Made by a program: the position numbers and the translations under genes. Of a stretch of 64,000 nucleotides of DNA, positions 1 through 64,000 are shown one piece after another (within the stretch, counting starts at the first letter, position 1; each line of letters starts with the position of its first letter). Under the pieces are notes generated by a model, which was given only the letters and a program-made list of their open reading frames with translations, was not told where the DNA came from and did not search any database. Source of the DNA: Podarcis muralis (Eukaryota); assembly GCF_964188315.1 (NCBI RefSeq), contig NC_135658.1, positions 22,940,001-23,004,000 of the forward strand, written 5' to 3'.

Positions 1-658
1 ACCACGGACAGAATAATTGCCACACACAGGAAGAACAAAGATATAGTTTAAGTTTTTCACTTGTACATTTATAAATCATTTAATGTGTCAACACAAACAG
101 AAATTATTAATATTGCAGTTGTTATATAAGGGAGTATTGTTATTATGACCGGAATGCAATGAAAATTAATAAGATTTTGGAATGCGGGTTGCGAACATGC
201 CTCCCACACAGATAACATTAACAACCTAAGAGTCCACTGTAATTCGATATTTAAATTATTGATATCAATAATTGTATTATAAACTGGTATTGTTATAATG
301 AGGCTATTATTGGATTGTAAATGAAAACTAATAAAAATATTGTGGGGGGGACTAAAATGTGCATTTCTTACCCACCCTTTGCCCATGCTAAAATGTCTCT
401 CCTATGCAAACTCCCTCCATTTCTGTTTTATAGACTTGCAACCCTTCAAAAGAAATGCATATTTAAATACCCTGAAAACCTGTGCAAAAAGTGGGGTACA
501 CTTTTCACAAAAAGGGCCTAATGCCAAGAGCAAGAATACTTGGCTGAATCCCCCACCCAGCTCTACTTCACTCAAGTCTGACACTTGACCAGGCCTACAT
601 CATTCTGGCTACATTGCAACCCTTGCCTTTCTTTGCCCTCACTTGGAGTTCTGCTTAC

Positions 659-760
659 CGTCTCTCAGCTGACAATTACTCTACGGGCAGAAAGAGAGAG
701 TCCATAAACTGAGTAATGAAACATGGACGTGAGCAGGGAATTTAAAGGCTTCAGGACAAT
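659..760 (-). promoter_or_regulatory. Putative promoter and short non-coding exon module (copy 1); donor at 659/658
   Basis: Minus strand reads ...gccTTTAAAttccctgctcac...cagctgagagacg|gtaagc. Paralogous to 16441-16530. Confidence 0.45.
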
Positions 761-1714
761 GAAATGTAGGCACTCTCTGTCCTGAGCAACACCTCCCATG
801 CTCCACTGATCCATCACAGAGCAGAGCAGATGGAGAGGACTATGAAGTCTTCCTGGTCCTGTGCTTACCTCACCCCCATTACCAGTGGCTTTTAGGAAGT
901 GCCTGCAGAAGCCATTTGCAAGGGGGAGTGAGGAGAGTTATCGGAAGGGTGAGGACATCATTTCAGGGACAAAGACCAGGACCGTACAATTTGCTTTAGG
1001 ACAGGGTTGGGCAAACTGTCACTCTTCAGCCACATGCGGGTCCTCAGCCTAATTGCCACAAGTCCTCAAGCAGGGAGTTCAGACTTCCAGCAAAAGTGAT
1101 GTTACCTTTTCATGGGAAACCACTAAGCATGGAGGAAATGGGGAGGGAGGGCAACACATACAGAAGAGGGTGTCAGAGAGAGGGAAAAGAAGGTGTCTTG
1201 TATCTTGATAACTGTAGCTCCACTGTATGTGTGGATTAGTTTTCTCAAAGGGAGAGTTAGTTCCCTTATCAATCTGCTGTTCACAAAACCATTCAGGTGA
1301 AGCCATGACAGTTCACCTGATAGAAATGTAATATACCTTTGTGGTGTAGATACCGTATGTCCACAGATAACTAGAACGGCAGAATTTCACCATCAGCTTC
1401 ATAGTACCCTTCAGACTTTTACAGCAAGCCTCATACTGTTAGAGACCTACAAAGACCTGTTGGAGGACACAAACAATCATGAGAAAGAAAGGCTAATGCA
1501 GAGCTGCAAAGTCTTTAAAATGTTTATGAGGAGTGGGGAGATGGTGGTATGAGGCAAGTGCTTCCTATCTGCATACAGCAATGACTATCCCTACGAGCCA
1601 AAATAATGGGCCAAGATATACCACACTTGGTGCCTTTAGGTTTGGAAAATCAGCAAGCACCACTTCAGCAAATGAAAGCAATATTGCCCAATACTGTTGT
1701 TTGAATGGAAGGCA

Positions 1715-2228
1715 CTTAGGGACACTTAGAGACATCACCTTGCCAACAAAGGTCCGTATAGTTAAAGCTATGGTTTTCCCAGTAGTGATGTATGGAAGTT
1801 AGAGCTGGACCACAAACAAGGCTGATTGCCAAAGAATTGATGCTTTTGAATTATGCTGCTGGAGGAGACTCTTGAGAGTCCCATTGACTGCAAGAAGATC
1901 AAACCTCTCCATTCTGAAGGAAATCAGCCCTGAGTACTCACTGGAAGGACAGATCCTGAAGCTGAGGCTCCAATACTTTGGCCACCTCATGAGAAGAGAA
2001 GACTCCCTGGAAAAGACCCTGATGTTGGGAAAGATGGAGGACACAAGGAGAAGGGGATGACAGAGGACAAGATGGTTGGACAGTGTTCTCGAAGCTACAA
2101 ACATGAGTTGACCAAACTGCAGGAGGCAGTGGAAGACAGGAGGGCCTGGCGTGCTCTGGTCCATGGGGTCACAAAGAGTCGGACACGACTAAACGACTAA
2201 ACAACAACAACAACAGCAGCAGCACTTT
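1715..2228 (+). mobile_element. 5'-truncated RTE-BovB LINE 3' fragment
   Basis: Encodes DITLPTKVRIVKAMVFPVVMYGS...[16 protein letters not shown] and ends in a (caa)n tail. 17-bp TSD tgtttgaatggaaggca at 1698-1714 and 2229-2245. Confidence 0.92.
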
Positions 2229-3374
2229 TGTTTGAATGGAAGGCAGATACGGACACATCCAGACAAGGAAGCAGACCTGAAAAACTTGGTGCCTACTCGG
2301 GATGAAAAGCCCTCCAACGGAACAACAGCAAGAGCTGCAACATCTTTAGTGAATGCTTTGAAGGAAGAAATGTCTCTGCAATTGATGTCTAAACAGAAGC
2401 ATATGAATATATGGATGGACATTCTGGAAGCAAAGTTTGGGATTTAAAAAGAAAGATGGAGGATAATGAAACACTGATCCACTCACATGGACATCGGAAA
2501 TCTGTTTGTGCAATGGGACTTTTCGTTTCTTTTCTTCCTCTGCCAGCTCCTCATCCCCCCCCCCCCTAAAAATCTGCTCTGGACGGTTCCCCAACCCTTT
2601 GGAGCCCCTGTTGAGGTTCTGCAGGGGATGCAAAGGGAGGAAAGGAAGTCCCATTGCTCAAGGGAGTGTTCTCCACTCAAGTACATCCATGACCTTTAAT
2701 TTCTAAAACAGATTATTGACTCTAGAAAACTGGCTAATCCAAATACCAAAGCTAACTGCTGAAACCAACTGCTGCTTGAAGGCAAGCACTGAAACAAATT
2801 GCTGAACTGTCCCTCTCACCATTTTTTTTGCTGAAATGAATCATTCATTGAAATGAATTTTTATCATCTTAATCTGATACACTATAATGTTACAGGGCTG
2901 GAGGTAGTCTTGTGTCCATTATCCATGATCTTCCTGTTAGATTAACTGAAGTGAGTTATGCATGGGGTGACTTTGAAAACTGTACAGAAAGTTCTGCATG
3001 GGGTATAAAGGCTCTTAAAGGGCTTGTGGACAATTTCACTATATTGCACTAGTGATTTATTGTCTACTCCTTAAATGGCCTAGGAACAGCTTACCTCAAG
3101 GATCACCTCCTCCCAGGTCTACTTACCTGGACCCCAATATCATCATCAGAGGCTCTCTTCCAGTGCTCCTGGATTCAGGGTCTTATAGGTGGTGTCAGCC
3201 GGGTTATGAAATGCCTTCCCTGGAAACGCCCACCTGGTGCCATCTTTGTGATGTTTACTGTCCAAAGTTTTAAAACTGAACCTTTGAATTCACAGGGTTT
3301 TAGGTGTGCTGTGTATATTTTTTGTGATGTTGTATATTCATCTTTATATTGTGTTATTGAAACTGTTGCTTTTT

Positions 3375-4455
3375 TAAAATAAGATATTTATTAATTTTTT
3401 CAAAGAATACACATAGATTTATGAACTAAAAAAAATTACAAACAAAAAATTACAGTGTTGAAAAAAAAAGATAGAAATTACAGAAAAACTAAGAAAAAAT
3501 ACAGATAGAAAATACATACACAAACCCAGAAAAACAAAAAAATGCAAAATTTAAAAAACCAATCCAGTTTTCAGAGCTTGTAGGTTCATTTACTTATTTT
3601 CTTGACTTCCTCACACCTCCCCTTTTTGTATTCCCATTTAAATAGTTGGTTCAGCAAATCCTAGCCTTCTTTCATTTATCTTGACTTTTTATCATGACCT
3701 ACTATAACAATATATTTTCATCCATTATCAATCCATATTTACATATTCTTATTACTCTTATTTACCAACGTCACTTATTTCCAATCCAACGTCATTTTAA
3801 CATTCATTAATTTTACAGTATTTCTGCAGATAGTCTTTAAATTTCTTCCAATCTTCTTCAACCAACTCTTCTCCCAGGTCTCGGATTCTGCCGGTCATTT
3901 CTGCCAATTCCATGTAGTCTATCACCTTGGTCTGCCACTCTTCCAGTGTGGGTAGTTATTGTGTCTTCCAATACTTTGCAATCAGTATCCTTGCTGCTGT
4001 TGTCACATACATAAAAAAGTTTCTATCCTTCTTTGGCACCAATTGGCCGGCCATGCCCAAGAGAAAGGCCTCTGGTTTCTTCAGGAAGATATATTTAAAT
4101 ACCTTTTTCATTTCATTATAGATCATCTCCCAGAAAGCCTTAATCTTTGGGCACGTCCACCAAAGGTGAAAGAATGTACCATCAGTCTCTTTACATTTCC
4201 AACATTTATTATCAGGCAAATGCTAGATTTTTGCAAGCTTGACTGGTGTCATGTACCACCTATATATCATTTTCATAATATTCTCTCTTAAGGCATTACA
4301 TGCCGTAAATCTCAAACCTGTGGTCCACAACTGTTCCCAGTCAGCAAACATAATGTTATGTCCAACATCCTGTGCCCATTTAATCATAGCAGATTTAACC
4401 GTTTCATCCTGAGTGTTCCATTTTAACAGCAAATTATACATTCTTGATAGTATCT
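3375..4455 (-). mobile_element. 5'-truncated L1/Tx1-type LINE (ORF2 C-terminus with CCHC and 3' UTR)
   Basis: CWKCKETDGTFFHLWWTCP motif. TSD tgaaactgttgcttttt at about 3358-3374 and 4456-4472. Confidence 0.88.
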
Positions 4456-5728
4456 TGAAACTGTTGCTTTTTAAAGCTGGAGTGTGGGGGCTGATTCTAT
4501 TGAGATTTATTTTTTAATTAATTAAATGTGTTTGCCCAGAACAACACAAAGTGACTTACAACGAGCCATTAGTGCATTTTAGGGAGGGCATCGCCATATC
4601 CCAGTTCTCTTTTGGCAACATCTCTTCCCCCACCTCTTCATTTCACTTTAGGAAGCAGTTGAGCACACTTCCGGCTTTCTGCATTCTGAGGCCTTTTCCT
4701 CCTCTTAGCCAGGTGACCTCTTCATCTTCCTAGGGCTGAGCACTATGGGAAGCAGCTCCTCCTAACCCACTTCTGTCTGCCACAACCACAAGAAGTGAAT
4801 GTTTCACCTTGTCACCCCTAGTTTGCTCGCACACACTCTGACACACGTGCTGCCTGTATCTCCTCTTCCTGCTCCTCTCACAACTTATAAGAAGGGACAC
4901 ACTTACTCTTCATTTCGTTTCATTTTTATTGGTGAAAGAACAGAACAGGCAATCAATGATATTATAGAAAGATGACTCTCCTGTACTTGCGTATGAGAGA
5001 AATAATCAAAAGGAATTCAATAAGAGAAAATAACATATATAGTCTATGCTGTCAGAAAATTTAGTATTCCGGTGATTCATAAATGAACGTCATTCCGGCG
5101 TTCAATATATTTGTCTGGTGAATGTCTTTTTTATTAATATTTTCAATGAGTTTTACTGTAACAACAAAAGAGTGAACTATAACGAAATGTATCTCAAATG
5201 ATACAGAGAATGAACCAAACATTTCCCCCCAACATAACATGAGGGTTAGCGTGTGTAATATTTTAAGACTTAATTGAAACAAGAGAATCACTTAGCTGGT
5301 TTTTATGATCTGGTGCATGACTACTACATTATAAGCAAGCTTGATTTTTTTTTTTAAAGCAGCCTAAATATACTTGAAAGTTGAAAGAGACCCCAGAGAT
5401 TTCCAAAATCATGCTATATTCTGTCTAAATACAATCCCTTTACCTCATTCAGGGGGTGGGGAATCAGTGACCCCTCCAACAGATGAGTCACTGTTGCTTA
5501 CAAGGAAGGACAGAAAGAGAAGCAGTCGGCACAGTGCAAACACACCACCAGGAGTACTGGATTGGCTCTGCCAGTGTGTTTGCACCACACCAAGCTCCCC
5601 AATGACTTGCCTCTCTCCCTTCCAGCAAGCAGCAGCAGTTCAGCTGTCAGGAGGCCAGGTAAGCACCACCACTCCACCCTGTCATCCTCTGTTGACAGTG
5701 GAAGAGGGCTGTGCAGCAGGGTGGTGGA

Positions 5729-7629
5729 TCAGTCACAACAGAACATCTTCACGTCACGAAGTTCTACTTTACCAAGCATTTGATTCTCATTCGCCACCCT
5801 TGTTTGGATGCCACATATGAAGCCCCTAGGGCAGCGCTTGCTCATTTTGCCCTCTTCCATCCGTTGAAAGATATCTTTCTTCACTTTAGCCCCACCACTG
5901 CAGAGGACCTCAAGGTTACTGACTGCATGAGGAATTAGCGGGTGTGGTAATTCAATAGTCAAAGAAAAGGACACCATGTTGCCTTGGGGGCATTTCTGAA
6001 CCGCAACCCATTCCCCGAGCCTGTAAAGAAAAGGACAAGGATGGCAATGTCTAAATAGAAATTTATATACCACAACTTTGTCAATGTATTTTTATTTTTA
6101 AAGTCTCTCCAGAGATATAATTCCAAATTAGAGCAAAAAGCTTTTTTCAGAAAGGATGTATAGAACAGATTCGCCTTCAAATGTGAACCAATTTGAATTT
6201 TGCCTCCACCCCTAGAAGTAAGTTTCACAGGACTTTGTGCAAGCATGTATATTTTGGGGCTGTTAAACTCAGAGTGTGTCCAGATTACCATTTGCCTTTA
6301 ATCTAGCATGAAATATTTCGATCTACCCCTCCCGCTCCTACCCCAAACTTCCAAGCAACAAGTTAATAAAGGAAGAGAAATTCAAAAAGCTACTCACTTT
6401 CCACTTTTAGACTCTACTGTTTTCCCGTCAGTGCAGTGGAGACGGATGCCCTTCAGAGTGAAATCTTTTCTATAGGCTTCATTTACATCTCTGCGAAACT
6501 GGTGGAGAACAGAGGGGAGGAAAGACTGGTGCTTCAATCTGCATCTGCAGTACTGGCAACATTTATGTGTGAGCAAAACAACATTTTTTCAGTGCAAATT
6601 TCTATGAAATACAATGATGGGGAAAAGCTGTTTGTATTCTGTCTGTGAGACTTTTTATTATATTTGTGGTTACTGATTTATTTTGGGGCACTCTACTCCA
6701 CCCTCAAAAGAGGACAATATTTGCATACTACACAAAGCATATGCAAATTTAATGAAAAGCTGTCCTCAGAGGTGTCGGAGCCTCCGCTACGACCGAGCTG
6801 GAAAAGCTCATCCTCCAGTCGAGTCCTCTGGAATCGCCTCCGACGATGATTAACGACCTGAGCCTCTGATAAGGCTCCAGGCACGTTCCCTCATTACGCA
6901 GAGTATCCAGCAGCAGGGAAGGACGAGAAATATGAGCTACATTGCAAAGAGTTTGATTTCTAGTTACGCATACAGAAAAGCATACATCCTCTCTCTGTGA
7001 AAGCAGAGAGCAACTGGAAAACAAAGGAACAGGAAACCAGTAACATCACATCCGTCTCCCATCTTCCGTGAGACTTCCAACAGCCTCGAATCTCTGGAAT
7101 GCAAAACAGAGTCTTGTGACTCCAAGCACTGCACAGTGGCAACACACGGAAACCTAACATGAGGACCCAGGCCATATACTGTGTGTTGGGGACAGAAAAT
7201 CCTGTTGGCATGCCTGGGATTCAGTAATTAGTAAACTGAACTATATATTAGATGAAACAGACTTGGCATCTTGGTGTTTCTGGGACCCTGCGTGGGTTCT
7301 GTGATAGAGGCTGCATTTTTCATTCTGTCTGCTGCTTTCCCTGCCCTTCTTTCTAAATAAAGGTGTTTGTTTGCTTGTGCTTTTCATACGTCTGTATAAT
7401 ATTGTGACCACGACTTAGCATCAGGGTGTCAAAATTCAGACTATAGATAGGCATTTACCTTCATTTGGAATCCATTTGCATATCCCGTGGGACAGAATTC
7501 AGGTTTTCCCCATATACCATCCTTCCCTCCATTGGACACAGTGAGGACTGCATTATGTTTTCGGTCTTCTGCATCACAGAGATGGTAGGAGAAGAAGAGG
7601 AAGACCACAGCGCTGACAGGGAGCTCCAT
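5729..7629 (-). CDS. VMO1: VMO1-like gene A (divergent), 3 coding exons 7629-7459, 6498-6398, 6020-5729; 187 aa secreted beta-prism protein
   Basis: Spliced ORF: MELPVSAVVFLFFSYHLCDAEDRKHNAVLTVSNGGKDGIWGKPEFCPTGYANGFQMK / [33 protein letters not shown] / KLGEW...ICGIQTRV...DVKMFCCD*. Canonical sites AAG|gtaaat, ccag|TTT, AA|gtgagt, tacag|G. Phases 0/2 match the other paralogs. Signal peptide and all 8 mature Cys present. Confidence 0.88.
6761..7431 (+). mobile_element. LTR-like insertion(s) in the intron between coding exons 1 and 2 of gene A
   Basis: TG-start/CA-end segments with AATAAA near 7356; resembles other LTR-like elements here. Boundaries and TSD unresolved. Confidence 0.4.
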
Positions 7630-7873
7630 GGAAAGTGATCTGCACCAGATCTAGCTGCAAAAACTAAATGGATGAATAACAGCATTAAGAATTTATTCCT
7701 TAGGAATAGTGGCTCTTTCCTCTGGTCCCAAATTTGCATTTTCCTCTGGAGGGAAGTGTGGTTACTTTTGGTTGATGGAGTAAAATCAGTTGATGGCTTT
7801 TCTGACTACACCTTTTGATTTCTAACTAACAAAAATGTGAATTTCTTACCCACCCTTCACCCTTGCCAAAATG

Positions 7874-7996
7874 TACAGCCGTACCTTGGTTCTTGAACAG
7901 AATCCGTTCCGGAAGCCTGTTCAACTTCCAAAAACGTTAAAAACCAAGGCACGGCTTCTGATTGGCTGCAGGAGCTTCTTGCACTCAATAGGAAGC
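7874..7996 (+). mobile_element. Tigger/mariner-type MITE left part (right part about 13773-13907), split by BovB
   Basis: tacagccgtaccttggtt terminus; aggaagcc duplicated on both sides of the BovB. Confidence 0.55.
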
Positions 7997-9152
7997 CCCT
8001 TCATGGATCACTGCCTTGCCGTGGCGAAGGGGCTTGAAGAACTCAAAGAAGCTATGAACTATGCCGAGCAGGGCACCCAAGATGAACAGGTCATAGTGGA
8101 GAGTTTTGACCAAACGTGATCCACCTGGAGGAGGAACCGGCAAGCCACTCCAGTATCCCTGCCAAGAAAACTCCATGGACAAAGACAACAGACATATAAA
8201 AGTTATGACGCTGGAAGATGAGCCCCTCAGGTCGGAAGGCGTCCAACATGCTACTGAGGAAGAGCGGAGGGCAAGTACAAGTAGATCCAGAGCTGATGAA
8301 GCGGCTGGGCTAAAGCCGAAAGGACATTCAGTTGCGGATATGCCTGGAAGCGAAAGGAAAGTCCAATGCTGTAAAGAAAAATATTGCATAGGAACCTGGA
8401 ATGTAAGAACCATGAACCTGGGTAAGTTGGATGTGGTCAAAAATGAGATGGCAAGAATAAATATTGACATCCTGGGCATCAGTGAACTAAAATGGACGGG
8501 AATGGGCGAATTCAGTTCGGATGACCATCATATCTACTACTGTGGGCAAGAAACCCACAAAAGAAATGGAGTGGCCCTCATAGTCAACAAAAGAGTGGCG
8601 AAAGCAGTACTGGGATGCAATCTCAAAAATGATAGAATGATCTCAATATGAATCCAAGGCAGACCTTTTAACATAACAGTAATCCAAGTTTATGCACCAA
8701 CTACTGGTGCTGAAGAAACTGAAACTGACCAATTCTATGAGAACTTACAAGACCTTATAGAAGTGACACTAAAAAAGGATGTTCTTCTCATTATAGGGGA
8801 TTGGAATGCTAAAGTAGGGAATCAAGAGATAAAAGGAACAACTGGCAAGTTTGGCCTTGGAGAGCAAAATGAAGCAGGGCAAAGGCTAATAGAGTTCTGT
8901 CAAGAGAACAAGCTGGTCATCACAAACACGCATTTCCAACAACACAAGAGACGACTCTACACGTGGACATCACCAGATGGGCATCATCGAAATCGGATTG
9001 ATTATATTCTCTGCAGCCAAAGATGGAGAAGCTCAATACAGTCAGCAAAAACAAGACCTGGAGCTGACTGTGGCTCAGATCATCAGCTTCTTATAGCAAA
9101 ATTCAAGCTTAAACTGAAGAAAGTAGGAAAAACCTCTAGGCCGGTAAGATAC

Positions 9153-9587
9153 TGTAATGGAAATTGGGGTTGCTCGTGCGTAAGTTGCCGCCACTCTTGA
9201 CAAGGTTGCCTGGTTAAACCTTTCCCTGGCTGGACAGCCCTGACTCCGCGGCTGTCTCAGTCACTGGCAGAATCCGTCAGTGGGCGTTTCCTGAACTTCT
9301 ACCAGCATAAAAGTTATTTGACGCCAAGTCTCCGCCTAGCCTCCCTGCGCGGAAGTCCTCTGCGCAGGGTGGGTGTGGGCAGCGGAGGACCCGTGCTCTC
9401 CCCGCTGGTCTCTGGCGAACAGTCCTGGAGCCATCTCTCCGAAGCCCTCCTCTGCCCCCCTTTCTCCCTGGTGTCACGCTGATTTCCTTCCCCGGCCAAT
9501 GAGTCCCCTCTCTCCCTGCTGGGCCCTTCTCCGGCATCGCTTGGGAGCCTTGCCTCCACTCCTGGCTCCGATGGCAGTTCCCTGACA
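9153..9587 (-). mobile_element. Solo-LTR-like element inside BovB
   Basis: TGT...ACA ends; 5-bp TSD gatac at 9148-9152 and 9588-9592. Confidence 0.8.
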
Positions 9588-11426
9588 GATACAATCTAAA
9601 TCAAATCCCTTATGAATACACAGTGGAAGTGAGGAACAGGTTTAAGGATTTAGATTTGCTAGACAGAGTGCCTGAAGAACTATAGATGGAGGCTCGCAAC
9701 ATTATACAGGAGGCAGCAACGAAAACCATCCCAATGAAAAGGAAATGCAAGAAAGCAAAGTGGCTGTCCAATGAGGCCTTACAAATAGCGGGGGAGAGAA
9801 GGCAAGCAAAATCCGAGGGAGATAGAGAAAGATACAGGAAATTGAATGCATATTTCCAAAAAATAGCAAGCAGAGACAAGAAGGCCTACTTAAACTAGCA
9901 ATGCAAAGAAATAGAGGAAAACAACAGACTGGGAAGAACCAGAGATCTGTTCAAGAAAATTGGAGATATGAAAGGAACATTTCGTTCAAAGATTGCCATA
10001 ATAAAGGACAAAAGTGGTAAGGACCTAACAGAAGCAGAAGACATCAAGAAGAGGTGGCAAGAATACACAGAGGAATTATACCAGAAAGATATGGATGTCT
10101 CGTACACCCCAGGTAGTGGGGTTGCTGAGCTTGAGCCAGACATCCTGGAGAGTGAAGTCAAATGGGCCTTAGAAAGCACTGCAAATAACAAGGCCAGTGG
10201 AAGTGATGGTATTCCAGCTGAACTGTTTAAAATTTCAAAAGATGATGCTGTTAAGGTGCTACACTCAATATGCCAGCAAGTTTGGAAAACTCAGCAGTGG
10301 CCAGAGGATTGGAGAAGATCAGTCTACGTCCCAATCCCAAAGAAGGGCAGTGCTAAAGAATGCTCCAACTACCGCACAATTGCACTCATTTCACACGCTA
10401 GCAAGGTTATACTTAAAATTCTACAAGGAAGGCTCAAGCAGTATGTGGACCGAGAACTCCCAGAAGTGCAAGCTGGATTTAGAAGAGGCAGAGGAACCAG
10501 AGACCAAATTGCAAACATGCGCTGGATTATGGAGAAAGCTAGAGAGTTCCAGAAAGACATCTACTTCTGCTTCATTGACTATGCAAAAGCCTTTGACTGT
10601 GTCGAACACAGCAAACTATGGCAAGTTCTTAAAGAAATGGGAGTGCCTGATCACCTCATCTGTCTCCTGAGAAATCTCTATGTGGGACAAGAAGCTACAG
10701 TTAGAACTGGATATGGAACAACTGATTGGTTCAAAATTGGGAAAGGAGTATGACAAGGCTGTATATTGTCTCCCTGGTTATTTAACTTATATGCAGGATT
10801 CATCATGCGAAAGGCTGGGCTGAATGAATCCCTAGCCGGAATTAAGATTGCTGGAAGAAATATCAACAACCTCAGATATGCAGATGACACAACCTTGATG
10901 GCAGAAAGTGAGGAGGAATTAAATAACCTTTTATTGAGGGTGAAAGAGGAGAGCGCAAAATATGGTCTGAAGCTCAACATCAAAAAAACGAAGATCATGG
11001 CCACTGGTCCCATCACCTCCTGGCAAATAGAAGGAGAAGTAATGGAGGCAGTGAGAGATTTTACTTTCTTGGCCTCCATGATCACTGCAGATGGTGACAA
11101 CACCCACGAAATTAAGAGATGCCTGCTTCTTGGGAGGAAAGCAATGACCAACCTAGACAACATCTTAAAAAGTAGAGACATCACCTTGCCAACAAAGGTC
11201 CGTATAGTAAAAGCTATGGTTTTCCCAGTAGTGATGTATGGAAGTGAGAGCTGGACCATAAAGAAGGCTGTTCGCTGAAGAATTGATGCTTTTGAATTAT
11301 GGTGCTGGAGGAGACTTTTGAGAGTCCCATGGACTGCAAGAAGATCAAACCTATCCATTCTGAAGGAAATCAGCCCTGAGTGCTCACTGGAAGGACAGAT
11401 CCTGAAGCTGAGGCTCCAATACTTTG

Positions 11427-13533
11427 TTTTTTTGTTTTGTTTTGTTTTTATATAAATTTTTATTGGATTTTCACATTTTATAAAGACATCACACACAAAA
11501 AAAAGACAAAGACAAAAAAACATGTATAATTTCAGATCCTTACTTTCTTAACCTTATTCCCTGACTTCCCCCCACCCCCACCCCTTCATACATCCCAATT
11601 CCCATAATTAAGTCAGCAAGTTCTTATCTCTCCTCCTTACCATATTAATATTTATTTTTTAACTTAACTCTTCTTAGTTGGCCAAATTTCCTTATCCACA
11701 TCTCTTATAAAAATTAAATTCTTTCCTAAGGTCGACCCAAGTTCCCTTCCACAGATTTCCCATTCTTATATTAGATATAGATCATACTAACTAAACCCAA
11801 AAGTCATAAACATTTTTAAGATTCTGTTTTCCCCTCCCTCCCTTCCCCGATTTCAGTCCCTTCCCAAGTACATGTCCACAATAATAGTTCTTAGCCTGTA
11901 TTCCTCACGTCCGAGGCCTTCAAGTCTCTTTCAGTCCCTCTCTGCCGGTTTTGTTGGTAATCCTTTGTGTTGGTCATCGAATCTCGAAGGAGTTCTATCA
12001 CAATCAAACCAGATTTTCTTCCCACCAGAATACTTGATGACAGCTGCTGCAAAAGATCCACCAATCCTTCATATTCAAAGTGGAAGCCAGTGTGGTGTAG
12101 TGGTTAAGAGCGGTAGTCTCGTAATCTGGGGAACCGGGTTCGCGTCTCCGCTCCTCCACCTGCAGCTGCTGGGTGACCTTGGGCAAGGCACACTTCTTTG
12201 AAGTCTCTCAGCCCCACTCACCTCACAGAGTGTTTGTTGTGGGGGAGGAAGGGAAAGGAGAATGTTAGCTGCTTTGAGACTCCTTAAAGGGAGTGAAAGG
12301 CGGGATATCAAATCCAAACTCTTCTTCTTCAATCATATTTCTTATTTCTTTTAAGTTCCTGTATTCCAAATACTCCTGGGGCCCCCTCCTTCATCTTTCG
12401 CATCTTTCGCAGATTTGTGATCCATGTAATCCAAAGGTCTTCTTCCTTATAATCCACTAGTGTAGGCTTCTGGTTGGTACTTTCCATCTGTGCTTTCTCC
12501 ATTCCTTCCTTGCTCTCCTCCAGTTCTTGAGATATCTCTTCTGATTCAGCTGCAGATTTTTTCTCAGTCAAGTCCTTAGTGCATTCAGCAGAGCTGCTTA
12601 TTCCAGAGGTCAAGGTCGTAAGTTGTTTGTTCATAGCCAAACTCTGCTCTTGCAACATTCCCACGAGAAGAAACATTCTTTCTATCTCTGCCTGTAATTT
12701 TCCATCTGCAGCCATTGTAATGTCTCAGAATTCCCCCTAGAGGGATTCTGGTTACTTAGTAGTCTTTTTCCAACAATCCTTTACCTCGTTGTTTATTTCT
12801 TCTTTGTTTCCAACAACTTTAATTCAATTGTAACTCATTTAGTCCAGAGAGATATTAAATAACAAATTTTTTAGCTTTAAACTGCCCGTTTGACAGCTTT
12901 GACAGCTGTCAAACTCCTTATTCCTCTTCAACAGACTCAGACACAGGACGCTCCCGGGTCCGGGAGGGGGGTTACACAAAAAACTTCTAAAATTCCGCTC
13001 TCACACTCCAGCACAAAACTTCTTTTATCAAATCATGGAAATTAATATCTTTTGTCTCACACCGAGAAAAGTAGTCTCTCCACCTTAGTTCTCCGGTTCT
13101 TGCTTTAGATCATTTGTAGGAGTGGGGGTGCGGACTTCCCTTTAGCACATCCCCCGGTCGTACCGAATTCAAGGGTAAGAATTTTAAAGTCCGAATTCCG
13201 TTCTACTCACGGGTTGTTTCTTTTCGGGTCCGAATTTAGGGGAAAAAGTCAGCGCTCTCCGGCCATGGCTCGTGGCTTCGCTCCACTGAAGTAGCGGTCT
13301 ACTCACAGCACCACGCCACTCTCCGTACCCTCTCCGAAGCCTTTAAAAAGGCTCTTCATGGGTCGGGGGGCGCTTAAGGTGCCCGCCGAGTCACCAAGTC
13401 CGCAGGCTTCAGCGCCTGCGGTTTCTGAGGGTCTCCGCATCGCCGTCGCGGCAAGACCCGTCTCCAGCAGAGCTGATTCCCTCCGGAGCTCGGAGGGAAT
13501 CCGCCATTAGCCGATCGCGCTAACCCGGAAGTC
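11427..13533 (-). mobile_element. Internally deleted L1/Tx1-like element (5' end, short ORF1-like region 12715-12329, 3' tail), inserted in BovB
   Basis: Starts gacttccgggttagcg... and ends AATAAA plus A-rich tail. 19-bp TSD ctgaggctccaatactttg at 11408-11426 and 13534-13552. No RT sequence. Confidence 0.8.
12078..12330 (+). mobile_element. tRNA-derived SINE (Squam3-like) nested in the L1-like element
   Basis: A box gtggtgtagtggtt, B-box-like gggttcgcgtctcc, (ctt)n tail. Confidence 0.8.
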
Positions 13534-14012
13534 CTGAGGCTCCAATACTTTGGCCACCTCATGAGAAGAGAAGACTCCCTGGAAAAGACCCTGATGTTGG
13601 GAAAGATGGAGGGCACAAGGAGAAGGGGACAACAGAGGACGAGATGGTTGGATAGTGTCTTCGAAGCTACAAACATGAGTCTGACCAAACTGAGGGAGGC
13701 AGTGGAAGACAGAAGTGCCTGGCGTGCTCTGGTCCATGGGGTCACGAAGAGTCGGACACGACTAAACAACAACAGGAAGCCACGGAAACCCCGTCAGATG
13801 TTTGGGTTCCAAAGAACATTTGCAAACCAGAACACTCACTTCCAGGTTTGCAGCATTCAGGAGCCAAAACGTTCAAGTCGCAAGGCATTCAACAACCAAG
13901 TTGTTGTATTTCCTATGTCTTGGCAATTTGACCTTCCTATTAAAACTCCCCCTCCAATTTCTGTTTCTCTTTTTCTTAAGGGATTTCGCGCTCTCTCGCT
14001 CTCTCGCTCGCG

Positions 14013-14045
<33 letters not shown>

Positions 14046-14139
14046 GCACAGTCTCAGGTGTAAGATAGAAGGGAGAAATTGTAACACCTAGGGATGGAAA
14101 TACAAATTGTCATTTAACTTGAAATAAACACATAATTCC

Positions 14140-14570
14140 TTTTTTTAAAATAATGTTTATTGAAGTTTTAAAAGTTACAAAAAGAAAAAGTAAGCAAAAA
14201 CAAAACAACACATCACAATAAAAAAGAAAAAGAAAAAATACAAAAAAATACAAAAAGATAAATTCCATAAAAAAAACCACAGCAAATCTTCTCTTAATTT
14301 ATCTTTCATTTACTTGTTTCATTGACCTCCTCACACCTCCCTTTTTTGTATTCTAGTTCAGTTAACATTTCAGCAAATCCTTTCCATCTTTTCCAATTTT
14401 TGTCCTGTAATTTATCTTAATATAATGTAACTTTACTTTCCCTCCTTTCACCAATTAACAGTCTGTTTTTTCCTAAACCTTTATGACATTTCTGCTAAAA
14501 CCACATAACTTCATTCCAACATCCTTCTAACATTCATTAATTTTACAATGTTTCTGTAGATAGTCTTTAA
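14140..14570 (-). mobile_element. L1/Tx1 3' UTR fragment
   Basis: Similar to 3400-3850 (gacctcctcacacctcc...acattcattaattttaca). Confidence 0.7.
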
Positions 14571-14840
14571 AGAAATAAACACATACTTCCTATCAGCCCC
14601 AAATAGTTCAATAAAGTAAAATGATTTAGGGTGAAGACAGGTGTAACATTTAAATAGAATTGATAGGAGACTCCACTCAGCTACCTGCCATCATCACAAT
14701 TTATTTGGCAGATACTCATACTAGCAAGTAGAAAGAATGAATGAATGAATGAATGAATAATAAATTGTGATGGGATGATGAGCTGCTTGTGCGTAAAAGC
14801 GTAGTCCCTCAGAGTCTGTGCACGTTCACAAACCTCTGTC

Positions 14841-15173
14841 TGTGACGGAGCCCCTCAGACATGGCTGCTCTAGTCACTTGCAGATTCCGACAGTGGTTGC
14901 TTTCGGAATCGTTTCCAGCATAAAAGCTCCTTAACGGAAACACGTCTTCTGGACTCACGGCGTGACAGTTTCCGGCGAGGCATGGGTCTCCCTATGGGAG
15001 CTTCAGATACCTCCCCACTGTTCTCGCTGGAAGCGTCTCTGAGCCCTCCCTCCTGCTCGCATTCCCTCAGAGATCCACTCCTCCCCCGGCTGGTTCCTGC
15101 TTCAGCTGTTGAGTCTCTCCCAGCCTCCCTGAGCCCCTCCACCACCTGTTCCTCCGATGGCAGTTCCCTGACA
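14841..15173 (-). mobile_element. LTR-like element, same family as 9153-9587
   Basis: Shared terminus tgtcagggaactgccatcggag on the minus strand; no TSD found. Confidence 0.65.
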
Positions 15174-16440
15174 TAAATGAAGGAAAGTACTTCCGCTACA
15201 TTTGTCTTTCTTGCTCCAGCCTGCTCTTGTTTTTCACCTCAAGGGGTGTCCCCTCAGTGTATTCCTGTAAGTGTAATTCTGCGTACCTGTGTGCACTGTA
15301 GCTGAGGTGCACAAATCAATCAGTGTACACTCTTTCACACAAGCAATAGTATAAGTGTAGAGAAAGGATACACCTCTGCCCAGTGTAATGTGTGCATAAG
15401 CCTAAAGACTTGTGCCTAACTGAAGGTGGATGAGTTTTCCATACTTCTGTCTCTGCCTAATGCCTTAGGCTCTTAGCAGAGCCAATCACCTTCCCACCAG
15501 CTCTACAGGGATGAGGTACCCTGTAGCCAACCCATCCTTAAGCATCTTGGAACTTATGGTAGCAAACTCACAGCATTATTAATTCCACACCAGAGCACCA
15601 GTTTGAAAAACAGTTGGAAACTGTTCCTAAGAGATGAACCGGCCCTCTTTCCCATGGCTTTGCAGGGGACAGTGGGAAATACCGGTGAGCTTCTGAAGGC
15701 ACCAGTATTCTGCTGGTCTTACTAAAGTCTGGTGTTGGTGGGAGAGGGATAGACAACACAGAGGGAGTAGATATATTTCTTCTGCAGAGCTCTTTATAAT
15801 AGCCATTTTTTGCCAACAACAACAAAAAAAGTATTCAGCTTGGACTATGTGCCTCCAAGATCAGGAACACAGGAAATTGCCTTATTCTAAGTCAGGCCAT
15901 TGGTTATGTAGCTTAGTTCTGTCTGCACTAGAGCTACTCTCCAAAGTTTCAGACAGGGGACTTCCCAGCCCTACTAGGAAATGCTGGAGGATATACCTGG
16001 GACCTCCTGCAACATTGATCTACAAATTTTTACATGGAAAGGGCATAGGCTTGCAGCGCCCCTTAGGCCAACCTTCCCCACCCTGGTAAATTCCATATGC
16101 TCCGGACTGCAACTCCCATCATCCCCAGCCAGCAAACACGGTGCTGGTTCCAGCTGATGGGAATTGTAGTCCAGAACATCTAGAGATCACAAGGTCGGGG
16201 GATGCTGCCATAGATTTGCAACACTTCCAAAGGAATGCATCGTTAAATACCCTGAAATCTTTTGTGAAAAGCGGGGTACACTTTTCACAAAAAGTAGGGC
16301 CTAATACCACTAACAAGAATGCTTGACTGGATCTCCACTGGTTACTGGCTACTGATCAGGCCTCTGTAATTCTGGCCATGTTGCAACCCTTTTCTTCCCT
16401 TACCAAACTTCTTAGAGCAGAGCAAGGTAGTTCTACTTAC

Positions 16441-16530
16441 TGTCTCTCAGCTGCCAGGCAGAATGAAAGCGTCCTGAAGCCGAGTGAGGAAATATGAATG
16501 TGAGCAGGGGATTTATAGGGGGCGGGACAA
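16441..16530 (-). promoter_or_regulatory. Putative distal promoter (GC box and TATAAA) with non-coding first exon, probably of gene A
   Basis: Minus strand reads cccgcccccTATAAAtcccctgctcac...gcagctgagagaca|gtaagt. TATA at 16517-16512, donor at 16441/16440, no ATG in the exon. Confidence 0.55.
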
Positions 16531-17652
16531 TGAAGTGTAGGAACTCTCTGTCCTGAGCAACACCTCCTCTGAGCCATCACAAAGCAGAGCATTGGGCAGG
16601 CTATGAAATCTTCTTTGTCCTGCCCCTCCCCCCATTACCAGTGCCTTTAGGAAATGCCTCCACAACCAGAACCCATTTGCCTGTGAGAGTGGGGAGGGCT
16701 GTCAGAAGGGTGAAGACATCATGTCAGTGCCAAAGACCAGTACTGTGCACTGTGCTTTAGAACAGGATTCAGCAACTTGCTGCTCTATGATCCATTATCA
16801 AAAACAGGGAGTGATCTACCACCCAGGGATGGGTGAAGGGTGGGAAGGCAGGTACTGGCTGCTTCCCCCGAGGGGGGCAGGGATGGATGCTGGGTGGGTG
16901 GCAGGGGTGGGTGCAGGGTGGGCTGGCACCTAGCTGTCTCCCCCCCCCAAGCCAGCCCTTTCTTTCTCTCTCTCCCTCCCTCCCCCAGCAGCTCTCTCTC
17001 TCCCCCCCCCCCTCAAACCAGTTGGGCTGCGGAGCTGTCCTGTGCGAAACTTCTCCTACCCTGAAATATATTTGGAGTCCTGCAGTGATTTCGTGCTCTT
17101 TATTGCTGCTTGTAAAACAGTGATTGAATTCCCCCCCCCCAAAAAAAAAAAAAACAAAAAAAAAAAACACAACAACCTTGGGTCTTTATATACGTTATCT
17201 ACACAATGAGTCCCGTCTGATTGGCTGATTCTGCTTCCCTCCTGGAGCCTGATGGGTCTTCTCCTGCAGGCCAATCAGTTGTTGCATTCTAGGATCCTAC
17301 CTGCCTATTGTTCTAGGATCCAAGCTTAGTACATAACATACTCACACCCCCAAAACAGCGTGCGATCTCTCTTCCCCCTTGTCAACAGGAGCCAGGCAGC
17401 TGATGTGGATCCCAATAGCGCCTGCCCTCCCCCTTCCTCCTTCCCTCCCTGTCAAAGGGAGCCTTCCCACGTGGCTCCTCCTCATGCCTCCCTCTGTCTC
17501 CAGCAGACACCCCCTTCCCCATTGGGAAAACCCCGCTAAGCCCGCCTCCTGCGCCTGCACTTCTGCATCTGATGTTGCAGAGAAAGGCCCTGCGACTGAC
17601 CACAAACAACCCCACGGTTGACTGGGAGTCTCATGATTGACATGTTGTACAT

Positions 17653-18332
17653 ACATGATTGACATGTTGGAAATGTAAAGAGACAGAAGGTACCTTCTAT
17701 CACCTTTGGTGGACATGCCTGAAGATTAAGGCTTTCTGGGAAATGATCTATAATGAAATGAAAAAGGTACTTAAAAGTACTTTTCTTAAAAAACCAGAGG
17801 CCTTTCTCTTGGGCATTGTCGGCCAATTGGTGTCAAAGAGGGATAGAACTTTTTTTATGTATGCTACAACCGCAGCAAGAATACTTATCGCAAAGTATTG
17901 GAAGACACAAGATCTACCCACTCTGGAAGAATGGCAGACGAAAGTGATGGACTATATGACACTGGCCGAGATGACAGGCAGAATCCGTGACCAAGGAAAA
18001 GAGACGGTGGAAGAAGAATGGAGAAAATTTAAAAGTTATCTTAAGGATTATTATAAACTTGATGAATGTTAGAATGTTATGGTTTTTAGGAACAAAGGGA
18101 TACAGTGATATAAGGTCAGATTACAGAGATAACTAAGGACAGAGGTTGGAAAGTAACAATTGGGAGTTGCTATAAAACTATGGACATTGAGATGCAGAAA
18201 AGGGGGGGTACGGGGGAGTCTCAGAAAAGAGGTTTATGAAAAACATTATGAAATTATACGTGTTTGTATGTCTTTTTAAGTGTCTGTTTGTTCTTAAAAT
18301 TTTGTAAAACTAATAAAAATTAAAAAAAAAAA
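17653..18332 (+). mobile_element. 5'-truncated L1/Tx1-type LINE (ORF2 C-terminus and polyA)
   Basis: CWKCKETEGTFYHLWWTC motif; 15-bp TSD tgacatgttgtacat at 17638-17652 and 18333-18347. Confidence 0.9.
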
Positions 18333-18364
18333 TGACATGTTGTACATGCCTGGTTTAGAGGGTA

Positions 18365-18480
18365 GCATGAGACTCTTAATCTCAGGGTTGTGGGTTTGAA
18401 CCCTACATCATGCATTGCAGGGGATGGGACTAGATGACTCTGATAGTCCTTTCCAACTCTATTACTCTATGATTCTATTA
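18365..18480 (+). mobile_element. tRNA-derived SINE with CR1-like tail (relatives at about 38305-38432 and 51550-51660, minus strand)
   Basis: gcatgagactcttaatctcagggttgtgggtttgaacc...ggactagatga...ttccaactct...gattcta. Confidence 0.65.
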
Positions 18481-18659
18481 TTATTTTCACTATTCCTAAA
18501 TAACTTATGTGCACAAATTTGTTCAGGAAAGTTTTTTTAAACACATTATATTAAGGAAAATTGCTCTGCAGAGTTGCCTGTATTAGGCGACATGACATGC
18601 AAAAATTTACATGTGTATATTGGGAGGAAAATGTACTGAAATGCTGGTGAATTTTCTTG

Positions 18660-18660
18660 A

Positions 18661-18721
<61 letters not shown>

Positions 18722-18723
18722 AA
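18660..18723. repeat. (AAGA)n microsatellite
   Basis: Direct reading. Confidence 0.95.
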
Positions 18724-19046
18724 TGCAAATTGATACGGAAGTGTGAAGAATTAGCTTAAGACTGAAATAGTGAGAAACTGGTATGGACAGGTTCACCTTT
18801 CACTATCCATAGCTGAGCAGAGAGCAGAGGAACAACTATAGAGTTTCTATGACTTGCCCATCCCCAACACTGGTTTCCTTGAGTATGTGCCTCCAAAACC
18901 AATTAGCCTTAGAGTGTACTTTGGCACTCTACCCTTTCCCTTTTCATTCTTTTGTACGTAATGCAGTTGGTTACTTCCCTCTTGCTATCCATCCAGTGAC
19001 TTGATTGGCCTATGGATTTCTGGCACATGTGTCTGCAAGAAACATA

Positions 19047-19305
19047 CCATATTTTTCGCTCTATAAGACGCACCAGACCACAAGACGCACCTAGTTTTTG
19101 GAGGAGGAAAACAAGAAAAAGAATATTCTGAATCTCAGAAGCCAGAACAGCAAGAGGGATCGCTGCGCAGTGAAAGCAGCAATCCCTCTTGCTGTTCTGG
19201 CTTCTGGGATAGCTGCGCAGCCTGCATTCTCTCCATAAGACGCACACACATTTCCCCTTACTTTTTAGGAGGGAAAAAGTGAGTCTTATAGAGCAAAAAA
19301 TACGG
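19047..19305. mobile_element. Tc1/mariner-type MITE
   Basis: TIRs ccatatttttcgctctataagac / gtcttatagagcaaaaaatacgg flanked by TA. Confidence 0.8.
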
Positions 19306-20008
19306 TAAATAAGTATAGACTGTAATAATCAACAATGTGTTTAAGCAAGAATCACCCTTTGAATGAATTCATGGGTCTTGTGAAGGAAAAGCATACATTT
19401 CCCTTTTCTCATTTGCTTCCTTTGGAAGGAAAGAAGATAAGCCACTCAAAAGAAAGGTACACCTTGTTATTTAAGAAGGAACATCTTGTGATATATTTAA
19501 AATCCAAAACCAGAGCAGCCTTGTGCTACTTAATGAATGATAAATTACTGAGGTACTTGCAGTAAGGTACAGTACCTAGTATATCCCTGAGAAGAGAATC
19601 TCCTGTCCTTCATTTTGCCTGAATTTGGCTCTGAGCCTGTTGCAACCAGTGGAATGCAACCAGTCCCTTTGAGGAAGCATGAATGTATGTCTTTCTTTAT
19701 CCTATTGACAACATTCATATATTGTTCAATAGTTACCGGGAACAAATAATCACAGTTAGAAATCACAGCAGCAAACCATACCAAGCAGCCCTAAAGCACT
19801 GAAATAGCTTTAAAAAAGTAAAACACCTGGGAAAATGGAAAGGTCTTCACTTAATAGTATTGGGGCCACCCAAATAAGCTTAGCTGGGCAAGGCATTAAA
19901 TAACCAGGATGCCACTACCAAAAAGACTCTTTCCACCCATCACACCTTACTTGGTGGAGGCACCCAAAGAAGGAACCTTAAAGTGGATGTGTCAATAAAA
20001 AGATATTT

Positions 20009-20351
20009 AAGGTAAAGGTTCCCCTGACCATTAGGTCCAGTCATGACCGACTCTGGGGCTGCGGCACTCATCTCGCTTTATTGGCCGAGGGAGCCGGCGT
20101 ACAGCTTCCGGGTCATGTGGTCAGCATGACAAAGCCGCTTCTGGTGAAACCAGAGCAGCGCACGGAAACGCCGTTTACCTTCCCGCCAGAGCGGTACCTA
20201 TTTATCTACTTGCACTTTGACGTGCTTTCAAACTGCTAGGTTGGCAGGAGCAGGGACCGAGCAACGGGAGCTCACCCCATCGCGGGAATTCAAACCACCA
20301 ACCTTCTGATCAGTAAGTCCTAGGCTCTGTGGTTTAACCCACAGCACCACC
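20009..20351 (+). mobile_element. Sauria SINE
   Basis: aaggtaaaggttcccctgaccattagg...gtacctatttatctacttgcac...cacagcaccacc. Confidence 0.92.
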
Positions 20352-22201
20352 TTGTGCCAAAAGGACCACGTGTGGACAGCAAGCGAGCTTAGAACTCACA
20401 TGGTAAATCACAACCAACCAGGTTTCTAATTTACATAAGCTGCATTCTATGCAGTACCAAAGATTTATTTGTGTCGACCGCCCACCACCATCTGTAACAC
20501 TTCATGAAAAGATTGTGGGGTTTTTTGTTTTGGGGTTGTTGTTGTTGTTGTTTTTCTAAAATGTCTGTATGTCAAACAGAACTTGGAGCAACTGTGCTTG
20601 TGACAAACTTCTGTCCCTGCAACCAGCAACCGCAGTCATATTGTTTACCAGAGGGCGTTTTTCTCAACTTGTTGCTGGGAAGGCCAAACATTATGGCAAG
20701 TACCTTATTGGAGATCTTCCAGAAAACCTAAAGTTACAAAACCTTTAAAGATGATGAGAACCAATCTGCATTTCCAGATTTCAGGAGAATGGAAAGGATA
20801 GGAAGTTGGTAAGGGCACAATCCAAAATCCTTGTACCAACACATAGTCAACTACAGATTTCCTCTGCCTAAGCATATCCATCAACTGCCCAGGAAAAAAA
20901 ATGGGACATGCCTTTTTAAAGAGAGGACAGAGGCCAAAATGGCCGCCGCAATCTTGTGAGATTGTGGACTACACTTTTTTTCGGGCACAATGCCCAAATG
21001 CACATGTTTTGGGTTGCTGCACAAGATCGTTGCCCCACAAAAAATGCTTTGGGGGGGCAGTGATCTTGTGTGGTGCTCCAAAATGCATGTTTCAAGGCAT
21101 TCTGCCCTCAAAAGGCCTTTCGGAGGGCGATTTGGTGTGATCACACACAAGTGCAGACTCAGTACATGGTGTCCCAGATTTGGCTGTGTAGTGTTGGAAG
21201 GAAAGCCTAAGAATTGTTGGGATTAAAGTAACAATGCTTGCAACAAGTTACCTTGAGCCAGTATGGGGCGATAGAAAGGGAACCTATTATTCTCTCACTT
21301 GTTCCTTCTCTTTTAGTAGTTACTTGTTAGCAAAGTCGATCATTTCCACTTAAGCTTTATTTCCTTCCCATCCCATCTCCAGGTTCAGACAGTAACAGTA
21401 TGAACTAGCATGTTCCAGTGTTTAACATTTTGGCTCCATCTTGGCCACATGAAAAACTCTCACTTAGAACTGGATTGCTTGGCATGAACAAAAAAATCTT
21501 AACTTTTATTTATCCTTTCAACCAGTAGCCCTACCAGACAATTTCTTTCTGCACACTGCTGCAATATATTTACCAAACTCCAAGAAGAACACAGCATTAG
21601 ATGAGCACTGTCAATTATCAAGAAACTGGGCATAGCCTGATAAACCTGATATTCCATATGCCAGCAGATCCCAGATGATGAAGCAAATGTTGACATCTGA
21701 GCATTATAGAAGTGGTGATCAAAAATGATAACAATAAGAACATTGTCAAATATGCATGATGCACAGTTATGACCACTATGCACCATTAACCAATAGTCTC
21801 CCTAACAAAGGGCTTCTTGGGCAAGTTGCCATAGCAGCAACTGTAATAATCAGGCAAGATCAGCCATGTGTGGTGTTGGCCCCAATCACAGAAAAATATT
21901 CGCATGCATTAAGTATTGGCCATGAATGAGAATCTGCACTTTCATCCACACCTAAAGATGCATCCATTCAATTCAATGGAACTAGATGATCAAAAGGGAA
22001 AATCAGGTTCACTGTTGACAGGCCTAGACACAGAGAGATGCACCTTGCTGTCTATCTCTGTATTGGGGCAGGCAATTGTCTCCTGTTCAGAGGCTTCCAT
22101 TTGGACAATGAAACATTAACACTAAGGTCATCATTCCTCAATATAGGTACAATGGTGGACTATATATGTGTTGACTGGGTGATTTTAAAAATGTATACAG
22201 A

Positions 22202-22250
<49 letters not shown>

Positions 22251-22453
22251 CTGGAAGGAAGGAAGACCCAAGTTAAAAATAGCATGAACATCTGCCTTTG
22301 GTGCTCCCTCTTGCTTATGAAATATAAATGTTGCTGCTCAATCACACAGCTATTTGGGACAGTGGTCACTTCACCAGGAAGTACACTGATGTTCGCACAC
22401 AACTGGGAAGTCCTTTCTGCAGGCAGTTGTTGTGTTTCCCCCATAGTTTATTA

Positions 22454-22589
22454 CAGGCATAGGCAAACGTGGCCCTCCAGATGTTTTGAGACTACAATTC
22501 CCATCATCCCTGACCACTGGTCCTGTTAGCTAGGGATGATGGCAATTGTAGTCCCAAAACATCTGGAGGGCCACGTTTGCCTATGCCTG
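22454..22589. mobile_element. Palindromic hAT MITE
   Basis: caggcataggcaaac...gtttgcctatgcctg; 8-bp TSD gtttatta. Confidence 0.88.
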
Positions 22590-22917
22590 GTTTATTACCT
22601 TTGTGACTTGCACTTCTCCACACACCCCACCCCACCCCACATATTGGTTGAAAATACAGAATGTTGGTAGCAGGCTGGTTTCTTACTAAGCAAATTGACA
22701 GAACAGTGCCTCCAACACTATCAACACCTGCATAATAAGGGCACCCCTTATTTAATATTTTTCATTGCCTCTCATTGGGAAGTGATAGGTGCAGAGTTAA
22801 GTAATTTGGTTCAGAATAGACACACACCATTCTCAAGCTGATATTTAATTGTGGTTAACATCCATGACAACTGATAGTAGCAGAGAAACACTGTATGATA
22901 AGGAGACACCATAGTGT

Positions 22918-25900
22918 TCAGCGACAGCAGAAGAGCTCCACATCATTAAGTGCTGTGTCATCGCGCTCGCCTTGGTAACCCTGCACCTTTGTCTGGATCC
23001 CGCAGACAGAACCAGAATAGCAGCGACTGCTCCAAGAGCCAAATCTACCCCAGGCAAGTCCCTGGCCTGTCAGTGCAGTTCCGTCTTGGCAGGTGAACTG
23101 GACGTTGTTGGCTGCTGTATCATCGCCTTTGCCTTGGTGTTCTTCCACTCTCAGAGAGAAAGAGACCAGATTGCCTTGGGGACAGTATTTAATTTCTTTC
23201 CAGGATCCCCACCTGTCAAAGAAGATACTAATGTTAAGTAGAAATGCACAAGGATCCCTCTGCTTGCTCCAAATGGGATCAAGCACTTGTGAGCATTCCA
23301 AGAGGATGCTCCAAAAGCCTCAAAGGCCTTTCCATTGCTGCCTTCCAATGTCCACAATGTACCTGCCTCTGCCCCTCCTTCCTACCCCAACACTCTCCCC
23401 TCCCAGTGAAGGCAGTAGTCCATGGCCAGGAACCCAGAATTAGGTAGAGCTAGTAAGTCTACGAAACTGTTTGATATCATTTTGATGTTCCATTTACAAT
23501 AAATCTTGCTTGGTAGAATGATCTAGCAAAATTATATATTTACTGGAAAAGGAGAGAGATGACAGGGCACATAGATCAGTTCACTAGGGCTCGACTTCTT
23601 TTAAGTTAGAGAACTCTCCTGAAGCAAAACAACCAGTATATTTCAGAGGATGTAATGTGGGATATAGGATTATGATCCTCCATCCCTGCTGTCAAGAAGA
23701 AAACACCAACAACTAGGGTATCATATGCCTGGGCACAGGGGTAGGCTTTAGATAGTTTAAAATTGTTTTCAAATGTTTCGAATATGTTTTGTTTTAACAG
23801 TACTTTTAAAATAAAGTACTTTATTTTAATGTGGAGGAAATGTGGGCTAGTACTTTAATAATTAGTGGTCCTGTAAGGAAAAACAATAACTGACTTGGGC
23901 TGCAATCCTACAAACACTTTGTTGCTGTTTAGTCATTTAGTCGTGTCTGACTCTTTGTGACCCCCTGGACCAGAGCACGCCAGGCCCTCCTGTCTTCCAC
24001 TGCCTCCCGCAGTTTGGTCAGACTCATGTTTGTAGCTTCGAGAACACTGTCCAACCATCTTGTCCTCTTGTCGTCCCCTTCTCCTTGTGCCCTCCATCTT
24101 TCCCAACATCAGGGTCTTTTCCAGGGAGTCTTTTCTTCTCATGAGGTGGCCAAAGTATTGGAGCCTCCGCTTCACGATCTGTCCTTCCAGTGACAAACAC
24201 TTTACCTAGAAGTAAGTCTCACTGAACTCAATGCAACCCCCAAACAAATAACTTCACTTAGTCCTTCCAGTTATTTAATCCCTGACAGTAATATGGTGTT
24301 TTCTAAGAACATCCTGGTTCTCTTGAATAGAATTGGAGTCTGTCTCTATTCGTTTGTTGGCTTCCATGAGGCAGAGCCAGGTCCAGATTTGGCCTTGAGT
24401 AAGATCCCCTTAATACAGAGCTTTCCAAACTTTTCATGAAGGAGTGTGGGGAGAGTTCACGCGACACACCTACACACTGCAGCTGACACACAACTGTGTT
24501 GTGACACACAGTTTGGAAAGCTCTGCCTTAATGTTTCCCTCCTTAAGTGTCATCACTGCCCCTTCATTTGCCTTCTTCTCTGAGTCCAACACATATGGCA
24601 AAAGAGGAGGGCAGGAAGAACAGAATCTGCTCATCCTCCTTCCTCCTTGCACTACTCACTTGCTCAGAGAGGTTAAGTGAACATGCAAGGAGGAGCAGCA
24701 GCTAAGCAAGGAAGAGCCAGAGGTTGGTACAGGGTCCCCTACTGGAGTACAGGCCTCAGCAAGTGTCCAACAGTGCCAGCCCCTCAAGCTGGATTTGCCA
24801 TGAATTCTGTGGTCTTGCAAAGTAGTGTTCGAAAGCAGGAAAATGCTAGAGTTGATACCACTTGAGAGTTTTGAACAGGCAGTATGAATCCTGATGTTCA
24901 CCTTTTGGTGGTGCTGATTTAACCCAGCATAAGTAATTTCCTGTCAGCCCCTCCCATCTTCCAAACAATTACACCAAAGAATAAATGAAAGCAAGAAAGC
25001 TACTTACGGTCCAACTGAAGACTCAATTATTGATCCATCAGTGCAGTGGAGACGGACTCCATTCAGGGCTGTATCATCCCCAATGCCTTGAACTGGCTCT
25101 ACCTATTGGGAAAAATATGCCAGGCTAGCTTCCTCATGAGGTGATTATCTGGGTGATGGCCCATTCAGAGAACAAAGGAAAAGGGGCTCTGTGCCAGACA
25201 CCAAATGGGTGGGACCCATCCTTCAACTCTTAGATAGTTAGAAAGACAAGCCTGGGTTTTAGAGCAGAGTTTTTGGTGGTGTGAGGTAGAAGAACAGCAG
25301 CAAGCAGAGGGCTAGAGAATAATGTTTGATTTCTGTTTGTATCCAAGGCTGTGGCTATGAGAGAGAGAACCTACCTTTTGTAGGTAATGCTGTAAACCTC
25401 TCCATTGTAGGCTCAGGTTGTATACATGTGCAAATTAAACCATAGATCATAAAGACAACACAGTCTCCACTGTGCCTTATTCTAAAAGGAAACCTGAACC
25501 CTGGGTAAGCACTTGGAACTCCTGGAATCTCGCACCACTTGGAAATTGGGCTGGTATGCGACAGTGGTGTCAGAAGGTGAGATTTGTGTTTCCTGGAGGT
25601 GGACCTGTGAGGAAGGTGTGCCCATGCCAAAATGAAGGGGAGGAACAGCAACTTCCCTGGAGTAGGTCAGGTAGATGCTCCAGCAGCAGTTAGTGCAGCA
25701 GTGAGACCAGCTACCTGAGGAGCTGATGATGACTGATTTCTCTACCCCTTGGGAGCCTGTTGTGGAAAATGGGGTGCAGGAGAAAAGTGCCTCAGTGGAG
25801 GACAAACTGCAGGATGGAGATGAAGAGTGGCTGCTAATAGATCTCTTTACTCCATGTGTGCCAGCGGAGCAGGAGGAGCAGCCTCACTCTAAAGAAAACA

Positions 25901-26322
25901 TGAACCCCAGCTAAATGCCCGGAAACTCTGGAATCTTGCACCACTCAGAGACTGGGGTGGCATTCAATAATATCATGGAGTCCCATTCTAACCACATAGC
26001 ACAGAAAGGAAACAATCTTACCATTGAGAAAAAGCTCTTATTCCCTGCACAGATCACTGGGGGTGGGGGAAATAGGGATGGTATTCAACTAAGCTTTACA
26101 CAGATTTGTCCCATTAATGAACACTACTAAAGTCTATTAATTGCATCAGGCTTCTCTTGAGTAAAGCTGAGCTGAATACAGTACCTCCAAAAGATATTGC
26201 CTTGTGAGACAGTTGGAAGGGCTTCATTGACCATACCTGGCCCAAAGGTCACTGGCCCCAGTCGCCAACAGGATGCAACCACTTACATACAACCTGTGGC
26301 ATTGAGGGGGACTTGCACCCCT

Positions 26323-26362
<40 letters not shown>

Positions 26363-26849
26363 ACAAACCATGCTAGAATACTTTCCCAGTAAAGAAATGA
26401 ATTTAACAGAATCTCTCCTGATCAACCTCAGGGTAGGCGAAGAGGAAACCAGCCCATCACCTGGTTGCTGATATCTTGCCCATCATTCCTTAACACTTCT
26501 CCACCTTTTAGACAAAGGAGAAGAATAATAGACTTAAGAGTACAGCCATTGCCTATGCTCCCCGCCCCCTTCTCACAGAGGTCTAAAACTATGTTCTGGG
26601 AAGCATTCAGAAAGAAAGTAGGGGAAGAACTTTAGAGAGAGCTGAATGTGACAACATCTCAGGAGCAAACCTTACCTTCAGTGAGAAACCATGAGCATAA
26701 GATCCTGCTGGACAAAACTGGATTGCACCCCAAATACCCCACGGTCCTCCATTTGACACTGTGAGGATAGAATTATAGTTTCTGGCTTCTGCAGGCGCAA
26801 GGGAGCAGGAGAGGGTCAAGAAGACCACAGCCAGGATGGTAAAATCCAT
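22918..26849 (-). CDS. VMO1: VMO1-like gene B, exons 26849-26676, 25102-25008, 23212-22918; 187 aa
   Basis: [58 protein letters not shown] / [31 protein letters not shown] / PWGSW...[12 protein letters not shown]...[18 protein letters not shown] sites, three DDTA(L/A)N repeats, 8 Cys, TATAAA about 55 nt upstream of the ATG. Confidence 0.95.
23921..24192 (-). mobile_element. BovB 3' fragment (272 bp) in intron 2 of gene B
   Basis: 11-bp TSD acaaacacttt at 23910-23920 and 24193-24203. Confidence 0.9.
24416..24525. mobile_element. hAT MITE
   Basis: TIR cagagctttccaaact; TSD ccttaata/ccttaatg. Confidence 0.75.
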
Positions 26850-26901
26850 GGAAAGTAATCTGCTCTGAATCGAGGTGCAGAAAGTTAAAGAAAGTTGGGA
26901 A

Positions 26902-26907
26902 TTTATA
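26902..26907 (-). promoter_or_regulatory. TATA box of gene B
   Basis: gggcTATAAAttccc, conserved at the same spacing in B, D, E, F and the orphan exon 1. Confidence 0.75.
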
Positions 26908-27716
26908 GCCCAGGACTTTGAGCTGTGCTGCTATTTCCAGAACTCAGTAAGAAGTCAGACAATACCACCAGAAGACAGAGTTGCATTAAATGCGCATCAT
27001 GTCAAAAAGTGGCCAGGAAGTTTACAAAAGAGTTGGATTCCCCAAACCCTCTCAGAGTTGCTGGAACTCATCCAAGGCGAAATAATCCTGCAAAAATTTA
27101 ACCTCTTCTCTATCTTTGCAATGTCCCGCAACACACTTGGGTATTATATCCACATCCTTGGAACTGCAACAATGAGAATTCAGGAGATGTGAAAGAAGGG
27201 AGAAACGTCACTAAATGCTGAGTCTAGATTTGTAAATTATACATGGTGGGGCACAGGATGGCCCCTAATGAGCCATTCTGACCTACAGTTCGCAGGCTGC
27301 AGATCATGGAAAAAACCACTACCAGAAAGAAAGAAAATTCCAGTGGAATGAGGGGTAACATATAAGTTCTAGGCAGGAGAATTGTGTGCCACATGTTAAG
27401 ATTCCCAAAATAAAAATTAACAGTATATGGTAATGACACAAACCAGGAATAGGACGGGGGGGGGATTTATGGTCTCTGTGGTTTGTACTTCCTACCCCCA
27501 TCCCAAATACAAATCTGGGACTTTACTCGTTGGCTAAATAATCTGAAAGTGAGTAGCAGGCTTGTTTCTCACTAAGCAGTTGGGCAGAATAGTGCCTCCA
27601 CATTTTTCTCTAACTGCCAGATGGGAATCCTCTGATGAACTAAACAGGCAATGTTTAGCTGATTCACCCTTAACATAGGACCTCAACTGTGGCCCTATGA
27701 TTTCTTCCCGCAGATA

Positions 27717-27942
27717 CAGTGGTGCCTTGGGTTACATATGCTTCAGGTTACATACGCTTCAGGTTACAGACTCTGCTAACCCAGAAATATTACCTCGGGT
27801 TAAGAACTTTGCTTCAGGATGAGAACAGAAATCATGCTCCGGCGGCGAGGCAGCAGCGGGAGGACCCATTAGCTAAAGTGGTACCTTCAGGTTAAGAACG
27901 AACCTCCAGAACGAATTAAGTTCTCAACCCAAGGTACCACTG
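27717..27942. mobile_element. Tigger/pogo-type MITE
   Basis: TA-cagtggtgccttgggtt...aacccaaggtaccactg-TA. Confidence 0.85.
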
Positions 27943-28347
27943 TATAATAAACATCCCTGGAGTCACAAGATAGTTGCCTAGTGAGGGAATTTCACAAGTA
28001 TGCAGGCCCTACATAGACACACACACCCCCTTTTGGCCTGACTAATCAAATAGATATGAATGACAGATGCCACTGCAGGGCCTCAGAAGCTAAACTCAAG
28101 GCCTGGGCATATAAATTTCGGTGCAGGAGGTCCTTCAGATAACCTGGCCCCAAACCACTTGCTGCTTTACAGGTAATCTGCAGCATTTTATACTGAGTCC
28201 AGAAATGAACAGGTAAGCAATGGCACTGATAAAGCATAGATATTATGTGCTCTGATCTTTTAACATAAGAAGAGTTTTGCTGGATCTGTCCACCAGCCAT
28301 CTCATCTGACATCCTGTTCTCACAGTGGGCAACCGAGTGCCTATGGA

Positions 28348-28504
28348 CAGTGGCGTAGCGTTGGTTGTCAGCACCCGGGGCAAGGCAAGTAATTTGCGCC
28401 CCCTAACCCGTGGATTTGCGCCCCATAACCCGTGGATTTGCGCCCCCTAACCCTAACCCCCAGATGTTGCGCCCGGTGCGGCCGGCCCCCACGCTATGCC
28501 ACTG
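28348..28504. mobile_element. hAT MITE with internal short tandem repeats
   Basis: cagtggcgtagc...gctatgccactg; 8-bp TSD cctatgga. Confidence 0.85.
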
Positions 28505-29026
28505 CCTATGGAAAATCAAAAACCAGTGCTTTCCCCATTGGTGATTCACAGCAAGTGTTATTCAGAGGCATATTGCCTCCAACAGTCAGTATAGCTACTC
28601 CTGTCCCCCACCAGCAACTAAGCAGATGCACTCTGTACCAGCTAACACCTTCAAAAGCAGCCCCACAGACAATGCAAGCTATTTTACTTTCTAAATTTGG
28701 ATTTAAATATGTTTCCCCACCCACCAAAATAATTTCAGTTCTAGGTTGGAAACGCCAGAGTGTGCTATGTTTGATTTCAGAACCAGCAAGATGAATTTAG
28801 ACTGTGACTCAGCACAATATCTGTATGTTGGTTAAGCAACACCTGCACAGTTGTGCCCCTTGTTTAATTTCTTTTTTTCATTTCCTCTCATTCAGAAGGG
28901 AAATGTGCAGAGTTACACAATTCAGATTGACACACCCCATTCTCCAGCTGATATTTAATGATAGTTAACATCCACGGCTACTGAAAATAGCAGAGAAACA
29001 TGGTAAGATGTGGAGACGCAGAAGGT

Positions 29027-29318
29027 TCAGAAACAGCAGTAGAGGTGTACATCATTAAGTGCTGTGTCATCACTCAGGCCTTGTTTATCCTCCACCTTTG
29101 TCTGTATCCCACAGATAGAACCAGTGCAACGACGACTCAGTGAGCCAAAATGACCCCTGTTAAGTCCATGACCCTTCAGCACCTCTCCATCTTTGCAGAT
29201 GAACATGATGTTGTTGGCTGCTGTATCATCATCTATGCCCCGGCCTTCTTCCACTCTCAGAGAGAAAGAGACCAGATTGCCTCTGGAACAATATTGGGCC
29301 TGTGTCCAGGATCCCCAC
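29027..29318 (-). pseudogene. VMO1: Orphan VMO1-like exon 3 (open frame; its exons 1-2 are not found upstream)
   Basis: ttgacag|G TGG GGA acceptor, then [36 protein letters not shown]...[14 protein letters not shown]. No exon-2-like sequence between 29319 and 30915. Confidence 0.8.
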
Positions 29319-29550
29319 CTGTCAAAGATGACATCAATGTTAATTAGAAATGCACAAACATCCCTCTGCTTGCTCAAAACAGGATGAAGCCTTTGTGAGC
29401 ATTCCAACTGGATGCTCCAAAAGTCTCATTCATGTGTTCACACTGTACCTGCCTCTGCCTGTCCTTCCTTTCCCAACACTCTCTCCTCCCAGTGAAGGTA
29501 GTGGCCCTTGGCCAGGAGCACAGAATTAGGTATCATTGGTACATGGGTAT

Positions 29551-29805
29551 AGGTAAAGGTAAAGGGACCCCTGACCATTAGGTCCAGTCGTGGCTCACTC
29601 TGGGGTTGCAGCGCTCATCTCACTTTATTGGCCGAGGGAGCTGGCATACTGTCTAACCATCTCGTCCTCTGTCGTCCCCTTCTCCTTGTGCTTTTGATCT
29701 TTGTGATCTTTCCCAACATCAGGGTCTTTTCCAGGGAGTCTTCTCTTCTCATTAGGTGGCCAAAGTATTGGAGCCTCAGCTTCAGGAACTGTCCTTCCAG
29801 TGAGC
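29551..29805. mobile_element. Chimeric junction: Sauria SINE 5' part (+) fused to a BovB fragment (-)
   Basis: The SINE head stops at ...gggagctggc and continues directly into antisense BovB. Confidence 0.8.
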
Positions 29806-30915
29806 ACCCTAACAGATACAATGAGAATTCAGGAAAGGTGAAAGACATGAGAAAGTGCCACCACGTGCCGAGGATGGGATTGTGAATCTCACATAGGGAC
29901 AGCCAGGACTGGTCCCAGCCTGAGCCATTGTCACCTACGCAGCTTACATGGGCTAGTGGATCATGCAGGCCCACTCCAATGCTCCTAGGACCACACACTA
30001 CCATCAGCAACACCATGCCAGTTGATCATGCAGCCACTTCTATGGATAGCCATGGTGGGAGCCCAGGACCCTCCTTCAAAGTGAGGCATTGTGGATTATG
30101 TCAGCCTGGAGAACACCTGTCCTAAGATCTTATATAAACTTGCAATGTCTGCTTTATAGAAGTTAAGGAAGGCATGTTAGCCCATAACGGCCTTCTCAGG
30201 GATTGTGGTTGTTGTAGTACAGCAAAAAAAAGGGTTTTTTTATTTTTTGAAAGCTGCCTGCACATCTTGCTTCAAAACATTCATTCTAATGGGCCTAGAG
30301 GCTTCCTGCAGCTGGCAAACTCCTTTCCTCCCTGCCGCTTATTTATGGCCATTTATCCTTAGCTGTAATCCTTATTCTTTCCTGCCTGTGACAATTTTTC
30401 CCCATGATGCTTTCCCATCCATATATGGTGTTGTATCCTTTATTCCTGCAACTGTTGGTTGTTCTGTCATGTCTCGGGAGAAGCTGTTATCTTACAGTTT
30501 CCGAAACTCACTGCATCGCTTTGTCCAATTCAGCTTCCAATAAACAAGCCGTCTTTGCTGTTTTTCCAGCCTAGGAAGAACAGTCTGAATCCAGACTGCA
30601 GATCGTTAATCCAAAAACTTCTCTTCTTGCAGCTGGCAAACTCCTTTCCTCCCTGCCGCTTATTTATGGATTTATGGCCATTCATCCTTATCTCCTTAAC
30701 ACATTCCTTTGTGGATAATCGAGGTTAGGGAGCATTTGAAAGCAATTCTGGCCATTTGGCCTAGCATCTCCTTAGTTAAGAGTCCATCCCTGTCCTATTG
30801 CTTCCCCACATTTCTTGTTGAGTTCAAAAACTGTGTTCTGGGGAGTGTTCAAAAAAAACAACAAAGGAAGGAGAGAGAGATCTGATTGTGAAAGCAACCC
30901 AACAGCAAACCTTAC

Positions 30916-31086
30916 CTTCAGTGAGAAGCCATGAGCATATCCCCGTGGACAAAATTGGATCATCCCCCAAGTGCCCCATGGTCCTCCATTTGTCACTGTG
31001 AGGATAGAATTATAGTTCTTGTCTTCTGCATGGGCAAGGCAGCTGAAGAGGATCAAGAAGAGCATAGTAGTGATGGTGAAGTCCAT
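30916..31086 (-). pseudogene. VMO1: Orphan VMO1-like exon 1 with promoter and partial intron 1
   Basis: [57 protein letters not shown]|gtaagg. TATAAA at 31153-31148. Differs from gene E exon 1 at 4 of 171 nt. No downstream exon 2; direct splicing to the orphan exon 3 would frameshift (phase 0 to phase 2). Confidence 0.8.
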
Positions 31087-31400
31087 GGAAAGCAATCTAT
31101 TCTGAATAATGTGGAAAGAGTCCATCAAAGAATAGCAGCCTTGAGAATTTATAGCCCAGAAATTTCAGCTGTGTCACTTACTTCAGAACACAGTAAGAGA
31201 TTAGGTAACACCACCTGTAGACAGAGTTTCGTTAAAACCACATCATTTCAGCAGTGGCAAGGAACGTTGTGAAACAGGTTGATTCCACTGAACTACCCAG
31301 GGTTACTGTGAATCTGATCTTGAACTCAACCAAAGGGAATTAATCTTGCAAAAATTAATCTCCTCTGCCTCCACTGTGTACAGCAACACACTTGGGTATT

Positions 31401-31675
31401 CTGTTGTTGTCGTTTAGTCATTTAGTCGTGTCTGACTCTTCATTGACCCCATGGAACAGAGCACGCCAGGCACTTCTGTCTTCCACTGTCTCCCGCAGTT
31501 TGGTCAGACTCATGTTTGTAGCTTCGAGAACACTGTCCAACCATCTTTTCCTGTCGTCCCCTTCTCCTTGTGCCCTCCATCTTTCCCAACATCAGGGTCT
31601 TTTCCAGGGAGTCTTCTCTTCTCATGAGGTGGACAAAGTATTGGAGCCTCAGCTTCAGGATCTGTCCTTCCAGTG
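31401..31675 (-). mobile_element. BovB 3' fragment upstream of the orphan exon 1
   Basis: [28 protein letters not shown]. Empty site visible in the gene B promoter (about 27140) and the gene E promoter (about 42690). Confidence 0.88.
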
Positions 31676-32816
31676 GGGGGCCACTAGGGGGTGCATTGGA
31701 AGATGGCTGACAATACCATCTCTCCGACCCACACGGGGTAATTAAGAGGCTGTTATGGGAGTAGGCAGCCTCCCTTGTTGCCCCAAGGAAATAGGGAACA
31801 CTGCCCTTGCCTGCTGTGCCCATAAATAACCCTGTAATTCGAAAGAAGGGGGTGAGGGCCCTAGGCAGAATGCCCCCGTGTGGACCTCGGCTCTCCTGGA
31901 CGCTGTCTCTGATCGCGCACTAGCTGCAGCAATTTGGAATAATTAATTACAAAAGAAGCAAATGCACATATTTCAAGTGAAGAAGGGGAGTGAAGTCTGC
32001 TAATTGAAGTGACCTCTGCGAAAGAAGACGACAGGTTGGAGAAACAGGAATATTTTACGATGAAGATACACCAAAGGCTGGGTATGTTGACAACGGGACT
32101 GAATGGGGGGGGGGGGGACCTTTTTTACTTTCCTTCTATGTGATTTACAAGAACCCCTCCTCATTAGAATCGTCGGTTGAACTGACCCAAGCAGGATGAT
32201 TAAGGTCTGTGTGGAGATAAACTTTAACCAAAAGTATGCTTTATGGAGATCGAGAAGCAATAAGAGCTTTTGGAATGGCGCAGCAATTAATTCGGAGTCG
32301 CCATCTTGCCAAAGGATTTATAGCCGAGAGAAGGAACGGACTTGTTTTCAGACTGCATTCCTGGTGAATCTCCTCAGAGGTTTTGAGAAAGGAGGCAGAT
32401 TGGTGAAGATTAATGACGCTAAGACTGTTTTGATGTATGGAAGTGATGTTACATGGAAAACGTCTGGATATGGCTACTGGATAATATATATATATATATC
32501 CACGCCAGTTTACAAACTGTCTAACCAGCTTGTGGAGACTATCAGAGGTCACAAAGAGAAAGGAAAAATATATGAAAATAACAACAAGAGATGTGGAAAA
32601 ACAAGAAGAAAGGACTGGATAGTACTGTGAACATCATAAGGTTAGATTTGTGGACATTAAAACAGCAGTAAGAAGCAAGAAGTTGATTGGATCCACTTCA
32701 GAACTTGAAATATGGGTACCCCCAACAAAAATTTAAAATTCGGCTATGTAATTTGGAATTTATGTAATTTGGTTTGATTTGATGTGATTGGTCGGTTAAT
32801 AAAAAATTACTCTTAA
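31676..32816 (+). mobile_element. Internally deleted L1-like element inserted into the BovB fragment
   Basis: Starts ggggg...ggaagatggctga and ends AATAAA-aaattactcttaa. 17-bp TSD gatctgtccttccagtg at 31659-31675 and 32817-32833. Confidence 0.72.
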
Positions 32817-33059
32817 GATCTGTCCTTCCAGTGAGCACCCTAACAGATACAATGAGAATTCAGGAAAGGTGAAAGACAAGAGAAAGTGCCACTACATGAA
32901 GGCACCACCTGTAGATAGATTTGCATTAAATACCTATTGTATGTCAATATTGGCTAGGGGGTTAAGGAAATAGTTTGATTCTGAGAAGCTTCTCAGAGTA
33001 GCAGGGTATTTGAGTTGGACCTCTTCAAGCCAAAATAAACCTGCAAAAAGAAGACATGA

Positions 33060-33705
33060 TTTAGTTATACCGCATCTAGATTCTAAAGAGAAATAATAGA
33101 AGAGAATGGTAAATTATTAAACTTATAGTTTATTGTTAGAATGGGAGACAAAAGATGAGGAGGTAAAATCAGTAATGATTAAATGGGCACAAGATATAGG
33201 ACATAATATACAAATGGAAGATTGGGGAAAGTTATGGCAAAGTAATTTAAAATTTACGGACTGCATACTGTTGAAAGAGAATTATATGAAAATGATGTAT
33301 AGATGGTATATTACACCGGTGAAATTGGCCAAAATGTATAGAACAAGCTCCAACAAATGCTGGAAATGCAAAGAAAAGGAAGGTACTTTTTTCATATGTG
33401 GTGGAATTGTAAAATAATTAGAAACTATTAGGATATGATTTATAATGAATTGGAAAAAAAATGTTCAAGATAACCTTTGCTAAATACCAGAAGCCTTTTT
33501 ATTAGGTATTGTAGGTCAAGATTTACCAAAAGACAAGAATTTATTTATGTATGCAACAACAGCAGCCAGAATTCTACTAGCTCAAAGACGGAAAAGCGAT
33601 GAAATACCAACGAAAGAACAATGCAAGAAAAGTTGATGGAATACACTGAAATGGCTAAGATAACTGAGAGACTTAAAGATAAAGGCAATACGGACTTTTT
33701 AAAAA
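33060..33705 (+). mobile_element. Degenerate L1/Tx1 ORF2 C-terminal fragment
   Basis: YRWYITPVKLAKMY...CWKCKEKEGTFF. Confidence 0.85.
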
Positions 33706-34169
33706 GATTGCCAGGACCCCCACAAAAACCCTTAAGCCATCACAGCTTTTCATTAAGTCATGCAGGGTCAGGGCCAGATTAAGAGCGTTAGAAGCCTTAA
33801 AGGAGAGCTTTCCAAACTTTATGCCATGATGCATTAGTTTGTCAGCTGCCGTGTGAAGGTGTGTTACTCAAATGCTTCCCATGCTCCTTGGTGAGGAGCC
33901 TTGGTGGGCCGAGTAGCATTTTACCAGTTAGTCTAATTTTGTTGTATCAATATATATCATTAATCTCTATTATTACTATTTTATTATTGTTTATTATTAT
34001 TTACTGCTGTTGTGGTGGTATATATGCCTGTAATTCTTCCATTTGTTGTGGGAGCCTTTTCCCCTCAGCTGCAATATATGGTCCATGATAAATCTGGCAA
34101 AGGAAAATTTCTGTGGTGCCCCCCTTTTCTTGATAAGCGTGTGCTTATTTTGCCTAATAATAATGATAA

Positions 34170-34405
34170 TGATAATTTATTATTTATACCCCGCCCCTCT
34201 GGTTGAGTTTCCCTAGCCACTCTGGGCGGCTCCAATTGAGTGTTAAAAACAATACAGCATTAAATATTAAAAACTTCCCTAAACAGGGCTGCCTTCAAAT
34301 GTATTTTAAAGATAAGATAGCTGCTTATTTCCTTCACATCTGAAGGGAGGGCGTTCCACAGAGCGGGCGCCGCTACTGAGCAGGCCCCCTGTCTGGTTCC
34401 CTGTA
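34170..34405 (-). mobile_element. L2-type LINE 3' fragment (similar piece at about 63770-63930)
   Basis: acagggctgccttcaaatg...gggagggcgttccacagagcgggcgcc; absent at the paralogous site near 47790. Confidence 0.65.
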
Positions 34406-36115
34406 AAGGAAAAAGCTTAATCCAGCCTTGTGCAGAGTCCCAAATTCTACAAACAGGGAAAGGGAGTGGGGAAGGGCGAGTGTGTGGGAAGGAGATGGCC
34501 CAACCCCTCACAGTGATGCACTGGGACCTGCAGGGAGGAGAGGGGGTTGGGCACCAGCTGCTGCTATTGCGGCTCCGCTTCTCAGTTCCACCAGTTGGTA
34601 CCGCTCAACGCATCCGACCAGGGTGATGGTAGTGGCAGGAGTGGCCTAAGGGTGCCTGGCTCAGGCAGGTGCGCAGGGGTCATAGCCGCTGACCATAGAT
34701 ACTATGTTACTGGCGCAGAAGTGCTGCCTTGAAACATCTGGTGCGGGAGCCTCTACTGACACCCAAGGCTGGTTCATGGAAGCCTTGTGGTTCTACCATA
34801 TATCATCAAAGGCTGCTGCATATAACCAAGACATTTACCAGTACAGTATTGTGACTTACGCCTCCTGGTGACAGCCATTTGGGCAGCTCAGCCAGCCCTG
34901 CTCTTTCCCCGTATTCCAATGGGGGGTGGAGGGGGATGGAATCCACTGGAGCAGTCAAGTACAACATTACCTGTTTGGCTAGAGTGGACATGCAGGGGAA
35001 TGTTGGTCCAGCCAGTTTAAACTTCCTGTTATACCTGGCTGGGGCATCCTTTCCTTTGCATGTGACCAGTAGGTGGGCGTGACCTTTCCAGACCTGGTAA
35101 AAGGCCAAGACACGTAGCCACCTCCCTTCTTTTTCGTCCTGCCTGCTTCCTGCTTCACCTGAACTGCACTGCTGGCTCTCTCAGCCAGCAGTCCCTGGGT
35201 TATCTCCCATATGGGGTAAACCTATTTCTATGTATCTGTAACTTTAAGCCTAAAGCCTGCCTCCAGGGATCACACTGTGCTCTGCCTGATCATGAGTAAG
35301 CTTATTTTTGTTACTTATGAATAAGACTGTTGTGTCTTTATTCTTTTAGGAGGGATTAAAGGGGTCTTACCAGGAACATATCCCAATCTGGGCAAGCCAG
35401 ATTGAATTGCTTATTATTTTAAGAGATTCTAACGAGTCTGCAACCAACTTCCTGCTGTGTGATATGGGAATGTACTCTGCTATATGAAGAAATTTGCTAG
35501 CGCAAGTTAGGAAGGATAATATTAATCAATCTATCCTCTCCTGTTGCCCACAACTTTCCCACAGGCAGGTGCATTCTGCCAGCTGACATTTCTAAGCCAC
35601 CTTTAAAAGCATCCTCTCACAGGTGATTTTCAAATCTGAAGCTGAGGCATTGTGATTCCCTGCTTCCCACTCCCACACACACACAAAAAACAAGTTCAGT
35701 TCTAGGCCAAAAAAGAACCCGAAAATGTCAGTGTGGGGCTAAGGAAGCCCTCTTGGTGCCAACGTTGTCTGTTTTTAGCCCCAGACAAAAGCATTTTTAT
35801 TTACCCAGGTTTTGGCCCTTGATTTGGAGGGTAACCAGTTATGTCTGTGGCCTCTTTTTGAGTCAAGTCTCGGGACCAAATGGAAAGGACTCAGACTGTG
35901 ATTCAGCACACTGTGTCTTTGTTTGTTAATCAACACCTGCATAGTTGTGCCCCTTCTTTAGTATTTTTCATTGCTTCTTATCCAGAAGTGATAGGTGCAG
36001 AATTCTGTTCAAAAGAATCACACAGAATTCTCAAGACAATATTTAATAGTCGTTAACCTTCATGACTACCAAAAAGTAGCAGATATAAGCTGTAAAGGGT
36101 GCAGGTACATAGAGT

Positions 36116-48861: not shown

Positions 48862-49371
48862 TGTCAGGGATTGGACTCAAGAGGGCGAGATGAAGGAGGA
48901 GGAGTGGTGGAGATCACACACACACCTTTCTCCTGCAGCATCAGGAGAAGGGGGAGGCAGCACTGAATTACAGCAGGGCTTTGAGGAGTCTGAGGGAAAT
49001 CACAGCTCAGAGATAGATGAACAAGAGAGTTGGGCAGTGTTAGAAGAAGTGGAGGGGACTGTAGCAGGGCAGCCAGATGACATGCTGTCACTAGAGAGTA
49101 TTTCTGATCCCCCTTCTCCCAGAACACGATGTTTGTTAAAAGTGCAGGAACAATGGAATCAGAGACATTTGACCACAAGTGGCCACAGTAAGGGAGGTGG
49201 GAGGAGGAGCCCAGTTTGGAGTAATGCCATATTTAGGCTTGTTGCTTTCTTTTGTCTCTCGCTATTAGGATTGACTAAAACTCATTTAAGAAGGACTCTA
49301 CCTTGTTTCCTCTGCTCTTGTTGCAACCAGGGAATGAATAGCTTTCCCGAAGCCTTGGCAGAGCCATGACA
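48862..49371 (+). mobile_element. Solo-LTR-like element
   Basis: TGTCA...TGACA; 5-bp TSD ctgct; empty site at about 35660. Confidence 0.85.
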
Positions 49372-49800
49372 CTGCTTTCCCCTCCCACAAAAAAACAAGT
49401 TCAGTTCTAGGCCCAAAAAAAGAAACCCCAAAATTTCAATGTGGGGCTAAGGAAGCCCTCTTGGTGCTAGACAAAAGCATTTTTATTTACCCAGGTTTTG
49501 GCTCTTGATTTGGAGGATAACCAGTTATGTCTGTGGCCTCTTTTTGAGTCAGGTCTCGGGGCCAACAGAAAGGATTCAGACTGTGATTCAGCACCCTGTG
49601 TCTTTGTTTGTTAATCAACACCTGCATAGTTGTGCCCCTTCTTTAATACTTTTCATTGCTTCTCATCCAGAAGTGATAGGTGCAGAATTCTGTTCAAAAG
49701 AATCACACAGAATTCTGAAGACAATATTTAATTGTTGTTAACCTTCACAAATGCCGAATAGTACCAGAGATATGCCGTAAGGGGCGGAGGTACATTGGGT

Positions 49801-52800
49801 TCAATCACAGCAGAAGAACTTCACATCATTAAGTGCTGTGTCATCGCCGTTGCCTTGGTAAGACTCCACCTTTGTCTGGATCCCACAGATATAACCAGAG
49901 GAGCAGCGATTGCTCCATGGGCCAAAATTACCCCAGTTAAGTCCCTGGCCCATCAGCCCAGTTCCGTCTTGACAGGTGAACTGGATGTTGTTGGCGGCCG
50001 TATCGTCACCATCGCCCTGGTATCCTTCCACTCTCAGAGAGTAAGAGATCAGATTGCTTTGAGGGCAATACTGAATCCCTGTCCAGGTTCCCCACCTGTC
50101 AAAGAAGACACTGGTGTTAATTATTAAAACATGGAGAGCCTTCTGCTTACATCTAAATGGATTAGCTCCATGTGAATATTCCAAGAGGATGCCCCCAATG
50201 TCTCAAGGGCTCTGCATTGTTGCATCCAAAGTATCACAAAGCAATTTCCTCTGCCCCTCCTTTCTGCCCCAACACTCGCTTCTCCCGGTGAGGGCAGAAG
50301 CAGTTCTCCGGGAACCCAGAAGCAGGTATTGTTGCTGTCTGAGTCTGTGAAACAGTTAATTGTCACTTTAATGTATCATTTCCAATAAGTATTGCTCAAC
50401 ACAGCCTAAGATCTTCTGGGCCTGAAATGGTCCAGAACAATTATTTGTTTACTGGAAAAGAGGAGAGAGTCTCAAAAAGCACACAATTATCCATTTATTG
50501 GGGCTCAACCTCTTTTGAGCTAGAGAACTCTTCTGAGGCATAGTGCCTTCCTGTTTTATTGGTTTTAGGTTTTCTTTTATGTTTTAAGGATATATTGTTT
50601 GGCGTTTTAGACTGTATACTGCATAGAGCTTTTTGAAATGTTGGGGATTGTAAATATTAAATAAACAAATATCTGATCCCTCCCGACTGGAATATGGTGT
50701 TTTCTGAATAAAATCCTTGTTCTCTTGAACAGACTTGGAGTTTCCATTTATCTCTATTTGTTTCTTGGCTTCCATGAGGCAGAGACAGATCCAGGTTTAG
50801 TCTTGGGTAAAATGTTTGCCTCCTTAATTCCCATCACTGCCCTCTCACTTAGCTGCTTCTCTGAGTCCAACATCTATGGCAGACCAAGAGGGAGAGGGCA
50901 AGATAACCAGAGGCTGCTGCTCCCTGTCCTTCCTCCTGTCCCTTGCTCAAAGAGATTCAGTGAACTTGTAAAGAGAGCAAGAGTTGCAACTAAGAAAGGA
51001 AGCTCAAGGTGTCTGTACTGGGCCCCCTATTGGGATACAGGGATTGGCAAGTGACCAACAGTGCCAACCTCTAAAACTCAACTGCAAAGTTGAGTTGGAA
51101 GCCAGCAAAAAGCTAGAGTTGGTGCCCTTTCAGAGGTCAGAAAAAGCAAGGTGAACCCTATGGTTTCTTTGTGCTGGTCTAACCTAGCATAACAAATTTC
51201 AGTTCAGCCCCTCCCACCAACACCTTCCCAAAAATTGCAACCAAAAAGAAATGAAATCCAGAGAGATGCTCACGATCCAGTTGCAGACTCAATTACTGAA
51301 CTGTCAGTGCAGTGCAGGCGAATTCCATTTAGGGCTGTATCATCCTCCTTAGAACCACCACCTTGGGGTGGCTCTACCTAGTGGGAAGAGAGATGAAGAG
51401 ACTGGGTTAAATCTGAGGATAAACCAAGGATTGCAAAAATCAAAGTCAAAAGTAAATCATGAATTCAATGAGATCTAAGTTCAATTAACGTGGCATGGAT
51501 GCAACAGTTTTCAGCTAGAATTATCCATTCTCTTAAGTCTCTTAAGACACAAGGGTCATCTAGTCCAACCCCCTGCGATGCAGCAATTATTTGCCCAACA
51601 TGATGCTTTAACCCACAACCCTAAGATGAAGAGTCTCATGCCCAACCAACTGAGCTATCACACCAGCCATACAGCCCATGTGAAACTCATTCCTTGAAAT
51701 GATCGTCAGCAAAAAAATAATAAAAATTAAGCATTCAGAATGTTGCAAGCTGCTGTCCTGAAGTATAAAACATACTTCAGGAATCTTTGAAGACATTTAA
51801 AAAAGCACACACTGGAATGTAAATAGTTTAATTCATGTTTCGTTCTCCTGGCAATTATGGGGATCACTTTCATGTGCAGATTTTTGCATTAACTCAATCA
51901 GCTTGGTTAAACCAAATTAGTTCATTCCAAGCACTGCCTTTCCCCCACAGCCAAAATTAGTTAAAGGTCCTGTGCTCTTCTTTACAACTTTTTCACTGCT
52001 TGCCAGGGAATTCAGTCGGGATCTCCTTCACCTTGGACGAGAATCATGCTAGTAGATCTAAAAGATAAGCGCACCATGCAAACCAAAACACGACATTGCT
52101 GCAAAACAATTGTTTTGTATGTGTGTGAGTGTATGTATTTTTGTTGTTTATTTTTGAATTGCACAATCCAATTCTTTGTGGGTGAGCGATGAAACACACT
52201 GCATTCAGCCGTAATTATAAACCTTGAGTGATTTTTTTTTTTAAGACTGGCAATCACTTCCAATACTGCAGGCTTCCCAACTTTGATCCCTCTCAGATGT
52301 TTTGGATGATAACACCCATCATCCCAGATCATTTGTCTTGCTGGCTGGAGTTGATGGGAGATGGAGTCCAACATATCTGGAGATATGTTGGAAAACATCC
52401 TACATGTAAGCAGTCCCACCAAACAGAGCCGGCCCAGTCATTAGGCAGGGTGGGGCTGCTGCTTCAGGTGCCAGAAACCCCCAATGTAGCATGCCCAAGG
52501 GTGCCCCACATCCCTTGCTGTCTCCACTATTGGCAGAGAAGCACCATTGGCACTGATTTTGAGCAAGACCACATACATTTGGGGCAAGATCTCACCCCAA
52601 ATTGGCATAATCTTGCCCCCATAGCCCAATGGCTGGGAGCACAGTGGAAGCAGAGCAGGCGGTGTCAGCTGAAGTAGTTAGGTCATGGTGGTAGTGACAG
52701 CAGCAGTTGGACGAAGTGGATCTTCCCCTTTTGCCTCAAGCAGTGAAACAGGATGCACTGCCCCACCACCAAATAATCTGCCCGCATACCAGAGCTTTTT

Positions 52801-53320
52801 TTTTCCCATCCAGAACTTGCCAGAACTCAGTTCCGGCAGCTCTCAAGCGGGCACTATTGCCGTTCTAAGAGAACAAGACACCTCTTTTTCTAGAAAAATA
52901 GCACTGCTGCATAAGTTGCTAATATATTTTACTTGGTGGCCCAAATTACCATCTGGCTACTCAACCTCTTATTGCCCATATTAGGGCAATAAGAGGCCCT
53001 TATTGCCCATATTAGTCCTCTGGACTAATAGACTTAAGAGTCCATCAGTTCCATATTGTTTCCCCATCTTCAGAAGGTGTTCAGAAAGAAAGGGAGGGAG
53101 GAACTTCAAAGTGAGCCAATGGTGACAGCAACCCTGGAGGAAACCTTACCTTCAGTGAGAAACCAAAAGCATATCCCTGAGGGCAAAACTGGATTACCCC
53201 CCAGGTACCCCAAGATCCTCCATTTGTCACAGAAAGGACGGAATTAAAGTCTCGGGCTTCCACAGACCAAAGGCAGCAGCAGAGGATCAAGAAGAACGCA
53301 GGTGAGGCAGTGAGATCCAT
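49801..53320 (-). CDS. VMO1: VMO1-like gene F, exons 53320-53150, 51377-51274, 50095-49801; 189 aa
   Basis: [57 protein letters not shown] / [34 protein letters not shown] / SWGTW...[12 protein letters not shown]...[14 protein letters not shown]. Canonical splice sites; TATA at 53371-53366. Recent paralog of D. Confidence 0.95.
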
Positions 53321-53365
53321 GGTATCTCTGCTCTGAAGCTAGTTGAAGGAAAGCAGTCTTGGGAA

Positions 53366-53371
53366 TTTATA
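53366..53371 (-). promoter_or_regulatory. TATA box of gene F
   Basis: gggcTATAAAttccc at the same spacing as in gene D. Confidence 0.75.
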
Positions 53372-53506
53372 GCCCAGAGGTCTGAGCCAGGTCATATCCT
53401 GAGACAATGAAATATTTTCTAAACTTGTAAAAGGTAAAGGAAGACCACTAGTAGGTTTATTTGCATTGAATGTGCATTACGTGTCAATAGCAACTACAGC
53501 GTTAAG

Positions 53507-53777
53507 GGGAGCTGGCGTACAGCTTCCGGGTCATGCGGCCAGCATGACTAAGCCGCTTCTGGCGAACCAGAGCAGTGCACGGAAACGCCGTTTACCTTTC
53601 CGCCAGAGAGGTACCTATTTATCTACTTGCACTTTGACGTGCTTTCGAACTGCTAGGTTGGCAGGAGCAGGGACCGAGCAACAGGAGCTCACCCCATCAC
53701 GGGGATTCGAACCGCCGACCTTCTGATCAGCAAGTCCTAGGCTCTGTGGTTTAACCCACAGCGCCACCCGCATCCCC
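53507..53777 (+). mobile_element. 5'-truncated Sauria SINE in the gene F promoter region
   Basis: Matches the family from gggagctggcgtacagc to cacagcgccacccg. Confidence 0.9.
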
Positions 53778-54216
53778 TCGTGAACCTACAATTATTAGAT
53801 GGAAGATGGTGAGGGTTAGGGTTAGGGTGAATCATGTGAATCAGGTGCCACCCCACCCCACCCCCCATCTGCTGCTCTCAGGGCTACCCTGTACCATCAC
53901 CACTGCCATGGCCCTGACTGACTAAGCTGCTGTACAACCACAAAGACTGTTGCTGGCCAGTGTGCCTTTGGAATCTGCTGCCTGCAATGTGGCCGCACAG
54001 CAGGCTCACTGACTCTAGGGGGCTGAGGTTTCTTTGCTTGAAGGGTGCCTGGCCCCCTCAATGTCAGGAGACACTGCAGGTTTTGTGATGTCACACGCAT
54101 CTCCCAACACCACGCAGGCTAGTGCATTCTTCCAGTAGGCCACACCGGCCTGCGCAATGTCGGGAGATGCTCCCCACTTTCTCCCTGATGCTTAGGTGTG
54201 TCGTGTTTGTATGTGT

Positions 54217-54253
<37 letters not shown>

Positions 54254-55251
54254 ATGCATGCACGTGCCTAAAGCTGGGATCTAACAAACAACAGAAATGT
54301 TTACACAATGTGAGTACACAAAGAGGGCATTGCCGCATACAATCAGCTACAAAAATGGAGTCCTGTTTATACTGAAAACAAAATACTTGCACCAAATGAA
54401 GGGAAATTGTGAATCTGATGTACGAAGCACTTTGTATTTACTCTTCCCTTTAATTTTGAAGGGAAAAATAACCAATTCACTTTAAGTTACAGATAGGTAG
54501 CCGTGTTGGTCTGCCATAGTCAAAACAAAAAAAATTCCTTCCAGTAGCACCTTAAAGACCAACTAAGTTAGTTCTTGGTATGAGCTTTCGTGTGCATGCA
54601 CACTTCTTCAGATACACTTTAAATTATTTAATTGCAATGGTTCAGCAGCTGGTGGTTTTGTAGGGAACATGTGGAGTGTTTGTTCCTTTATTGTAAATTG
54701 TGCCTTATACTGTCTACATGTCTACTCAGAAGTAAGTCCCACTAAGTTCAGTAGGGTAGGTTAGGATGAGCAGTTGTAATTTGCTCAAGCTGGCCATGCG
54801 AGCTTTATGGGAAAGCTGGGATTCTTGGTATAAGAGCTTCTTGGTATAAGAATTGGAAGGCTAATAGCATGTAGAATTGCTTCCACACCATCACTTCCAC
54901 CTCACTAAATTTCTTCCAACAGCTGGAGGCAGCCATGTTTCCAAATACCAGTTGCTGGAAAGCTCATGTTCTGCTCCCTTGTTTCCCACAGGTATCTGGT
55001 TGGCCACTGTGAGAAGCAAATGCTGGGCTAGATAGGCCATTGGCCTGATCCAACATACTATTCTTATATTTCCAAGTGGTGGCAGGGAATGGGGCATGAT
55101 TCTGTAGTTCACCTCAAGTGCCAGAATGTATTAGTCTGGCCCTGAGAGGACAGTAAGGTGGCACAGTTGGGTCAGACCAGTAAGAGGTCCTTCTGAGTCA
55201 CTGGGCCTTACAGCCAGTGCCTGACCTAGTTGCCCTACCTGGAAGTATTTA

Positions 55252-55490
55252 CAGTGGTACCTCGGGTTAAGAACTCAATTCGTTCTGGAGGTTCGTTCTT
55301 AACCTGAAACTGTTCTTAACCTGAGGTACCACTTTAGCTAATGGGGCCTCCTGCTGCCGCTGTGCCACCACACGATTTCTGTTCTCATCCTGAAGCAAAG
55401 TTCTTAACCCGAGGTACTATTTCTGGGTTAGCGGAGTCTGTAACCTGAAGCATCTGTAACCTGAAGCATCTGTAACCCGAGGTACCTCTG
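55252..55490. mobile_element. Tigger/pogo-type MITE (same family as 27717, opposite orientation)
   Basis: TA-cagtggtacctcgggtt...aacccgaggtacctctg-TA. Confidence 0.85.
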
Positions 55491-56660
55491 TATATTTCGA
55501 AAGCTGGGTGATTAAAAAAAAACTTGTAATAAATTGGTTATCAGCCTACAGTTATACACTGCGTGTGGTTTTGCTCCCAGGACCCAGAGAAAAGGGGGTA
55601 AAGGTGGATAGTAAATAGTTTCTTATGCAAATTTGGACTATTTGTAGTATTTGCAGTAAAAGCAAACATAGCCTGTTTTTCGGTTAAGAAATTGCACATC
55701 CACCCTCTATAAATCTACTTATCTTTATTGATTCCCCAAACCAGTTCCTGCCTTAGTTGCCACAGTAAGCAGTAAACCATCCTCTGCAGGAGATCCAGTA
55801 AGACCCTTCAGAGATATCACTGGAGCAAATAGCTCCTTGGGGTCAGGTGTCTGATATAGGATATACAAAGTAAGTTGCATCTTCTGCAATAACAACTGTG
55901 AACACAACCGGTTTTAAGAGCCGTGTCGGTGGGGTGATATTGCCACCACCCTCTCATTAGTTACAATGGGAGGAAAATTCACTATGGTTACATCTGCGCC
56001 ATACACTTAAAGCACACAGTGTTCTCTCAAAGACTACCAAATTTATTTTGGCATAAGCTTTCATGTACCAGAGTCTACTTTGTTCCGTTCATGAAGTGTT
56101 AGTCTCATTTATCAGATCTATAAACATGCAATAATAAAGGCTGCTGGTGTAATCATTGGGGTTAATGGCAATGAAATGGAAAAAGCACCATCTGTGACAA
56201 TTCAAGTACACAGAATTATCACAGTGACCAGAGGCACCCTTCTCTTCTTGGTTTTATCTTTTCTAGGGCCCGGTCCTGGCACTGAAAATAAATTCAAGTT
56301 CTAAACCATGGATAGGGTATGTGGCCTTCCAGATATTGTGGACTACAACTCCCAACAGCCACAGCTGGCATGGTCAGTGGTCAGAGGTGATAGGCACTGG
56401 AGACCAACAACATGTGGAGGGCTGCAGATTCTCCATTCCTGGGCTAGCCCTTCTCAGCTCTACTTCAGTGTGGAACCTTCCAAAGATGGAACCATACTCT
56501 GGAATCTTTTATCTAGCAGCAGTCTGTTTTGCAATGATTACATCCCTGAAATGGGTTTAAAAATGGATGCTATGTTGCACTTGCCAGGCCTATTCTAATC
56601 TTCTAATTCCTGATCTTCAGAAATCTTTCCCCTTCTTTTTCTTGTATTTCAGTAGTGCGC

Positions 56661-56707
<47 letters not shown>
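56661..56707. repeat. (GATA)n microsatellite
   Basis: Direct reading. Confidence 0.95.
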
Positions 56708-57250
56708 TCACATCATCTTGTTCTGTGTCACCATCACTCACTCATTCTCAGGTTGGCTGCACAGCACATAGATTTTGCTCTTAGCGTCTCTTCCCAGTAA
56801 CCTCAGTTCCCTGATCCTTTCTGCTTCAGCGGGATCTCTGCTAGCACACCAAGCAGAAACCTGTAAATTCAGCTGGCATGACACATCTAATGACATCTGC
56901 TCTGCAGCTCCTGGCAGCCAGAGGGAAGGGTGTGGAGGAGAGAAAGTAGATGCTCTTTTTACAGAATCCATGGTACACCCAAATTGACTCCAGAATTGAC
57001 CATTTTCATGCCATTTGTTCTTCTACTGCTAGAACTGCTGCCATGGCTGATGCAGGGCCAGTCTGCAATGTATCACTTTGGAAGAAGGTATTCAAGCAAG
57101 AGGTGAAGACTCAACTCCAGGGATTTCTGGATTATACTGGTTTTTAGTCCCACAAACAGACTGAAATGGCCTTGGTGGATGATCTACACTGGGAATGGTA
57201 GGCAGTGCATGAGATCGCTGCCACTTCCACTGCACCACTCAGTCACCTTT

Positions 57251-57595
57251 AAGGTAAAGGTAAAGGGACCCCTGACCATTAGGTCCAGTCGTGACCGACT
57301 CTGGGGTTGCGGCGCTCATCTCGCTTTATTGGCCGATGGAGCTTCCGGGTCATGTGGCCAGCATGACTAAGCCGCTTCTGGCGAACCAGAGCAGCACATG
57401 GAAACGCCGTTTACGTTCCGCCAGGGCGGTACCTATTTATCTACTTGCACTTTGACGTGCTTTCGAACTGCTAGGTTGGCAGGAGCAGGGACCAAGCAAC
57501 AGGAGCTCTCCCCGTTACGGGGATTCGAACCGCCGACCTTCTGATCGGCAAGTCCTAGGCTCTGTGGTTTAACCCACAGCGCCACCCGCGTCCCC
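57251..57595 (+). mobile_element. Sauria SINE
   Basis: Full-length family sequence. Confidence 0.92.
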
Positions 57596-57949
57596 CAAAG
57601 GTCCCCCCCCCCAGTGACCTTTAGATTTCATTAATTTTTTTTGTGAGGAATAACACACACATTATAAAGAAGGGGGAAAGAGTAGTCAAAAGAGCATTTA
57701 GCAGGATTAGGGAGCGGAGTGAGCAAAGGCCAATTCTTCGCAGGAAGAGTTAAAGTCACCTACTAGGTCATTCATCACGAAATAACAAATTGCCTTAGCC
57801 AGCATCCATTCCTTTTGGTATCTGTATAGCTGACCACCTAAATTCCTCCAAGCATGCAAAACAAAACAAAAAATAGAAAGGGTTTACCTGGTCCTGTTAA
57901 TCTAGATTGCTTCTCACTAATATGTGTTTTGGAAGTCAGCCTTCTATGA

Positions 57950-58335
57950 TAAGTGTCACTTTTTCCTCTTTTACTGGAAGGCATCAATTTCTTATGTGTC
58001 TGCTTTTTTATAATGCTTTTTTATAATGCAATTTTTTTACGAATTGACTTCAAATTGAATAGTTACATTATTTCATATATTGACTTTCCACCCACAGTGT
58101 TTTTGCCCATACTGTTTTCTACTGCATTATATATTAAACTATTATCTATTACAGAAATCCATCTAATACTTGTCATTTTTCTACCACTACACCTGTCTCG
58201 AATCCTGCCCGCGATTTCATTTGACTGTAGTGCTTTTTCAAATAGTCCCCAAAAAAGTTCATTATTGTGATCTCTTATTATTTCTGTCAGCTTTGCCATT
58301 TCCACATAGTCCATAAGCCATTCCTCCTTCAATTT
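57950..58335 (-). mobile_element. Degenerate L1/Tx1 3' fragment
   Basis: EEWLMDYVEMAKLTEIIRD resembles the ORF2 C-termini at 17659 and 3956. Confidence 0.65.
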
Positions 58336-60213
58336 CTTATTATGTTAAGGCAGCTTTAGATGTACATACATATTTAGGAACTGTCTTGCTGAGCCAGAGA
58401 TCAGGTTTGTCTAGCCTAGCAACCAATTTCTCCTGGATTCCTGGTGTTTTATTGATGACCCTTTGCTGCGCAAGCTGCCTTGTAAATTCTCCATCAAAAT
58501 TTTAAATCAAATAAATAAATCCTGAGAGTGGCAGTGGCAGCAGCATAGGGAACTAGAGACAGGAAGAAAATCAATTCTGCTCACATTCAACAAGTGAACC
58601 TACCTGAATTGCATTTTCCAAAGCACTCCGAGAACCACAATACAACCGCCATTCAAAATTTGCAGTTCTCAGAATTTTGCAATTAATGCAATGTGTCAAG
58701 GGATGTGCATGAAAATGCATATATGGGTGGAAATAGCATGCAGAAATGTCTTATATTTAGAGAAATGGCTGTATAAAAACATGCCTTTTAGGAGAAATTC
58801 ACACTAAACTGCTGATGAATTTTCTTGGGAACATTAAAAAAAAATCTGAAATTGATATGCGAATGTGGAGATCTGAACTTAACATTGGAAAATGGAAAGG
58901 AAAGTAAAATTGACAGAATCACCTCTCTCTGTAGGGAACAGCTGCAGCCTGAACACTTTCTGCACAACCTGGGGCTTCTCACATTACCTGAGCAATGTGT
59001 GGGATACCTGCACTGAAACATCTTCTGAATTGTAAACGTAATGTGAGAAGGGGCCTGCGCCATCCAGTGCTGTCTGCCCTGCTATTTGCTAAAACTAACC
59101 TGACAGCAAATGATATCAGCGTTGCAATTAAATGTCACATTTAACACTCGCTCTGCTATGCCATTAGGAATGTAAACGGTAATGGCATTAGAAACTCATG
59201 TATCGCATTAGAACACCAGCTGCCAGCTGTTTTGCTGCCACCTGCTTCCTCCTTTGTTTTCTGTTGTGAAGGGGCAGGGAGAGCTCTTATTTTACGCGCA
59301 CATCACACCCTAGCAGAATAAAAAACTGCACCTCTCTCCCCCATTTTGTTCCAGAAACTTAGAGAAACTGTTTCCCGTGTGTAAGCTGAAAGACATCTCT
59401 TTCGAGGAAAGCTAAATAGGAGATTTAAATCTGATTCTGCAGCATCTTTGATAAGCCACATATTTTAACAAATGGCTGTTTTGAAAATGAAGATGTTAAC
59501 TTAGTTTCACTGATATGCAGATTACACTGTGAAATGCGAGGTCTCTTCGGTGCTGCAGAAGCATCGCTTTCTGCAGTCAGCTGGAAGCAGAGCTAAATGC
59601 GGGCTCAACAAAGGATTTTGTATGGTGCTCTGTTAGCTTCATGACGAAGATCCTTTACTGAGATGCAAGTTCCCATTCAGCAAAGTTCCCCTGCAACTTT
59701 AATTAATTAATGTTCATACACCTTCCATTATTGTCTCTGTACACAATTTTGCACAGTGCTTCAAAATCCTGCAAACCCTCTTCGGCTAGACACAGTAAAC
59801 TTTGGCGATTTCACCAGGCTAGAGGTGAAATCTTTGCAACCTTGCTTGGAAAGACCCAAGACTCTTGAGATGCTGAATTCTGCATGCAGAAGAACATTCT
59901 GCACACTTTGTTGCTGTTCTGCAGCATAACCCTCCATATGGGGGCTTCCACATAAGTCTTGGTGCATCGCTGACAACATTGGTGCAATGTGTGATGAGAT
60001 AAGGATGATACGAGGGAGGAGAATTTGAGACCTAGTAGCAGTGGGGAATCTGTGCCCCCCCCCCAGCCAGCATGGTCAACAGCATGGGAGCTGTAGTTCC
60101 ACAACATATGAGGGGCGAAAGTTCTCAATCCCTGTGCTCATCTCGTCCTCAGATATTCTAGAACAAACACATAAATTATTAAGCTTTTCCTACCAGCACA
60201 TGAGGGATATTAA

Positions 60214-60552
60214 GGGACATGGGTGGCGCTGTGGGTTAAACCACAGAGCCTAGGACTTGCTGATCAGAAGGTCGGTGGTTCGAATCCCCGTGACAGGGTG
60301 AGCTCTCGTTGTTCAGTCCCTGCTCCTGCCAACCTAGCAGTTCGAAAGCACGTCAAAGTGCAAGTAGATAAATAGGTACCGCTCCGGAGGGAAGGTAAAC
60401 GGTGTTTCCGTGCGCTGCTTTGGTTCGCCAGAAGCGGCTTAGTCCTGCTGGCCACATGACCTGGAAGCTGTACGCCGGCTCCCTTGGCCTATAGAGCGAG
60501 ATGAGCGCCACAACCCCAGAGTCGGTCACGGGGTCGCTTTACCTTTACCTTT
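60214..60552 (-). mobile_element. Sauria SINE
   Basis: Full-length reverse-complement family sequence. Confidence 0.92.
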
Positions 60553-61861
60553 AGCAGCACATGAAACACTAATACATGGCACATCATAGGTTAAAAAAAT
60601 TAGAAGCCAACTAGCCAACAGTAATGGATAAAATGTAAACTTTTCAAATCAGCATAGAATGCTGTCTTTAAAAAAAAATCATAAAAAATAACCACAGATT
60701 AAGGTCTAGTACATTTAACATTAGCAATTTCTATGTGAACCATGCCAGGGGAAAAAATAATAATATGCCAACTGAAACTGATAAATGTGCCAAAGAAATG
60801 CATTAGAAAATCGCTGGCGCTTGAAGGTTCTAATCTTGTCCATCTCCTTCAGCACAGCATGCTTAGATCTGGATTATGCAAAGCTCCCTCTTTAAAAAAA
60901 AATACAAAAAAAAGTCAAATTGCAGGATAACAGCAAAAATGTCTAGGTCTCACTCCTCGTATTAGTTCCTCGTAACAGAAACTTTAATAGTGGCTACTAG
61001 TGAGAGCAGTCCACAAATGCATATATAAAAACCTAAGTGAAATTAATAGATTCGTCTAGTTGTCACTCAAGCCAAAATCAGGCATATTTCCATGTAGATT
61101 GCCTTGGAAATGAATATTAACGTGAAATATAGATGTTAATATTCATTTTCAAGGCAATCTAGATGGAAATACACCTGATTATAGTTTGAGTGACAACATG
61201 AGTGAAATGTGAAAAATTTACTTTTATAATATTAAAGGCTTTCAAATTTATTCAGTCAAGGTGCTTGGGATTGGGCTGTGGCAATGCCCTTTGCAGAAGA
61301 CCAGTCACTTCGGGAGGGTTAGGAGTAATCATTGCCAAAGAAGGTCCTAAGAGTGGCAGACTTGGGGGGGGCGGGAGCGCAACTTTCTCATAGGATAAGG
61401 ATTGCCAAGCTCCTTGGGCCCCCCAACCTATTCTATTGACTGCAAATTAATTTTTTAGTGTGGCAGCACCCATGTGTTTTTAACAGGCATTTTAGCTTAT
61501 TGTTGATTTTAATTATTTTTGAATGTTTTATATATGAATTGTATATCCTCTATTTGACTGAGAAGTTGAGTAGCTTTGGCACACGTAGAGGGGTCCTTTA
61601 CTGAACGTAGAATTAGATACAGTTGAAACCAGACATACTTAAATCATGACTAGCTCTCTACAGTTGTTCTTTAGTTAAAGGTTTGCCATTTTGAAAGAAA
61701 TCTGCCATTCTGGGGAGCTCTGTAAGCCTTCTCATGCATGTCAATGCCCAATCCTACCCCAGCAATGCGACAAAGTGCCCCTGCTCCACAATCCAAACTG
61801 AGATAACACAGGGCACAAATAGCCAACATCAATGTAACTGTACCTAGGTGCTTCCTTCCTT

Positions 61862-61909
<48 letters not shown>

Positions 61910-62039
61910 TGTTAGGGGGTCTGTCTCGGATCACCCAGAGAATGGGATGTAGGCAAAGACTTCATTTGAGACCCCATAGTCTCTCCCCACATGGGACATC
62001 AGCATAAAATGTAACTGTGCACTCAGTAACTGGGCAGTT

Positions 62040-62862
62040 TTTTCAGCTTAAGCAAGCAAATAGTGGTTGTTGCTGTTCTGGAGGGAATCTTCCTTTGCAA
62101 AGGGATCTGCGGTAAAGTAGGAGATTTTTAGTTATTTCAGGAGCTGTTTGACTCATCACTAGCAGTTTAGAAATTGCCCCTGTGCTAGACACTAAGTTTA
62201 AATGGGAAAGCTCAACAGTAGAGATCCCAACATCCTTCAAAGTCACTGTGTAGGGATGGAACACTTGTCTCTGTTTCAAGACCCCAATCAGATATCTTGG
62301 AAGACAACCATGGTTAGCTCCTCATATTTGAGCTCCCTGAAGTTGTGAAGTGTCCTAAAAACTGAGTCCTTCAAGCAGTAACATTCAAAATGGATGGTGG
62401 TACTGCAGGGGAGGTCATCAGAGTGAGATCGCTGGCCCAGGGCTCTATGTGCCCTTTCAAAATCGTCAAAGGAGAAAGAAATGTTCAGATCCAAGCCATT
62501 AAACCTGTAAAAAGATGGCCATGTCTGCCTTTACTTTTCCTCTGGGATGTGCCACTCAAAAAATCTTCCTAATCTCATGGTTTGAATATTCCTCAAGCTT
62601 CAGTAGCAGCGGTCACCATTTTTAATAGCGCAAGCTCAGTCTGATTACCTATCACTAAGGTCATACCCTCACTACCAGTTTTTGTAATGCCTGCCAACTG
62701 AGTGATGAGTATCTGGAGTTCAGCCATCCAGTCACCCTGAAGAGCTTCCCTCATTTTAGCAACGTACTTGTTCTCGGTCAGAGCATTACTCAATTTCATG
62801 CCTCACAGTACCATAGAAGTGCCGTGCACCATTTTGACAGCTTCCCCTCAACTGCCATCTTG
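62040..62862 (-). mobile_element. Degenerate L1 5' end and ORF1 (L1 ORF1p/Transposase_22-like)
   Basis: 5' tccaagatggcag. Broken ORFs contain FERAHRALG, ...LKYEELTMVVFQDI and KQRQVFHPY...LKDVGI, matching the recalled L1 ORF1p RRM/CTD pattern. Confidence 0.7.
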
Positions 62863-62969
62863 GAGATATTGTTGTCAGTTTCGGACTCTATATCGAGTCT
62901 TAGCAATCTTCCATGAGATTCTCAGGTCTGTTGAAGCATCACCTTAGTAAGCTTATATCATTATTTCTC

Positions 62970-63011
<42 letters not shown>

Positions 63012-64000
63012 AATTTCTATACTGCCCGTTATCCGAGGATCACAGGGTGGTTTACAATATAGAAATACGAAAATACATAGCATAGAAAAGCAGAGGATAG
63101 TTTCAGAAAGTCACTGCCCAGTGTGTTAAAGGCCCAGCAGCCTTCAGAAACCTGAAATCAGGCTGGATTCATGTATGAGCCATACCCCTAATCACAACTA
63201 CTATTGCCTCACACACAACTTTTCATGAAAGCCTGTCACAAAACAACTCCTGTCTGGATGCCTGACGTGCTAACTTTTCTAAATGTTGCTTGTCTGCTTT
63301 GAACAGAATTGCCTAAATACGGTTCTGTCATTTGTAATGAGGTAATAGGCCTTAAAATTACTTGTGTGTCATCTCATTGCTTCTACATCTGATCCTCTCA
63401 CTAAATTGCTTCCATTATCACAGCATTCTTTCTGTTAGAGCCTATTCTGTATAGAAATCAGTTTCCCAGAATATTTACAAGGTAATTCCTGAGGTGGCAG
63501 GTGGGAGTTTAAAATGAGTTTGGGATGGTTCCAGTCTTCAGCACTCAACCTCTGGTGGGGGTGGTGGACTCTTAGGGGTCAAATATGGCCTACAAGTTGT
63601 AGGTTAGCCGCCACTGCTATAGAGTCTTCGCTGATAAGATCACGAAGGTGCTGAGACATAGTAATCTCACAATGTAGAAATATTCATCGTCCTATTAACT
63701 ATCCATGAGTACATACCCTCCAACATTTCTCCGATGAAAATGGGGACTCCTCTTCAACAACAATTTTATTGTTTATACTCCACTAATCTGACTTGGTTGC
63801 CCCAGCCACTCCGAGTGGCTTCCAACATATATAAAACCATAAAATAAAACATTAACAAACTTCCCTATACAGGGCTGCCTTCCGGTGTCTTCTAGAGGTT
63901 GTATAGTTACTTATCTCCTTAGCTGGGGGGTTGCATAACTCCATGCCCTCCAACATTTCTCTGATGAAGATAGGGACGTCCTAAGGAAAAGCGAGGTATT

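What the first reader, a model, noticed from the sequence alone, without database searches (positions are those of the whole stretch)
5729..7629. Gene A: intact VMO1 fold with all three DDTA(L/A)N motifs replaced and the charge reversed
Seen: the frame, splice sites, signal peptide and all 8 Cys are kept. The three motif positions read RKDFTLKG, LIPHAVSN and GKVELRD, against [14 protein letters not shown] and DDTA/TLND in B, D, E and F. Only 2 of the 6 conserved Trp remain. A hand count for the mature protein gives about 27 K/R vs 19 D/E (net about +8), against about 8 vs 17 (about -9) for F. Established (recalled): these acidic loops line one end of the prism and were proposed as the sugar-binding site. 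Inference: a neofunctionalised cationic paralog with a different ligand or a membrane-active/antimicrobial role, not a decaying pseudogene.
Basis: partly seen in the sequence, partly recalled or inferred. Interest (0 to 1): 0.8.

Follow-up and report, generated by a model that had tools for sequence, protein, structure and literature searches.

The report
Lizard VMO1 paralog without its signature site
A wall-lizard copy of the egg- and tear-protein VMO1 keeps its three-sided beta-prism scaffold, is spliced and transcribed and stays intact across lizard genera, but has replaced all three copies of the family's conserved acidic motif, so it probably works as a secreted protein with a new binding face, not as a dead gene.

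Summary
Gene A (7629..5729, minus strand) has three exons with GT/AG borders and encodes 187 aa. It keeps 8 mature Cys and 2 of 6 Trp. It has 27 K/R against 19 D/E (pI 9.2). RKDFTLKG, LIPHAVSN and GKVELRD stand where paralogs B, D, E and F have DDTA(L/A)N.

It is a true VOMI/VMO1 member: Pfam E 1e-30, and the predicted fold matches 1VMO at TM 0.85-0.87.

It is not decaying:
- Contigs from three studies carry exactly the predicted junctions.
- Podarcis muralis, P. raffonei and Lacerta agilis keep intact orthologs plus extra A-like copies.
- The coding sequence has no indels, while the flanking intron and upstream DNA collect about one per 100 nt.
- Of columns at least 80% conserved in the family, A keeps 23/25 outside the motifs and 2/11 inside (p 3e-5).
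- dN/dS outside the apical loops is about 0.37.

The A stem is very long (about 1.3 substitutions per site, dN/dS about 1.0-1.3).

Two corrections apply. Three quarters of the charge shift is the motif replacement itself. A cationic VMO1 is also not new, since chicken VMO1 has pI about 10 with intact motifs, and net charge within the A clade varies from +3 to +9.

An antimicrobial role is untested. A tegu protein shows a parallel motif loss. This is a new variant of a known family, of moderate interest.

The parts
5729..7629 (-). Gene A (A1): three-exon VMO1/VOMI-family gene, 187-aa precursor
   Evidence: ORF assembly and splice sites. Pfam PF03762, E 1.1e-30, 107 bits against a cut-off of 25. 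99% identical to P. muralis XP_028581447.1.
7459..7629 (-). Exon 1 (codons 1-57): start codon, hydrophobic signal peptide (codons 1-20, 7629-7570), first strands of repeat 1
   Evidence: Alignment to mature chicken VMO-I puts the likely cleavage near A20/E21 (inference). Junction 7459/6498 is present in contigs of runs X1 and X2.
6398..6498 (-). Exon 2 (101 nt, codons 58-91): apical loop 1 and the replaced motif 1
   Evidence: Both flanking junctions are seen in contigs.
5729..6020 (-). Exon 3 (292 nt, including the stop): repeats 2 and 3
   Evidence: Junction 6398/6020 is present in contigs of X1 and X4.
6448..6471 (-). Motif-1 position: RKDFTLKG in place of G-DDTALNG
   Evidence: DFTLKG is invariant in all seven A-clade sequences.
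5915..5938 (-). Motif-2 position: LIPHAVSN in place of G-DDTAANN
   Evidence: The first Asp here is kept in 112 of 116 non-A family representatives.
5753..5773 (-). Motif-3 position: GKVELRD in place of DDTALND
   Evidence: KVELRD is invariant in the A clade.
5300..5728 (-). 3' untranslated region (at least 429 nt covered by a contig contiguous with exon 3); AATAAA at 5135
   Evidence: X1 record 1 covers 5300-5783. The poly(A) signal scan is. The true 3' end is not mapped.
6499..7458 (-). Intron 1 (960 nt) with a high-copy transcribed repeat at about 6779-7141. P. raffonei has about 3.7 kb more here.
   Evidence: Depth up to about 540 in all three contig runs. Colinearity with L002.
6021..6397 (-). 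Intron 2 (377 nt), used as a neutral yardstick
   Evidence: Window against L. agilis: JC distance 0.088 and 3 indel events in 362 aligned nt.

Best explanation
Gene A is a transcribed, selectively maintained, lineage-specific paralog (A1) of the VMO1/VOMI beta-prism family in lacertid lizards.

History. It arose by tandem duplication inside the VMO1 cluster. Its stem branch then took about 1.3 amino-acid substitutions per site. After that it came back under constraint.

What changed. The burst spared the scaffold: 8 Cys, the core Gly, Trp, Leu and Phe residues, and the strands. It replaced all three copies of the family's signature D-D-T-A-x-N. By homology with chicken VMO-I and by strand geometry, these motifs sit at the end of the prism opposite the disulfide base, where the acidic cavity proposed as the sugar site lies. 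In A this apical face is no longer acidic. It carries F, L, I, P, H, V, K and R instead.

Most likely mechanism. A is a secreted, disulfide-stabilised prism that has lost the ancestral acidic (sugar-type) site. It presents a remodelled, neutral-to-basic and more hydrophobic apical surface to a different partner. The three loops in front of that surface keep diversifying between the A copies.

Shown: the gene model, splicing, family and fold membership, motif loss, scaffold retention, ORF maintenance, and the rate pattern.
Inferred: secretion, the location of the motifs on the apical face, the loss of sugar binding, and the existence of a new ligand.
For: Gene model and counts.

Family and fold: Pfam VOMI E 1e-30. 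1vmo_A matches by sequence at E 1.8e-30. The AF2 model has pLDDT 86.6 and pTM 0.85. Foldseek top hit is 1vmo_A, TM 0.85/0.87.

Transcription: contigs carry exactly 7459/6498 (X1, X2) and 6398/6020 (X1, X4), with GT..AG ends. They come from three studies, and most intron bins are empty. X2 also carries the A2-type residues, so a second A-like copy is expressed.

Conservation: intact A1 in P. muralis, P. raffonei and L. agilis, and intact A2 in L. agilis.

ORF maintenance: 0 indels in 564 nt of CDS, against 3 per 362 nt in intron 2 and 3 per 292 nt upstream, for the same species pair.

Selective replacement: A keeps 23/25 non-motif conserved columns and 2/11 motif columns, Fisher p 2.8e-5. Sister S1 keeps all of them.

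Rates:
- A1 orthologs have omega 0.48 (p 0.036), and 0.36-0.38 outside the apical loops (p 0.009-0.02).
- The A branch has dN 0.34-0.42 against 0.11-0.15 on paralog branches at similar dS, giving omega about 1.0-1.3.
- The A stem is 1.27-1.31 substitutions per site in the trees, with the clade supported 100/100.

Within the A clade:
- variable columns are 9/65 in strands against 32/102 in loops (p 0.010);
- the derived motif residues are as conserved as the rest, 4/21 against 37/146;
- variation concentrates in the 10 residues before each motif, 16/30 against 25/137, p 2e-4.
Against: - The whole-gene omega for A1 orthologs has a bootstrap interval of 0.24-1.04, so purifying selection is only modestly significant with three species.
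- A1 against A2 gives omega 0.7-1.1.
- The stem omega (about 1.0-1.3, CI 0.6-2.5) is compatible with a fully relaxed phase and does not require positive selection.
- One P. muralis A-like copy (XP_028581567.1) ends in ...FCL and lacks a terminal Cys. P. raffonei A1 has an extra Cys (R59C).
- The bulk RNA-seq run X20 (12% of it read) had no reads on the exons, so expression is restricted or low, and the tissue is unknown.
- The three runs with spliced contigs are only guessed to be RNA.
- No A-like protein was found for Zootoca or other lacertids in the protein databases.
- The fold model relies on an alignment dominated by motif-bearing relatives, and its confidence is lowest in exactly the three remodelled loops.
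- The loop partition for omega was chosen after seeing the variable sites.
Confidence: 0.6

Rival explanations
1. Relaxed, slowly dying duplicate. A lost its function when the motifs decayed, and it is still intact only by chance or by gene conversion among the tandem copies.
For: - Stem omega is about 1.0-1.3.
- The crown omega interval reaches 1.04.
- A1 against A2 gives omega 0.7-1.1.
- The P. muralis copy P0015 has lost a terminal Cys.
- No reads fell on the exons in run X20.
- The Podarcis A2 and A3 copies group with Podarcis A1, not with Lacerta A2, which hints at gene conversion or turnover.
Against: - At a branch dS of about 0.3, a neutral 564-nt ORF should have collected several stops and indels. 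None is seen in at least 5 copies.
- The CDS has 0 indels, against about 1 per 100 nt in adjacent non-coding DNA.
- A keeps 23/25 conserved non-motif columns.
- Strands are more conserved than loops.
- Omega is 0.36-0.38 outside the loops.
- The motif-bearing sister S1 has a higher omega (0.92) than A1.
- Correctly spliced contigs come from three studies.
Confidence: 0.15
2. Cationic antimicrobial or membrane-active effector. The gained positive charge lets A bind anionic microbial surfaces or glycosaminoglycans, as proposed for chicken VMO1.
For: - The mature protein has net +8 and pI 9.15.
- Only 6% of non-A family representatives have pI of 9 or more.
- Chicken VMO1 is cationic, binds heparin and inhibits Listeria at 100 ug/mL (PMC4904793, PMC9363672).
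Against: - The charge is not conserved in the clade. Net charge is +9 in the window's A1, +6 in L. agilis and P. raffonei A1, +4 to +5 in the P. muralis A2/A3 copies, and +3 in L. agilis A2.
- Most of the shift is just the loss of six motif Asp.
- Chicken VMO1 reaches pI about 10 with the motifs intact, so the motif loss is not explained.
- The chicken activity is modest, and human VMO1 showed none in the study cited in PMC4904793.
- No amphipathic or membrane-active segment was identified.
Confidence: 0.15
3. Non-lectin decoy or partner-binding regulator. A keeps the family's protein-protein surfaces (for example those used for lysozyme or mucin association) but cannot bind the glycan, so it modulates or competes with the motif-bearing paralogs.
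For: The scaffold and conserved non-motif columns are retained. A is co-located in a cluster with motif-bearing paralogs. VMO1 is reported to associate with lysozyme and ovomucin (as summarised in PMC9363672 and PMC4904793).
Against: No interaction surface is mapped for any VMO1. Co-expression with the paralogs was not examined. Continuing diversification of the apical loops fits an active binding face better than a passive decoy.
Confidence: 0.1

Closest known systems
[quoted passage not shown]
   Same: About 40% identity over the whole mature chain. The eight Cys sit at the same positions. Both have three ~53-residue Greek-key repeats, and the predicted fold matches at TM 0.85-0.87. Both are secreted and cationic.
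   Different: Chicken VMO-I keeps RDDTALN, GDDTAAN and RDDTALN. Gene A has none of them. Chicken VMO-I has glycan-related activities reported in the literature, and nothing is known for A.
Motif-bearing lacertid paralogs S1/S2 (e.g. P. raffonei XP_053241231.1, L. agilis XP_033001647.1) and Z (L. agilis 189-aa gene next to A1)
   Same: Same tandem cluster and the same three-exon structure. The signal peptide is very similar (70% identity to S1). They are the nearest relatives in the trees: A is sister to S1+S2 at 85/86 to 96/88 support. Two of the Trp losses are shared with the S paralogs.
   Different: S and Z keep D-D/N/M-T-x-L-N in all three repeats, and S1 is acidic (pI about 5.4; Z's pI was not computed). 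A is only 36-38% identical to S1 in exons 2-3, against 62% in the mature part of exon 1. The A stem is about 8 times longer than the S stem.
Salvator merianae (tegu) uncharacterised VOMI protein A0A8D0C4U2
   Same: Eight Cys are kept and Trp is reduced to 3. The motifs are degenerate (DNPVLSG, AERVASN, RESAVTD). It is strongly cationic, with 21 K/R against 8 D/E and pI 10.5. Teiids and lacertids are both Lacertoidea (recalled).
   Different: Only 35% identical to A, and closer to B (42%). It sits on its own very long branch. A clade with A is neither supported nor rejected (AU p 0.30). It still has Asp at the first position of motif 1.
Jacalin-related and other beta-prism I lectins
   Same: Same overall beta-prism architecture, with Foldseek hits at TM 0.5-0.6. 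In these lectins the sugar binds in loops at one end of the prism.
   Different: About 10% sequence identity, no shared motifs and no disulfide base. The similarity is in fold only, so they are not family members.

Membership tests
VOMI / VMO1 family (Pfam PF03762) | Significant full-length match to the family profile | tested here: met
   107.3 bits against a gathering cut-off of 25, E 1.1e-30, profile positions 2-167 of 167.
VOMI / VMO1 family (Pfam PF03762) | Beta-prism of three Greek-key repeats, as in 1VMO | tested here: met
   AF2 model with pLDDT 86.6 and pTM 0.85. Foldseek top hit is 1vmo_A, E 2e-16, TM 0.85/0.87, rmsd 2.8 Å. This is a prediction, not a solved structure.
VOMI / VMO1 family (Pfam PF03762) | Eight conserved Cys (four disulfides at the prism base) | tested here: met
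   All eight are at the aligned, nearly invariant columns. Disulfide pairing itself cannot be tested here.
VOMI / VMO1 family (Pfam PF03762) | D-D-T-A-(L/A)-N motif once per repeat (the family's most conserved non-Cys feature) | tested here: not met
   0 of 3 in A and in all A-clade sequences. The first Asp is present in 107, 112 and 101 of 116 non-A representatives, and none lacks all three.
VOMI / VMO1 family (Pfam PF03762) | Three-exon gene in the tandem VMO1 cluster, with the exon phases shared by the paralogs | tested here: met
   Exon 1 is 171 nt in phase 0, exon 2 is 101 nt, and exon 3 starts with one nt of a split codon, as in B, D, E and F. Synteny with L. agilis and P. raffonei is shown.
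VOMI / VMO1 family (Pfam PF03762) | Carbohydrate binding or transferase-like activity | not testable with these tools
   Reported for chicken VMO1 only (as summarised in PMC9363672).
Cationic antimicrobial proteins | Conserved net positive charge | tested here: inconclusive
   Net +8/+9 in the window's A1, but +3 to +6 in the other A-clade members.
Cationic antimicrobial proteins | Microbicidal or membrane-permeabilising activity | not testable with these tools
Processed or unprocessed pseudogene | Stops, frameshifts or lost splice sites | tested here: not met
   The ORF and GT/AG sites are intact in the window, P. raffonei, L. agilis A1 and L. agilis A2.
Processed or unprocessed pseudogene | No spliced transcript | tested here: not met
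   Contigs with both exact junctions come from three studies. The RNA nature of those runs is inferred from the coverage pattern.
Processed or unprocessed pseudogene | dN/dS about 1, spread evenly | tested here: inconclusive
   Whole-gene omega is 0.48 (CI 0.24-1.04). Outside the apical loops it is 0.36-0.38 (p 0.009-0.02). Changes are uneven: strands 14% variable, loops 31%.

The most novel reading that the evidence does not exclude
The A1, A2 and A3 genes are a young lacertid subfamily that has turned the VMO1 beta-prism from an acidic sugar-site protein into a non-lectin recognition scaffold. The fixed, remodelled apical floor (DFTLKG, PHAV-N, KVELRD) is conserved. The three loops above it diversify between copies at dN/dS above 1, as in immune or reproductive recognition proteins. 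A tegu protein may show the same transition, either independently or from a common Lacertoidea ancestor.
Probability: 0.25. Interest if true: 0.6.

Novelty: new variant of a known kind. Interest (0 to 1): 0.42.

Why it matters
The biochemical role of VMO1 is still uncertain, although it is abundant in egg membranes and tears. The triple DDTA-N motif is its most conserved feature, yet it has not been tested by mutagenesis.

Gene A is a natural experiment. It has the same scaffold and lies in the same genomic cluster, but all three motifs are replaced. It is also expressed and conserved.

Comparing recombinant A with its motif-bearing neighbours (B, F, S1) would show directly what the motif does. 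It would also show what a beta-prism can do without it.

A is also a clean example of a burst of change followed by renewed constraint after tandem duplication.

No paper describing it was found in the searched library. In RefSeq it is only labelled 'VMO1-like'.

Tried and rejected
- Positive selection on the stem. Three-taxon NG86 branch estimates give omega 1.0-1.3 with wide intervals. One outgroup choice gave 2.35, with a bootstrap interval of 0.98-19.4 that still includes 1. This does not count as proof. No PAML-type branch-site test was available.
- The 3' flank as a neutral yardstick for A against Z. The flank is 88-89% identical in Podarcis and 79% in Lacerta, while exon 3 is 66% identical and the end of the intron 63%. 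The flank has probably been homogenised or shares a repeat, so it is unusable.
- Z as the sister of A. Non-coding similarity suggested it, but the trees put Z with Sceloporus XP_042312083.1 and put A with S1/S2, or leave A unresolved.
- Frameshift origin of the new loops. Codon-by-codon comparison of the window sequence shows multiple point changes per codon and no shifted frame.
- Tegu A0A8D0C4U2 as an ortholog of A. This is neither supported nor rejected.
- The first homolog search by DNA reference failed because the reference spans introns.
- Shimizu et al. 1994 (PMC394907) is not held, so the placement of the motif Asp in the cavity could not be read from the source.
- Tissue of expression.
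- Literature searches for VMO1 in lizards, Podarcis, Lacerta and squamates found nothing relevant.
Full report
**1. Observation.**

Reading the minus strand of 5500-7900 and assembling exons 7629-7459, 6498-6398 and 6020-5729 gives a 564-nt ORF of 187 codons. The donors are GTAAAT and GTGAGT, and both acceptors are AG.

A tblastn search of the window with this protein finds the other VMO1-like genes. I rebuilt them:
- B, 26849-22918, minus strand.
- D, 39503-36116, minus strand.
- F, 53320-49801, minus strand.
- E, 43030-45328, plus strand. It has ATT where the start codon should be and has lost two Cys.
- C, with exon 1 at 31086-30916 and exon 3 at 29318-29027. No exon 2 was found.

B, D, E and F read [14 protein letters not shown] and DDTALND (DDTTLND in D). 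At the same places A reads RKDFTLKG (6471-6448), LIPHAVSN (5938-5915) and GKVELRD (5773-5753).

Mature A has 8 Cys, 2 Trp, and 27 K/R against 19 D/E (pI 9.15). F has 6 Trp and 8 K/R against 17-18 D/E (pI about 4.3).

**2. Family and fold.**

- A matches Pfam VOMI (PF03762) over the whole profile, E 1.1e-30.
- It matches the chicken VMO-I chain 1vmo_A at E 1.8e-30. The chicken chain carries RDDTALN, GDDTAAN and RDDTALN.
- I built an AlphaFold2 model of the mature P. muralis ortholog on a 114-sequence alignment. This ortholog differs from the window's protein at two residues, one of them in the signal peptide. The model has pLDDT 86.6 and pTM 0.85. Its confidence is lowest in the three loops ahead of the replaced motifs.
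- Foldseek returns 1vmo_A first (TM 0.85/0.87, rmsd 2.8 Å), followed by jacalin-type prisms at TM 0.5-0.6.

**3. How unusual the motif loss is.**

A full HMMER scan of 1.84 billion 50%-identity representatives found 479 relatives. The A cluster has no neighbour above 46% identity.

I aligned the 116 non-A sequences of 150-260 aa from the two searches and the window:
- The first motif Asp is present in 107, 112 and 101 of them for repeats 1, 2 and 3.
- Thr is present in 96-99 and Asn in 93-105.
- None lacks the Asp in all three repeats.
- Every A-clade sequence lacks it in all three.

The nearest parallel is a tegu (Salvator merianae) protein, A0A8D0C4U2. Its motif positions read DNPVLSG, AERVASN and RESAVTD. 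It has 8 Cys and pI 10.5. It sits on a very long branch. A clade with A is neither supported nor rejected (AU p 0.30).

**4. Is A alive?**

*Transcription.* Contigs of three runs from three studies were laid on 5300-7900.
- They carry joints 6498/7459 (X1, X2) and 6019-6020/6398 (X1, X4), with CT..AC ends on the plus strand. These are the predicted GT..AG introns.
- Most intron bins have no coverage, and the contig sets are far smaller than a genome. The runs therefore behave like RNA, although their type is only guessed.
- X2 also carries changes that recode ANENQM to GNEHEV. That is the sequence of the second A-like copy of P. muralis (XP_028581444.1), so that copy is expressed too.
- A bulk RNA-seq run (X20, 12% read) had no exon reads, so expression is restricted or low.

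*Orthologs.* The protein database holds A1 from P. muralis (99%), P. raffonei and L. agilis (89%). It also holds two extra A-like copies from P. muralis. The genomic loci show an intact A1, with a second A-like gene (A2) about 5.7 kb (P. raffonei) to 7.5 kb (L. agilis) downstream. The L. agilis A2 is complete and intact. The P. raffonei locus holds only A2's first exon.

*Indels.* Between the window and L. agilis there are 3 indel events in 362 nt of intron 2 and 3 in 292 nt upstream. There are none in 564 nt of CDS. At that rate about 5 would be expected (Poisson probability of none about 0.007).

*dN/dS (NG86).*

| Comparison | omega | Detail |
|---|---|---|
| A1, Podarcis-Lacerta, whole gene | 0.48-0.50 | bootstrap 0.24-1.05, p about 0.035 |
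| A1, Podarcis-Lacerta, mature part | 0.42 | p 0.025 |
| B orthologs | 0.20 | |
| S1 orthologs (motif-bearing sister) | 0.92 | |
| D-F (recent duplicates) | 0.87 | |

A1 is therefore more constrained than some motif-bearing neighbours.

*Where the changes fall.*
- Of the columns at least 80% conserved in the rest of the family, A keeps 23 of 25 outside the motifs but only 2 of 11 inside (Fisher p 2.8e-5). S1 keeps all of them.
- Within the A clade, 9 of 65 strand positions vary against 32 of 102 loop positions (p 0.010).
- The derived motif residues are as conserved as the rest, 4/21 against 37/146.
- Variation concentrates in the ten residues before each motif position, 16/30 against 25/137, p 2e-4.
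- Outside those loops omega is 0.36-0.38 (p 0.009-0.02). Inside them it is 0.9-3.6, on small counts and with a partition chosen after the fact.

**5. History.**

- In maximum-likelihood trees the A clade has 100/100 support and a stem of 1.27-1.31 substitutions per site. It is sister to the lacertid S1/S2 genes at 96/88 and 85/86 support. The placement is unresolved in one tree that includes Z.
- Three-taxon estimates give the A branch dN 0.34-0.42 against 0.11-0.15 for the paralog branches, at similar dS. This gives omega about 1.0-1.3, not significantly above 1.
- The picture is a burst at or above the neutral rate, followed by renewed constraint.
- The burst is uneven. A is 62% identical to S1 in the mature part of exon 1 but only 36-38% in exons 2 and 3.

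**6. Charge.**

- Mature A is +9, against -3 for S1. Nine of these twelve units lie inside the three 10-column motif windows. The 'charge reversal' is therefore mostly the motif replacement itself.
- Only 6% of non-A family members have pI of 9 or more. The archetype chicken VMO1, however, is cationic (pI about 10), binds heparin and is weakly anti-Listeria, with its motifs intact (PMC9363672, PMC4904793).
- Within the A clade the net charge runs from +3 (L. agilis A2) to +9.
- High charge is thus neither new to the family nor the conserved trait of the clade. The conserved trait is the loss of the acidic motifs and the new residues in their place.

**7. Mechanism.**

The review PMC9363672 describes four disulfides at the base of the prism. 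It describes a negative cavity at the top that appears suited to binding sugars.

In each repeat the DD pair lies about ten residues before the Cys that ends the following strand. It should therefore lie at the end opposite the disulfide base. This is an inference, because I had no coordinates.

Replacing D, D and T in all three repeats with K/D/F, I/P/H and G/K/V would remove that acidic cavity and make the apical face more hydrophobic and basic.

I conclude that A is most likely a secreted prism that has given up the ancestral site and uses a remodelled apical face for another partner. That partner is unknown. An antimicrobial role is possible but rests on charge alone.

**8. Novelty.**

[quoted passage not shown] Searches of the paper library for VMO1 with lizard, Podarcis, Lacerta, squamate or reptile found no description of it.

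It fails one defining feature of the family (the motif) while meeting the others. I file it as a new variant of a known kind, of moderate interest.

Noticed in passing
window 18333-19312; L002 1-3300; L006 19829-22797 + L001 3133-3426: L. agilis and P. raffonei carry a further motif-bearing VMO1 gene (Z, 189 aa) between B and A1. In the window the colinear DNA breaks at about 18540-19040, and Z's exon 3 has no orthologous match, so Z seems to be deleted or rearranged here.
   Followed up: partly
window 31086-30916 and 43030-43200: Exon 1 of 'C' and exon 1 of E are 98% identical inverted copies (4 differences in 171 nt). The E copy reads ATT for ATG. C's exon 1 is only 60% identical to the P. 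raffonei C protein, no exon 2 was found, and exons 1+3 alone are out of frame. C looks like a rearranged, probably dead gene.
   Followed up: partly
window 6779-7141 (intron 1 of A): A high-copy repeat, with contig depth up to about 540 in all three RNA-like runs and many loose ends, sits in intron 1. P. raffonei has about 3.7 kb of extra sequence in the same intron (L002 10868-14552).
   Followed up: no
window 4892-5728 vs L002 1853-2709 and L001 3427-4260: The 3' flank of A1 and that of Z are 88-89% identical in Podarcis but 79% in Lacerta, while exon 3 is only 66% identical. This suggests gene conversion or a shared repeat in the flank.
   Followed up: partly
window 5779-5793 (run X2 contig): One contig carries T5779C, G5782C, T5785G and G5793C. 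These recode ANENQM to GNEHEV, the sequence of the second A-like copy of P. muralis. That copy is therefore transcribed, and it lies outside this window (expected just beyond position 1).
   Followed up: partly
window 7630-7846: A contig of X1 runs unbroken from exon 1 to 7846, 217 nt upstream of the ATG. A possible acceptor (tttttgcag) sits at about 7656, but no joint to it was seen in the three runs. This has a bearing on the scan's other note about a distal promoter, but does not settle it.
   Followed up: no
protein P0045 (Salvator merianae A0A8D0C4U2): A tegu VOMI protein has degenerate motifs (DNPVLSG, AERVASN, RESAVTD), 8 Cys, 3 Trp and pI 10.5. It is either a parallel to gene A or a very old relative of it.
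   Followed up: partly
proteins P0015 (XP_028581567.1) and P0014 (XP_053241714.1): One P. muralis A-like copy ends in ...MFCL and lacks a terminal Cys. P. raffonei A1 has an extra Cys (R59C). Some A copies may be drifting.
   Followed up: no

What the first reader, a model, noticed from the sequence alone, without database searches (positions are those of the whole stretch)
5729..53320. Expanded, actively diversifying tandem cluster of VMO1-like beta-prism genes
Seen: five complete VMO1-like genes plus fragments of at least one more within 48 kb. They show direct duplication, inversion, near-identical inverted copies and pseudogenisation, and a further gene probably lies just left of the window. 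Established: VMO1 is a three-fold beta-prism protein, first described from the hen egg vitelline membrane, proposed to bind carbohydrate, and generally a single gene in mammals and chicken. Inference: this is a birth-and-death family of secreted lectin-like proteins in a lizard, possibly for egg-coat, epithelial defence or gland secretion roles. The function is not shown by the sequence.
Basis: partly seen in the sequence, partly recalled or inferred. Interest (0 to 1): 0.75.

Follow-up and report, generated by a model that had tools for sequence, protein, structure and literature searches.

The report
Wall lizard VMO1 gene cluster
The window holds a real tandem cluster of six VMO1-like genes in the common wall lizard, but public databases already annotate all six, and related lizards and a turtle have similar clusters, so it is a sound but ordinary rapidly evolving gene family.

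Summary
A family HMM finds exactly 17 VOMI (PF03762) exons. Five loci have three exons (A, B, D, E, F). Locus C has only exons 1 and 3.

The window is 100% identical to Podarcis muralis assembly GCA_964188315.1, OZ076957.1, about 22.94-23.00 Mb. [quoted passage not shown]

Lacerta agilis and P. raffonei have colinear clusters with gene-by-gene orthologs. L. agilis has seven complete genes and two remnants in about 63 kb. A turtle has three genes in 24 kb.

Birth-and-death evolution is supported:
- C is a chimera, made when a deletion fused exon 1 of an inverted E copy to exon 3 of an older paralog.
- A 189-aa gene present in both relatives is missing at 18539/18540.
- The inverted E copies show gene conversion.

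Orthologs are under purifying selection (dN/dS 0.17-0.46). D versus F gives 0.83, with changes concentrated in the loops before the DDT motifs.

E is not dead. It is spliced in one small library, which reads ATG where the reference has ATT. Function is inferred only.

Other first-reader notes of this scan lie on this same window.

The parts
5729..7629 (-). Gene A. Exons 7629-7459, 6498-6398 and 6020-5729. Intact divergent A-type VMO1 paralog: the DDT-type motif of all three repeats is replaced, all 8 Cys are kept, and the mature net charge is +8.
   Evidence: It is 98% identical to the P. muralis protein P0122 and 88% to L. agilis P0123. The model of P0122 (pLDDT 84) matches 1VMO with TM 0.89. 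dN/dS against Lacerta is 0.46.
18539..18540 (.). Breakpoint where a whole 189-aa VOMI gene ('gene5') is missing from this genome. The gene lies between the B and A orthologs in L. agilis and P. raffonei.
   Evidence: The upstream flank L003:17445-17924 ends at window 18539. The downstream flanks L010:3029-3237 and L007:~6382-6572 start at window 18540. The HMM scan finds no VOMI exon between 7630 and 22917.
22918..26849 (-). Gene B. Exons 26849-26676, 25102-25008 and 23212-22918. Intact, 8 Cys, net charge -4.
   Evidence: It equals P0144, accession XP_028581448.1. Its ortholog is L. agilis P0015, with dN/dS 0.20.
29027..31086 (-). Locus C, a chimeric remnant. Exon 1 (31086-30916) plus 0.55 kb of intron come from an inverted E-type copy (E'). 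Exon 3 (29318-29027) comes from an older, divergent paralog. There is no exon 2. The public model P0083 uses a cryptic acceptor at 29409/29408, so that exon 3 starts at 29407.
   Evidence: no exon 2. (exon-1 segment 94.65-96.3% identical to E). (exon 3 is only 67% identical to E in protein, dS 0.55). E' is a complete gene in L. agilis (L001:18154-21653) and in P. raffonei (P0125). P0083 matches the window's C translations.
36116..39503 (-). Gene D. Exons 39503-39333, 37379-37276 and 36410-36116. Intact, 8 Cys, net charge -5.
   Evidence: It equals P0140, accession XP_028581449.2. Its ortholog L. agilis P0002 aligns to chicken VMO-I (1VMO) at E 2e-66 with all 8 Cys. dN/dS against Lacerta is 0.19. 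No reads or contigs lay on exon 1 in the four runs laid.
43030..45328 (+). Gene E, the only one on the + strand. Exons 43030-43200, 44142-44236 and 45034-45328. E-type: it lacks two of the eight Cys. The reference has ATT at the ancestral start codon (43030-43032). The current public model starts at the Met 7 codons downstream.
   Evidence: Contigs of run X1 join 43198->44140 (GT..AG, cut +2) and link exon 2 to exon 3. They read G at 43032, which gives ATG. P0130 (179 aa, this assembly's contig) contrasts with P0133 (186 aa, an earlier version of the same accession, starting with ATG). The same two Cys are absent in the L. agilis and P. raffonei E-type genes.
49801..53320 (-). Gene F. Exons 53320-53150, 51377-51274 and 50095-49801. 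Intact direct duplicate of D, 8 Cys, net charge -9.
   Evidence: It equals P0135, accession XP_028581451.2. D versus F gives dS 0.074 and dN/dS 0.83. 11 of the 19 residue changes fall in the 27 loop positions before the DDT motifs, Fisher p 9e-6.
35660..40625 (-). D duplication block, directly repeated at 49372-54470 (the F block).
   Evidence: Self-BLAST gives 77-92% identity in six colinear pieces.
42938..43750 (+). E exon 1 plus the 5' part of intron 1. Its inverted repeat is 30359-31177 (C exon 1 region).
   Evidence: 94.65% identity over 823 columns. Within-species E/E' identity (96.3% P. muralis, 94.4% L. agilis) exceeds between-species identity (about 92%), which indicates gene conversion.

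Best explanation
This is the main VMO1 (VOMI, PF03762) tandem array of the common wall lizard, Podarcis muralis (OZ076957.1, about 22.94-23.00 Mb).

Content. There are five intact three-exon genes (A, B, D, E, F) and one chimeric remnant (C). Each intact gene encodes a secreted protein of about 165 residues, a three-fold beta-prism homologous over its whole length to hen VMO-I.

How the array changes (shown by comparison with relatives). It evolves by segmental duplication (D/F), inversion with gene conversion (E and the E' copy that gave C its exon 1), and deletion (loss of 'gene5'; fusion of E' exon 1 to exon 3 of an older paralog).

Age (shown). The array is shared with other Lacertidae gene by gene. 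Most duplications therefore predate the Podarcis-Lacerta split, and some paralog lineages predate Lacertidae. Most copies are kept by purifying selection.

Function (inferred from chicken, mammal, turtle and frog data, not shown here). The products are secreted carbohydrate- or glycosaminoglycan-binding proteins of egg envelope, tear or gland fluids. The paralogs differ mainly in the three loops ahead of the DDT motifs and in net charge (-9 to +8). This suggests different ligands or partners.
For: Family membership: Pfam VOMI E 1.8e-17 to 4e-36. There are exactly 17 exons. The D ortholog aligns to 1VMO at E 2e-66 with 8 Cys. The A-type model matches 1VMO with TM 0.89.

Identity of the genome: L006 is 100% identical over 22,060 nt. 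Proteins on record for P. muralis equal my models.

Orthology and colinearity: L. agilis L001, L003, L007 and P. raffonei L004, L010. The exon-3 tree pairs A, B, D and E with their orthologs at 100% bootstrap and puts B with Pogona, Sceloporus and Anolis genes.

Selection: orthologs give dN/dS 0.17-0.46 at dS about 0.11-0.13 against Lacerta. D/F gives 0.83 with loop enrichment, p 9e-6.

Structural events: chimera C, gene5 deletion, gene conversion.

Expression: spliced E contigs in run X1.

Functional context: PMC9363672 (heparin and GlcNAc-oligomer binding, tear film, snake venom gland), PMC7412644 (VMO1 ranked third in abundance in sea-turtle tears), PMC8613984 (listed for frog lip glands).
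Against: - No tissue of expression is known. Two bulk RNA runs and one single-cell RNA run of the same species gave essentially no reads on D exon 1 or on E, with about 6-12% of each run read and tissues unknown.
- Expression of A, B, C and F was not tested.
- X1 is only guessed to be RNA. A processed copy elsewhere in the genome could in principle give the spliced contig.
- The exon-3 tree has only 97 columns and its deep nodes are weak.
- D/F dS (0.074) is below the Podarcis-Lacerta ortholog dS (0.11). The pair is therefore either younger than that split or homogenised, and I could not tell which.
- Ligand binding is not testable here.
Confidence: 0.88

Rival explanations
1. The array is under active diversifying (positive) selection and supplies a repertoire of recognition proteins, for example for pathogen glycans, gamete or egg-coat interaction, or chemical signalling. 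On this view it is more than an old family under mostly purifying selection.
For: - D versus F gives dN/dS 0.83, with 11 of 19 changes in the 27 loop positions ahead of the DDT motifs.
- The replacements lie mostly on the F side: F versus Lacerta D gives dN 0.075, against 0.021 for D.
- The A-type stem branch is 5.4 changes per column, with all three motifs replaced and charge +8.
- At least three A-type proteins are on record for P. muralis.
- Gene content differs between three lacertids.
Against: - No pairwise dN/dS exceeds 1.
- The loop positions are the least conserved across the whole family (consensus 'x' positions), so relaxed constraint explains the enrichment equally well.
- Orthologs of A, B, D and E are conserved (dN/dS 0.17-0.46).
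- No site or branch-site test was run.
- VMO1 is absent from the text and held supplements of a Lacerta femoral-gland proteome.
Confidence: 0.25
2. Most copies are dead or dying. On this view the array is a graveyard of VMO1 duplicates with one functional gene.
For: - C lacks exon 2.
- E has ATT at its start codon in this assembly and lacks two Cys.
- A has lost all three conserved motifs.
- No reads lay on D exon 1 or on E in three RNA runs.
Against: - A, B, D, E and F have open frames and canonical splice sites.
- Their orthologs in Lacerta show dN/dS 0.19-0.46 at dS about 0.11. Pseudogenes would approach 1 and pick up stops.
- E is spliced in X1, with ATG.
- The loss of two Cys in E is shared by Lacerta and P. 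raffonei genes, so it is an old, retained state.
- The A-type model keeps the 1VMO fold.
Confidence: 0.07
3. Part of the array is an assembly artefact: uncollapsed haplotypes or mis-joins that create the D/F or C/E duplicates.
For: Duplicated blocks and an inverted repeat are the kind of structure that assemblers mishandle. The missing gene5 and the truncated E' could also be assembly collapses.
Against: - The copies are 77-96% identical, not above 99%.
- D-type, F-type, E and E'-type copies exist in the same order in L. agilis and/or P. raffonei.
- Separate D and F proteins were already on record under earlier versions of the same P. muralis accessions.
- Six runs from two studies hold 65-92% of the sampled words of the D-E stretch.
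Confidence: 0.03

Closest known systems
[quoted passage not shown]
   Same: Homologous over the whole mature protein (the D ortholog aligns at E 2e-66). It has three internal repeats with the WGxW...C and DDTA(L/A)N motifs, eight Cys in A, B, D and F, and a signal-peptide-like N-terminus. The A-type model superposes on 1VMO with TM 0.89 and rmsd 2.7 A.
   Different: The hen protein is cationic, pI about 10 (PMC9363672). Here there are six loci in 48 kb and at least ten loci on the chromosome. B, D, E and F are acidic or near neutral (-9 to -1) and only A is cationic (+8). A has lost the DDT motifs and E has lost two Cys.
Annotated VMO1-like clusters of Lacerta agilis (CM020419.1, 20.11-20.17 Mb) and Podarcis raffonei (CM049753.1, about 23.35-23.44 Mb)
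   Same: They are colinear and 85-97% identical in DNA, with 1:1 orthologs of A, B, D and E, an inverted E/E' pair around D, and a second A-type gene beyond A.
   Different: Both keep a complete E' and the 189-aa gene5, which P. muralis has lost. At the corresponding place L. agilis keeps only exon 1 of F, and it keeps exons 1-2 of the old C paralog where P. muralis keeps exon 3.
VMO1 expansion in the Amur ide Leuciscus waleckii (PMC5854124)
   Same: [quoted passage not shown]
   Different: It is a fish, the expansion is independent, and the authors interpret it as egg protection in alkaline water. The lizard array is of similar size but is shared across a family of lizards and is not tied to any known habitat.
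Jacalin-related and bacterial beta-prism lectins (for example artocarpin 1J4T, V. cholerae Bap1/RbmC)
   Same: The same beta-prism architecture. Foldseek gives E 1e-3 to 6e-5 and query-normalised TM (TMq) 0.38-0.56. In those lectins the loops at one end of the prism bind sugar.
   Different: Sequence identity is only 7-16% and there is no detectable sequence homology. This is a fold-level resemblance and not family membership.

Membership tests
VMO1 / VOMI (Pfam PF03762) | Match to the VOMI profile above Pfam's gathering score (25 bits) | tested here: met
   The exon-3 ORFs of all six loci score 64-125 bits. The short exons 1 and 2 alone score 19-22 bits. A family HMM recovers all 17 exons.
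VMO1 / VOMI (Pfam PF03762) | Full-length homology to the solved founder, hen VMO-I (1VMO) | tested here: met
   P0002, the L. agilis ortholog of D (96% identical in exon 3), aligns residues 22-188 to 1VMO residues 2-162 at E 2.2e-66. I sent no spliced proteins of my own making to search tools. I searched the window exon by exon, by reference, and used database proteins that equal the models.
VMO1 / VOMI (Pfam PF03762) | Three-fold beta-prism fold built from three Greek-key repeats | tested here: met
   This was tested for the most divergent member. The AlphaFold2 model of the A-type protein P0122 has pLDDT 84.1 and pTM 0.80. Its best PDB match is 1VMO at E 1e-15, TMt 0.89, rmsd 2.7 A. The other genes were judged by sequence only.
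VMO1 / VOMI (Pfam PF03762) | Eight conserved cysteines (four disulfides in 1VMO according to PMC9363672) | tested here: met
   A, B, D and F have 8 Cys in the conserved columns. E has 6, lacking the Cys of the 'ICG' motif and the second Cys of the terminal 'CC'. C has 7 in its two canonical exons. The feature is therefore not met for E and C. Which Cys pair with each other was not tested.
VMO1 / VOMI (Pfam PF03762) | The DDTA(L/A)N motif in each of the three repeats | tested here: met
   The motif is present three times in B, D, E and F and twice in C. It is not met in A, where all three are replaced (KDFTLKG, PHAVSNL, GKVELRD). The same state is found in the L. agilis and P. raffonei A-type proteins.
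VMO1 / VOMI (Pfam PF03762) | Secreted: N-terminal signal peptide | not tested
   Exon 1 of every locus begins with a hydrophobic stretch of about 21 residues ahead of the first repeat. The model shows a helix at residues 5-17. No signal-peptide predictor was available.
VMO1 / VOMI (Pfam PF03762) | Binding of carbohydrate or glycosaminoglycan (heparin, GlcNAc oligomers in hen VMO1) | not testable with these tools
   Known for the hen protein only (PMC9363672).
Birth-and-death multigene family | Orthologous copies retained across species, together with lineage-specific gains, losses and pseudogenes | tested here: met
   There are 1:1 orthologs of A, B, D and E. gene5 is lost at 18539/18540. E' is truncated and fused into C in P. 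muralis only. L. agilis keeps only exon 1 of F at the corresponding place. Podarcis has three A-type copies.

The most novel reading that the evidence does not exclude
Lacertid lizards may have turned VMO1 into a small repertoire of functionally distinct secreted beta-prism proteins. It would comprise a cationic A-type that lost all three conserved motifs and is itself multiplying, an E-type that gave up one presumed disulfide, and acidic D/F-type copies whose loops before the DDT motifs are being reshaped. The array would then work as a fast-turnover recognition or defence system and not as an egg-membrane gene. Its copy number would be polymorphic between and perhaps within species (E start codon ATT versus ATG, gene5 deletion).
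Probability: 0.2. Interest if true: 0.5.

Novelty: already known. Interest (0 to 1): 0.25.

Why it matters
As a discovery it matters little. The genes are already in public annotation for this very species, and comparable arrays are annotated in other lizards and in a turtle.

Its modest value is descriptive. [quoted passage not shown] I found no paper in that library describing the squamate arrays. Wall lizards carry at least ten loci.

The three-genome comparison gives clean, datable examples of how such an array changes: a whole-gene deletion, a fusion deletion that made a chimeric gene which public annotation calls coding, gene conversion between inverted copies, and a start codon that differs between individuals.

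If the paralogs prove to bind different ligands, the array would be a convenient natural series for studying beta-prism specificity.

Tried and rejected
- Haplotype or assembly artefact for D/F and C/E. Rejected on identity (77-96%) and on conservation of the arrangement in two other species.
- E as a pseudogene. This was my first reading, from ATT at the start and two missing Cys. I rejected it because X1 contigs are spliced and read ATG, an earlier version of the same P. muralis accession starts with ATG, and the Cys loss is shared by the Lacerta and P. raffonei orthologs, which are under dN/dS 0.17-0.36.
- C as a simple exon-2 deletion. Replaced by the chimera reading once L. agilis and P. 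raffonei showed a complete E' at that position and C's exon 3 proved unrelated to E-type.
- Further VOMI fragments in the window. None was found by tblastn or by the HMM.
- Locating the extra A-type genes of P. muralis. P0122 and P0151 are not on record with contigs, so the gene left of the window was inferred from relatives only.
- Literature. Five searches found no paper on lizard VMO1 arrays.
- Femoral-gland role. There is no VMO1 in the Lacerta femoral-gland proteome text or its held supplements.
- Sceloporus and Thamnophis loci showed only one gene within the 10 kb flanks fetched on each side. Tight arrays are therefore not universal, although these species have several copies on the same chromosome.
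- Joined spliced proteins of my own making were not sent to any search tool. I searched exons by reference and used database proteins identical to the models.

Full report
**What is in the window**

Pfam's VOMI model (PF03762) matches the exon-3 ORFs of six loci at E 1.8e-17 to 4e-36. I built a family HMM from more than 100 database proteins and ran it over every stop-to-stop piece of all six frames. It finds exactly 17 exons: three each for A, B, D, E and F and two for C. Nothing else scores below E 0.8.

The exon borders read from the sequence give a conserved structure:
- Exon 1 (171-174 nt) holds the hydrophobic N-terminus and the first half of repeat 1.
- Exon 2 (95-104 nt) ends two bases into a codon.
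- Exon 3 (292-295 nt) holds repeats 2 and 3.
- All introns are GT..AG.

The window has no N and no soft-masking.

**Where it comes from**

Locus L006, fetched through protein P0083, is 100% identical to window 41086-19027 over 22,060 nt. The window is therefore Podarcis muralis assembly GCA_964188315.1, record OZ076957.1, at about 22,940,001-23,004,000.

| Locus | Accession | Protein id | Note |
|---|---|---|---|
| A | XP_028581447 | P0122 | two residues differ from the window |
| B | XP_028581448.1 | P0144 | |
| C | not given by the tools | P0083 | 183 aa |
| D | XP_028581449.2 | P0140 | |
| E | XP_028581450.2 | P0130 | 179 aa |
| F | XP_028581451.2 | P0135 | |

My exon models for B, D, E and F reproduce these proteins exactly. 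I did not send joined, self-made spliced proteins to any search tool. I searched the window exon by exon, by reference, and used the identical database proteins for whole-protein steps.

**State of each locus**

A, B, D and F are intact and have eight Cys.

C has no exon 2, and the canonical exon 1 to exon 3 join is out of frame. The public model restores a frame with a cryptic acceptor at 29409/29408, which replaces exon 2 by 30 intron-derived residues.

E has ATT where its relatives have ATG (43030-43032). It also lacks two Cys: the one in the 'ICG' motif and the second Cys of the terminal 'CC'.

Mature net charges are A +8, B -4, C 0, D -5, E -1 and F -9.

A has replaced the DDT-type motif of all three repeats. 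Even so, an AlphaFold2 model of the A-type protein P0122 (pLDDT 84, pTM 0.80) superposes on hen VMO-I (1VMO) with TM 0.89 and rmsd 2.7 A. Confidence dips where those motifs would lie. The L. agilis ortholog of D aligns to 1VMO at E 2e-66 with all eight Cys.

**Repeat structure**

- The D block (35660-40625) and the F block (49372-54470) are direct repeats at 77-92% identity.
- E is the only gene on the + strand.
- Its exon 1 plus 0.55 kb of intron (42938-43750) is an inverted repeat of the C exon 1 region (30359-31177), at 94.65% identity.
- None of these identities is compatible with uncollapsed haplotypes.

**Comparison with relatives**

Lacerta agilis (L001, L003, L007) and P. raffonei (L004, L010) are colinear with the window at 85-97% DNA identity.

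L. agilis carries, over about 63 kb:
- an F remnant (exon 1 only)
- E
- D
- a complete inverted E copy (E')
- a remnant of an older paralog (part of exon 1, and exon 2)
- B
- a 189-aa gene ('gene5')
- A
- a second A-type gene

That makes seven complete genes and two remnants.

Three events are specific to the P. muralis lineage or differ between lineages:

(i) gene5 is present between B and A in both relatives and absent here. Its upstream flank ends at window 18539 and its downstream flank begins at 18540.

(ii) E' is complete in L. agilis (188 aa) and in P. raffonei (P0125, 199 aa). Here only its exon 1 and 0.55 kb of intron survive, joined to an exon 3 that is just 67% identical to E-type (dS 0.55). 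C is therefore a deletion chimera of two genes.

(iii) The E/E' exon-1 segment is more similar within species (96.3% and 94.4%) than between species (about 92%), which is the signature of gene conversion between inverted repeats.

- Both relatives have a second A-type gene starting 5.7-7.5 kb beyond A.
- Two more A-type proteins are on record for P. muralis (P0150, P0151).
- Window 430-1014 is a 72% copy of A's distal upstream region.

Two more VOMI genes lie about 177-188 kb to the left on the same chromosome (L005). Counting these, the family has at least ten loci.

**Age and selection**

An exon-3 tree (97 columns; deep nodes weak) pairs A, B, D and E with their Lacerta or P. raffonei orthologs at 100% bootstrap. 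It groups B with Pogona, Sceloporus and Anolis genes. It places the A-type on a 5.4-changes-per-column stem next to two Anolis proteins.

I made Nei-Gojobori counts exon by exon and summed them:

| Comparison | dS | dN/dS |
|---|---|---|
| B vs Lacerta ortholog | about 0.11 | 0.20 |
| D vs Lacerta ortholog | about 0.11 | 0.19 |
| E vs Lacerta E / E' | 0.13 / 0.16 | 0.36 / 0.32 |
| A vs Lacerta ortholog | 0.12 | 0.46 |
| E vs P. raffonei ortholog | 0.04 | 0.17 |
| D vs F (paralogs) | 0.074 | 0.83 |

For D versus F, most replacements lie on the F side. Eleven of the 19 residue changes fall in the 27 positions just ahead of the three DDT motifs (Fisher p 9e-6). Those positions are also the least conserved across the whole family. 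Relaxed constraint and diversifying selection therefore cannot be separated here.

**Expression**

I laid one stretch, 39330-45329, which covers D exon 1 and all of E.

Two bulk RNA-seq runs and one single-cell RNA run of the same species gave essentially no reads on either gene. About 6-12% of each run was read, and the tissues are unknown.

Contigs of a small library, X1, join E exon 1 to exon 2 (43198->44140, GT..AG) and carry the end of exon 2 in front of exon 3. They read G at 43032, which restores ATG.

An earlier version of the same P. muralis accession (P0133, XP_028581450.1) is 186 aa and starts with ATG. The version on this assembly's contig starts at an internal Met and is 179 aa. 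The ATT is therefore an allele, or less likely an error, of this reference and not the state of the species.

The two-Cys loss of E is shared by the L. agilis and P. raffonei genes, so it is an old, retained feature.

A, B, C and F were not tested for expression because the reads tool allowed one call.

**Known context**

- Hen VMO1 binds heparin and GlcNAc oligomers, is weakly anti-Listeria, and occurs in oviduct, egg and seminal plasma. Homologs occur in camel tears and in a snake venom gland (PMC9363672).
- VMO1 ranks third in abundance among proteins of loggerhead turtle tears (PMC7412644).
- It is listed among proteins of male frog lip glands (PMC8613984).
- No paper in the held library describes the lizard arrays.
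- A Lacerta femoral-gland proteome does not mention VMO1.
- Annotated multi-copy sets on one contig are common in squamates, turtles, frogs and fish. Mauremys reevesii has three genes in 24 kb.

**Verdict**

However, the array is shared across Lacertidae, is mostly under purifying selection and is already annotated. It is an ordinary lineage-expanded secreted-protein family. The function is inferred and was not shown.

Other first-reader notes of this scan lie on this same window (A motifs and charge, D/F loops, E cysteines). I re-tested those three points and they hold. Whether the two Cys lost in E formed one disulfide was not tested.

Noticed in passing
window 43030-43032: The reference has ATT at the ancestral start codon of E. 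Contigs of run X1 (depth 12.4 of 12.4) and one read of X23 have G at 43032, giving ATG. An earlier version of the same P. muralis accession also starts with ATG. This is probably a start-loss allele segregating in P. muralis.
   Followed up: partly
window 18539/18540: A whole 189-aa VOMI gene, present between the B and A orthologs in L. agilis and P. raffonei, is missing here. A (GAAA)n microsatellite lies about 130-200 bases away, at about 18,670-18,740.
   Followed up: yes
window 29318-29409: The public model for C (P0083) rescues the frame with a cryptic AG acceptor at 29409/29408. It translates 30 intron-derived residues in place of exon 2, so the product would lack the second half of repeat 1 and one conserved Cys. 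The 30 codons upstream of the exon-3 acceptor are also open in B, D and F.
   Followed up: partly
window 45205-45328; L001:2996-3304 and 21345-21647; L004:11996-12304: The two Cys missing in E (the 'ICG' Cys and the second Cys of the terminal 'CC') are also missing in both L. agilis E-type genes and in the P. raffonei genes. This is a conserved subfamily trait. Whether the two form one disulfide was not tested.
   Followed up: partly
L001:1-671 against window 53223-47364: At the place that corresponds to F, L. agilis has only exon 1 and about 0.54 kb of intron 1. The alignment then jumps to the equivalent of window 47364. F exons 2-3 are absent at that place in L. agilis, or the 3' part of F was gained in Podarcis.
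   Followed up: partly
window 40805-41109: A SINE-like repeat (copies at about 20.0, 53.5, 57.3 and 60.2-60.5 kb) collects hundreds of partly fitting RNA reads in every run. This is repeat-derived signal and not local transcription.
   Followed up: no
window 41494-42125: X1 contigs at depth about 4 cover this intergenic stretch upstream of E. It is duplicated at 56806-57251 (93.75%). It could be low-level transcription, a distal 5' exon or DNA background.
   Followed up: no
window 8100-11500 and 13370-14100: LINE reverse-transcriptase and endonuclease-like ORFs and other repeat fragments fill the 15 kb between A and the gene5 breakpoint. P. raffonei is colinear here at 92-98% identity.
   Followed up: no
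L005 (OZ076957.1, 22,741,854-22,767,126): Two further annotated VOMI genes (190 aa and 198 aa, P0099) lie about 177-188 kb left of the window. In the exon-3 tree P0099 groups with gecko and skink genes, so it looks like an older paralog lineage.
   Followed up: partly
window 39201-39330: A tetranucleotide-type microsatellite sits at the start of intron 1 of D. It translates as repeated SFLP in the exon-1 ORF.
   Followed up: no
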